From the NCBI RefSeq assembly GCF_902459465.1, contig NC_047072.1:16182001-16246000 (forward strand): a DNA stretch of 64,000 nt, read 5' to 3'. The stretch comes from Asterias rubens. Lineage: Eukaryota. The notes below the pieces were generated by a model. It made no database searches. It was not told the DNA's origin and saw nothing but the letters and a program-made list of their open reading frames with translations. Each line of letters begins with the position of its first letter. Position 1 is the stretch's first letter. Positions 1-64,000 of this stretch are shown here, one piece after another. The position numbers and the translations under genes were made by a program.

Positions 1-177
1 AACCATTTTTTTTGTGAATTAGTGTAAAAAAAATAGTTTATGGCCTTAACCAATCAACAAACGAAGCTAGAAAAATGTTTTCCATTGTGTTTGTCATCTT
101 TACTCAACATTCTGCAACCCTCACCCTTTTGCTCCACCACCAAATCATTTGACCGTTGACATTTTTATCAGATCTTA

Positions 178-339
<162 letters not shown>

Positions 340-3300
340 TTAAAAACCAATATGTTTATTTGTTGTTCATTTATTTATTTTATATATTTGAACACTTTTC
401 GGTTCCCGAGTTTACAGAACATACTACTATTTATTAATGCGCATAAATACAAAACATAAATTCTCATGGCACATACAGAGCAAACATGATCATCATAACA
501 AAAGCAACATACACAAATTGATTTTTTTTACTGAAAAATGTTAGAGACGAGGACAGTTATTTTTGTGTTGTATTTTCTTCTAACCGAATTGGCCTTGTTT
601 TGTTTTGTCACAATGAAGTGAATTGATAAAACAGAAAAACCAGAGAAAAGAGGCTTATTTGGAAGGTTAATGTATTAGTTATCCAATGTTACATGAAAAA
701 AGGGAAAGTTTCCGTATGGCGCCACCACTTTTTCATTCAATATGAAATAATGTAGTATCTGCGGAAAGTTATCCAATAATTCCTCACTAGATTTCCTTAT
801 CCTGCCACCAGCAGCATTTTTGTTATTCATATTTTATTTTTTATTTTGAGATTAAGATTTTGCTACCGCTGGTAACATTCATTCAAGCGAGTAAAAAAGC
901 AATGGCTGGATACGAGAAAATTTTTCCCTATAACCCTACACTACAGTTCATTATAATATAAATCTTGAATTCTGACTGTTCATTAAAAATATCAGTCTAT
1001 CAATCAACATCAATCAATCATCTAACGTCCGGATATTGGACAAATTATTTACTTTGTCAGTTTCTTATTCTTGGCAAGTTCTACAATCTACGCAAACTTA
1101 TGCTAAACGGTAAAACATTTACATATTATTTTATCATTATTTATTAGTTTACATGTTAGAATAATTTTACATCCTTACCTTGCTCTTTATCTGCCATTTT
1201 GGGGATTTATTTGGAATATTACCACACGTCGAACTGGATATATCGCACTATCAACACACACGTTTCCGCGCCAAATCTAACGCCGTTGTTCGAGTGTGTC
1301 ACACATTGCTTAGATGGTAACCAAGCTCATCTGTTAATTTGCGTTTGAGTTAACAAAGTACCAGTGGAAACGTAAAGAAAGTCAAGAGAGGGCGCTTAAC
1401 CAGTTGTCTGTGATGTGGATCTCGAAGGAAAACCACAGACATGCCGGGGGAGGTGGGGGGGGGGGGGGGGTGGCTACACATACCCATGCACATACCGACC
1501 CACAATTTGGGCGTTATTGGTATTTTTGGAATTTCGAGCAAAAATTGTGTTTTAAAGGCAGCTCGACGAAAATAATAGTCTCCCAAGATAGATAAAGTTC
1601 CTTATAGGGTTAGAGTTAGGGAACTGTACTTGCTGTGGGATGGAGGTAGCTCCATGTTGTAGGGGGGGGGGGGTTGTGATTGTGTGGTGCAACCACAATT
1701 TTTATTAGAAAAACTAAAACATGTATATTGTGTATCATTTATATACTTTTACTGCAGCATTTTATTTCACACAGGGCCAAGCAGTTATGGATTTCACTTC
1801 GCCCCTTTAATACATTCTTGCAAATTAATTTAATGTTTACATTTTAATTAACACTTGACACTGAGAAGTGCATTGCCCAGCAACCTTACTATGTGTCTGT
1901 ACTAACGAACCAAAGAATCATAAATGTTTTATGCTATTCAAGGGTTGTTTGTACACGGCCCCTCCACTTGACTCCCTCGTACCGTAGGACTTAGACCTTC
2001 AGTGAGTTCGTTCGTGGGGAGAAGCATTTTCACGTTCTTTGACAGGCTCCTCCTGCAGCCAGTTGGGGATGAGGCACTTGGTCTTCTTACGAATACCTCC
2101 CGAGCCTACAACTCTTCACCATTGTTGTTTCATTCGATCCCAACAAAAACTTAGCAATCTTAAAACCAAGTTGTAGTTTCCTTCTTGAGTATCCTCCGTT
2201 GTTTGCTCACTTGAAGATGAATTTCTCCTCAGCATGGTTTGCAACATGGTCATGCCATCATCTAGTTTGCCAATTATTTTGATCTAGATTTAGCGGAACA
2301 TGAAATAAAAGCAGAAAAGAAACAAACTTAGTGATTATTATGACTGACACGTTTCTGTAAATGTCAGTCTCAAAATAAACTCCAACGCGAAATTCTTTGT
2401 GCGTTTGATGCTGTCCATCAGGATTGCCGGGTCCTCGATTTGGCTTCATGGCAACCTTGTATGTTATGTATAAGCGAAATAGGGTTTTCCCAAGTGTTGT
2501 CTATGTCCCATTTTTGGCCCATCCATAACTCGTAAGGCCATATCGTGCACCGCTAAGTTAATGCACTCACTGTTTCCGGTCCCAACTTTAAAATATTTGT
2601 TAATTGACATTAAAATATTATGCATGTACATTGGACCATCTCCCCATGTTTGCATGTAGCTCTAAACTTTGGTAGACTGTGCTTTGATTGAGTTAGACTG
2701 AAAGAGGCCACAACATGCTAACTTCTTATTCATTGCTTCGACGTTAAACGAATAATGAACAAGTAATAGTAATGTGAATCTTACTACGCGCATCGTATGA
2801 GCAATCAAGTTATAATTAAACATTAATGGCTCCGAGTCACTTGACCCGTTTTCCTTGATTCCACGATCCAGCTCATTGAAACGAACTCTGAATTCAGGAA
2901 TTGATGAACGCGTGGTCGTATTCTTCCCATGAGAATCTATTCAAGACATTCAAATCTAAAGACGCTCTTTAACGAACTAAAAGTTCTTCTGTTCGATCGG
3001 CAGGAAGACATGACATATCTTACGCCAGTAGAGCTAGCTGAATAGTGCAGAGCTAACATGCACTTGATATCAGTTCCATTTACATCCCAACTTTACCGTA
3101 AACAGCCATTTAAATTCAGCACTTTGCAATCAAGCAGTACTCTGTACAGCCAAGTAGGGTTTGTAGTGTTTAATTTCACCCTCCCACTCGCTTGATTAGA
3201 GTTTTTTATTACATTATCGTCCGCAACTCTTAAAAATGTAAGAGTTACAAAGGAATTCAGTACAAAACAGGAGAATAAAACGCAGTCGATGAGAGAACTA

Positions 3301-6300
3301 GAAAAAAGATCGATCAAATCTGCATTTGTTCTTATTTGCCTTAGCTTCGAGAAGCCACCGTGAAACCATAGGCTCTAATAGAAGTCCAAGATCCGTTACA
3401 CATCCAGAGTAATAGATTCTTTCTTACTCAATTTTTAAGTACAGCTTTTGAGAAGAAATCATATGAATGAATGGAAAACGAAAAAGTACATCAGTTTTGT
3501 ACTTTTTGTGTTAAAGTGTTGTTGAGCAATTTTAGGTAAAGTTTAAAATGTCATTTCACATCATGTTATAAACTAAGAAGAGGTTTGTCACTGAAACTGT
3601 AAGTAATCCTTGCCAAAAAAAACCTATTTAAAACAAATCTAATTTGTCATTTTCTACGAATTTGTCGTTTTTACACAACGATGAAATGGAGGTAAATTGG
3701 CCCCTGCATGCCTTTATTTCGAAACAGGAAAATAATATTAGGCCCATTCCATCAATAACAGGTAGACTACTTAAAAAACGAAATAACTTTGTTTTTTTCA
3801 TTTGGGTTTCTAACTGTGTTCTTAAGACGGTGGAATAATTCTTGACATGGAGTTGGGCTAATAAAGAAATGAATAGAACATTGACAAAATAGCATAAAAT
3901 CCCACGTTTCATAACGAAAAGATAATAAAACTGAATAAATAAAAAGAGTTGGTCTTAATGGAATTATTGCCTGCTGAGAGTTCTTGTCTTTCAATTTAGA
4001 CTTCCAGCTGTCATGCTGTGCAACTAACCCTTGGGAACTCTAAGGAATAATTACCTCCAGCTTTTATTATAAGTCATGATATTATGGTAGGTATTGTAAT
4101 AAAAAGTCAACATATTGATATCTTTTATTAAAAGGAGATATCATGACATCATGGGTGAAAAGTGACCCGTAAACATTAATGTCAGAGGTGATGACATTTG
4201 CAAAACTTTAAGTCCTACTTTTGTTTGATTAAATAGACGTGGTTCCCTTTCTCTTGATGTGTGACCCTCAATAGACTTAGGGAAGATATGATTACATCTA
4301 AGATGTAGTAATACCTCTAGGACGAGGTTTGTTCCTGTGAGATTGGCCTCTAACTTGAAGAGCCAAGGGGATGGGATCCCTAAAGCAGTGTCATTGCGTC
4401 ATGGTATTGCCAATTCATGCCTACAAATCACGTATGCCTTGAGATCCACAGATGCAATCATAGTAAAGAACTTCCCACGGGAGTAGTACGCAAGGAAACG
4501 GCTCCAAATTAATATTTACTTCAAGGTTTAAAGTCCAAATATAGGGCAGCCCTTACCGTGCCCAGGGAGGAATGTAAGACGGTGAGAATATATTCCTTTC
4601 TTGGTTTCCGGCTGTCGGCAGTGAGAGGTTGTGGAGCATCTCATGGGAGGTGTAGCGGCACGAACACGGCGTGGCACTCTGCGAAGGCTAACGCTAGGCT
4701 GTGATCTTAAGTGGAATTGTAATTGTAATATGATTGTTCAGATGTGCGTTGCTTTGGGTAAGTAACCTCACGGGTCCTATACAAACTCCGTCATTTAAGG
4801 GGGCACTGACCATCTCACGAGTTCAGACACATCCGAATAACATCAAAGATCCCATTACTGATAACTATTTTTTTTTTATCTCCACAATTCCCTTGGAAAA
4901 AAGACATAAGCCTCGATAAATTCATTTAATTTGCAAAAGTCCTTCGTGGAAATGACAACGTTTCTCATTCACAATATTTGATAAGGGAATTGTAAAGATA
5001 AAATATGTTTACCAAAGAATAATGTACTTTCGCTGCGCAGCATGGCGTGACAAACATCGTGGGAAAACGTCAACTTTCTGATCACATCGTGACCATAAAC
5101 ATGAAGTGATGTTACACAAAATAGTAAAATTTTCCTAAAAACAATTCTTCTTCTTTTGATGTATTAAAAACAACGTGTACGTCTTGTTTGTGGTTCCCTT
5201 TTGTCGTTTCACGTTTATGGAACCAGTTTCACAATGCGCAAATCAGACACCAAAACATCAGTGAGAATCACATATTTTTAAAAACATTAATTGAGCTCAG
5301 GGCACGAATTACCATAAGTGACTTGTATTGTGACATCACACTTTACTTGGCAGTTAAGATTTATTCTCACTTGAGATCAGCCATTGAGTCACCTTTTCTG
5401 CAAAAAGAGTAAGCCGAAATGGTTCATCATTTAATTTAAGGGAAATAATATAGGTAAGAAGAATACAGATTTCCCTGACAGTTGCTGATGTAGTCAACAG
5501 GTGGCGCTACAGCCCAGATCCCAATCAAACCCATGAAGGAGATGTTCCCATTCAGATCAGATAGCAATGGCTATTTTGTTCGTAGAGTCAGAGAGAAGGT
5601 ATCAAATGGACATGTTGAAGACAGCCTCTATCCATGGCCGACTGCAATATTGCATCTCTTTTGCAACAATGACCTCAAAACAAAGAAACAAGAACCTGGT
5701 TGTCCCCTTTAATTTACGATCTGAGTGTAACAGAAGTAAAGTAAGACGTCTTCATCACTCAGTGTCTGACTTATTACATTAAGACTAGTTAGAAGGCCAT
5801 GAAACGACGTAAGAGACCGTGGAACACACCACTTGGCAAATTTGAAACATGTTTCATACGTCAAGAAAAATTCCTTATAGTAGCAATCATGATTTAGTCC
5901 AACGTCATAGTGACGTCATGCATTTCATTATCAGGAACACCTGCCTGTTCACTTAGCATGTACAACATGATGATGTATTGATTGATGAAGTCGTCCTATG
6001 TAGCCATAGGGTTGCATGAAACGTGCCGGCTTAGTTGTATTATTACACCTCACTGCAATAATCCTAGCCAAGTGCAGCAATAATCGACAACTGGTCCATG
6101 AAATAGTCTTCCCCAAACATGGCGAGAGACTCAAACCGTGCGTGTAATTACATCAAGATAGTGTGAAACTACCTCCAATAGGAATGCTTACAAATTATAC
6201 ATCGGCGGCTTGGCGGGAAAAGCTTAAACTAACCAAGAAAATAACATAACATGTGGATAACTCGCCTTCTGACCTTATGCAGTATTTACATGCCCTACAA

Positions 6301-7317
6301 TCCACCGACATCTGTGCTTGTTAAAACTAAAACCATAAACAACATTCACTCTCGGACTACTAATGGACAAATAAACAAAAGGAGCTCTAACATGGTGGGG
6401 TTGCATTAACACGAGCAGTGCAGAAGTCTCTTCAAATAAAGAAAGTAACATGGATGCAGATTAAGTCCCTACAGAGTTGTGACAAAGGGTTGGAAGAGTT
6501 CAGCTCCATATTCACTCAGTTTCTTGGCATTTCACATCTTTTTCTTCTTCAAATCTTCTTTTAGAAGAAGAAGATTTGATTTATCAAATTGCGATGCCTA
6601 TCAGTATACGTGAACTGTAATCATACAAAAACCACGGTGAGCTTCTGTCGACAGGGCAGGTTTTTTAGTCAGATGGACTAAGAAAAAACATGGAACGATT
6701 TCACTCTAGTTTGAAATCATCCATAAAGTAATGGCAAGCATACGTTTGAATATGAAATTAAATCAAAAACAAATAGGAAGATTTCCATTGCAATTACTTG
6801 AAAGAAAGTTTCTAAAAACAGTTCCACAGTAAAGTCCGCACCCAGATAATCGCTTATTGCAAAATCACTCGAGCACTAACATACGTTGAATTTAGAAAGG
6901 CCTTCAAAATAAAAAAAGAACAAGTCACAAAAAGATGTCTCATCAACTAAACTCACGCGTTAGTACGTATGACACGACTATTATTTTCAGTTGAACTGAG
7001 AAAACGTCGTCTACAGATGTTTCTCTGAATCTTCAAGTATTAAGACGTGTCTGTAATTGCCTCTTCTCAGTTTGTAATTAAGTCAATAGATCTCTTGACT
7101 CACAGTGACCGGTGTGGATGCAAAATACGGACACTTTGATACACTGACATTTCCAACAGACTATAAAATCACTCAACGTAGAGTCAAGTGTCCCAATATT
7201 AAGAATTGACCTGATGAACAGAGTATGGGAGGAACGCGTAGTGTTCACGTGATTGCAGCAGGCCAATAACACCGTAGGCAATGACGTCTTGTACCATGTG
7301 ACGTCTTGTACCATGTG

Positions 7318-8122
7318 GGCCCAATTTCATAGAGCTGCTTAACGGTCGATTTTGTGCTTAACGGGTGCACCTAGCAAGTTTTTCATTTCATAGCCTTGCT
7401 TAAGCAAGGTGTTTTGCTTACATAGGTAAGCAAACAAAAAAGGTCCTTAAAGCCTCTATTTTGCTTAAGCACCCTATTCACACAGCGCATAGTGCAACAC
7501 TCATTGCAAACGATGTTATTGTGCCGGCACAGCGGTGATTGTACGTGCGTTTGTACGGTAGGTGTAGCGAATAAACGAGTGTCTAAAATGCTTCAGAATC
7601 ATGCTGTACAATGTGTTATCTTCTTGTTTACTTTCAAGTTAGTGCGTAAACCTTTCGAGGGGCACTTTGAACCATTACAAATAATACATATCAGACACAG
7701 AAGGTGATGAATTTTTTGTTATCGCCACTCGAGTGCACTCCGCATTTATTTCGCCCTTCATTTTGTCAGCACCTTCTTCTTTTTCGCTTAAGCAAACGAT
7801 CTAAAATGTTGCGCGCGCAGTTTGTTTACGTGCTTAAGCTAGCAACCGCTGGTGAAATAGGTTTACGCTTAAGCAATTTTTGTTGCTACGTTAAGCCAAC
7901 ATATTTGCTTACTGTTAAGCAGCCCTAGGCCATGCACACAGTGCAAAATACACTGCCTTCTGTTTTGCTTAAGCAAACGATCTAAAATCTCCGCGCGCAG
8001 ATTGTTTACGTGCTTAAGCTCGTGCACGTTTAGCATGGAATCCGAATGGTTTTAAGCAATTATTTTTGCTACGTTAAGCGAAAAAATTTGCTTACCGTTA
8101 AGCAGCTCTATGAAATTGGGCC
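7318..8122. mobile_element. PIF/Harbinger-type non-autonomous element (805 bp)
   Basis: Perfect 29-bp TIR GGCCCAATTTCATAGAGCTGCTTAACGGT at both ends. Right flank CTG (8123-8125), left flank GTG (one mismatch to a CWG TSD). The interior carries many GCTTAAGC motifs and an internal duplication (about 7787-7840 vs 7967-8020). No transposase ORF. Confidence 0.85.
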
Positions 8123-8388
8123 CTGGAAATTTAAACCTCTCGGCAAGTTCACGTGGTACACGATGCTTTTTATTAGTAGGCAGGTGTCGTCCAATAATGA
8201 ACAGCAATGATGATATTAATTTTGATCTTAAACTTTGGAAAAAGCTTTGCTCCGGTTTTTCTATTCCTTCGCGATAATGCCATTCTAGACTTTGCTCCAC
8301 CAAATTCACCTTTTGGGACTCATCTGTTCATCCTTGTTCATCTTTGTTTATCTCTATAATGCTAATGCTGCGCCAACGTGCCCGTTGA

Positions 8389-9021
8389 AGGCTACTGGAC
8401 GCGTTGGACAAATACCCTAAGCATCATAATAAACTTACCCTAGCTTCTGGTAGTGAGTAATGGACAGCTGTTGATAGTATAAAACATTGTGAAAAACGAC
8501 TCCATCTGAAGTTATGTAGTTTTTGAGAAAAAATGTAATTTCTCAATAACATATTATTTGAATCTGAGAAAGACTTCAGGCCTGAAGCCTTTCTGATGCA
8601 TTTGAAAGCTCACAAATGTTCAGTGCAACAGGGGTGTCTCTTCTTGCATTATATTCCTGCAACTTCAATGACAAATCGAACCCATAATTATTTCCACATA
8701 ATGTTAGGATACACCAAGTGAGCGTAACCTACTGGGCCCAATTTCATGGCTCTGCTTAGCGCCGAATTCTGCGCTTACGAACACGATTCCCCGCTTACGT
8801 GCAAGCGCCGAATTTCTGCGCTAGCCTTGTAAGCGTAGAATACCTAGTAGTAATGAGAAGTACGCACGCGCAGAAGCCAAAATTCGCCGCTAACCCGTGA
8901 AATACGCTTGCCGTAAGCACATAATTCCCTGCTTCCGTAAGCGCCGATTCTGTGCTTACGGTAAGCAGAGCCATGAAATTGGGCCCTGGTCTTTGACAAT
9001 TACCAAACGTGTCCAGTGTCT
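8389..9021. mobile_element. Kolobok-type MITE family 1 copy, interrupted by a Harbinger MITE
   Basis: Right end ...CAATTACCAAACGTGTCCAGTGTCT followed by TTAA (9022-9025). Decayed left end AGGCTACTGGAC. Interior matches the other family-1 copies. Confidence 0.85.
8735..8985. mobile_element. Harbinger-type MITE (251 bp), nested
   Basis: TIR GGCCCAATTTCATGGCTCTGCTT at both ends, with a CTG TSD at 8732-8734 and 8986-8988. Repeated GCTTACG/CGTAAGC motifs. A near-identical inverted copy lies at 31645-31916. Confidence 0.92.
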
Positions 9022-11856
9022 TTAAATCATGCGTGAAGGACGGACAATCATTTTCTAGATCAAGATTCAGAAGATTGAAAGCTCTGACCAAGTTTTCAAT
9101 CAGACCAGCAGACAGAACTGATTCAGAACATTTCTAATTGCACTCTCGCCGTGTTTAGTCGACAGGCACAGCCTTTTTGAACCTTGTATAGGACGGGACC
9201 GGCTGTCAATATGGTCGTGTAAGTTGACAGCAAAAATGGCAATTCGTGTATTTTTTTGTGGACCTGTTCAAGCTGAAATAACGAACCTGGGCAATATTGT
9301 CTCTGCCTAGAATATCATTTCCCTGTTCTTCCTTTAAGGCATAATTTTAAATTACACAAAAAATATATCGAAGAATGCAAACCCTTGGTCTTTTGGCTGG
9401 TTGTGTTGGGTTTGTAGAGCATTTTTGAGACTGACTGAATAAGATACAAGGAGAATCATTTTTTTTTTAAAGTCATTTGTGACGTTTGGAGGGAATGTAG
9501 GGCCAGTAGCTCTATAATCCGAATGTTATAAATGCCAGAATTTTGACCGTAACATTATCCTTGCAATAATTAGTATACTCCGCTGGAGTACAATACTAAG
9601 CAACAGAAGTTCCCAGTGTCACTGAAAATCAAATCACGTTGGAATATTCCACTAAAGGTTCAAAACATTTTCTTGAGATGTAATGACAACAATATTTCAG
9701 TTCAACCATAGCATGAGCCTAACAGAAGGACCTGCCCTGAAATGTAACGTAAACAAGCTTGGGTTTACTCACAGGTGTTCTTCTTGCCCCTAGTCTATTC
9801 CAAACTCCATCAAGTACATCTCAATCCCTCCATACGCAAGCCTTGCCCTTCTCGCCTGAAGAACTACTTCCAAGTCACGTCAAATGAAATTATAATCTAT
9901 TATTCAGACATTTAGAAAGTAAAGAAACTTCAAAGACACCGCTAAATACAGTGTAAAAGGAACATGGCTGTGTTTCGAATAGTGAAGTAGTAGTAATGCC
10001 ATGATGGAGGAGGGTGTCTTATTTGAGCTGACAGTGTGCTAGCTAACACGTGATATTCAGACCCTCCCGGTTATTTGGATTGGAATGTTAAAGATACTTA
10101 TTCGTGGTTCATTAACATTGCCTTAGGGCCATTCATCATCAATGCATTATTATCAAAGCTATAATTAAGTTTGACGTCGCTCTGTGATGGTACATTATTT
10201 GTCTGTTTATTTTCAGGGGACTTCTAGCACTGATGCAACCAGAGTAGAGATAACTCAAACGATCTGGACACACAGTTTGCTCAGAGATACCAAACAGACA
10301 AGAAGATGTATCGGGGTTTGCGGACATGCACAATCAAAAGTAATAGTTTCAAGATGGCTGAATTATTAAACGATTTGTAACAAAATGACAGAAACCCAGA
10401 TACACTTACATCATATGAGATATGTCGTTATCCAATGATGATGCGTATTGCAGACTCCTTTAATTCGTTCCTGACAGACACTTTAAATATATATAAAAGT
10501 ACAGTACAGACGGCAAAATGACAAGAAGTTATGATCGATGAAAAAGAAGAATAAACATTGTGCATGAGGAAATCGTAAACAAGTTGGTCAAGTATAGATC
10601 GATGAGAATTATTATGCGGTAAGTCTGACTACTGAATCATGCTGTAAATTCGCTGTTTAAAGATCTTAAATGTTTTTGTTTTACCCATACAGGTAAACTG
10701 TTCAACAATCATACTTTTATGATTCGGGTTGATTAATTGATTGGATATCGAAGCAATTTGATGATGTAGTCTGATTAATTTTGTGCCAAGACGCCCAAAT
10801 CTGTAGCAATATTTTTCGGGAAACAATTGGCTTTTAAAGTCACGAGTTCAGGCTGAAGGTGTGTGCCAAGGATTTTCTTATCATGACTCTGTCTTCGTAT
10901 TGAATTTTGTAAAAGCAAGAACATTATTATTTTATATTTTCTTTATTCCGTCCATGTGAAACCAATTGAAAGTTAATTTTTAAGTGATATGATCATTAAT
11001 CATTTATATATCCGGTATCATGTCATTCTAGCTCTAATATAATATCAATGGTCACGATTTGGATTTCCTTGTTAATCTTGACGGAACACATTGAGGGAAC
11101 CAACTAGAATTTTCTGATTGAAACTTGAAAGATTAATCCTCCTATCGTTTGCTATTTGCAACTAATCATTACCTTCTTATCATTACACATCAATGTGAAA
11201 CAGCATGGGTTTCCCCCCGTGTCCGTCATCAGTGAGATCGAGGTTGATGGCATTGCTATAAAACATTGTTATCCTTTCACAAGAGGTGCAATTTCGCACC
11301 AATGCTAGAATCAAGCAAGGGACCATTGCTAAGATGCTCTCGTTGGTAAAGGGCTCTATTACTAAAGGCTTTCCTCTGAGCTAGAAACCACTATGGCCTA
11401 TTCTACGTCATTCCGATCCACGTAGATCCATAGCCCGAGATAACGGCTGGATTTAATACTAATTCATGTCCATGCTGCGATGTGATTTAACTTGACTTCA
11501 AGCATCAAGTCCACGAGGGATTAGTCTCACATCGAGGATTTACATGGATTAACCTGTCTTTATCAAACTAGGCTCATTTATCGTTGAATCGTAGCACCTG
11601 ATATAGTGACTATAGGGATTGACCCTTCATCCAAAACGCCTTACACTATGGACCCTGGTCTCCCGTTGGGTTAAGCCGTATTTTACATCTGTGTCGAATA
11701 ATCTCAAGTCATAGTCAAGAATAATAAACAGACTATGGATAACCTTAAAGGTACTGGACACCTTTGGTAATTATTGTCAAAGACGAGTAGTCAATTATTT
11801 GGACTCATATAATTATATCAAGTAGCAAGATAACAACGAAAGAAAAACACCCTTAA

Positions 11857-12204
11857 AGGGTGTATGTAACTTTTGTAGGACAAAAAACACAATGTCCACA
11901 GATTTACACTAAACTTACACAGTTTGAAGATAATGATAGTTAAGAAATATTAAGTGATGAGGTGCTGTAGTTTTGGGGAAATGAGCAAAACAATGTCATG
12001 TAAACAGTTTTCGTCTCATGAGACGAAAATTATTTTAATCATTTACAAACGGTTTTCCATGACATTGTTTTACTCATTTCTCAAAAACTACAGCACCTCA
12101 GTAAGTAATTATTTGAAGGGAAGCTTTCCACTATCATTATCTTCAAACCTTGTAAGTTTAATGTAAATCTATGGATATTTATATTGAAAAGGTACCCAAA
12201 TCCT
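11857..12204. mobile_element. Second TTAA-flanked (Kolobok-type) MITE, 348 bp, nested in family 1
   Basis: TTAA at 11853-56 and 12205-08. Imperfect TIRs (AGGGTGTATGTAACTTTTG vs reverse complement AGGATTTGGGTACCTTTTC). The host sequence resumes colinearly on both sides. Confidence 0.8.
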
Positions 12205-12620
12205 TTAAGTTGCACAATGTGTGTGCTTTCAGGTGCTTAATACAAGTTTTTAGGCCTAAAGTCTATAGTATCCTTTAAGTTGCACAATCTGTGTGCTTTC
12301 AGGTGCTTAATACAAGTTGTTAGGCCTAAAGTCTATAGTATCCTTTAAGTTGCACCATGTGTGTGCTTTCAGGTGCTTAATACAAGTTTTTAGGCCTAAA
12401 GTCTATAGTATCCTTTAAGTTGCACAATGTGTGTGCTTTCAGGTGCTTAATACAAGTTTTTAGGCCTAAAGTCTATAGTATCCTTTAAGTTGCACAATGT
12501 GTGTGCTTTCAGGTGCTTAATACAAGTTTTTAGGCCTAAAGTCTATAGTATCCTTTAAGTTGCACAATGTGTGTGCTTTCAGGTGCTTAATACAAGTTTT
12601 TAGGCCTAAAGTCTATATTA
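12201..12620. repeat. Tandem array, 70 bp x 6
   Basis: Unit TCCTTTAAGTTGCACAATGTGTGTGCTTTCAGGTGCTTAATACAAGTTTTTAGGCCTAAAGTCTATAGTA starts at 12201, 12271, 12341, 12411, 12481 and 12551, with only a few substitutions. Confidence 0.97.
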
Positions 12621-13488
12621 TTATTTGAGTGAGAAATTACCTTTTTCTCAAAAATTACGCTATTTCAGAGGGAGCTGTTTTTCACCATGTTTTATACTAT
12701 CAACGACTTACCAAGTAAGTTGTGATGCTGACAATTATTTTGAGTTTACCAATAGTGTCCAGGGCCTTTAAGGAATAGCAAAAAGGTATTCCCTTGTTAA
12801 ACTCTTTCAATAGATGAGGCTACATCAGTCTAAGGATCTTATTATTCAAGATAAATTCTTGTGGTCATGGGTCAAATGCTAATATGAAATAATACTTTAA
12901 TTAGAGTAATTTCCTTTACTGGTTTATAGCCTAAAGTTATTTTAAAAAAAATACTGTTATCACTAAAACAGAAAGTGTAAAATATACATGAATAAAATAA
13001 TCACAACTAATGTGATTGGAATGGTAACTGACTTGCTATAGGGTGATTGACAGGGAGCATTTGAATGTGATATAAAATAGAGTGTCAGACTGTATCCCAT
13101 GTGTATAGCGTTGGGATTCACATGCAATTAGTGTAGTATTCTCCAACTGGGACTCCAAGATGTTTTCGTTATGGTGTTATATACCTCTAGGGAGTATAAT
13201 AATTACAATAACAAAACACCAATGTAGCACCAATCCATTGCTTGAAGGAAGGTTGGAAGAATACTTAACACTTTGCTACCTAGTCAACTTAACACGCTTA
13301 GACGAGTCCATCAGATTCATCATTCGAAATAAAATGGACTCCATCTTCATCAATCTGTCGTCTTAAAACATGTCAAGTAGAGTCTACAAAATCCACCTTT
13401 TTGACAAGTTTCTCCCCCAACTATACCAGTCAGCTACTCGTGCTTGCTCGTTCGCTTCGCGAAAGATAATGGACAACACGCTACTTAA

Positions 13489-13900
13489 AGGGAAGGTATA
13501 CGCTTTGTAACCACTCTTAAATATAATGGCAATATTAAGCATACATCAGCTTTTGGGAGTATAAAGCATTTTGAGAAATATTTCATTTCGAAATTGTTAG
13601 ATTTTAATACTTAAATATTTATGTGCACGGTGTCTGTATAATATAAAAACAATACACATTTATAAAGCTGGTCGAATGCTTAATAAATAAGAGCTTTCTT
13701 TAAAAAGAAACACATTATTTATTTATTTGAACAAAGTGCACCCCCAAAAAACCAAGCTTGCTTCTTTCGTTTGTTTGTCTATTTTTTGGACGTGTTTCAG
13801 GTTTTACACTTATTATTTTACTTACGTGTACAGACATCACATACGCAGTACAAATGTCACAAAGTGTATGGCATTGGTCATAAGTGCTTGCTTTAAAAGT
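13489..13900. mobile_element. Probable left end of a further TTAA-flanked element (right boundary approximate)
   Basis: TTAA|AGGGAAGGTATAC start resembles TTAA|AGGGAACATATAC at 35301. No matching right TIR was found. Confidence 0.35.
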
Positions 13901-16900
13901 TAAACAAATAACTCAATGTGTTTGCATTTCAATGCACTATATATATCTGGGCCGAGACACGCATATAGTACAATGTTTATTATAAAAATAGGGGGGAAAG
14001 AATAGAATTTAAAGCAAAGGAGTAAAGTTTAATAAGGAAAATCAAATTGCTATTGATTAAATCTGAACAATTGTTCCTAAATTAAACAAAGTTAATTTAC
14101 TTACGCACAATCTCTTAACACTAATGTAATGTCAAAGGTGTATGAATGAAATTCATGGATAGTTCTTGAAAGCTTCTCCACTTTTTGATCTCAACTGTTT
14201 AGCATGACCACTAATTGACTTAGCTAATGGCAAGCCCTGCTCTTCTACCCCCAGCCTTTCGCCGGAGGGCATATTTTATAAGAAAGCATCGTAGCCTCTT
14301 GCTCAAGGAACCAAAAGCTCCTTGTTATAAAACAGTGCAGTATGTAACACGTGTAGTCGCCCGAAGGACTAGTGCAACTCGCATTCTGGACATACAAGTT
14401 GAATTAAATTGGTAAATTGGGTCTCTTAAGTTGCCAATCATGGACTCACCTCTCTCAATACTGCTTTATCACGGCAACTAGCCTCCAGATAGTCTTCATC
14501 TTTAGAGGATAGCATTTAACTGGGAGCTTTTTAAATGTCATGTAAATAAGAAGAGTGCTTTCGCTTCGGGATAGGGGGTGATGTCCCCTTCATAAATATT
14601 TAAAGAGTAACTTAGTCGACTCTTTTGTCTTCAAATCACATCAAAAGTAGAGAGAGTGTGTGTGAGGTTTTTGTATGAGACCAGAGTGGTGAGAGGTAGA
14701 AATGGGGACCTAATGTACATGGGATGTGGACGTTCATCGATACATCTCAGGGCCAACCCCGAGAAAACATTTAAACACGAAGAGAATTTCCGCGCCAAAA
14801 TATTAAACCTGAATACTTGTTTTCTCTTAGTGCTACGATTTGTTATTGTGGCTAGCGGAGTGGGCAAAGTCGAGATTCAATCAAAAAATACCTCAGATAT
14901 GAATCATATTCCTTTCTGTTTGGCGCACGTGCTAATACGAACGTCTCTCCTTTTCATGTTTTAACTTTGATTGTTCCCTTCTGCTTTGCAGGAGTGAGGA
15001 TTATTGGAAAAGGTAATTGACTTGGTGAAGGAGTGACAAAAACACTCTCATAAACAACCCACCATTCTCTCCAAACAACCACAGTGTTTGGCAATTTTTA
15101 TATTAACATCTTGTCTCCCGTTCCAGGATCTTAGATGCAGGCACAAGAAAGCGGCGCTAAGGAGCACTCTAGTGTTGGGTTTTGTTGTTGCAGCTGTCTG
15201 GGTGTAAAGGAATCTCTGAGATTGTCAGTTGTGGAACTACATAATGACCACAAGGCGGCGTGAGACTGCACTCAATATTCTGGTCACACACCTCCATCAC
15301 ACACTGTTTATTACAAGCCGTATCAATACGCACTGTCCACCTTTCCTTTACTCAGATGTCAAAATAAGTTTCTCTCCTAAGTCGATTGAATGATAATAAG
15401 AAGTGAGGACAATATGATAAGATAAGAATCAAATTTACTCCTTGATCAAAGATTCGATTTATAAATTTGCGCCGAAGATGTCTTAAACCACTTGCCCCTT
15501 TTAACCAAAGTGCATTTTTACGTTGACTATTTATGAACCGGGAGCGATCGTACAGCACCTGGAGCTATCATTTAATTTCAATCAAATCCTTTCAAATGTC
15601 ATCAATCATTTCCAATTTTCTTCACATGATATTTTTATATTTATGACATGTGATAAGGATATCTGATTTCCATAGACGGCGCAAGTCTCTGTGAACAGAT
15701 TAAATTTTACATCTGACTTGTTCTAGGAAAAAAAGAATGACAATACTGTAGATATAGATTGCAGTTTGATATGAAACACTCTATGAAAACGATATTATTG
15801 TTATTAGATTACTTCAACAAGTTTGACAGCGTCATTGCCATGCGCCTTTGAACAGAAATGCTTTGTTTGGAGTTGACGCATTATAAATTTATTTGTATAT
15901 TATGATTATTTTATTTGAGCAAACGACAGTTAAATATTGAAAAGGCAGTTAAATATTTAAATGTTTTTTTTTATGGAGTATAAATTGTATGTATTCGGTA
16001 AATTAAACGGTTATTTTCATAACGCTTTTTACTCGTCACATGAGCCTCCGATGTGGTTCAAAATATTAAAGCTAAAATTAACCATTTTTTGAAAAGGCAG
16101 GAGTTTTTTTATGTGAGGGGCGATTATGAGGGGATTAGCCTAAAGAAAAGCAAAATACACTCGAAGCAAGTAGCCTGCGGTATTTGATATTTTGATATTT
16201 GTTTAAACACCCAACAGCCCAAACGATAATTTAGCATAATGTCTGTGCATGTTTGTCCACCGTGTCTGTGTTTATGAGCAAGGGAGTACGTAGTGTTTGA
16301 TCACCACTCCCTCGTTGCTCGGTATAAATGAAGGCAATTTCCCGCCGTGTTCCGCGACGTGAGACCCCATTGATCAGATGACGATCTACGCTAATTTGCT
16401 GAGCTTCAATGATGACATATGGGCACCTGACAATTTGCATTCGGAAACGGCACGTCACCGTGAGTGAACACTTCTTATTCTGATAGCACGTAGAACCAAG
16501 AAGAGTGTAAAATGAAGAGTGCCGACCACTATGGCAAAAAGTGCAAGCAGAAAAAGAGGGAAACGGTAACCATAGAAACCATGTTGACAACACCTAATCC
16601 TATATCTAGGTCGACCTCAGCTTCTGGCCATCAAACCCACCTTGATATGAACAAGGCTCGCCATTGCTAGATGAAGTTTGGATCCGTAAAGACGTCATAA
16701 CAAGTCCCAGTTGGCAAATATACAAACCATGACCACTCGTCATTAATTTCCGTTGCAGACCAAACACAAGTGAGCAGTAAAGTTTGACATTGTTGAGAAC
16801 CCATCCACTTCAACACATGTAGTTGACAATCGCCAAGAGACACGTTGATACAAAAAAAACTGTATTACTCGTCAAAAAAAATCTCCTGACAAATATGAAA

Positions 16901-17684
16901 TTGAAATGTCAGGAAGAGAATGCCAGCTTTTATTGAGCTCCATGTATTTACGCCGAGTGAACACGGAAATGTAAAGATACATCTGTCATTCAATAAAACT
17001 AATGACATGTCTATGTAAGTTTATTCCGCTTCATCAATAATATGTCACTAGATTTAATTGTCAAACTAGTGTCACACTAAAACTTCAACCAGTGAGCATG
17101 AAAGTATTGCCCCTAAAGTGTTGAACAGCAATTATGTGTAAACAACCAATCAGCGCGTTGTTACTTTGCAGCAGATACCACCGTGTCTGTGATTGGCTGA
17201 AAGTTTGCCTGTGTTGACGCCCGCTTTTAATGTGACGGCAGGCATACGTCAGTTTGTTATTTATAAGTTTACACAAGCATGGATTGAACACAGAATAATA
17301 AGTTTACGAGAATTATTGCAAATTAGCAATCAACAAGAAGAGCTATGATCTCTGTTATGTACAGTGACCTTTTACTTATATATTTAAACTTTACAATTAC
17401 AACTCTCGCATAACAAAATATTTGTTCAAGATCCCATGCAAGCATTTCTTTCTTTAACTGCAGAAGCAAAGAGGAAAGAAGATCTTGTATATTGATCGAG
17501 TAATGGCATGTTAGTTTGATCAGCAGTAATCTAAGGGCAGGAGGGAGCGGATACTTGCTCGAGCTTACTGAATTAGAAAGATTATTGATGTGGTTAGGAT
17601 TTACAGTAGTGGTGGGTTTGTTTAGGACAGTACACCTGTTTGCATGCAACCTGTCTCGTGAACGTGCAACTGAATTATATCACG

Positions 17685-18280
17685 ACACTACTGCATTACT
17701 AACATACTCAACCAAACACTCAAATATCTCACTACCATAGTACACGTCACCGTGGTCCAGTAGTTACTGCAGGTCTTGCAATCACAAGGTTGTGGGTTCG
17801 AATCCTAACCAGGCTAACTTAATTACTGATCGTGCTACACTACTGCATTACTAACATACTCAACCAAACACTCAAATATCTCACTACCATACTACACGTC
17901 ACCGTGGTCCAGTAGTTACTGCAGGTCTTGCAATCACAAGGTTGTGGGTTCGAATCCTACCAGGCTAACTTAATTACTGATCGTGCTACACTACTGCATT
18001 ACTAACATACTCAACCAAACACTCAAATATCTCACTACCATAGTACACGTCACCGTGGTCCAGTAGTTACTGCAGGTCTTGCAGTCACAAGGTTGTGGGT
18101 TCAAATCCTACCAGGCTAACTTAATTACTGATCATTCGACTGCTGCATTTACAAACGGACAACACTAAACTCGTAACTCCAAACTCTCTTTTTAATCCAG
18201 TATGAATCAGCATGGTCTAGTGGTTAGACTGCATGACTTGCAATTACAAGGTTGTGGGTACGAGTTCTACCAGACTAACT
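17685..18280 (+). repeat. Tandem array of tRNA-derived (SINE-head-like) modules: 3 near-identical units of about 151 bp plus 1 diverged unit
   Basis: Units start at 17685, 17837 and 17988. Each has an A-box-like TGGTCCAGTAG (17753-63), a B box GGTTCGAATCC (17795-17805; GGTTCAAATCC in unit 3) and a T-arm GTGGG/CCTAC. The diverged copy near 18205-18280 has a GTCT/AGAC D-stem. Confidence 0.85.
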
Positions 18281-18396
18281 GCTAGCTTCACGGCGAATAA
18301 AATGCCATGTATAGTTACCGATTCACAATTCTGAAATTCATAACCATTTCAACCAATGTTTGTATGAGAAAGATCTACATAGCTTGCCAATTACAT

Positions 18397-18586
18397 NNNN
18401 NNNNNNNNNNNNNNNNNNNNNNNNNNNNNNNNNNNNNNNNNNNNNNNNNNNNNNNNNNNNNNNNNNNNNNNNNNNNNNNNNNNNNNNNNNNNNNNNNNNN
18501 NNNNNNNNNNNNNNNNNNNNNNNNNNNNNNNNNNNNNNNNNNNNNNNNNNNNNNNNNNNNNNNNNNNNNNNNNNNNNNNNNNNNNN
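18397..18586. other. Assembly gap (190 N)
   Basis: Run of N in the sequence. Confidence 1.
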
Positions 18587-19234
18587 AAAGTATACTTTGA
18601 ACAAAGCAGAAAGATCATGTCCGTGTACATGTACAAGTTACTTTGCAGACTTTTCTCTGTCGCAGTATTATTCGCAGGTGCATATTGTTTGAATTTGTTT
18701 GCCCAAAGGTTTTTAAAGATTTCTAAACTTAAGTCCATATTCCATCCAAAAAATCTAACCGAGAATTCCAAATGCTCATCTATTGACTGTAATGTTTTTA
18801 ATAGTTGATAAAAATGTCGAATGAGTATTTTTACCCTACGGAAACCCTAACGATGAACAAACATGTATAGAATCAGAGTGAATGGGATATTTCTGTTGTC
18901 ACCTGCATGGTCTACTGAATGGAAGAATTTGATAGGAATCTTGGTGTAGTCACGAACGCTAATTTCAATATGTCACTCAGTGACTCAATATAATTGCTGG
19001 TATTAGAAGCTTTCATGCTATGAATCCCGTTCACTTCAACACGCAGCATCAAGTGAGAAATCAAGTAAATATGATCGCTCTTTCCACATGAGGTACTCGC
19101 AGATAAACACAACTCGCAGCACTATAATCAAATTAATAATATCGTAGTACGAGTGCAGGTTTGAATGAATGCACGTTGGATCGCAAAGCGAACATTTATG
19201 TTTTTCTAATCAGCTTTAAATCCCGAATAAGAAG

Positions 19235-19296
19235 AAGCTAATTAAAGCGAAATATAAGAACTTCTAAAGTTCTTTTTGTTTCGCTTTAATTAGCTT
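19235..19296. repeat. Isolated imperfect inverted repeat with arms of about 28 bp
   Basis: AAGCTAATTAAAGCGAAATATAAGAACT-TCTAA-AGTTCTTTTTGTTTCGCTTTAATTAGCTT. Confidence 0.8.
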
Positions 19297-19354
19297 TTAA
19301 TTACCAATTTTGTGCAGTGCCTTCAAGGATAACTAAACATTAATTGTCTTTGGA

Positions 19355-19718
19355 ATGCACTGGACACTATTGGTAATTACTCAAAATATGTATTAGTATA
19401 CATAAACTGACTATAAGTAACGATCAATGGAGAGACGTTGATAGCATAAAACATTGTAAGAAACGGCTCCCTCTGAAGTGACGTAGATTTTGAGAAAGAG
19501 ACAATGCCTCACTCAAGTTTGAAACTGAGAAGGACTTCTGGCCTGAAGCCTCTCTCAGGCATCTGAAAGCACAACATTGAAATTGTGTTCAGCAAGAGTG
19601 TTTTTTCTTTCATCAATTTCTTGCAAATTCGATTAGCAATTGGCCCCAAGTTTGTACAGAGTTGTTATTGTATGCATAAGTGAAAATACTGGTCTTTGGC
19701 AATTGTGCACAGTGCCTT
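19355..19718. mobile_element. Kolobok-type MITE family 1 copy
   Basis: ATGCACTGGACACTATTGGTAATTAC ... CACAGTGCCT(T)TTAA. Contains a single-copy equivalent of the 43-bp satellite unit (GGCCTGAAGCCTCTCTCAGGCATCTGAAAGCACA). Confidence 0.85.
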
Positions 19719-20527
19719 TTAAACATCAAAAGGTAATAACTGCTTCCGTAATACAACATATAAGACAAGAACAACTCGTCAGTTAATATTATGGATTTTC
19801 TTCTTCTAGGTTGAAGCTTGTTACAAAGGTTATGGAAAGTCAGCGCTGGGCTAATTTGAACAAGGTCTACAGTGATCCATCATACCGGATGATCTTAGGG
19901 CGGAGCGACCCCGGGGAAGCCCGAGTCTGCGCAGTGGTAAACGAGACACGTTATTGCGCGGCAAACCACTCGCATCAATCTCTAAAAGGCTAGCGACAAG
20001 GGAACTCCAACGTCAAATGAAAAGAGCAGTAGTGGTTTCAATGGGTTACTGTCAACTCATGATCTGCAAGGCGTTCTCTAAACATAAAAAGTTGGCGGTG
20101 TCTGTTCTTCACACTCTACAAAACAAAGCACATGGATGTGTTTCTATACAAGTTTGATTGATAGTAGAGATTTTGAAACAACTTTTCCGATTCTTCTCAT
20201 CTCTCATCTTGATGCCTTCTCATCATTGAACATACTATCATCATCGCGATGTGACATTCACCAAATGTTTTTGAATTCCTCACACGCTCTATGATTGATC
20301 CAGGGTTATGTGATGTGAATGTGGAGTCAGTGAATTCGAACTACACCGATAGTCAAGTATCAGTGTGTTTACTGCTTAGAACTCAGCCTGCTTGGATGGA
20401 CAAGTGCAGTGTTTTCAGTAGACATAACACTAAATCTACACCCTGAAAGTAAATGTTGGTTGACTGCGTCCGAAATCGGCACTAACGCATCCCGCATCTG
20501 TGATTTGAGACTAGTTATAGGTCCATC

Positions 20528-21919
20528 ATGGATGCAACTATCCCGCTCATTTGCAGCTTTCATATTCTAGTTTTTCTGATCGGCGTACCGGGAAATCTTC
20601 TTATCCTGCAAGTTTTTGTCAAGAAAACCCGAAAGACTAGTACCAATGTTTTCATAATGGCATTGGCGTCCGTAGACCTTATGGCATGTCTTTTGAGACC
20701 AGTGTTTGTGGGAAACAACATGGTACTTGTTGTAACGGGAGAGTATCCCTCAATATGGAGTGAAATCATTTATTACGTTTTAACTTATACCACTATTTAT
20801 AGCTCGACAATTTTAACTGCAGCAATTGCATTCGACCGCTACGATGCCGTATGTAGACCACATACTCGACTCCTAACATACTTTGGGGCACAAGTTGTTG
20901 CGGTGTGTTGCTGCGTTGTATCTTTACCAATGACTGTACCAACTGTCTTGATGTATTTTAGGCCAACATTAGCAGTTCGTCTGTCGAGACATTGTCTTTC
21001 TTTATCAACATACATCATCTCTCTTCTACTTGTAATCATCTTTTACATCTGTGTCTATAAAGCTGTTTTGTATCGCACCAAAGTACGGACCAAGTGGGGA
21101 CGCTTTACCGGTGTTACGGCAGCCGTGGAGAACTCGGTGTCCGTAGCCGGACAAACAGAAGTTTCAACTTTAGCAGCAGCTACAAGAGACATAAGTAAAC
21201 TGAGTCCAGTTACTGAACAATGCGCACTTCAGGATGTGAACCATGGACAGAGTGATACGCAGTTTGATTCCAAACCAAACCAGACATCATCTCCAACTGA
21301 TTTGGAAATCGTGAGTTTGAAAGACAATAAACAGTCGGTAGTTTACCGAAACCTTGGTACAAATGAAGGACCCTCGAATGCCCAAAACCCCCCAAGTTAT
21401 TCCTCCCTATCTCCTGAGATCCAAGAAACATCTTCAAGTGCGGTGAGTGAAAATCTTAAAGTTCCAATTTCTCCTCAGATATCAGGGTGTGGTACCTCGA
21501 CGTCAGCAACGAATAGCTCTACCAAGAGACAACGGTCACCAAGCGAGAGAGTCAAATCCTCTAAAAGTATCGCAGTAAGGATGCAAAATAAAACCACTAG
21601 AATGCTTCTAATTACTACCATTGTGTTCTTCGTAACTTGGATCCCATACATGTGTTTAGCTTCTATCAGCATTTATCACATGGTTGCCCAAGTTGAACCT
21701 AACAAAACTTTAATGAGTTTTTTCTCCACGGCATCTCATCTTCTATTAATTAATAACGCAGGAAACCCATTTATTTATGTACTCGCAAATAGACAGTTCC
21801 GAAATGACTGTCAGCGGGAGGTACGTCGATTAGCGCGCATAATTCAACCTTGCTGTAGATGTTTCATGTGTTCTCCATTAGTCAATATGATCAGACGTTG
21901 TGGCAATACTACTGTCTAA
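20528..21919 (+). CDS. Intronless class A (rhodopsin-like) orphan GPCR, 463 aa
   Basis: Seven hydrophobic segments with class A motifs: GN (TM1), LASVD (TM2), DRY (res. 103-105), TWIP (TM6), NPFIY (TM7), helix-8 FR and a Cys-rich C-tail. Long Ser/Thr-rich ICL3. The ligand and subfamily cannot be assigned from sequence alone. Confidence 0.95.
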   Translation: MDATIPLICSFHILVFLIGVPGNLLILQVFVKKTRKTSTNVFIMALASVDLMACLLRPVFVGNNMVLVVTGEYPSIWSEIIYYVLTYTTIYSSTILTAAIAFDRYDAVCRPHTRLLTYFGAQVVAVCCCVVSLPMTVPTVLMYFRPTLAVRLSRHCLSLSTYIISLLLVIIFYICVYKAVLYRTKVRTKWGRFTGVTAAVENSVSVAGQTEVSTLAAATRDISKLSPVTEQCALQDVNHGQSDTQFDSKPNQTSSPTDLEIVSLKDNKQSVVYRNLGTNEGPSNAQNPPSYSSLSPEIQETSSSAVSENLKVPISPQISGCGTSTSATNSSTKRQRSPSERVKSSKSIAVRMQNKTTRMLLITTIVFFVTWIPYMCLASISIYHMVAQVEPNKTLMSFFSTASHLLLINNAGNPFIYVLANRQFRNDCQREVRRLARIIQPCCRCFMCSPLVNMIRRCGNTTV

Positions 21920-22202
21920 GGTCCAAATGTCACACCAGGCAATTTACAGGCAACTAGTTACAGACAATCTCTATGGAAAAAAAAACATAGAAAAAAAAGA
22001 CTTTGCTATAGGGTCAAAACGTCAGGCCATTACAACATTTGAGCGTTTATCATAGGTCATTCTTTGGTTGGTAAGCAGTTAAAGACAGCTAATTATATTT
22101 ATTTAAAAAAATCACATTTCAATGTTCACATATTTGTTGCTGTTGATCGCAAGAGATTGTTGTTCGAAGATTGAGTCGTGTGCTACAAAAGTAATCCTTT
22201 AA

Positions 22203-22570
22203 GCCAGTACACTATTGGTAATTGTCAAAGACCAGTCTTCTCACTTGGTGTATCTCAACATATGCATAAAATAACAAACCTGTGAAAAATTTGAGCTCGA
22301 TTGGTTGTCGGGGTTGCGAGATAACTATAAAAGAAGAAAAAACACCCTTGTCACACGAAGTTGTGTGCTTTCAGATGCTTGATTCCGAGACCTCAAATTC
22401 TAAACTTGAGGTCTATAAATAAAATTCATGGAAAATTACTTCTTTCTCGAAAACTATGTCACTTCAGAGGGTGCCGTTTCTCACAATGTTATTTTACTCC
22501 CCATTACTCGTTTAAACCAAGGAAGGTTTTAATAATTATTTTGAGGAATTACCAATAGTGTCCACTGCCT
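22203..22570. mobile_element. Kolobok-type MITE family 1 copy (subfamily with the GAGACCTC...GAGGTCTC central hairpin)
   Basis: TTAA at 22199-22202 and 22571-74. TIR ...TACACTATTGGTAATT / AATTACCAATAGTGTCCACTGCCT. Confidence 0.88.
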
Positions 22571-23483
22571 TTAAGCATGCTTTAAGCATGCTCTGCAGTT
22601 GGTTGCCTGTAAAAGTTGCTTGGTTTGAAGGCCCTTATCTTTGGAGAAATACGGTTGGATGATTCAACACGGCACTGGTTCATTGCATTCGATTAGGCAA
22701 GGTACAAGTATGCAAAGTGACATTAAATGTGCGATATTGTTATAAAGCAAGCATGTATTATCAAATGTGTATTGATAAAAAGGAACTTTTTTTTCATGTA
22801 AAAGAAATGGTTAAACTTTTGTGAGTTATTTCATTAGACGTAGACAACGTGGACATCAAGATCTGTAGTTCCTTTCAGTTTAAAAACAAAATGTCAATGC
22901 TCTCCAATAATTGTTTTTCATAAGTTTTTGTTTTAGTTGTCGTTGTTTGCCCTAAGGTTTTAGATATTGTTACAAATCTTGTAGCATAGTTTTTAGATTT
23001 TTCTATGAAATATTTCGTTACTTCGCTTTAATTTTGTGTTTTGAGAAACTGAAAATCGTTATCGCGTTGTGGTCAATCAATAGGATGCAAAGTGCAGGAG
23101 TTGCCACGATGTAGACAACCATGTCCCAAGGGGTTAATGCTTCTAGGGTTAGAATACTATCCATTGAAAAGTGCAATCAAATAATCATGACCAAGGCTCT
23201 GTACTACTAGTCTCTATATAGTTTGAATATATCATTCCTTTTTATGAGAATAAACATGGAGTATTTAATGGTACGTGTTTGAAAGCTGTATATATTACAA
23301 GAATGCATGTTTATAATTTAGTAGTGACTAGCATTGGTAATAACTGTAATATAAATAATACACGTCGTCCAACTCCAATTGGAGCAATTTATTTCAGGTG
23401 TAGTATTCGTTGGTTCACCCAATAGTGTCACGTGATATGTTGCCGAGCAGTGCGGTAGTAATTCCGTGATGGGTAATGATCAT

Positions 23484-23682
23484 GGCCCAATTTCACAGAG
23501 CTGCTTAAGCAGAAATTATTGCCTAAAAAGTATTTGCAAAGCAGAAATGAGCAGGATACCAGTCACACATTGTACATGTGACATTGTAGTTTGACTGGTA
23601 ATCTTATTCTGGTAAGCATAATGTTGTTGTGGTTAGCTAGTTTTAGTTTTGTCGTGCTTAAGCAGCTCTATGAAAATGGACC
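23484..23682. mobile_element. Harbinger-type MITE, about 200-bp family
   Basis: GGCCCAATTTCACAGAGCTGCTTAAGC ... GCTTAAGCAGCTCTATGAAAATGGACC followed by CAG. Related copies at 33434-33625 and 34450-34640. Confidence 0.8.
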
Positions 23683-26600
23683 CAGACTAATTCAACCATA
23701 GCAGTTTAGGGTCATTACAGTTCTGCATTATAAAGAATAATATAGTATCGCTTTCTATGTGTCCTGTAAATAAGCTAAGAATTGTAAACAGAAAAAAATG
23801 TATAATGCACAACAAACATATTTCTGTACTCGCTCTGTGGTGTGTAAATAAAATTACTTATGGGGCCAATGTAGATAGATTCTTATGTATTAAGAATCAC
23901 GTGACAATGTGCCTATATATATAATAGGAGTTGGGAAACATTCAATAACGTACAAGAAATTGTTAGTTTCTGTGTTAGTCATTTACCATGTATATATCTC
24001 GGTCATAGTAAACACATGCCATGTAAAGACAAAGGAATCAGACATCGTTGTGGGCTATGTGTCTAAAATCAAATGAAGGCACCAGACGCATTCATACATT
24101 CCGGTATGAAAATATTAATACTATGTCATCAAAGAAAGTAATTATCTTATTAATATGATAAATATATATCTTTTCATGATTTAAAAGATATATTCTACTT
24201 TCATTTTAATTAAACTACTGAGTAATTCTGTGTGCTGTAGACCATTTGATGTGTATAAAAAAAGAACTATAAAGTTCCGTGACGTACCATAATTTGCATA
24301 ATAATTAAATATAACCCCAAAGCGTTCTCAAGAAACCTTTGAAAACGAACTGGAAAACAAGAAAATACAAGCAACAAATCCCGAGCTGAAGGGTGCCACT
24401 ATTTGTGTATAAAGCTATAGGGGTGACAGAAACAACAAGTGTGGTATATATTCAAATATTAAACGTAACACAGGTATATATAACAAAAGTGTTGTCGTTT
24501 TTCAACATAGAGCATACTTTGTATGTCGACATTGTGTGAAACATCCGCAAATGTTTGTTCTTAATGTTGTAGTCTTTTTCCAGTTTTCAAACCGCAAATT
24601 TAAAAGTCCTTTTCAAATGCAGATAGAGAAACAGTCTATGTCTATCTAGGGTTTATTTCTATAGATGCATACTCAGTTCTAGATTATTATTCCATTTATA
24701 ACTCCAGACGAATATTACAAATAATGCACGATATAGACAATACTTTTAGTTTGAGAAATATGGACGGTTTTGGAGTATTTTGAAAATCAGAATATTATGT
24801 GCATTAATGGAAAGTAATTTAATCTCAGCATTTGTAAATACTTGTTTTTGTCATTTCGAGGATAAGCACTATGGAGGGGAATTCCAATCAACTGGGTGTA
24901 TATTTAAAAAATATTTGAAGTAATAGTTGAAGGTAATCAATGTTAATCTCATGTAATTATTTAATTCCAACAAATCTCTGCAGTGCGTTGAAGTAAATTA
25001 GTATTTTCCGTGTATATACCAATGTTTTAATTATGTGTTATATAAAAGTTAATGTTGGCTTTTAATGTACATCTTATTGTTCGTCTTGAGGTCCCCAATG
25101 AGGTCATTACATTGGAATTAAGCAATTAACTATGGCATCTGGTGAGCCTGTAATACAACTTCCCCCTACTTTGTTTTCCTTGCTTACAAACCAAATTGAA
25201 TTATACAGCAAGTAAATTTACGAGTGGACAGACAAAAAGGGGCAACATCCTTCAGAACATTTTATTATAAGGAAACGAAATGTCAGAGGAAGGCGGTTTA
25301 AGGTGGACACAAAATGCCAAGGATGGGTTGTGAGAGTAATGCTCTTACCCAAGCCCCTAAGAAACAAAGTACGTGCAGGAAAGATTGGAAAGAGGTATTC
25401 TCTAGGGATGGATGATACATGTAAGACGAATGTTTGATCCAGTATGCTCTCATCGCGGTTCTATTGTGCTCAATTATTCACTTCAACCCATTTCGTTCTT
25501 CATTAGAAAACCTTGAATTAAGCTTTCCGAATCCCTAGCACCCTTTGCTTTCTACCGATACAAATGTCATTAAATCTGCTGCCTGACTTCGCTACAATCT
25601 GGGAGAATGCACGCCTCCCTTTACACGTTGACTGCTAGATACCATGGTCGAGTAAATTCCGTTAAGTATCAATCTCAAGACATGACAGGAAGACGATGAC
25701 GTCACAGACATCAATAGACTGGTCACACTTAAAACGAAAGATACAGACAATACAAAGACAACGACTAAGGAAATCAAGACACAGGGGACAATACTTGGAC
25801 TACATGCATTCAATTATGTCCCTAACTTTCTTGAAATTTAGACCTGGTATCACTTTAAGTAGGTCAAGAAATGGACTAAGTCCAGATAACTTCAGATTTT
25901 AATCTTTAAAGTGTTTTGAGTTTTGTGACAATCAATTTAAAACAAAATTCAGTTACTTGACATGACGGACAACACATCGATATTTTCCGAAGACATTGGA
26001 CGAAGACAAGACAAGACACGACTTCTCCTAGCTTTCTTTCTTTTGGGTTCACACGAAAGGTATTAGACATTGTTATTTAAAGACAAGCAACACAATCAAG
26101 CTATGGGTTTTTTATTTCATATCTCATGGCAATGACTCAAGATGGAAAGCTATAAGACTGTAGTCCAAAGAGCCAGTACAGCCATAGTCGAAGCCAAAGC
26201 CAATTAACCATTCAATCAATGGCTTCGTACGTTTATAAGAGCAATATAGGGAATCCAAATGTTTGTTTTTTTTTAGCTATAGACATAAAGAAGTGATTGG
26301 TACAAATCGAACCGGTTTACCGTTACGATCCGTGGTTTCGGGTATGGCTTTATAAAAGATCCCAAGTTCCACCAAGACACTCTACCAAAACTACCAGTAC
26401 TCCTAGTAGTAAAGACACAATTATGGTAGCATGCCATCGTTAAACTAGTATCACGCCTCTTGGGTGTTAAAGCACTTTAATATTCGATCAATATAATAAT
26501 AAGAGTCAGGGTGTATGACCGCTTGGTCATTGCATTAATAACGTTTTATGACGACAATGTTGACATACAATGGTCGACTGACTAACTGATGACTGTACAA

Positions 26601-28170
26601 ATTAAAACCGACAAGCCGTGGACACTTTGAAGATACCAATCTTACTTCAATAACCGTTGATTGTAAACTCAGATAAACAAAGCTCTTACCGGGAATATAT
26701 TAAATTTGATTTAACTCCAGATTTCTGCATATACATGTATAAAATATTAGACAGTAATTGTATAAACAAAGTAAGGTAAATTATAAAGTGTATATTGTAC
26801 CATTATTTTGATTAATACTAAGGAAATGACGTCACAGCTAGATGTGATTAAGAGTTACCCAACCTACATTCTTAAAAACTCCTGTGTCAGATTTGCCCCT
26901 AGTCCCGGGTCCCATGTGACCTGACCCGTCTTGGGGTCCAGCTGACTCGAGAAGTAGTTACACAATGGGATTTTAAGTTGAGGTTTTGCGGAGTCAGTTT
27001 GAACCATGTATGGGTCATTTTAACACCGATTCTTGAGCATACTGACACAGAAATAGGTAAAGACCTCGGTGACCGGATCGAGGTCAACTTGAATTGTTTT
27101 TGAAAGAAATACAGATGGTATTGTTTCCCTCGTATACCGAGGGATTAATGTGCATTTTCATAAATATTATTTTGAAGTATGTTTTGTTATCCGAAATATG
27201 TTTGTACATCCTGATTAATGTCGTGTTGCAATCATTGAATACAGTTGGAGATACACTAGTCGAAAAGTTGAGTTTTAAATATTATTTAACTTCCGATTGT
27301 TACATTGTGATTTAATTATCCATCCACAAGACTTTAATCTTAACATGATAAAATAACTATTTTCAACTATTTTGTCTATTTCTTTTTAAAGTAAAATGTT
27401 CAAGTAGTCATAGTCCGAAGGTGCAAAAAGTTCAATCAATTGTATACGGCCACAATTACATGTTATGACGATCATGAAGATATGCAGTATAGTCCACTGA
27501 ACCCATATGACTTTAAGATTACTTTAAGAAGTCAAGACTACGTAAGAAGTATTAGACATTCAAATTTTCGCAAAGTCTATCAAAATACTAAATAAGTAAT
27601 ATAACTTGCTATAATAGTATAGGGTCTATCAGCGCAATTATACCAAACTGTTAAATGTCTACTTTTTGCAATAAAAACTCAGTACGAAAGAAGATTCTAA
27701 AGTCTGGTGTTTCTGAACTTTGATGATCCCTATACATTTTAACGGGGCCTATTTTATGCGTAGACACTGAACAGCTCAAGTATTGCTTTACTACACAAAA
27801 TCACTGTAGGCAGTAGCTGGTGTTCAATCAGGCCAGTGCAATCTTGAACATAGTCTTCATTTTACGAGTCAAAGTAGAAATCAGAGGCGATTGGAGTAAA
27901 TACGGACGGGATGATCAGCTTGAAGGGGTACATAGAGCTGTTAGCGTGCTGGAGGGGAAGACTAGCACCTGCTCCCTCCTTGATCGTTGAATAGTGAGCC
28001 CGGCGCCAGACCAAATAACCCTTACAGGCTGGGATAGAGATCTGGTATAGCTCTGTGTGCTTGATTACACCGTAAGTCAGACTATTCCTTATTTCACAAC
28101 GATTGCTTTCCACTTTCCCACTATTCCTTCAAATTGTCCGGAAGAGGACAACTCAGAATCAATACCTAAG

Positions 28171-28360
28171 TCTACAGAAATATAAACATCTCAAAGGATT
28201 CTGTTTATCTTAAATTATCTGTACTAAAAATCTTTGTAGCTAATAGAGGTTTTCATTGGCAGAATCCATACTTCTGTCTACAGAAACATAAACATCTCAA
28301 ACGAGTCTGTTACTATATCTTGATAGTGATCTATCATATACAATCTTTGTAGCTAATAAA
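28171..28360. repeat. Diverged direct duplication (period about 107 bp)
   Basis: TCTACAGAAA(T/C)ATAAACATCTCAAA...ATCTTTGTAGCTAATA occurs twice. Confidence 0.7.
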
Positions 28361-30582
28361 TAGTCTGTCATGGGAGAGACGAATTACAACACTAAGGTAC
28401 CGCCTCGAACCTTCTTCAAGTCATGCTATCAGATCGGGAATCTTTGGTTTCAATTAAAAAATATACTAGAAAGAAACAAACACCAGATGACTATGCTGAA
28501 ACACCCATTTGCTACTGTTGTATCACTTCAGAGAAAATAGTTGTCTTGGGTCAGATTCCTAAGCCTTTATAAGTCAGCTGGAAGATGAAGTTTCATTAAT
28601 TTGATAATCTATGTCTGTCTATAGTAACTTGAGATATGCGATTTAAAGTCTTCACATAACACGTTTATTATTAAGATGGTCTCCATATTACGCTGGGTGT
28701 CACCTCTTCACTGATAATGATAGAGTCTTGAGGTGGTAATGTCAGACACGATGCTTATAGGGGCATTGAGAGAGAGCGGAGGGGTGGGTGGAATGAGGTT
28801 GTATCGCCCCCTCCCCCCTCCCTTCTACTCATAATTCATCATGTTCCAATGGGCCATACGTATGGCATTCCATTTAATTCTATTAGCATGTCTGGCTTCA
28901 ACAAAAATTGCTGTTAGGATTTCAATTAAAGATTTATGTGTTTCTGAAGAGAGATACAACGAAAATGTTTTTCCAGATCAATTTCTGCAAACGCTGATAA
29001 AACCCATTAAAGAAACATTTCTTTAAAGCCTCTGAAGGAATAAAAAGATAAAAATAACCGCGGAATGGCCTGATAAGCCTCACTGAGTGTCCAGTTTCGA
29101 CCTGAGTTGAAACCAAGTACACTCAGAACAAGATTTTCTAGATCGAATATTTGTGTCAAACCAACAATTCGATTCCCAAGAAATTTATTAAAATACTACT
29201 TGCATTTCTTGGGACTCGTTACTGATATTATCTTAAAAGTATTAAGTTATCAAATAAGTACAATATAACGCAATTAATCGGCGCAGGCTTTTAATGTCAA
29301 TTTCCCTTGGTGCCGCCTGAAGTTTAAAGTCTTCGTTTTCCTCACATTTTGGTTGCCAGTCTTCCATTATATTGACTTCATTTTGTTGTTTGTCCATCAT
29401 CACATTCTTTTTAAAATGTGTATCTTGGAATTCTCTGACCTGTGTAAATTCTTTTGCTGGTAAGATTTTAAAGTTTTCTGTAAAAAAAAAATATCAAGTT
29501 TATCTCAACATTTCTTAAGAAATGTATTTTGCAGAAGATGATCATGCCATTGTATGGGATAACTTGAATCTAACACGATCTTTAACATCTCTTGAAACAA
29601 AATCCGACACCTCAATCTCTTGAGGATTAGTTTCATGAAGTGTAAGCAATCCCATATCTTAGTCTTTAAGAAAAGTGTTAAAGGCCTCAGGTTCTGAAGT
29701 CTCCAAGAAAGAGGAAGAATACACGAAGAAAACAACACTCCGATTATTAGAAACTTTTCAATGTAAGAAATGTCGCTAGACAAGATGTCTTCGAAGGCTG
29801 TTGCAGGAAGTTCTAGAGCAATCATGAAGAGAGGGGAGACAGTTTCTTATAGTAGGTGAAACCTTGGTTTTCTAAGGTGTCATGTTCAATCGCTGCAGGA
29901 TGGTATCCGGATCCCGTCGCTTCAAGATCCGGGGATCCGGACCCGTTGACAACATGTTAAAACAAACAGGTAGGCGTTCACCTTTTTGTGTGTGGTTCAA
30001 TAACCGTCAATAACCGTCAAGCTACAGACAGATGGACAGCTGATATTTCCACATTATTGCAAACAGAATAATATCCCTTCACATGTATCTTCAATGGACC
30101 ACAAGTTGCCCAACAATGGCAAGCAGTTGTGTGCTGAACCGAAAAACAATGATGACATTTATCGCTCATACCACAATATTATGATATTATTACCATTATT
30201 GATCCGCCATGATGCATAAGCAAAGGCAAAACTATAACGTCAACCCTTACACGCATCTTATTCTATTGGAAGTGTAAGTAAGGTTTGCTGTGGCACTATA
30301 TTATACAAATCTCTTGTGTGATGTAGTGGTGGCTCTGAGTTTTTCTGCCCACAAAAGATATTCTTACATGGTGTCACCGAAAACATTACTTAGTATTTTC
30401 CACCATGCACAGCATTAAGTTTTTCTTATACTGAGAAGGGAAAAACAGTTCGTGTTGATGTGTTAGAGAAACAGAACAGATAACATTCATGTTTTGAGAC
30501 ACTTAACCTGTTTATTTTTGCTGGTTCAAGCTGATCAATTCTACAGAAGCTAAAGTGCCTATGATGTGTTAAAGGTAATTAA

Positions 30583-30959
30583 AGGTACTTTCGGTAATTA
30601 TTCAAAATATATATCAGCGCAAAAACTGACTTGGTAACGAGCAATGGGGAGCTGTTGATAGTATAAAACATTGTGAGGAACGGCTCACTCTGAAGTAATG
30701 TAGTTTTTGAGAAAAGGTTCTCACTAGGTTTAATGTTTGAAGCTGTGATGAAAAAGACTTGGCCTGAAGGCTTTTTAGGGCATCTGAAAGCACAAACAAT
30801 AATGCAAAGAGGATGTTTTTCTTCCATGGTGTTATTGCAACTTCGATGACCAATATTGAGAACAAATTTTCACAGCTTTGTTTTTGTATGCATAATGTTT
30901 GGATACACCAAGTGAGAAGACTGGTCTCTGACAATATTACCAAAACGTGTCGAGGGCCT
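30583..30959. mobile_element. Kolobok-type MITE family 1 copy
   Basis: TTAA|AGGTAC...GGTAATT start; GTGTCGAGGGCCT|TTAA end (30960-63). Confidence 0.85.
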
Positions 30960-31609
30960 TTAAACCATCAGTGCATACACGATCTCATGCATCCTTAACA
31001 TGTTGACTAAGCAAGACGTAGTTGCTGATTTAAGATGTGTGGGGTGCCCAGAAACACCGGTTAGAATCTCATCGACTATTATCACTAGAATTCAAGATGG
31101 GTCAGCAGATGTGAGGTAGCTCTTAATGATTCATGCTTATGTAACGGATTGTAGACTTAAGCAACCCATATGCTGGGGAAGTAGATGATGCTCAAGAAAT
31201 AGACCTACCGTGGAAAGTTATCTTTTAAGAGGGAGTATTTTTTCAGAAAATGTCTTCATATCAAAGAGGGAAATGCATTGGACAGAACGAAATGAAATTT
31301 AAAATAATTTTCTTCTAAAAGAAAACCTAATCGTCGACGGGTATTTATTAAATTGTTTAATTAATTAACTTGTTTATTACGGTTGTGGCGCCAAAGATTC
31401 TCAGAAAAGCGAACTTAATCATTATACTTAAGCCAAGAACCTTATAAAGAAAGAGACGAGGAAAGGGGTCTTGGTTGTATAAATTAGTAGAAGAGAAACT
31501 CCAGAGATATATTCCCGAGAAACGCACTCATTCAGGGAGGGACTGAAGAGACGTGGAAAGAGAAGAAAGATACCACTATTACTGAGAACAGTGTGTACCA
31601 ATGTTTACG

Positions 31610-32170
31610 GCGTGTGGTGGCAGATTCGACCGGCACAAGTTCTGGGCCCAATTTCATGGCTCTGCTTATCCGTAAGCACAGAATTGGCGCTTACGGAAGC
31701 AGGGAATTCTGTGCTTACGGCAAGCGTATTTCACGGGTTAGCGGCGAATTTGGGCTTCTGCGCATGCGTATTCCAAGTTACTAGGCATTCTACGCTTACA
31801 AGGCTAGCGCAGAAATTCGGCGCTTGCACGTAAGCGGGGAATCGCGATCGTAACGTAAGCGGGGAATCGCGATCGTAAGCGCAGAATTCGGCGGTAAGCA
31901 GGGCCATGAATTGGCCCTGGTGTTGTCAACAGCAGGGTGTGGATGGGCTCGAATCCTGGTTATGACACTTGTGCGACCAGGCTCATATATAGTGGCGGGT
32001 AGCCAGGACTACATCCTTATGGACTGTCAAGGGGGTAACCCTGTTTCAGCGCAGGAATAGGTGGCAACCATGCCCCTGGTGACAGTTGATTTGGGTTGAC
32101 AGCATAAATCAGTTAAGTGAAGCCATTTACATTGAAGTGGCCGTCCAGCCTTGCGTTATAAGGCGATTGT
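31610..32170 (+). mobile_element. tRNA-derived SINE, head interrupted by a Harbinger MITE (boundaries approximate)
   Basis: Removing the MITE and one CTG rejoins ...GGCACAAGTTCTGGTGTTGTCAACAGCAGGGTGTGG..., followed by a B-box-like GGCTCGAATCC (31946-56) and a GC-richer body. The family assignment is inferred. Confidence 0.55.
31645..31916. mobile_element. Harbinger-type MITE, inverted relative to 8735-8985
   Basis: CTG TSD at 31642-44 and 31917-19; same TIR. Internal duplication of CGTAAGCGGGGAATCGCGATCGTAA. Confidence 0.9.
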
Positions 32171-33433
32171 TTAAAGGTAAGCTTTAGCTTAAATGTCCAC
32201 AGAGGTTTTCCCTAGCATAATTCCATTAAGAAAAAACCTTTCAAAGAAACAAACAATACCGTTATCTCGGGACACATGTCAGCTTTTTCAAAAAGGTTTC
32301 AGTCTGTGAAAAACTTAGGGATTGGAAACAAATGCTGTACGATACCTTGAACCTTTTTAATGATATCAATCTGAAGACTCTATATTAAATAATACACAAA
32401 AAGTAATATCTCTGAGACAGAGAAAGAGACTAGACAATCTATCTGAAATGTCAAGGTCGTGGTTTGAAAGCAATCTGTATCTTAACGTTGAACAATGAGC
32501 GATCAAATTTCAAGATGAGTGACACTACACTACCTTGTAGGACTGCAAATAATAAATAAATTCCCTGGACATGTTGAGATACAGGAAGATACACTCACAA
32601 CACATGAAAACCTACATTAAGTAACTCTGTTGTTATATACTCCGAAGATTCACCACGGGGATGTTGTGTATGAATGGAGATAAAAGAATACCAAGCCCCG
32701 GGGATGTTGAGTATATGAATAGAGATAAAAAGAAAAACCGAAATCCGATCAAATTAACTTGTAGGTTGTCGGCAATGCTGATGACGTGTATCAATAGGTG
32801 AGGTTTGATTAACGTTACACGTACCTATTGGTATGAAGACAAATCTCAAAGGACTTGAATTAACCTGGGGTTTTTTACACCATCACTTTTATTTATTATG
32901 ATTACAAGTTGAGTATAAGACCTCCTATGATTTCAGCTGGGTTATTGATCAAATCAAAATTGTTATCCACAAATCGGATGAACAAGTTCTGATTGAATCC
33001 AGATTGCTCGCTACTTTAAATCCCTCTGCCTTGTGTTAAGTCAATGCACTATGCTAACGTTGTAAATGGATAGCGTGTCAATAGTGGAACCACGTTTTGT
33101 TTCATTACTAAAAGTGCAGGAAAGAACTCGAGTGCAACCGAAACATCATTAATATTATAACGTCTGTATTCTTGTACATTGTCACCACTCGACCTACATC
33201 GGATTTCACAAACTGAAGAGATATAATGGGATGGATGTAACAGTAAGTGTGAAGAAGGACTTGTATAGTATGAAAGGGGGAAAGTAGGAAATGGACGAGA
33301 GACCTGTATAAACACTTCACATGACTACTTCACCATCGACTTCACCAACATGGACATTGGGTGCTATAGACATCCACTTAGAAACTTAATAACTCTAGAA
33401 TGACGAAAGCCGTGATTCCTGCCCCAAAATGCA

Positions 33434-33625
33434 TTCCCAATTTCATAGAGCTGCTTAGCATAAAACTAGCTAAGCACAACAAAATTGTGCTTACCATAAC
33501 AAGGTTACCAGCTAAAATACCATTTCAAATGTACACGATGTGACTAGTAGCCTGCTTATTGTTGCTTAGCATAGTTTAGTAAACATTATTTTCTGCTACA
33601 GCAGCTCTATGAATATGTGCCCTGC
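33434..33625. mobile_element. Harbinger-type MITE, 200-bp family, reversed and decayed
   Basis: CCCAATTTCATAGAGCTGCTTAGC ... CAGCAGCTCTATGAATATGTGCCCTG. Confidence 0.75.
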
Positions 33626-34449
33626 AACGGTTGTACCTCTAATAAGATTTGAAAACCCCTTTTTTTCACGTCATTTTCCAGAGTGAGAAGTTCTATGTGC
33701 ACCTACACAGTTACCAGTTTTCGACATTTCAATTAGCAATTCTTAAAGAAATGCCGCTCCACATGCTCAGATAACTGGAACAGACTTTCATACAGTATGT
33801 GATGTAACATTGATTTTACCAACCCCATCTTCCTGTGTAGTAATTTATTCCATAATGATAGTCGTTTACTCTTTGCTGAGGTACGGAATCTCATTAGTGA
33901 CACCTGCAAATTAAAATTACCATAATCAAGTCCTCTACGCGGGAAAATAAGTCAAGGAATTACAAGTGTGTCAAACGGGATACGCGATAATAGGTGTTGA
34001 ATAATTCATCTTTTGACACTCGTTCTGATCTTTAAACAAGACCTCAGGGGCCAATACACACCTTTCCTTCACGCTTATTCAAATATTATGGTCCCCAACT
34101 TTCAAGGTACCGTTTATCTGACTTGTTCCATTCATCTTTCAACGTCACAATATAATATAATTGGTCTTACAACTCAGTTACATTAACAATACGAGAGTCG
34201 GATTATTTTTCATTCGTTCGGTCAAAACGATTTGAATACATTTCGGTTCTACTTGATCAAGTCATAGACACTTCTCTAGAAGCAAAGGCGGTTCATAAAT
34301 CTATACTTCGTTCTTTGTTTCCTTCTTATTACAACCTCTTAAGAGTTAATGAATGGATGGAAATTGCTCGTTAGTGAGAAGGAACATAAGAAAGGAGCAG
34401 AACGAGTGCGTGTGTATTTGTGTGACACAGAATTTCTTGTTTAACCATC

Positions 34450-34735
34450 TGCCGATTTCCATAGAGCTGCTAAAACAGAAATTGGTATTTAACAAATGTC
34501 TGCTTAGCGAAAAAAGTATGACATCAGTCACCGATTTAGTGGAAAGGTATTTTGGCTAGTTACCTTGTTCTGGTAAACATAATGTTGTTGTGCTAAGCTA
34601 CATTTTTGCTGCTTAAGCAGCTCCATGAAATTGGGTCATGTGTAGTTTGTTGGCTGGCGTTCTTATTCTGGTAAAGCATAATTGTGTTGTGCTGATCTGA
34701 GCTACTTTGCTTAAGCAGATCTAATGAATCAGGCA
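34450..34735. mobile_element. Harbinger-type MITE copy plus a partial second copy
   Basis: CCATAGAGCTGCT ... GCTTAAGCAGCTCCATGAAATTGGG, followed by a repeat of the right half. Confidence 0.7.
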
Positions 34736-35300
34736 ATTAATATTCTATACAGAAAGCCCTGACACTATAAATGGATTTTGAATTCCCGCCCTATAGAGTA
34801 TGTATATACACACAGGCACCCTATCAATACACACCTAACCACGTTCCATCCTCGACTCGTTACTCAGTATGCATAACCTTACAACTCCTTAAAACCAATT
34901 AAACTTTAAACAAGTGTGCTTCCAAATCAACGATGTAGTTCCTTTTACACGGGTACTTGTACTTATCGTAACACACCATTAGGGGTCTAGTTAGGTCTCT
35001 ACTACACAGAAGCGTAGACAAGAAACAAACATGGCATTTGGAATTCAAACACGGATGTATAATACAAACTGACGCCATTATCGCTGTTCAAAATGTCTCG
35101 ATAACATTGCTTCAGGCACTTCAACCTTTATAATAAATGCCCTTTCATAATGACCACGTTTCTTTATCTACATATTATTATCTAAGGTGTAAGAAACGAA
35201 CCAAAGTTCTCCTCAAAAGTAACCCTACTTAAAATCCCACAAATACAGCTCAAAAATCTAAGAGATACCGGTTTGAAAGTAACACTGCAAAATATCTTAA

Positions 35301-35582
35301 AGGGAACATATACCCTTGGTTTTTTGTTTTGTTTTTAGAACCGTTCGTTTTGTTAGTTCTATAAACTAAGGTATGAAAATTTCATTTAAAAAATTGCCAG
35401 AAACGTTTTCGAGATATATCGCCGAAAATCTGGAGCGGTGACAGGCACGAAGAATAATCCGTAATTGCAATACATAATCTGATAAACGTTTCTGGCAGTA
35501 ATGTTTCTCAGATTTAAACTTTGGGGGAAATTGATACTAATCCGTAACCACAATACTTCCAAAGAAAATTATTATCTTCACT
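35301..35582. mobile_element. TTAA-flanked element abutting a family-1 right end
   Basis: TTAA at 35297-35300 and 35583-86, with AG...CT termini and weak TIRs. Confidence 0.5.
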
Positions 35583-35586
35583 TTAA

Positions 35587-35703
35587 GTGAGCGAGCCGTT
35601 TCTCACAATGTGTTTTACTATCAACAACTCTCCATTGCTCGTTACCAAGTAAATGTTTATGCTAACAATAATTTTGAGTTATTACCAATAGTATCAAGTG
35701 CCT
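35587..35703. mobile_element. Kolobok-type MITE family 1, terminal fragment
   Basis: GAGCCGTTTCTCACAATG...TTACCAATAGTATCAAGTGCCT|TTAA. Confidence 0.8.
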
Positions 35704-35800
35704 TTAAACCTAGTCGGCAAATAAATGTACCGTAATTCGATATTAGGTTAACATGAAACACTTTTTAAGTGAAAAGGCATGTCCACCGGGAATAAACATG

Positions 35801-35908
35801 AAATCCAGAATGGCGTAGGTAAAAGGTAAATCCAGAATGGCGTAGGTAAAAGGTAAATCCAGAATGGCGTAGGTAAAAGGTAAATCCAGAATGGCGTAGG
35901 TAAAAGGT
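35801..35908. repeat. Tandem array, 27 bp x 4, perfect
   Basis: AAATCCAGAATGGCGTAGGTAAAAGGT at 35801, 35828, 35855 and 35882. Confidence 0.97.
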
Positions 35909-36719
35909 ATCATGTTTTAAAGTACACATCTCCGAGGGTGCCGACTCTCAACCCGACCCATACGCATTATACAATGTCAACAACAACAGTCTCAATCACA
36001 CGACTACGAGCATCTATCGATAAAGAAGAAAGACATCAATAAGATGTAGAGCATCTTAGAGAGGAGGGGTCGACAAGATGGAAATACCGTTTGAAAGGAT
36101 AAGCAGGAAAGGTTTGCTATCTAAGAGAAAATGTTACGTGGTGATGGCAAAAGTATGAGAGCTCTCACATTTCATTTTAAAGGTGGATTTTAAAGAGAAT
36201 CTATGTTAAAATTATTTTAACGAGACCAATTTACGGAATTACAAGATGCATTTTAATAGAAACAATAGCAAATGAACAGTGAAGGAGTTTGACCAAATTG
36301 GAAGATTGTATCAAGGCATTTGATCAAGAATGACACAAACTTTTCATCTAATAACAATTTTAAGCCAATAAACTGCAAAGTAGCGACATTAATAATAATG
36401 TGCTGCCGATAGATGGTGTCAAGAAGAGCTAGATTGATGAAATAAGAAAGGTAGGGAGAGGATGATGATCGAATTGGTATCATTGAGGATCAGAGGTGAT
36501 ATAAACTAAATCAAGAAATATATAACGATGAAAAAACTATCGTCTTAACGGGAGAAAGAAAGATCGGTACGATCTGAATTCAAAATGAGTCCAGAGAATA
36601 AATCGTAGCCGCTAAGGTGCATCAAGGAAACATGTAAGATAAGAGGGCGTTGTGGAAGATGTGAAAAGGTCGATGCTACGACCACAAGAACACATTGAAG
36701 ATAACTGGAAGGAGGGGTG

Positions 36720-37010
36720 GGGTGACTTTATGCAAACTTGAATCAAGAATAGAAGCTTATATCGACCATACAATGATGATTTCAAAGACACATCTTTCAA
36801 ACAGCCTGTGAATGGTATTGGTTCTTCAATGGAAAATCTCTGCCAGGAAAAGTATCCGAAAGAAAAGGGAGTATAGAGAATAGATGGAGGTGCTGATTTT
36901 ATGCAGACAGACTTGAAACAAGGCTAGCAGCCTTTATCGACCATGCAAAGAGGATTCAAAGGTGCATCTTTAAGTATAGCACGTATACAGCCTGTGAATA
37001 GTGTTGGTTC
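36720..37010. repeat. Diverged tandem duplication (about 170 bp) within purine-skewed, retroelement-like DNA
   Basis: ATCGACCAT..AA.GA.GATT(T)CAAAG....ATCTTT...ACAGCCTGTGAAT.GT.TTGGTTCTT occurs twice. Confidence 0.55.
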
Positions 37011-37317
37011 TTGTATTAAATCTCAGAAATGAAAAAAAAATAAGAATGAAAAGAGAAAATCTTGAGAATAGATTGAGGGGAATTTGCTTGAGAAGGACAA
37101 TGAACTGAGAGTCATGACAGTGCTGCTGGGAATTAAATCTGTAGAGGAATCTGGAAATTATAAAAAGTGGACGGAATAAAATCTAAGAGGACTCAGTGGA
37201 AAATGTACGGAAAAGTAATTTAGAAAAGTAGAATGTAATTTATCGTGAAGAAATGAACAACGTCAGACATTATTTAAGTTTAAAAAGAGGTTATCGGTGT
37301 GGGTGTTATATGTCAAA

Positions 37318-37993
37318 AACTGTGCACACTGACAAACATTAACAACTGTGCACACTGACAAACATTAACAACTGTGCACACTGACAAACATTAACAACTG
37401 TGCACACTGACAAACATTAACAACTGTGCACACTGACAAACATTAACAACTGTGCACACTGACAAACATTAACAACTGTGCACACTGACAAACATTAACA
37501 ACTGTGCACACTGACAAACATTAACAACTGTGCACACTGACAAACATTAACAACTGTGCACACTGACAAACATTAACAACTGTGCACACTGACAAACATT
37601 AACAACTGTGCACACTGACAAACATTAACAACTGTGCACACTGACAAACATTAACAACTGTGCACACTGACAAACATTAACAACTGTGCACACTGACAAA
37701 CATTAACAACTGTGCACACTGACAAACATTAACAACTGTGCACACTGACAAACATTAACAACTGTGCACACTGACAAACATTAACAACTGTGCACACTGA
37801 CAAACATTAACAACTGTGCACACTGACAAACATTAACAACTGTGCACACTGACAAACATTAACAACTGTGCACACTGACAAACATTAACAACTGTGCACA
37901 CTGACAAACATTAACAACTGTGCACACTGACAAACATTAACAACTGTGCACACTGACAAACATTAACAACTGTGCACACTGACAAACATTAAC
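37318..37993. repeat. Perfect minisatellite, 26 bp x 26
   Basis: AACTGTGCACACTGACAAACATTAAC; 676 bp = 26 units; no variant unit seen. Confidence 0.98.
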
Positions 37994-40453
37994 CCTTTGA
38001 CTTTTACAAGGCTGAAAAGGACATGTGGATGATGCATCCTCGGAAATTTGATATCTTAAGAAATTACAATAAAGTAAGAAATAATGTATTATTTACAGAG
38101 AAGGAAGGTAGCGCAATTACATCAGTAGTGGCCACTGACTTTTCCGCCTTTAGTCTTGAAGATGCTGCCATGTGACACCAGCCCCTTGGCAGGAGGCGAC
38201 ATATGGAGGAGACCAGCTACGGGATAAGATTTCTGAAGAGCAGAGAGCTTCTTATATAGAGTTAAGACAGATAACCTGTGGCTAAGATGATTAAGTAGTG
38301 CATCACGCTACTACTACGTTGTTTGTGCAACATACAATCGGCTATAAGAATAAACTAATGGCGAGGAATTTAGCAAAGATTCCATGTACACAAAATTATT
38401 ATAATTGAATCGACCACAACTACACACTGTAAAACAGTGTTTAGAACTTCAACAGATCACTAAGCATGAGTGTGTCGTGACCATAAACATGTTTAGATTA
38501 TTGTGTGTGGTTAAATACTACAAACTGTTTGAGCAGGTTTCAAAATAATAAGCATGTTTTATCAATTAAACATGGTTTGAAAGTACAATATTGTGTTAAA
38601 TTTCTAAACAGAGTTTTTACAGCGCACTTGAGGTATTCTCCATGCTTTATTTTATCTTGACGTTAATCCCTCAAGAAATGTACTTTTAATCAAATTGTAG
38701 AATTGCAATTATGTTTATCTACCAATCTCAATACGTTGATTCAACAGAAGTACTTATTAATTTGATAATGGTAGGGTATTTATCGATGTTTGCATCTTCG
38801 CACAGCCAGCAAAGGAGCCCCTAATGAAATCTGAATCTTCATAATTTAATTGAAAGATGGTGAGGAGTCCCTAATACTCATCTTACCCATCCACCCAGCC
38901 CCTCCCCCCCCCCCATCCCAGCCCTCAGTGTCTTCGCTGCTGTTATCAATAACATGACAAGAACTCTAAGATTAGACTGGAATAGTTCCTTGTTTTCTTA
39001 AGACTGACAAGACGACAAGGTTCTTGAGAGAAACGGCCTGGTAAAGTCTGATCTAGATTTACTGATGCATGCAATCACAAGACTGTTGTCTCCTTGACCT
39101 GATTTACAAGTCCTCCTTATGTCTTAATCTTGAAGTAAAGATTGCCATGCATCACTCAATGTCAGTCTGGAGTTAGAGTCTACACCATAGAACACAAACA
39201 GCTGCAAAAATACGGTTAGGAACCAATCAAATCTAAGCACACAAACACGTTAATGGTAAATAAAACAGAATAATACAAACACCCTCACTAGCAATTTTAA
39301 CCTGAGCAAAAATCTAAATTTGAGTCTCTTCTATTTCCCTGAATGTATGAACTGTCAACATTACAAACGCAATAATTGACACATAGAAATCATTCTTACA
39401 TATTGATGAATTGATGGATCTGTCCTATAGTAATCGATAAATCGTTTCAGATAACTAAACTGACCTCCAACATGTCACGTGCGTAGTATAGATTTTTTCG
39501 ATGGTTGTCAGCCCCACCCATTACGATATATGATGTGCTATACTGCATGCCTGTTTCATATTGGGGTACGTGCTCTACTACAAGATAAACATTCAATTAC
39601 TGCTGGCAAATGTGCTGGATGAGATGAAATTTGGAATTTCAAAAGAGATGAACGTTATTAGTTCTGACAAATTGAACATTCGATAAAGGTCGTGCGAAAC
39701 AATTTGCCGCGAACGTTTTATTTAATAGTTCGATTGGACGTCCCATTAACGACAATCATAGAAGAAGTTTCGTTCAGATTTATTCACAAAAACATATACT
39801 GAGAATCTTTATGGTGGAATGGCACGTGTAAAACAACCACCGAGTTCTATTAATGATTGATAACACTGTACTGTCCCATAAAGAAAACGTGTAAAAATAT
39901 TTAATTTCAGACGTGTGGCAAAACAAACTGCGACGGGGATGAATTGGATATACGGAGGCCATAATGTTAAGATAACTACTGTGCCATTCATGCTGCTTTA
40001 AGAAACATTAGAACTGAAGCATGAATGAGTTTCAGCTTCAGATGTCTCAGTGATGGTTATTTTAAACGCCATTCTTGGGAAATATTAAATTAAAATAACC
40101 AAACTATTTGTGCGAGTAATACAGTAAGGAACTACGTGACACTGTTACACTTCCAGTGAACATCTTATCACATTTTGTGGTTTGGGTTTCTAGAAGACGT
40201 CATATAACGGAATAAGTCCGGTCGGTGTTTCATTAAGTGCTTATTTTCACGGCAGATATAGAACTAATAACATGGTACATTTTTGTCTCCAACATTTGTG
40301 GTATTTCAGAGGAATAATTATGATTAGGTTGTAGTTGGAATTCTTGTATATCATTCAGTGGATTCAAAGCAACTTGTCAAATATCGACACTTTTATCGCT
40401 CGAGCGTTACCAATCAATCATTAAATGCATGATAATAAAACAATGAGCTTTAA

Positions 40454-40832
40454 ATGCACTGGACACCTATGGTAATTGTCAAAGACCAGTCTTCTCACTT
40501 GGTGTATCCCAATCTATGCATAAAATAACAAATCTATGAACATTTCGATTCAATTGGTCATCGAAATTGCAAGAAAATAATGAGAGCAAAAACACCTTTG
40601 TTGCACAAATTTGTTTGCTTCCAGATTCCTGAGAAAGGCTTCAGGCCTGAAGTCTTTTTCATATTAAAATATCTTTGTGAGTAATTACCTCTTTCTCAAA
40701 AACTACGTTACTTCAGAGGGAGCCGTTTCTCACAATGTCAATTGCCTACTGTCAACAGCTCTCCGTTGCTCGTTACCAAGTAAGTTTTTAAGCTAATATA
40801 TTTTTAGTAATTACCAGACGTGTCCAGTGCCT
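40454..40832. mobile_element. Kolobok-type MITE family 1 copy
   Basis: TTAA at 40450-53 and 40833-36. TIR ATGCACTGGACAC / GTGTCCAGTGCCT. Central palindrome CTTCAGGCCTGAAG at 40639-52. Confidence 0.92.
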
Positions 40833-41399
40833 TTAACGCAACACCCTCCTACGCCTTTTATCTTTGGGAGTAAAGTGAATTAATGCTTAATTTTGGCGCA
40901 TATTGTAAATGATTTACCTTTCGGATATTGCAATTCCTGCCAGGTAAGACAATCACAGGTGATAGAGAGACATAGAGAGAGTTGGTCTGTATTATAGTTT
41001 AAGCCCCTAAGAAACGATGTCAACAGTATACGCACTAGGGGATCAGTTGTCAGTTTATATTCAAAAATCATCATCGCTAGCAGATACCCACGAGAACAAA
41101 TACAGAAGTAGAGGATGATGTTTCTTTAGTAACAGACCGAAGCCTTTGGGGATCCCTCTACCCCGGTACATCACCAGTTTGTTTTTATAAAGAGAAGAAA
41201 CTAAATCTGGAAGTTGTAACAAATCTTGTAGTTTGTAAAAATGGCATTAAGTGGTTGATTGGAGTTGATTGGTTGATGGTTGCCTTAGAAAGTGATTCAG
41301 TCAAGACAGTAGAAGGGTACGCTTTGAGCTAGGTAGGAACTTCTTCCGATTGAAATAATGACATAAATCAAGCTAATAATAAAAACCACTTAACCCAGT

Positions 41400-42050
41400 T
41401 GCATAGACTCTTCTAGACCTCATTGCCTTCGTTTTCTTACATCGATTGATTCCCGGCTATGTATGACGACATCTTTCATCCCAGGACGGTTCCTATGCTT
41501 CATTTAACGCTATGTGTATGCATTATCCTCATAAAGGAAGTATGGGTACTGACTATAGAGGGACTAGTAACACCTTTAAGCACATCGTTTCAATAGGATC
41601 AATCACAATGGTTAAGGATCCTATCTAGGCAATTAGAACCGCCACAGAGATTTTGAATTAATCCAATCAACTGGAATTCAAAGCGACTTAGTCGTCCACC
41701 AATCACGACAGGGCATTATCTGAATCCATTTTCTGGTTGATGCTACTGCGTGACTACTTGCTGTATCATAAATCCTTTGCAATTACTTCAATCCCTACAG
41801 CTATGTGGTTTACAGGTCCCCCCTCTCTTTATTAGTTGAGTGGTGCCAAGCTGTTCAACATTTCATGAAATTGATTCTGGACACGTTTGCACCTTCAGAT
41901 TGCATGACAATCGCTTGATGGACACCCAAGTGCGTCCCATGAGCGTCCTTTCAGATGGACATGTCCCTTAGCGGCCATTCTTCAGAAGCTTCTTGATTAA
42001 CTCCAATTATCACCTATCTCCTATGATTACAGGTACGGGGATCTCCTTTG
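41400..42050 (+). pseudogene. Heavily decayed reverse-transcriptase fragment, possibly DIRS-like
   Basis: Frameshifted YV-DDIF (TATGTATGACGACATCTTT, about 41459) and INW..SDLV..Q-like remnants near 41665-41710. Many stops. Confidence 0.35.
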
Positions 42051-42239
42051 ATGCAGCTAAATTCTCTCATGTATATATTCATCGGTTAATATACATCCAG
42101 AGGGGAAAACAAGTACACATGTTTTAATAGAACTAGGGTATCAAATGAACACCGCCCCATCATGAAAAGAAACAGGTCTGAATTACAAGACAAAGATTGA
42201 AATTGACCTAACATCAACACATAATGGTATTCTCCTCGT

Positions 42240-42367
42240 ACAATAATTCCACTGTTAAACATTATATTGAGCATCTACATTCACTTTGAAAGCAATGCTG
42301 GACAATAATTCCACTGTTAAACATTATATTGAGCATCTACATTCACTTTGAAAGCAATGCTGGACAA
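42240..42367. repeat. Perfect 62-bp tandem duplication
   Basis: CAATAATTCCACTGTTAAAC...GCAATGCTGGA at 42241 and 42303. Confidence 0.95.
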
Positions 42368-42877
42368 GTAGCAATACATTCATTCCAAATTGATGAACTA
42401 AACATTACATTTAATTAATTCAATTATAGCTGTGGTATAAAAGGTTGTAATGCATTTAGCATTGATTTATCCCAAAGCATTGACACGGAAATTATATGAA
42501 GTGCATGGTACGTGATATATAAGTTTAATAAAATTGCTTCAGGCGCTACGTTATTAAGAGACGTTCGATCGAAAAACGAAATAGGCGTGAAATATGAAAC
42601 CTTAATGAGTAGGAATCGAAATTGGCTATGGGCTATAAATAATGGACTGTCATTTTGGTACTGTTCAACAGTTCCTAGAATAGAAACCGACAATCGTGAG
42701 ACGAGACGTCTTGACGGTGTTAGACGAAGATTTAAACAACAAGTCAGTTAAGTGTCTGGTATGGTTCACGTTTTAATAACTAGCTTCGTAAAGTGCATCC
42801 ATTAAAACAAACAAGATTAACCTTTATGTACAACGCTTCAAAACAGACCCGTAAGACTTGTATGCTTGAAAACAACA

Positions 42878-42923
42878 GTCTCCTGAGGATGACTAGAGCA
42901 GGCTAGTCGAAACGTTCGGAGAC
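42878..42923 (+). ncRNA. Minimal type I hammerhead-ribozyme-like motif (Penelope-like terminal repeat)
   Basis: GTCTC-CTGAGGA-T-GACTAG-AGCAGG-CTAGTC-GAAA-CG-TT-CG-GAGAC. This gives stem I, the CUGANGA core, a 6-bp stem II, GAAA and a palindromic ACGT stem III. Two extra nt precede the stem I 3' strand. Confidence 0.55.
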
Positions 42924-43405
42924 CAAAACACAAGATCCACTAACCGCTTATAAAATCAGTGCTTCAAAGCACACAAAACTTGTTCAAGTACAAAACTTGT
43001 TCAAACAATGGTTCCCTATCAAAGTATGCACAATAAGTCTTCCACATGTAAACAAACATTTATTTAAAACTTGGTACTAAAAATGCATTTAACTCAGTGC
43101 TTTAAAGTGTCAGACGCCCACATCCGTGGTTCCTTTATTCATGGAGGAATAAATTAGATTTATTCCTCCATGCTTTATTCAATTCAATGCTTCACCACAA
43201 ATAATGCAATCGAATGGTATTAGAAGTATGATGTACTTTATTCAATGCTTCAAAACGTTGGTGTCCGATCTCCTTTATTAGTCTGCTCAATGCATAGAGC
43301 TATAATACTCTTATATTATATAGCTCTATATGGTCCTGTGCAAAAGTAAACATTCAACGCAAGCTCTAGAGCTGTGATCATCCCACAGCTAATGCTTTGA
43401 TCGTG

Positions 43406-43780
43406 TCTAAGATGCTTACAAATAAGTCCCACATTCGACCATGATGAACAAATAATGGGCAAGTACTATGCCACTAAATGGCACATGAATATTACATTGT
43501 CCACGCCCAATTTCACCGCATGCAAGAATGGATGACAATTCCATATAGCTGAATTCTTCAAGAGCTTTAACGCATGAGGTGTTATCCATTCTCCGACCTT
43601 TTCTAAGATGCTTACTATTAAGCCCCACATTCGATCAGGATGAACAAATATGGCGAAATTATTATAAATTATATAGCATAGGAATTATTACATTGTCAAC
43701 GCTCAATTTAACCACATGCAAGAACGGATTACGATATCGTGAAGTTGAAATTTTCAAGAGCTTCGACATGCGCAGTAAGC
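43406..43780. repeat. Diverged tandem duplication (period about 196 bp)
   Basis: TCTAAGATGCTTAC...CCCACATTCGA...ATTACATTGTC...CATGCAAGAA...TTCAAGAGCTT at 43406 and 43602. Confidence 0.75.
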
Positions 43781-44029
43781 GCTTCAACAGTAGACTTGTT
43801 TAAATCGAATTACCGCTCTTGCTTTCTGTTTCCACCCACTCACAAATGCAACCGAACATTGCAAATCAGACTGAGTGTTTTAACAAGGGGTCTGCTAGCC
43901 AATTAGATGGCTCACAATTTAGTACATGCCTGGTCTAGCTGGCTGCTTGTCATTTATACATGTCAACCACTGATTGTTCGAATTACTTCAATTAAGTAAT
44001 GCACATTTTAGGTTAGTGGTAGCACCGTG

Positions 44030-45190
44030 AGTAAAATCTCTTTTGAGTAGCGTTGGTTCTGAAAAGAACCGTTGGTTGACAACTCAATGTTTCATTCAGA
44101 TGCTTTGGTGGTCTGAAATGCAGCTAAAGGAAATCTACAAATTTGGACCAGGGGAAACTCTAATTGACCAATTAATGATTGGCTACTGGTCCTGATGTCT
44201 AGTTATCGTGAAATGTTAAAAACCCAGTCTTGGGTTTAAGATCTGTTGGAGAAAATGATAACTCAATTTGATGTTAAACAGAAAATACTGCTTGACAATG
44301 CCTTGCTAAGCAATTTTGAGTAGGGCATCAGCCTCAACACCGCAAACTTACTGTAATATTAGATTGTAACCTGTTTCTGCTAAGAAAGTCTTACTGCGCT
44401 TAGCAAGCTTTTGTTTTTACAGGCTCTATGAAATTGGGCATTTGAAAAACAATGCCTGGACTCTAACAAGTTCAGGTTGTACACTGTTATCGTTTGACCA
44501 AACGTACCTCAGTCCAAAATCCAACTGAGTTGTAACATTTTCAGTTTTCACCTGTTACACACTCGAGTTATTTTAATCATTTTTCATCGATAGAAGTCGT
44601 GGGTTGTTGAGTTAGTAGCGCAAGTAAGCTGTTTGCATAACTGAATGCACTGCTTTACCGTCCAAGGTTATCTTAGCAGGTGCATCTTGCTGTTGAATCA
44701 ATCTTCATGTTTTAACACGGAGGCGTTTATCCCTTCAAGTCCGGTAAAACTGTACACTATAATGCATCAAAATGAGAGCCTTGCTGTGATAATAGTGGTT
44801 TGTATCAATATTCATAACTCTAATTAGAGGTGGGTAGCCTCTTTTGAGTAGTGTTGGTTCTGAAAAAAACGGTGGTTGATAACTCGACGTTTCGATCAGT
44901 ATGCTCTGATTGTCTTCATTTCTCCTATCTGGAGACAATCAGAGCGAGCTGATCGAAACGTTGAGTTGTCTTTCAACCACCGTTTTTCCCCCAGACCAAA
45001 CACTTACCAAGAGAGATATTCATATTGTGTTACTTACACTACAGAAAACCTCACCTAATAGTAATACTTCCACCATAAATTCTAAACCAAACCATTATTT
45101 TCAGAACCAACACAACTCAAAAGAGATGTTTCACTTGGTGTGACTGAAAACCTCACAATTATAATAATTACTTCCACCACAGCACCATGC
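44030..45190. mobile_element. Cluster of Penelope-like terminal-repeat fragments, including an inverted pair
   Basis: TTCAGAACCAAC...CTCAAAAGAGAT segments occur in both orientations (about 44040, 44840, 45100). A long inverted repeat at 44865-44987 carries hammerhead-like cores. Confidence 0.55.
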
Positions 45191-46837
45191 GAAGTATCAA
45201 TCCTTAGTATTTATACTCTAGACTAATACATAATGTCCCTTAAAAGCTCATGAGATAATGAATTTAGTCCATTTCGGAGAGAAAACAGGCTCTTTATACA
45301 CACTTAATTACACGTATACGTTTGCCCCAAATAACCATAAATTTACGCTGCATATATTATTTATCGTGTTTGGTTAATGAAAACACACAAATTGCCGTGT
45401 ATAACACTAAGTGCTGTCTGCGGGCACTTTGTCCCTCCAAGGGGCAGGTTTCACTTTCTTAAATTACCAAACTCATTTTGATGAGTCATTATTCAGAACT
45501 CTGTTACTGTGAAATAGAATGCGTTCAGTAAACAACTTTCTCCCTACAGCGAGCCACTATTCCGATTCAACTTCAGCTATCTGGTATGAGAAAACTCGTG
45601 GAATAGAACATCACAAGTAAGATTACTCCATGACAAATTTCATCACGAAAAATCATTGCCTGTACTCTCTCTATCTTCGAAAGATGAAAACTGTATCCGA
45701 TCAAAAACAACTCATACATTTTTCAGAAAAGTTCAGTTATCGCTTTTTAGAGACAGGTCATTCACATTCAAGAAGGTATTAAACTGCAAGTACTGACGAT
45801 ATTATAAAAGGTTGTAGACCATTGAAGAGTTTCACATGTTGCAATGCGAAATGTCAGAGTTGTTAGAATAGAGCTTTATAACACGCTCTCTGATCGATAC
45901 CAAACCATTTTCACCTGCGCATTCACTCTCGAATCAACAAGATTTTCCTCTTTCCAAAGCGCTATTTTCTGCGGTTTTGATTCGGAATTTTTTGTCCTAT
46001 GTTTGCTTCGTCATTCAGCACGAACGCAAACGCGTCTGGTGCATAGTAACATGTACTTGACTTTCATACTAAACCCCTGGGAACTAGACAGCTCTAATTT
46101 GTATACCATTATACTGTGTAATTCAACCCAGGGTTCCTAATCCACATCTTTAAGAAAGAAAAAAATGGATTTCGGAAGTCAGTTTTACACCGACAATTAT
46201 TTTGATCAATAGGAAAAGAAACTTGAATAAGTGCTTTTCAGTCTTGAAATGTGTTTACCTAGCCTCTTTTTTTCTCGTGTTAACTTTCTCCACAAAGCCT
46301 AAAGTGCATGGTATCAATTGGTAATAAATATAGCAACCATGGTCGGTCAGTGTTGTTGACTTATACGGAAGTCACTCGCTAGGGGAAGGCGACAACTCAA
46401 GACAGCGTGGCGGTCTTCAATAATTCATCCGGAAAAGAAAACTTTGCGTTTTATAAGAGGTTTTCCGTTGTTTTTCTTAGCGGTAAGATTTCTTTCTACT
46501 GTTCCTATTCTCGTTCTACGGCAAATATTGACTTTCTTGAGTTACAATACTTCATCCTTTAACCGTCACCTCACTCTCCATAGTTGCTTGAACCGTTGTG
46601 TTCATTTTGCATGGATCCATACACAAACTGTTATTAAATTCACTAGTCATTCACGCCCCTTTGCCTCAATTATTTCTCATCATTTTCTTTTCGTAAGTGT
46701 GTTCGTAGCACTACTGGATTAATAACTCTTTCTTATTCCAGCATCTTGTTGGCACAGATAGACTAGAAGGTAAATGGAGTCTAATGTCTTACTGTTGGGA
46801 TGCGATCCCCACACACCCTAATATTGACATTTGGGAA

Positions 46838-47160
46838 CTAGCAAAAAACCTTGGTAAGCAGTGCAGAGTTGGTTGTTGAAAGTAGAAAACATTGTGAGAA
46901 ACTGCTCCCACTGAAGTAATGCTGTTTTTGAGAAAGAGGTAATTTCTCTCTCAAATATTAACAGTTTTCAGGCCTAAAGCCTTTATCTATGCATCTGAAA
47001 GCACATAATTTTTATTTTGCATCTTCGATTACCAAATGAACCAAAATTTTCACAGGTTTGCTATTTTATGCATATTGGAACCACCAAGTGAGAATACTGG
47101 TCTTGGACAATACTGGTCTTCGATATTACTATAATTACCAAAGGTTTCCATGACGTGCCT
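46838..47160. mobile_element. Kolobok-type MITE family 1, decayed (left end approximate)
   Basis: Interior matches the family; ends GTGCCT|TTAA (47161-64). Confidence 0.75.
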
Positions 47161-47239
47161 TTAAACATTAAGAAGATTATTGCCTGTAATGATACACTGT
47201 GATGGCCACCTTTGTATTGCTAGCTCACACTGACTGTAA

Positions 47240-49150
47240 TAAAGGGAGTCCTCGACAAAACCCCATCTCTTACCTTTAACTACTGAAGGAAACTGCAATA
47301 TGCATTCATATTGAACTTGAAATGGGAAACAAATTACAACTAAACCTCACTCGAGCACGAACCCCATTGCCATATAGAATCTGAATAGATTGATTTGCCA
47401 AGCCTCTAGTCTTCACGCACTTTGTGACTCTTTCTATTCAAGTCGTACCTTTACCTTCAATCCCCGACTCTGAATTGGTGTTTGTTTTTAATCTGCAGCT
47501 TTCAGATTCTAACAAATGTTTGAGCGCCAAAGGTTACCGAACCTGCAGGCGTTTTATGATACTCTGTTTGTGTCCAAAGCTTCTAGTAATTTAAAGATTA
47601 CTCTCTCGTTTCCAGTGGAAACAATCTTTATATTGATGATATATTGATCTTCACTAATTCAACTCGATAGGTAATCTATTGTCAGGATCAGAGACAGGTT
47701 AAATTTGCATACTTTCACAAGTCCTGTGTTTTCCTCATTGGCAAACAAACTCTGTTCCAGAGTTCAGTGAATTTACCGATTCATTACAAGCTCTAATTAG
47801 GACCATTAATCTTACAGTCTAATGTCTTGGGTGAGTTCAACGATCCTTTCTAATAATATCAAAATAAGCTTGATAAATGATGGAAAGTTCTGCATCTCCA
47901 ATCATGATAGGTTTGTATACCTTAAATACAGTACTTCCTAAAGTCAAGATTTCAGACGAAAAATTATACCATCGTCATCTACAACTGTTCCAACGATCCA
48001 GTGACACATGTGAATTTGCGCCAAACACAGAATGGGCATTATATGACATTTATCGATGATTTGATAAGAAATATAGTATTGCGGGGATTTGACAAAGGGA
48101 AAACAAAAGCAAAGCCAGTGGCGACCCGAATAACAACATATTCTGGACTGAGCAAAGTCCACTCAAACCAAACGTAGATTTAGGCAAACTTGTGTTGTGT
48201 CATATGGACAGCTTTCCACTCGAAATTAATTCAATTTCACCCTTGAAGAGAGGTTGAATAATTTCCAATAAGATGATTAAAAACTTGTGGTTTCAAGAGC
48301 CATATAGCTTGATACGCTATAGGAGGAATGACCTACTATAATTGACCACTGTCGTCTACAGGGAAAAATGTGATAGACCCCTAGATATTTTATCATATAA
48401 TGAAATTTAAAAAGTAAAAATCAAGAAACCTGTCTACGTCACTAACGCCCAAAGTGCCAGTGCAATGTTATAACTCGCTCTTTAATTTTATTTTCAGAGT
48501 ACACCTGATGTATTTTTCTTGCAACTAATCAAATGGAAAAAGTTGAATTTGCAATATGTCCTTTTGCCAAAGCCCTGTAGCTACGCCATGCACGATCAAT
48601 GAAACGAATGACGATTTCTGTTCATTTGTGTCTATATCTACACATTCCAACTCTATCTTTCTGTGTTTGTGTATTTGTTTGTCTCTACCCCCAATGCATT
48701 CAGAATTCTAGGCCAATTTGTAATCCCGAGTCAATATTCTTATCATGTTAGACGAGAAACTCGAGTGGTCAACTCATCTAGTTCCCGCAGGCTGTTCCAT
48801 TTCTTTCAAATTATATACATCTCCATCTTTTGGCAGTCTAAGACAGAACCTCCAGTATTCTCTCTGGTCGTCCTTCTTGCAAATCGCAATTAATTAGCAG
48901 ATTGACCATCCTTATGCTAGTCTTGATTCATCCAACCATTTGGAATTCTGTTCCAGTATTTCTTTCTCATCTTATCCCTTAAGAAATCTCTACACAGACT
49001 TCCACATTTGTCCTCATCTATTTTCTGCAGAAAGGTCTTAGCTGAGTCACTGGCTGTGTGTGTTGCAGCCTTGATGTTTGTTGTGTAGAGATTAATGACC
49101 AACTCATCAACCTTTTCCTCTTCGTGCCCAAACTCTCAATCTTTCCAGCT
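47240..49150 (-). pseudogene. Decayed non-LTR retrotransposon (LINE) ORF2 fragment
   Basis: Minus-strand remnants: SDPDNRLPIEL (resembles the SPGPDGLPxE RT motif, about 47660-47695) and GFCRGLPL (resembles GxRQGxPLS, about 47240-47265). Multiple stops. Confidence 0.45.
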
Positions 49151-49887
49151 CGCTAAGGTGTGTCCACATTACACATTATTACATTTAGATTAGTTAATAA
49201 CATCAAGAAGTGTTGTTTCAACCTCCAAACAGTGGTCGGTCACGTAATAACCACTTGCTTCCTATTTGTTCCTGTTTCTTGATTGCATTCATTCCTTGCA
49301 GAGTCTTGAAAGGATGAGAATTTCTTACATATTGATTCATTCTACTAAAAAAAAATACTTTACTTTAGATCAACATGAACCTTTCCTTCTCACCGTGACG
49401 TCATAACAAGTCTCAGCTGCAATAATACATAGGAAATGGAGCCTGCCGAGTGTAGTTTTTTCTTTCAGTCCACCCCTGATAAAATAACAGTACGTCTTGT
49501 ATCGCCCATCGGAAACATACCTTGAAGTTAACATAAATGTTACAAATCAAAGTTTGTACATTTTCGACACACATTGTACTCGATCCCTCTCCAGCTTTTG
49601 GTTTCTCTTTTCATGTTTAAAACATAATCGAATTTTTTCCACAACTTTCCAGATTTTAACTTTGACAGTAAACTCTCCTGTGATAGAGTAACACCAAAAG
49701 CCAAAGACATCATGAAATGACAGACGTTGTTTTTGCCGTGGGTCTTTATGAAGTCTAGATCATCACGGATATTGGCTCAAGCTTGATTTGACATTGCGAG
49801 GCACAACATAAAAGTACATTGCTTCTATGAACATACATGACTGAATACTCAAACCTATATTCATTGCATTTGTCTGGATTGTCTTAA

Positions 49888-52603
49888 AGGCACTGTAGAA
49901 TTACTTAAAACAATTGTTAGAATAAAAACATACTTGGTATATCGAGCAATGGAGAGCTGTTGATAGTACAACACATTGTGAGGAACAGCTCCCTCTGAAG
50001 TAACATAGTTTTTGAGGAGAGGTAATTTCTCATTCAATTAAAAGTCAATATAGTTCAACTTCAAAAATCAATTAAAAGTCTTCAGGCCTGAAGCCTCTCT
50101 CATGACTCTGAAAGCACACTGGTTTGCACCCTGAAGCCTCTCTCATGACTCTGAAAGCACACTGGTTTGCACCCTGAAGCCTCTCTCATGACTCTGAAAG
50201 CACACTGGTTTGCACCCTGAAGCCTCTCTCATGACTCTGAAAGCACGCTGGTTTGCACCCTGAAGCCTCTCTCATGACTCTGAAAGCACACTGGTTTGCA
50301 CCCTGAAGCCTCTCTCATGACTCTGAAAGCACGCTGGTTTGCACCCTGAAGCCTCTCTCATGACTCTGAAAGCACACTGGTTTGCACCCTGAAGCCTCTC
50401 TCATGACTCTGAAAGCACGCTGGTTTGCACCCTGAAGCCTCTCTCATGACTCTGAAAGCACGCTGGTTTGCACCCTGAAGCCTCTCTCATGACTCTGAAA
50501 GCACGCTGGTTTGCACCCTGAAGCCTCTCTCATGACTCTGAAAGCACACTGGTTTGCACCCTGAAGCCTCTCTCATGACTCTGAAAGCACGCTGGTTTGC
50601 ACCCTGAAGCCTCTCTCATGACTCTGAAAGCACACTGGTTTGCACCCTAAAGCCTCTCTCATGACTCTGAAAGCACGCTGGTTTGCACCCTGAAGCCTCT
50701 CTCATGACTCTGAAAGCACGCTGGTTTGCACCCTGAAGCCTCTCTCATGACTCTGAAAGCACACTGGTTTGCACCCTGAAGCCTCTCTCATGACTCTGAA
50801 AGCACGCTGGTTTGCACCCTGAAGCCTCTCTCATGACTCTGAAAGCACACTGGTTTGCACCCTGAAGCCTCTCTCATGACTCTGAAAGCACACTGGTTTG
50901 CACCCTGAGGCCTCTCTCATGACTCTGAAAGCACACTGGTTTGCACCCTGAAGCCTCTCTCATGACTCTGAAAGCACACTGGTTTGCACCCTGAAGCCTC
51001 TCTCATGACTCTGAAAGCACGCTGGTTTGCACCCTGAAGCCTCTCTCATGACTCTGAAAGCACACTGGTTTGCACCCTGAAGCCTCTCTCATGACTCTGA
51101 AAGCACGCTGGTTTGCACCCTGAAGCCTCTCTCATGACTCTGAAAGCACTGGTTTGCACCCTGAAGCCTCTCTCATGACTCTGAAAGCACACTGGTTTGC
51201 ACCCTGAAGCCTCTCTCATGACTCTGAAAGCACGCTGGTTTGCACCCTGAAGCCTCTCTCATGACTCTGAAAGCACACTGGTTTGCACCCTGAAGCCTCT
51301 CTCATGACTCTGAAAGCACACTGGTTTGCACCCTGAAGCCTCTCTCATGACTCTGAAAGCACACTGGTTTGCACCCTGAAGCCTCTCTCATGACTCTGAA
51401 AGCACGCTGGTTTGCACCCTGAAGCCTCTCTCATGACTCTGAAAGCACACTGGTTTGCACCCTGAAGCCTCTCTCATGACTCTGAAAGCACACTGGTTTG
51501 CACCCTGAAGCCTCTCTCATGACTCTGAAAGCACGCTGGTTTGCACCCTGAAGCCTCTCTCATGACTCTGAAAGCACGCTGGTTTGCACCCTGAAGCCTC
51601 TCTCATGACTCTGAAAGCACACTGGTTTGCACCCTGAAGCCTCTCTTATGACTCTGAAAGCACACTGGTTTGCACCCTGAAGCCTCTCTCATGACTCTGA
51701 AAGCACACTGGTTTGCACCCTGAAGCCTCTCTCATGACTCTGAAAGCACGCTGGTTTGCACCCTGAAGCCTCTCTCATGACTCTGAAAGCACACTGGTTT
51801 GCACCCTGAAGCCTCTCTCATGACTCTGAAAGCACACTGGTTTGCACCCTGAAGCCTCTCTCATGACTCTGAAAGCACACTGGTTTGCACCCTGAAGCCT
51901 CTCTCATGACTCTGAAAGCACACTGGTTTGCACCCTGAAGCCTCTCTCATGACTCTGAAAGCACGCTGGTTTGCACCCTGAAGCCTCTCTCATGACTCTG
52001 AAAGCACGCTGGTTTGCACCCTGAAGCCTCTCTCATGACTCTGAAAGCACACTGGTTTGCACCCTGAAGCCTCTCTCATGACTCTGAAAGCACACTGGTT
52101 TGCACCCTGAAGCCTCTCTCATGACTCTGAAAGCACACTGGTTTGCACCATGAAGCCTCTCTCATGACTCTGAAAGCACGCTGGTTTGCACCCTGAAGCC
52201 TCTCTCATGACTCTGAAAGCACACTGGTTTGCACCCTGAAGCCTCTCTCATGACTCTGAAAGCACACTGGTTTGCACCCTGAAGCCTCTCTCATGACTCT
52301 GAAAGCACGCTGGTTTGCACCCTGAAGCCTCTCTCATGACTCTGAAAGCACGCTGGTTTGCACCCTGAAGCCTCTCTCATGACTCTGAAAGCACACTGGT
52401 TTGCACCCTGAAGCCTCTCTCATGACTCTGAAAGCACACTGGTTTGCACAACAAATGTGTTTTTCTTTCTTTATTCCCTTGCAACTGCGATGACCAAATG
52501 AATATAATATTTTAAAAAATCACAAATTAATTTGCATATTTATGTTGGGATACACCAAGTGAGAATACTGGTCTTTGACAATTACCAAAGCTACCTAATT
52601 CCT
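49888..52603. mobile_element. Kolobok-type MITE family 1 copy, inflated to 2.7 kb by an internal satellite
   Basis: TTAA (49884-87)|AGGCAC ... CCT|TTAA (52604-07). Family sequence is colinear on both sides of the array. Confidence 0.92.
50087..52449. repeat. Minisatellite, 43 bp x 55
   Basis: Unit CCTGAAGCCTCTCTCATGACTCTGAAAGCAC(A/G)CTGGTTTGCAC. 2363 bp = 55 x 43 minus one 2-bp deletion. Confidence 0.98.
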
Positions 52604-53889
52604 TTAATGTTCACGGTGTTCACCTAATCAAATTCTTCTGTATGGATGATAATAATTAAGTAAGAGGGGAGACACTTATTAACAAGCAATTGAACATTAT
52701 GTTTTTATGGAGACGTGTTATAAGACATAATTTCAGTTCATGAAACTTGTGTTTTATATTGTTTCACAGGCTTCTCATAGGAAAAGGTTTCGAGACAACT
52801 TACAAAATGTTTATAAATTTATTTATTTCTTCTTTATCCCGGGGAAACCTCTCAGGAAAACATTGTTTTTCTGAGGTGCCAAGCAACTACAAACAAACAT
52901 TAATCAGAAGAAAATTACTAAGAAAACAAAAGACTCCTTTTTTTCTTTCACAGAGGTCGAGAAAGTATTGAGTAAACAGTGCTTAGTATAGACATCGATG
53001 TAGGGGTAACAACAAAACAGTTTATATTTTTGTTCATCATCGCGAACAAATATCAAATCGTTTTTTAATTATATTTTCTCCTCCTTTATATTCAGTGTTT
53101 TATTTCATTTCTCTCTTTTTTAAGAAAAAGACAAGAAAAGATGCAAGGTTGATGACGTCAGTAACATAATGCGTTCTACCATGGCCAAGAGATATTAAGT
53201 TTATGTTTGTCATTCTCAAGTTCTGGTGTAAGATAAAAAGTGGTCGTTCAGTGTACATTTAACGTTTGTTAATCACTCTTAAAACTAAGTGGCAATACAA
53301 AAACTCACGACGTTTGGTAGAATTAAGCAAGAAACGTTTCACTTCGAAGTATACGTGGTTGGGTAAACGATAAAAAGGTCTATGCCCAAATATTTGAATG
53401 TGAGAAGTGTACTTTGCATTTAACTCATACATTTATACTTTAGTTATTTAAAAAAAAGTCTGATGAAATTCTATATTTGGATAGAAACAAAATCCTCATA
53501 CATTGTAAAGGAGAAACTTCTTTTTCTTTTCTGTTTGCCGTCCGGATTTTTTCATTTTGTGAATCCAATGATAAATGGCTTGTGGGTGTAACTCAACCAA
53601 TATTTGGCCTACTGCACTAAGGTTCGTATATAGAGTGAGGATGCTTTGTAAATTACCACCCAAGTCCGATTATTCGAAATGGTAGGTAGGTGGGTGAAAC
53701 AAAAAAATTCCGAAAACCGGAATTCAATTACAGTTAAAATAATTGAAAAACAAGAACTGTTTACTTAAGGGAAACCTATCCTTCCAGATTTTCGTTCATG
53801 TTTGTTGCAGCTGAGCTGGAAATTGGTTAGCCTTGTTTGAAGGTAACAACTGATGGAGAGATGACAGTTATTTCAATTTCTGTTAAATG

Positions 53890-54266
53890 AGACAGTGGAC
53901 ACTATTGGTAATTGTCAAAGACCAGTCTTCTCACTTGGTGTATCTCAACATATGCATAAACTAACAAACCTTGACAAATTTGAGCTCAACTGGTCGTCGA
54001 AGTTGCGAGATAACTATGAAAGAAAAAACACCATTGTCAGACGAAGTTGTGTGCTTTCAGATACTTGATTTCGAGACCTCAAATTCTAAATCGGGGGTCT
54101 CGAAATCAAATACGTGGAAAACTACTTCTTTCTTAAAAACTACGTCACTTCAGAGGTAGCCGTTTATCACAGTGTTTTATACTATCAACCTCTCCCAATT
54201 ACTCGGTACCAAGTGAAGTTTTTTTGACAATAATTATTTTGAGTAGTTACCAATAGTCCACTGCCT
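53890..54266. mobile_element. Kolobok-type MITE family 1 copy (long-hairpin subfamily)
   Basis: AGACAGTGGACACTATTGGTAATTGTCAAAGACCAG ... TTACCAATAGTCCACTGCCT. Central GATTTCGAGACC...GGTCTCGAAATC. Confidence 0.88.
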
Positions 54267-56139
54267 GTAAAAACTGACAATGTTGCATAATGGAAGCAAC
54301 TACAAATCATTGAAAACTCCTGAGCATGGTCGGGCACAGATCTAAAATAGCTGCTTCATTTTATAGCAATTACTTTATTCTTCAGTATATTATTAGTCTG
54401 TGAAAAGTTAACAATCACAATTTGGGATGTGTGGGTGGGTTAAAACAAATTCGAAAACAGATTGATGGGTTTCTGAATGTCCCTAGAAGTAAAACTTCAA
54501 TATTGTGTTGCAATCTCCAACATATGTTGAAACTTGACTATTGGAATGAATGTCCCGTTTCCTCATGCAAACTGTTGCTTGCATCATCGTGTAAACCAAA
54601 CCAGGACATGGGTAAACGTATTGACAAACCCCGTGCTTGATAAAGTCAGTCCAAATAAACTTATTTGAGGAGGAAATTGGATATCATGAGAAGTAGAAAT
54701 GTTATCTTTCACTGAGTTAAGTGCTGTGTTACCAGCTGACGACCCATAGCATTGCTGTATCAACACCATACCATTTCACAGCCATGTTGAAATTCAATTT
54801 AAAGGCAGAGAACATGCAGCGGAATTCGGTTTAACGTTTTAGGTTAACTAATGTACATCCACGATTTATTTTAAACATGGAAGTTCTGTGGCTTGCGCAA
54901 TAACGTTTACTAATGGGTGTTTAAGCTTGTTTAAACTTCGTTCAATTCCGCGGTTTAATGCAACAATTCCATTAATCCTATATTTCTCGTTCTCTCTCTC
55001 ATTCAAAATGTTTCAAGGAGCCCTAACCACAGTTTACGAACTAATGTTAAAATTGTTTAAATTGATGTTAATTCCTCGTGAAAAAGCCACAATTCCAATT
55101 CCTTCTCATCTTCTCATTACCAATGATTCAAGTACCCTAAACCTTTCCTGAACCACTATACCTAATGTTATTAGCAGTTCGTCCCCGACATTTTCATTAC
55201 AGGTACCTTGCTATTTTGTTCCTTAAAATAATGTTTTATAGCCGTGTTTGTATAACCTTTTCATCGAATTGAACCACTATGCATGGTATAGTAGTCCTGC
55301 AACTCAGGCGAGTTGTCAATTTAGGAACAGCTCGGCAAAAAACTGAGATTCTATTCCCCTAGGGTATTTATACAAGGTTCAAAATATACACAAAAACAAA
55401 CAAAACGCAATCGGACAGAACTGCAAGTTGAATTTAATTGCATTCAATGCTATAAGGTCTTGTGTTCACATGCCTCGATACTATCTTGACCAGGGTAATA
55501 AAGCAAAACTTATAAAGAAAAATACGAAATGGTTCTGAGATATATTACATGGTTTGCTTGGGTCAAAGCCCTACTACACTATTAGCAATAGGTCATATAG
55601 AAGCCATCCATATCGTGGTTAACAGCTGGCAAAACCAGAACTATAATTGGACGCTCACATCTCCACCAAAATATTTTTTCCTTCGAAGGAATTATTTTTG
55701 AGCTGGAAAAAACATGTTAGTTCAGGCTACACCACAAAACACTCATGCAGAATAACTATTTATTACTTCACTATACCTTCATGCTTTTATGATTCAAACT
55801 TAGAATGTGTCACATTAGATAGCCATGCGTGTGTGGTCAACCTTTAAGGCAGTTTTCTTATGGAGAGAAAGCAGGAGACCTCAGCCCACCAAGTAATTAA
55901 TTTAATCTAAGAATAAACACCAATATGCAAGCTAGGACGCTACGTTTAACGTGCACTGAATACAAAATGAATCAACCAACACAGCAATCCGCACACCAAA
56001 GTCAACTACAGTAATAATAAAATTAACACTTTTAACAAGTTTAATACCTTTCCTGCATGCAATGTTGATTGTGATTATTATTAAATAACTAAGTCAATAC
56101 CTGCGACTGGCTTGGTTTTTTTTCTTAGATCAAATAAAA

Positions 56140-57633
56140 TTACACAACTGATTCAGCTGAAGCTGCAGTGAACATCGGCTTTCTTACATTAGCGTTCAGA
56201 TTAAGAGGAGGAGATTTCTTTCTTGACAGTTTCGTCAGAGGAGGAGAAGCCTCAGGCACGTCTTGTGATGACAGAGAATCTTGCTCTGTGTCTTTCTTAA
56301 CCGACTTCTCCATTTCACACTTATAGGGGTTCTTGCATCTTTCACATGCTCCCCAATCTTTCTTAGATGCAGATTTCTTGCGTTGAGATCCACGGCTTGT
56401 GTCTTGTTTTCTCTTGTGATTGGCTGTTTGGATTGAACCCTTTCTTTTGATGCCTTCTTCGGTGGCGAGTGGGGTCTTTGGCCTCCCAGTAACTCGAACA
56501 ATCATCTTGCTATCATTTGAGCTACTCTTCTTAATTATCCTAACAGGTCGTCTTAGAATGAAAGAGGAGTTATCAAAGCTTCTTCTTTTGACAATCTTCA
56601 GCTTTCGCCTTTTAGTCGCAAAGTCAATAGGGACGTGTTGAGTGTGTCTGGTACCTTTGTATTTCACAATCGCAACATTTTGTGAAGGATTTGTTGATTG
56701 GATGCTGAATGGTTCTGTTTTATCTTTTATCTTGTTATTGTTGGTGTCTTTGTCGATCTCAATAAATCCATCCCTTGGTGTGATTTCCATACAACCTATA
56801 CGATTGGTCAGATTGTTAGTGTCGATAGAATCAGATTGCCTCCAGAAAGGCTTAGGTAGGGTCTTTAGATCCACAGAGATGTTTGTAGGTCTAGCCAAGG
56901 CTTTTGTGTCGACAGAGATGTTGAAAGACCTACGTGAGTTTTTCATGTCGACACAAATGTTGGTAGGTCTAGGCGAGGTTTTTGTGTCGAGAGAGATGTT
57001 GGTAGGTCTAGGCGAGGCTTTTGTGTCGACAGAGATGTTGGTAGGTCTAGGCGAGGCTTTTGTGTCGACAGAGATGTTGGTAGGTCTAGGCAAGGTTTTT
57101 ATGTCGACAGATAAGTTGGAAGTTTGTGTAGGAGCTAGACTAGCCCTCATACTTGTTTTCGTATCATGTTTCCGGTAGTTATAGTGATCAGAAAATGTTT
57201 GGGTTTTTAACTCTGATTGTCTGAACGTTAGGTTCACTCGATGTGCTGTGGAAAGTTTGTAGATTTTTGTCTTTACACTTGCATGATTATCTGACATACT
57301 TTGGGTGACTTTATTGGATGTTTGGGTCCAATCCCTTCGCACCTCTTCCGTTGCCATGGTTTTCGATCTGTTTGTATTTGGATCTTCAACATCCAACTTA
57401 AAGCTGAGGTTCTTTTGGTCCTTGTTTGGCAAAGCACTTGATGACGTCATGGCGTGCTTGCCACTGATTGGTTCTTGGATCTCTTGATCTTGTTGATTGA
57501 TACCTTCTGGCTCAGGTTCTCCTGCATCACTGTCGTTGTCGTTGGTGGCGTTGTCTTCCTTTTTTTGCTGCAACAGCAACGCCATTTTGAAATGAAGAGA
57601 TCCATTTTTCCGACCTGCTAGCTCCATCGCAGT
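56140..57633 (-). CDS. HUNK: Probable last coding exon of the HUNK-like kinase (low-complexity, basic C-terminal tail)
   Basis: 1.5-kb ORF ending in TAA at 56140-42. The acceptor TTCTCTATGCAG|ACT at 57634/57633 is phase 0, matching the phase-0 donor at 59619. Linkage to the kinase is inferred from strand, phase and proximity. Confidence 0.65.
   Translation of the reverse strand, partial: TAMELAGRKNGSLHFKMALLLQQKKEDNATNDNDSDAGEPEPEGINQQDQEIQEPISGKHAMTSSSALPNKDQKNLSFKLDVEDPNTNRSKTMATEEVRRDWTQTSNKVTQSMSDNHASVKTKIYKLSTAHRVNLTFRQSELKTQTFSDHYNYRKHDTKTSMRASLAPTQTSNLSVDIKTLPRPTNISVDTKASPRPTNISVDTKASPRPTNISLDTKTSPRPTNICVDMKNSRRSFNISVDTKALARPTNISVDLKTLPKPFWRQSDSIDTNNLTNRIGCMEITPRDGFIEIDKDTNNNKIKDKTEPFSIQSTNPSQNVAIVKYKGTRHTQHVPIDFATKRRKLKIVKRRSFDNSSFILRRPVRIIKKSSSNDSKMIVRVTGRPKTPLATEEGIKRKGSIQTANHKRKQDTSRGSQRKKSASKKDWGACERCKNPYKCEMEKSVKKDTEQDSLSSQDVPEASPPLTKLSRKKSPPLNLNANVRKPMFTAASAESVV
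56857..57129 (-). repeat. Coding tandem repeat, 39 bp / 13 aa x 7
   Basis: Consensus PRPTNISVDTKAS, in frame in the 56140-57633 exon. Confidence 0.92.
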
Positions 57634-57687
57634 CTGCATAGAGAACAATTAAAGAGTGAAACATTACTTACAAGCCCCAATTGTTAA

Positions 57688-58023
57688 AGGCGGGCACTAT
57701 TGGTAGTTACTCAAACTAATTGTTAGCATCAAAACATATTTGGTACCGAGCAATGGAGAGCTGTCGATAATATAAAACATTATGGGAAACGCCTCCCTCT
57801 GAAGTAACGTTGTTTTTTTTAGAAAGGGGTAATTTCTCACTCGAATATTTGAATCAGGGCTGAAGCCTTTCTCGGGCATCTGAAGGCGAACAAATTTGTG
57901 CAAACGAATCTTCTTTTATTGATCTCTTGCAACTGTGATGACCAAAGAGATCACCTTTTCACAGTTGTTTTATGTTATGCATTATGTTGTGATACACCAA
58001 GTGAGAAGACGTGTCGAGTGCCT
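57688..58023. mobile_element. Kolobok-type MITE family 1 copy (intronic)
   Basis: TTAA at 57684-87 and 58024-27; AGGC...GTGCCT termini. Confidence 0.85.
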
Positions 58024-58840
58024 TTAATGACGGTTGATTTGCCGCTAATCAAAATGACTATTAGTCGGTTAATGTGAATGACCGGTCGGTGGAATTCCAA
58101 TTAATAAAGGAGAGGGAAGATTATGATCAGGATTAGAGAATTAGACTTTGAAAGATTGAATAGCGTGAATTATTTCAACCATCACGCAGAAGACGCAGTC
58201 TTATAAAGGGATGATACTAGACAAAATGTGCAAATTTGTCATATAAAATGGAAGCTGCCTTTCCTTCCATGGAGAAATAATACATTGTTGTAAAAATATT
58301 TAAAAAGTCTCGGGTTGATTTAAATCTCACTCTATTAAATTGCGTAAAACTAACCAGACATCGAGGTAAGTCACCCATATTACACTGACTCCAATTCAAA
58401 CAAAAGTATATTTTGTCTTTGTCCATACATCAACTTCGCATTTCCACGTGATATGGTCATATGACAATGGTCATGTGACGTCAGGGCCACCCTCATACTG
58501 CGTCACCAAAGTGCGCCGTCGGCAAAACTCTATTGTTTTTCTCAAACTGCGCAAAGGGAAAACTAATCAGAGGGAGTTGCAAACAAATTCAATTATTGCG
58601 CGTTTGCAACACAGATCAAGTTCCTGTAATTTCAATAATGCGTCTAGTTTAAGAGTAAATAATTAATCCAACTGTGACACAGAGATAGTGATGAAGTCTT
58701 GGGTTTCCTGTTTGCCTGGGGCCAGACTAGAGGATGTGGTTCAGTCTTCATAACACAATCTCATGTGACTTTATGCATCTTCAATCTTAATATATCAATT
58801 ACCTAAAACCAAGCACTTTACTATACACTCTTTACTTTAA

Positions 58841-59223
58841 AGGCAGTGGACACTATTGGTAATTACTCAAAATAATTATTAGCACGAAACCCTACTTGGT
58901 AACGAGTAATGGGGAGAGGTTGGTAGTATAACACATTGTGAGAAACGGCTCCCTCTGAAGTGCCATAGTTTTCGAGAAAGAAGTAATTTTCAGCGAATTT
59001 GATTTCGAGACCTCAAGTTTAGAACTTGAGGTCTCGATATCAACCATCTAAACGCACACAACTTAACTTCGTGTGACAAGGGTGTTTTTTCTTTCATTAT
59101 TATCTCACAACTTCAACGACCAATTGAGCTCAAATTTTCACAGGTTTGTTATTTCATGCATATGTTGAGATACACCAAGCGAGAAGACTGGTCTTCGACA
59201 ATTACCAATAGTGTCCACTGTCT
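58841..59223. mobile_element. Kolobok-type MITE family 1, best-preserved copy (intronic)
   Basis: 24-bp TIR AGGCAGTGGACACTATTGGTAATT / AATTACCAATAGTGTCCACTGTCT (1 mismatch). Left TTAA, right TTAG. 19-bp-arm central hairpin at 59001-59041. Confidence 0.95.
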
Positions 59224-59618
59224 TTAGGCAGCTGTTAAAATAACTCTACATCATGTGTCCCATCTCTCTTCATACAAAACGATATTTACTTTATTTTAGC
59301 ACCAGACTGTTTTCCATTCCAGCCTCGGTTTCGCTACAACTGAATGAAAAGAAAGTAAAATGGCCACCCTACATTAAGGTGCGATGCTTCACGGAGGCCA
59401 CGAAGGCGAGTCCCTCCATGCTCCCTGGTCATTGCCTTGGTGTCCTTGAAATAATCCAGTAGAAATTGACAATTTCTTCATAGGGTGCCTGCCCTTTACC
59501 AAGGAGAAAATGCCTTGGTGCCCTTGCCCTTTCAAAAACGAAGCATCCTGCACAAATTAATAATGGTCAAATTTGTCATGAATCACCTTTGGTACATAAT
59601 GAATATGTTAATACGTAC

Positions 59619-60013
59619 CGCTTCATCATAGAGTTTGGGAGCACTTATCCCAGAATCCTTTGCATCTGATCCACTTTCATCTTTGGTCTCAAGACGCTTC
59701 AACATCTTAACATGATGGCGATCACGCCTGCGCAGTAGCAAGTAATACATCGCTGAATATTCATCACATCGTTTACTGATGACGGAGTCGGTCACGTGAG
59801 CGATGTTGTAACCCATATTGGCCCATATATAGTCAAGTATGTCTGTCTCTAGGTCCATCCGACTGATTCGACCACTGTGGGTGGAGCTTGCTGTACGGGG
59901 GCGGATGACTGCATCCACGTCTCCAACTAACCATTTATGATTCATTGCCTCTAAGATGGAATATCGCTTTCTTGGATCGGGATGAAGGAGCCTTCTGATG
60001 AAATCTTTACACT
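59619..60013 (-). CDS. HUNK: HUNK-like kinase exon: kinase subdomain XI plus UBA-like domain
   Basis: (E)CKDFIRRLLHPDPRKRYSILEAMNHKWL...GRISRMDLETDILDYIWANMGYNIAHVTDSVISKRCDEYSAMYYLL resembles the HUNK PDPxKR..RWL..RISLEDL..LGY..AIYFLL region as I recall it. Acceptor TTTTTCTCAG and donor GTACGT are canonical; phase 1 in, phase 0 out. Confidence 0.88.
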
Positions 60014-60182
60014 CTGAGAAAAACAAACATCAAAGAATCGTGTAAGACAGTAAGATGTCGAGCTTTACTTCTTAAATCTACGCACGTAGACTGGCTTGAT
60101 ACTCCTTGCAGCTAAAACACTGAAATAATAATAGGCAATTCATTTCACTATAAATTATTGGTATCAATTTGCCCAGTAGGGA

Positions 60183-60542
60183 AAGCACTGGACACTATTT
60201 GTAAACACTCCTAATAACTAAGTACAAAAACTAACTTGGTAACAGGTTAAGAAGAGATGTTGATAAAATATTGTGAGAAACGGTTCCCTCTAAAAAATAA
60301 CGTAGTTCTTTGAGAAAGGGGTAATAATTCTCACTCAAAAGACTTCAGTCCTGAAGCAATTTGTATGTACCTGAAAGGGCACGCATTTTGTTGTGCCACA
60401 CTGGTGTTTTTCTTCCATTATTCTCTTGCAACCTCAAGGACCAATTGAGTCCAAATTTTCACAGGTTTGTTATTGTATGCATATGTTGAGATACACCGTG
60501 AGAAGACTGGTCTTTGACAGTTACCAAAGGTGCCCAGTGCCT
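60183..60542. mobile_element. Kolobok-type MITE family 1 copy (intronic)
   Basis: AAGCACTGGACAC ... GTGCCCAGTGCCT|TTAA (60543-46). Confidence 0.85.
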
Positions 60543-60672
60543 TTAACAGTCTACAACACGGTAGCGACAAACGTGAACAAAGATCAATTGTGAACATTAC
60601 TGTTCATTCCTTATAAAGTCTAAACCTAAATACATTTGGTTTTCTAATGAAGATGAATGAATGAATGTTTAC

Positions 60673-60800
60673 CATTAGTTAAATTGGTTGGAATCTCAGC
60701 CATTTCTCTGTTGTTAATCTTCTTTAGAAGAAGTTTAATATTAAATGGTTCCACAGTGAATGGCAGTGAGCCAGCTAGCATAGCAAACGTGTTGACTCCA
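60673..60800 (-). CDS. HUNK: HUNK-like kinase exon: subdomains IX-X
   Basis: GVNTFAMLAGSLPFTVEPFNIKLLLKKINNREMAEIPTNLTN resembles the HUNK GVNMYAMLTGTLPFTVEPF motif. Acceptor TTTGTTTCCAG, donor GTAAAC. The 128-nt exon joins in frame to the next exon (G+AG = Glu). Confidence 0.9.
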
Positions 60801-61400
60801 CTGGAAACAAAACACAGAAATGTCATTATCGTGATATTCAATTTATAACATTCTGGCAATAGTCTGTTTTAAGTAATTAAAGGAACAAACAATCCGATAA
60901 CTTTATCCATATACATGTAGATACGACGAAATGAACATTGTGTATAAAAAGGAACGTCAAGGCATGAGAATAAGCAAATAAAACATAACAAAATGTGAAA
61001 TTGTTAAAAGCTGTTTCCTCAATAAAAATGGGAACCAGTCTAATCAAGTTGTCTCTATAGGGAGGAGTCAAACATCCAGGTTTTCCATTTATTTCTTTTT
61101 GACAATTTATCTTAGACAATCTTGAGCGAGACAGCAAACATCTTACGATTGGGTTCTTTTTGATGAAGAAGACATCGTCAATATTAATGACTCTTCAAAA
61201 ATTACTGCGAATCAAAAATGAAGAAAACAGCAACTCTCAGGAGAACTGGGCAACTACTCAGCCTGAGACATTGCAAAACGGAAGGAAATGAACCCATATT
61301 TCAATTATGTTTGCAGTATTGTAGGATACGCTGGACTGAATATTCTAATACTTCCAGACGCCATCAAGTAATTGGCTTCAGCCCTCAATGGCACCCTTAA

Positions 61401-61777
61401 AGGAACATTACAGAATTGGATTTTGCTAACAAAACAGTTGCTGGCAGTGTAAGCACTTTATGTAATCCATAATATAATAAACTGACAAAACCTTCAGAAG
61501 TTTGAGATTAATCGGCCATCTGGGTCAGGAGAAAATAATGGAAAAAACGATTACACATTTTGCATGAAATCGATAAAAAGAAATTTGCTAAAACGCTAAC
61601 TGAGCAATAAACTTCAAACGGGAAGTTAGTTTCATTTATTTCTTATCAAATAATGACATTGCAGACGGAAATCTTTCAATGGATGTTTTCCTCTATCAAC
61701 ATCATTAGACTGTGTAAGTTGTATGTAAATCTTGGAACTTAGACGATTTGTTTTCTTACAAATTCTGTAATGTCCCT
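61401..61777. mobile_element. Third Kolobok-type MITE family (377 bp)
   Basis: TTAA at 61397-61400 and 61778-81. TIR AGGAACATTACAGAATTGG vs reverse complement AGGGACATTACAGAATTTG. Confidence 0.88.
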
Positions 61778-64000
61778 TTAACCATCGCCAAACAGTTATT
61801 TTGATTGCTGTCAAATCTTAGCAGATGTAGACCCACCCCCTCCCTCCGGTTGGAAGGATGGAGGCAAGATCGATTTCAACAATGAAGATGAAAAGGCAGA
61901 CGAGCTGGCTTTCTACTAATAAGAAGACATTGATTAAGACTCTGCTTTCAGGGAAAACTTCTACTTATTGTCAAATAATCGGATTATTGTTTAACGGACA
62001 CTTAAGTCTGTTTTAGGGGCATTGGAGAAAATTGTGGACTAGTTGCTGGTCTAGCTGCGTGCCGTAAGGGGTACCAGGATGGGCAGGGCTAGGCACCTCA
62101 CGAAGTGGTGCTTTCTCTGTCTGCATTTGAGACTCAAATCAGGCATTGTGAAAAGGGTAGAACAAGGACAACCATATTTATACTTAGTCACACTGCCGTC
62201 TAAATTTATTGCTTTTGATTTAAACAATGAAAGAATGTTAATTGCTCTGACATAATTAAATACACGCATTGCGCGTTTTGTAGAAGTGCAAGTCCATCAG
62301 TCAAACTCAAAGTCATTTCTCAATTTGAAATAGTTGGACAGTCAGCGAGTTAGTACACTGGCTTCAAGCACCCCCCCCCCCCCCCCCCGTCTCCCCGAGT
62401 TCCCAACAGCTTTCAGACACACTCCCAACGACAATGTCCCTTCGACGCCCCTAGATGTCCTGATTATTGAAGAACTCTTAAAATACAAATAGCTCCAAGG
62501 TATGCTTTAATGATCTTCGATATGTACAGATTTTGATATCTCCCAATTTAGTCAGTGTTTAAAGTTTGTCAAATGTACCCTCATCTTTTCTTTTACACGA
62601 ATGTTTGCATGTTTGTCTGTTTTTTTCTTTCTTTGTCTGTCTGGTTGTGTTTCACAAGCTACGGTTTTATCAAAACAGCCCCATTCTCTACTTATGACGT
62701 TCCTGCATTGCTTTACTTTATGTACTTGTCGATATTTTTCGCGATGTTTTCATTGTAAAGCACTATGATCATACTCTTTGGAATAGCGTTAAGCAAGCAA
62801 TGTTAATTATTACATTTTTCATGGAAGTATGGATTATAAATGTGTATTTGAAATTGAATTGAACAAACAAAATCAACGAATGAAAGGAGACGAGCAGGCT
62901 GAGGCTGGGAGATTAGACTGGCCCTTATTGTACAACAAAACAGTATATCATTACTGTGTATGACCTCAGGGTGTCAGACATAGACGCATCTATGGATATC
63001 ACTCATCACGTGTTAATACACGCCTAGCTTTATCAAGATAAACTCATCTACTGAAGTAAGGCAAACCCATCTCTGATATCACCACGAAAAAGGGTCAACT
63101 AATAACAACGCGAGATTTGACGAGAGTTTGTCAGATGTCAGTGGACATGATAGTCGAAGTAATTGCGCTTTGTTGCCATGCTTCGTGTGATGTTGTCATA
63201 TTTTATCTTGAGTGTGAGTGCCACCGTCACATGAGCATCACAAAAGAACAGACTGCATAACACATACATGTATAGAAATGTTTCGTACGAATTGGAACAA
63301 GTCAGTCAGAGCAGAAACCATAAACTTAATAGCGTTTTGCTGGACATGTCTTTGGTTTTACAAAATTAGTGAAGGTCTTCAACGCTTCCTGAAGCAATTC
63401 ACGCAAACACAAATTGCTAAGCACTCAGTCGTGCTCAAAAGAATCAGCGAACCCCAGTTGTGACTTTTGACTGTATCCTGCTTGTTTGACTTACTAGAAT
63501 ATAAACAATTGACTGAGAATTCTTTGCTTCCTAAACATCTTCACATAATTAGATTTTGTTGAATGATATAAATCCAGAATACTAGGTCTTCATGACAGCA
63601 AAGATACCTTGCAGCCATTTCATCCATCATAACAGACCTACAGTCTAATAACATTTACCTTCATAGTTCAATTAAATCACATGGATCTTTTCATTCGGTA
63701 CTTTTTTCGAGAAGAATATTTTTGCGCAGACAGAAAGATTGTATTTTACATTCTTTGAGGACAATTTTGTTAATTAGTGTGACATTTATATTGAGATGTA
63801 CTCTCCTTTAAAATACAAAGAAGACTGAGTTTGCCGTTTATTGAATGAAACTATGGTTTGTAATAACATGATCAGTAGTTTGTTTGGGATGTTTGTTAGT
63901 CTATTGTTGTTGATTTTTTTCAATGGTCCCCCCCCCCCTAGAATTTGAAAGCAGCTTGCTATTAGTAACACACAAAGGTTATCAGCCAATGTTTGTGCTG

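What the first reader, a model, noticed from the sequence alone, without database searches (positions are those of the whole stretch)
12201..52449. Two independent satellites born from the same palindromic segment of one MITE family
Seen: the 70-bp x 6 array (12201-12620) and the 43-bp x 55 array (50087-52449) have different units. Both cover the homologous internal segment (AGGCCT-centred palindrome ... CTGAAAGCACAC ... TGCAC) of two different family-1 copies in opposite orientation. The 43-bp array starts exactly at the symmetry axis of CTTCAGG|CCTGAAG (50086/50087), and the 70-bp unit ends about 10 bp from the same palindrome. Inference: the central hairpin is a breakage, slippage or rolling-circle hot spot that makes this MITE family a recurrent satellite seed. 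This is the most system-like pattern in the window.
Basis: partly seen in the sequence, partly recalled or inferred. Interest (0 to 1): 0.7.

Follow-up and report, generated by a model that had tools for sequence, protein, structure and literature searches.

The report
Two minisatellites inside old starfish MITEs
Two old copies of a very abundant small transposon in a starfish genome have each had a short internal piece copied head to tail (6 and 55 times); genome-wide checks show these are ordinary local repeat expansions, not the product of a special breakage point in the element.

Summary
TRF finds 70 bp x 6 (12200-12621) and 43 bp x 55 (50087-52449). Both units map to the same central stretch of a ~374-bp TTAA-flanked MITE ('family-1'), in two copies of opposite orientation. 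The 43-bp array begins exactly at the axis of CTTCAGG|CCTGAAG.

The hot-spot reading is not supported, for five reasons.
- Both arrays exist at one locus only.
- The 70-bp unit includes the last 9 bp of a younger MITE nested in the family-1 copy, so one of its breakpoints lies outside family-1.
- The same genome-wide test finds 4 array loci from the centre, 4 from the left arm and at least 15 from the right arm.
- Of 11 arrays or duplications that hold a palindrome half, 3 have a junction near the axis; about 2.3 are expected by chance.
- The palindrome at the 43-bp locus folds no better than shuffled sequence (z -0.45).

Family-1 fills about 7% of the window, so two arrays in it that overlap on the consensus is unremarkable (roughly 0.3 by chance).

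Most likely each array began as a tandem duplication with 0-2 bp of microhomology and then grew by slippage or unequal exchange. TE-derived minisatellites, and the palindrome-hot-spot idea itself, are already published. Other agents in this scan noted SINE- and MITE-derived arrays elsewhere in this genome.

The parts
11745..11852 (-). Family-1 MITE copy 1, right arm (consensus ~225-374), ending in ...CCTTTAA
11853..12208 (.). Nested younger MITE ('MITE-2'). About 356 bp, flanked by TTAA on both sides, with a long internal inverted repeat. It is inserted into family-1 copy 1 at consensus ~224/225.
   Evidence: 40 scored genomic copies at 90-91% identity, all spanning query positions 23/24-379/380 (= window 11852/3-12208/9), out of 2,919 first-look candidates; self-inverted match.
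12200..12621 (-). 70-bp x 6 array (+2 bp AT). Each unit is the last 9 bp of MITE-2 (ATCCTTTAA) plus ~61 bp of family-1 centre (consensus ~160-228), including the palindrome TTTAGG|CCTAAA.
   Evidence: A contig of run X3, from another study, spans the unit junction at 12550/12551 with no differences.
12622..12771 (-). Family-1 copy 1, left arm (consensus 1-~160)
49883..50086 (+). Family-1 copy 2, left arm (consensus 1-174), ending in CTTCAGG, the left half of the palindrome
50087..52449 (+). 43-bp x 55 array (one unit is 41 bp). Each unit matches consensus ~175-217, from CCTGAAG to TTTGCAC. Two main variants (A or G at unit position 32; about 30 and 20 units) are interspersed.
52450..52613 (+). 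Family-1 copy 2, right arm (consensus ~222-374)
18397..18586 (.). Assembly gap (N). It is not part of either element and lies between the two loci.

Best explanation
These are two unrelated, young, single-locus minisatellite expansions. Each sits in an old, inactive copy of a very abundant ~374-bp TTAA-flanked MITE (about 7% of the window; copies are 71-81% alike).

How each arose (inferred): a short stretch was first duplicated in tandem with almost no microhomology, 0 bp for the 43-bp unit and 2 bp for the 70-bp unit. That points to a replication template switch or an end-joining event. The duplicate then grew by replication slippage or unequal sister-chromatid exchange into a homogeneous array (98% identity; the 43-bp array interleaves two variants).

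The 70-bp event happened after a younger MITE had inserted into the host copy, because the unit contains that element's last 9 bp.

The two units overlap on the consensus because the element is so common and short that such overlap is expected fairly often. The palindrome does not direct breakage. No function is implied.

Shown here: anatomy, junctions, single-locus status, and the genome-wide spread of source segments. Inferred: the molecular mechanism of duplication and growth.
For: - Both arrays are unique to their loci.
- The family-1 arms are intact on both sides of each array.
- Microhomology at the array ends is 0-7 bp in 12 family-1 arrays examined.
- Arrays are 98% identical internally, against 71-81% between family-1 copies and 90-91% between MITE-2 copies. 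So the arrays are much younger than the host element.
- The 70-bp unit carries the MITE-2 terminus.
- Genome-wide triple-motif tests give 4 centre loci, 4 left-arm loci and at least 15 right-arm loci. Probe-motif counts in about 98 kb of sequence not chosen for arrays are 12, 16 and 26.
- Junctions near the palindrome axis: 3 of 11, with ~2.3 expected (my arithmetic).
- The hairpin at the 43-bp locus is not significant.
- Family-1 covers 6.8% of the window.
- The chance that a 43-bp and a ~65-bp segment of a 374-bp element overlap is about 0.3 (my arithmetic).
Against: - The 43-bp array starts exactly at the palindrome axis. For that one junction alone the chance is about 1 in 34, given that the unit had to contain the probe motif.
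- Two of the four strict centre-motif arrays in a 418-Mb genome lie 38 kb apart in this window. For randomly placed loci that is unlikely: about 0.001 for 4 loci, 0.014 for 13 central loci, 0.1 for ~35 family-1 loci.
- The survey is probe-based, needs exact 8-11-mers, covers units of roughly 20-90 bp, and three of its lists were truncated. It is not a complete breakpoint map.
Confidence: 0.8

Rival explanations
1. One reading: the central palindrome of family-1 extrudes a hairpin or cruciform that is cut or stalls replication. This would make that point a recurrent seed of arrays.
For: - The 43-bp array begins exactly at the axis.
- Two subfamily-B arrays, C15 (71 bp) and C18 (77 bp), have junctions within about 3 nt of the loop of a strong 15-bp-stem hairpin (-18.5 kcal/mol, z -9.7).
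- A palindrome near repeat junctions was proposed as a hot spot in the clam MITE DTC84 (PMC3879986 abstract).
Against: - 8 of 11 arrays that hold a palindrome half keep the whole palindrome inside the unit.
- 3 junctions near the axis were seen; ~2.3 are expected by chance.
- Left-arm and right-arm segments with no palindrome seed as many or more arrays.
- The subfamily-A palindrome at the 43-bp locus folds no better than shuffles (z -0.45).
- The 70-bp junctions lie 15 nt from the axis on one side and inside another element on the other.
Confidence: 0.1
2. A regional effect. This part of the chromosome (contig C12, about 16.1-16.25 Mb) is prone to recent tandem duplication of any sequence, and the abundant MITE is simply what was there. 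This can hold together with the best explanation.
For: - The window also holds tandem repeats that are 100% identical internally and lie outside family-1: 26 bp x 26 at 37318-37993, 27 bp x 4 at 35801-35909 and 62 bp x 2.1 at 42240-42367.
- Two of the few central family-1 arrays lie 38 kb apart.
Against:
- The clustering p-value rises to about 0.1 when all family-1 arrays found are counted.
- The window was selected for study because it has two arrays.
Confidence: 0.2
3. The arrays belong to a tandem-repeat-bearing MITE subfamily and were spread by transposition, as in DTC84 or Xstir.
For: Such a variant does seem to exist for the right end of subfamily B. 59 bp x 5 sits at the element terminus at several loci, and at two loci the arrays are more alike (94%) than the element bodies (86%).
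Against: Neither the 43-bp nor the 70-bp array occurs anywhere else in the genome. The 70-bp unit also contains part of a locus-specific nested insertion.
Confidence: 0.02
4. Assembly artefact: the arrays are collapsed or inflated repeats.
For: Array copy numbers in assemblies are error-prone.
Against: - Both arrays have clean junctions into unique flanks and structured variants.
- A contig of another study (X3) crosses a 70-bp unit junction without a difference.
Confidence: 0.03

Closest known systems
TE-derived minisatellites (for example arrays born inside Alu, B1 or LTR elements; Haber & Louis model as summarised in PMC6947457)
   Same: A short internal piece of an old interspersed repeat is duplicated in place and then expands at a single locus. 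Both arms of the element remain around the array. Flanking homology is short or absent.
   Different: The host here is a TTAA-flanked MITE of a starfish. Flanking direct repeats are 0-2 bp, not the 5-10 bp of the classical model.
Tandem-repeat-containing MITEs and their satellites: DTC84/pearl in bivalves (PMC3879986), Xstir and miDNA4 in Xenopus (reviewed in PMC12628747)
   Same: The tandem units derive from internal MITE sequence.
   Different: In those families the array is part of the mobile element and is found in many copies. The 43-bp and 70-bp arrays are each at one locus, in dead copies, with different units. The closer analogue in this genome is the 59-bp x 5 terminal array of subfamily B and the 68/69-bp satellite on contig C9.
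Classical satellite DNA
   Same: Head-to-tail organisation and high homogeneity within the array.
   Different: The arrays are 0.42 kb and 2.36 kb, at one locus each, and not abundant.

Membership tests
MITE (for the host element 'family-1') | Terminal inverted repeats | tested here: met
   The consensus ends match in inverted orientation at 28 of the first 29 positions, TTAAAGGCACTGGACAC..TTGGTAATT.
MITE (for the host element 'family-1') | Target-site duplication | tested here: inconclusive
   Nearly all complete copies are bounded by TTAA...TTAA, with unrelated sequence beyond. This fits a TTAA duplication of the piggyBac type, but TTAA could also be part of the repeat ends. No empty site was examined.
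MITE (for the host element 'family-1') | Small size and high copy number | tested here: met
   The consensus is 374 bp. There are 13 copies in 64 kb, covering 6.8% of the window, and further copies in nearly every 3-kb locus fetched. Coding capacity was not examined.
Tandem-repeat-containing MITE family (DTC84 / Xstir type) | Unit derived from internal MITE sequence, with the array lying between the element's arms | tested here: met
Tandem-repeat-containing MITE family (DTC84 / Xstir type) | The array is carried by many transposed copies of the element | tested here: not met
   Each array matches only its own locus in the 418-Mb genome.
Satellite DNA (classical) | Abundant, long arrays at several loci | tested here: not met
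   one locus each, 0.42 kb and 2.36 kb
Hairpin or palindrome-driven rearrangement hot spot | A palindrome able to form a stable hairpin or cruciform | tested here: not met
   At the 43-bp locus the single-stranded DNA MFE is -2.8 kcal/mol, z -0.45, and 63 of 200 shuffles fold as well. Subfamily B, which hosts neither window array, does have a strong hairpin (-18.5 kcal/mol, z -9.7).
Hairpin or palindrome-driven rearrangement hot spot | Excess of rearrangement junctions at the palindrome compared with the rest of the element | tested here: not met
   Array loci found: centre 4, left arm 4, right arm at least 15. Junctions near the axis: 3 of 11, with ~2.3 expected. The survey is probe-based and partly truncated.
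Hairpin or palindrome-driven rearrangement hot spot | Cruciform extrusion or breakage shown biochemically | not testable with these tools
   This needs S1 or T7 endonuclease I mapping on supercoiled DNA.

The most novel reading that the evidence does not exclude
Hairpin-tip breaks may still seed a minority of family-1 arrays. This would apply especially to subfamily B, whose centre is a strong 15-bp-stem hairpin, and the exact-axis start of the 43-bp array could be one such event. Alternatively, or in addition, this chromosome region may be a local hot zone for very recent tandem duplication.
Probability: 0.15. Interest if true: 0.4.

Novelty: new member of a known kind. Interest (0 to 1): 0.2.

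Why it matters
It matters little beyond annotation. The case documents that in this starfish genome a hyper-abundant TTAA-flanked MITE is a frequent substrate for minisatellite birth along its whole length, and that its right terminus has produced multi-locus arrays. That is useful for repeat libraries and for anyone studying how satellites start from transposons. It does not reveal a new mechanism. The two arrays could serve as polymorphic markers.

Tried and rejected
- I tried to fetch 13 further array loci, including the C15 71-bp array and the C9 satellite. I had spent it on redundant loci. Those arrays were therefore mapped by eye from the 80-nt strings in the search outputs, and their flanks were not seen.
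I did not try to get round this.
- Laying contigs on the 70-bp locus was swamped by MITE copies from elsewhere. It gave only one useful piece, the X3 contig across a unit junction.
- A baseline from the reversed-pattern controls (0, 1 and 1-2 arrays for three reversed 10-mers) gives no sign that family-1 is over-represented as an array source. It rests on 2-3 events, so I give it no weight.
- Literature searches found nothing on starfish MITEs or satellites.
- Rolling-circle origin was rejected: there are no Helitron features, both arrays sit in place between intact arms, and no second locus exists.
- The species was not established. The genome size (417.6 Mb) recalls, from memory, the Asterias rubens assembly; this is untested.
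Full report
**What is there.** TRF on the window reports 16 tandem repeats. Among them are 12200-12621 (period 70, 6.0 copies, 98% matches) and 50087-52449 (period 43, 55.0 copies, 98% matches). The sequence shows that each array lies inside a copy of an interspersed element that occurs 13 times in the window.

**The host element.** From 17 copies I built a 374-bp consensus. Its ends are inverted repeats, matching at 28 of the first 29 positions, and complete copies are bounded by TTAA...TTAA. Copies are only 71-81% alike. So 'family-1' is an old, very abundant MITE that covers 6.8% of the window outside the arrays. Earlier notes of this scan call the genome a starfish. It has 417.6 Mb in 150 contigs, and the window is C12:16182001-16246000.

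The 43-bp unit aligns to consensus ~175-217 on the plus strand, and the 70-bp unit to ~160-228 on the minus strand.
- The 43-bp periodicity begins at 50087, exactly between CTTCAGG and CCTGAAG.
- It ends at 52449 with no partial unit and no microhomology.
- The family-1 arms continue on both sides with nothing lost.
- The array has two main variants (A or G at unit position 32, about 30 and 20 units) that are interspersed. It also has three single-base variants, one 41-bp unit, and one unit that my splitting pattern missed because of a base change at its start.
- The 70-bp unit ends 15 nt from the axis of its own TTTAGG|CCTAAA palindrome.

A search of the genome with window 11830-12240 returned 40 scored copies, out of 2,919 first-look candidates, at 90-91% identity. 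All span query positions 23/24 to 379/380, which is window 11853-12208. This is a second, younger, TTAA-flanked MITE nested in family-1 copy 1. The 70-bp unit starts at 12200, so it contains the last 9 bp of that element (ATCCTTTAA). The 70-bp duplication is therefore later than the nested insertion, and one of its two breakpoints is not in family-1 at all.

**Single-locus status.** Searching the genome with four units of the 43-bp array found only its own locus. Three units of the 70-bp array found only its own locus plus single central segments of ordinary family-1 copies. These are local minisatellites, not dispersed satellites.

**Genome-wide test of the hot spot.** I searched the whole genome for three exact copies of a conserved 10-mer, spaced to fit units of 30-90 bp.
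- Central motif CTGAAAGCAC: four array loci. They are the two in the window, a 19-bp array on C11 and a 71-bp array on C15.
- Left-arm motif CCTCTGAAGT: also four loci, with units of 26, 40, 74 and about 50 bp.
- Right-arm motif ATACACCAAG: at least 15 family-1 loci with about 12 different units of 33-88 bp, plus two unrelated satellites. The list was truncated.
- In about 98 kb of sequence not chosen for arrays, the three motifs occur 12, 16 and 26 times.

So arrays arise all along the element, roughly in proportion to target abundance and with some excess from the right arm. The only real pile-ups of breakpoints are at consensus positions 306/316 and at the right terminus, 374.

**Junctions at the palindrome.** Searches for repeated palindrome halves (for subfamily A; for subfamily B), together, give 11 family-1 arrays or duplications that hold a palindrome half.
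- Eight keep the whole palindrome inside the unit: C2 33 bp, C8 24 bp, C3 64 bp, C1 62 bp, C4 41 bp, C11 26 bp, C23 68 bp and C36 83 bp.
- Three have the novel junction within about 3 nt of the axis: the 43-bp array, C15 71 bp and C18 77 bp.

Given each unit length and the need to contain the probe, I estimate about 2.3 such cases by chance. That is no enrichment.

**Hairpin strength.** As single-stranded DNA, the palindrome at the 43-bp locus has an MFE of -2.8 kcal/mol with z -0.45, and 63 of 200 shuffles fold as well. A second subfamily-A copy also shows no significant hairpin. The subfamily-B centre forms a 15-bp stem (-18.5 kcal/mol, z -9.7). Both window arrays sit in subfamily-A copies.

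**Mechanism.** Across 12 family-1 arrays with flanks in hand, the periodic span exceeds a whole number of units by only 0-7 bp in most cases. That fits initial duplications made with little or no microhomology (template switching or end joining), followed by growth through slippage or unequal exchange. The high homogeneity (98%), set against 71-81% between host copies, dates the arrays long after the family's spread. These steps are inferred, not shown.

**Chance.** With family-1 at about 7% of the sequence, it is unremarkable that 2 of the window's 6 arrays with period of at least 15 bp and at least 3 copies lie in it (binomial p about 0.06). Two segments of 43 bp and ~65 bp on a 374-bp element overlap with probability about 0.3. 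What remains slightly odd is the exact-axis start (about 1 in 34 for that junction) and the closeness of the two loci (38 kb). Both were noticed after the fact, and I keep them as the 'novel case'.

**Independent support.** Contigs of four public runs were laid on 11650-12850. The picture is swamped by MITE copies from elsewhere, but one 100-nt contig of run X3, from another study, covers 12497-12596 across a unit junction without a difference.

**Assembly gap.** 18397-18586 is N. It lies between the loci and in neither element, and no repeat unit or frame runs into it. Continuity cannot be tested and was not guessed at. Only the distance between the arrays depends on it.

**Known context.** Birth of tandem repeats inside MITEs and other TEs is well documented: DTC84 in a clam, Xstir and miDNA4 in Xenopus, Tetris in Drosophila, and Alu-derived minisatellites. 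The DTC84 paper already proposes a palindrome near the unit junction as a hot spot for array length change. I found nothing on starfish MITEs. Earlier notes of this scan describe SINE- and MITE-derived arrays elsewhere in this genome. They agree with this reading but are unchecked leads.

**Verdict.** The hot-spot interpretation is not supported by a probe-based genome-wide survey.

Noticed in passing
window 11853-12208: A second MITE family, about 356 bp and TTAA-flanked, with a long internal inverted repeat (foldback-like). There are 2,919 first-look candidates in the genome, and the scored copies are 90-91% alike, so it is much younger than family-1. Here it is nested in a family-1 copy.
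   Followed up: partly
L081:1448-1748, L084:1499-1794 (C3:22382692, C4:2405226); also C4:2890001, C7:67469: 59 bp x 5 arrays made of the last 59 bp of family-1 subfamily B, including the terminal inverted repeat and TTAA. They sit at the right end of otherwise complete elements at several loci. Between two loci the arrays are 94% alike but the element bodies only 86%. This looks like a MITE variant with a tandemly repeated terminus that may have transposed.
   Followed up: partly
G000:C9:443773-541480 and L090:1305-1768 (C5:18703458): A 68/69-bp satellite whose unit is the last ~69 bp of family-1. It forms many arrays over about 100 kb near the start of contig C9. This is the genome's better example of a satellite born from this MITE.
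   Followed up: no
window 58990-59040 (and copies at 22215-22574, 53883-54270): Subfamily B of family-1 replaces the weak CTTCAGG|CCTGAAG centre by a different, strong palindrome, GAGACCTCAAGTT-TAG-AACTTGAGGTCTC (-18.5 kcal/mol, z -9.7). So a central inverted repeat is kept across subfamilies with a different sequence.
   Followed up: partly
window 37318-37993; 35801-35909; 42240-42367: Tandem repeats with 100% identity that lie outside family-1: 26 bp x 26, 27 bp x 4 and 62 bp x 2.1. These are very recent duplications in the same window.
   Followed up: partly
window 17685-18133 and 18205-18275: A 151-bp x 3 array whose unit ends in a tRNA-like sequence (GGTTCGAATC box), with a further tRNA-like copy just before the assembly gap. 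This is probably a tRNA-derived SINE repeated in tandem.
   Followed up: no
G000:C8:20614341, C12:2975290, C15:3956867, C15:8176265: An identical 62-bp tandem array (unit begins CCTGAAGCAATATCCCGCCC) at four or more dispersed loci, each with about 4-5 copies. It is probably carried by a mobile element.
   Followed up: no
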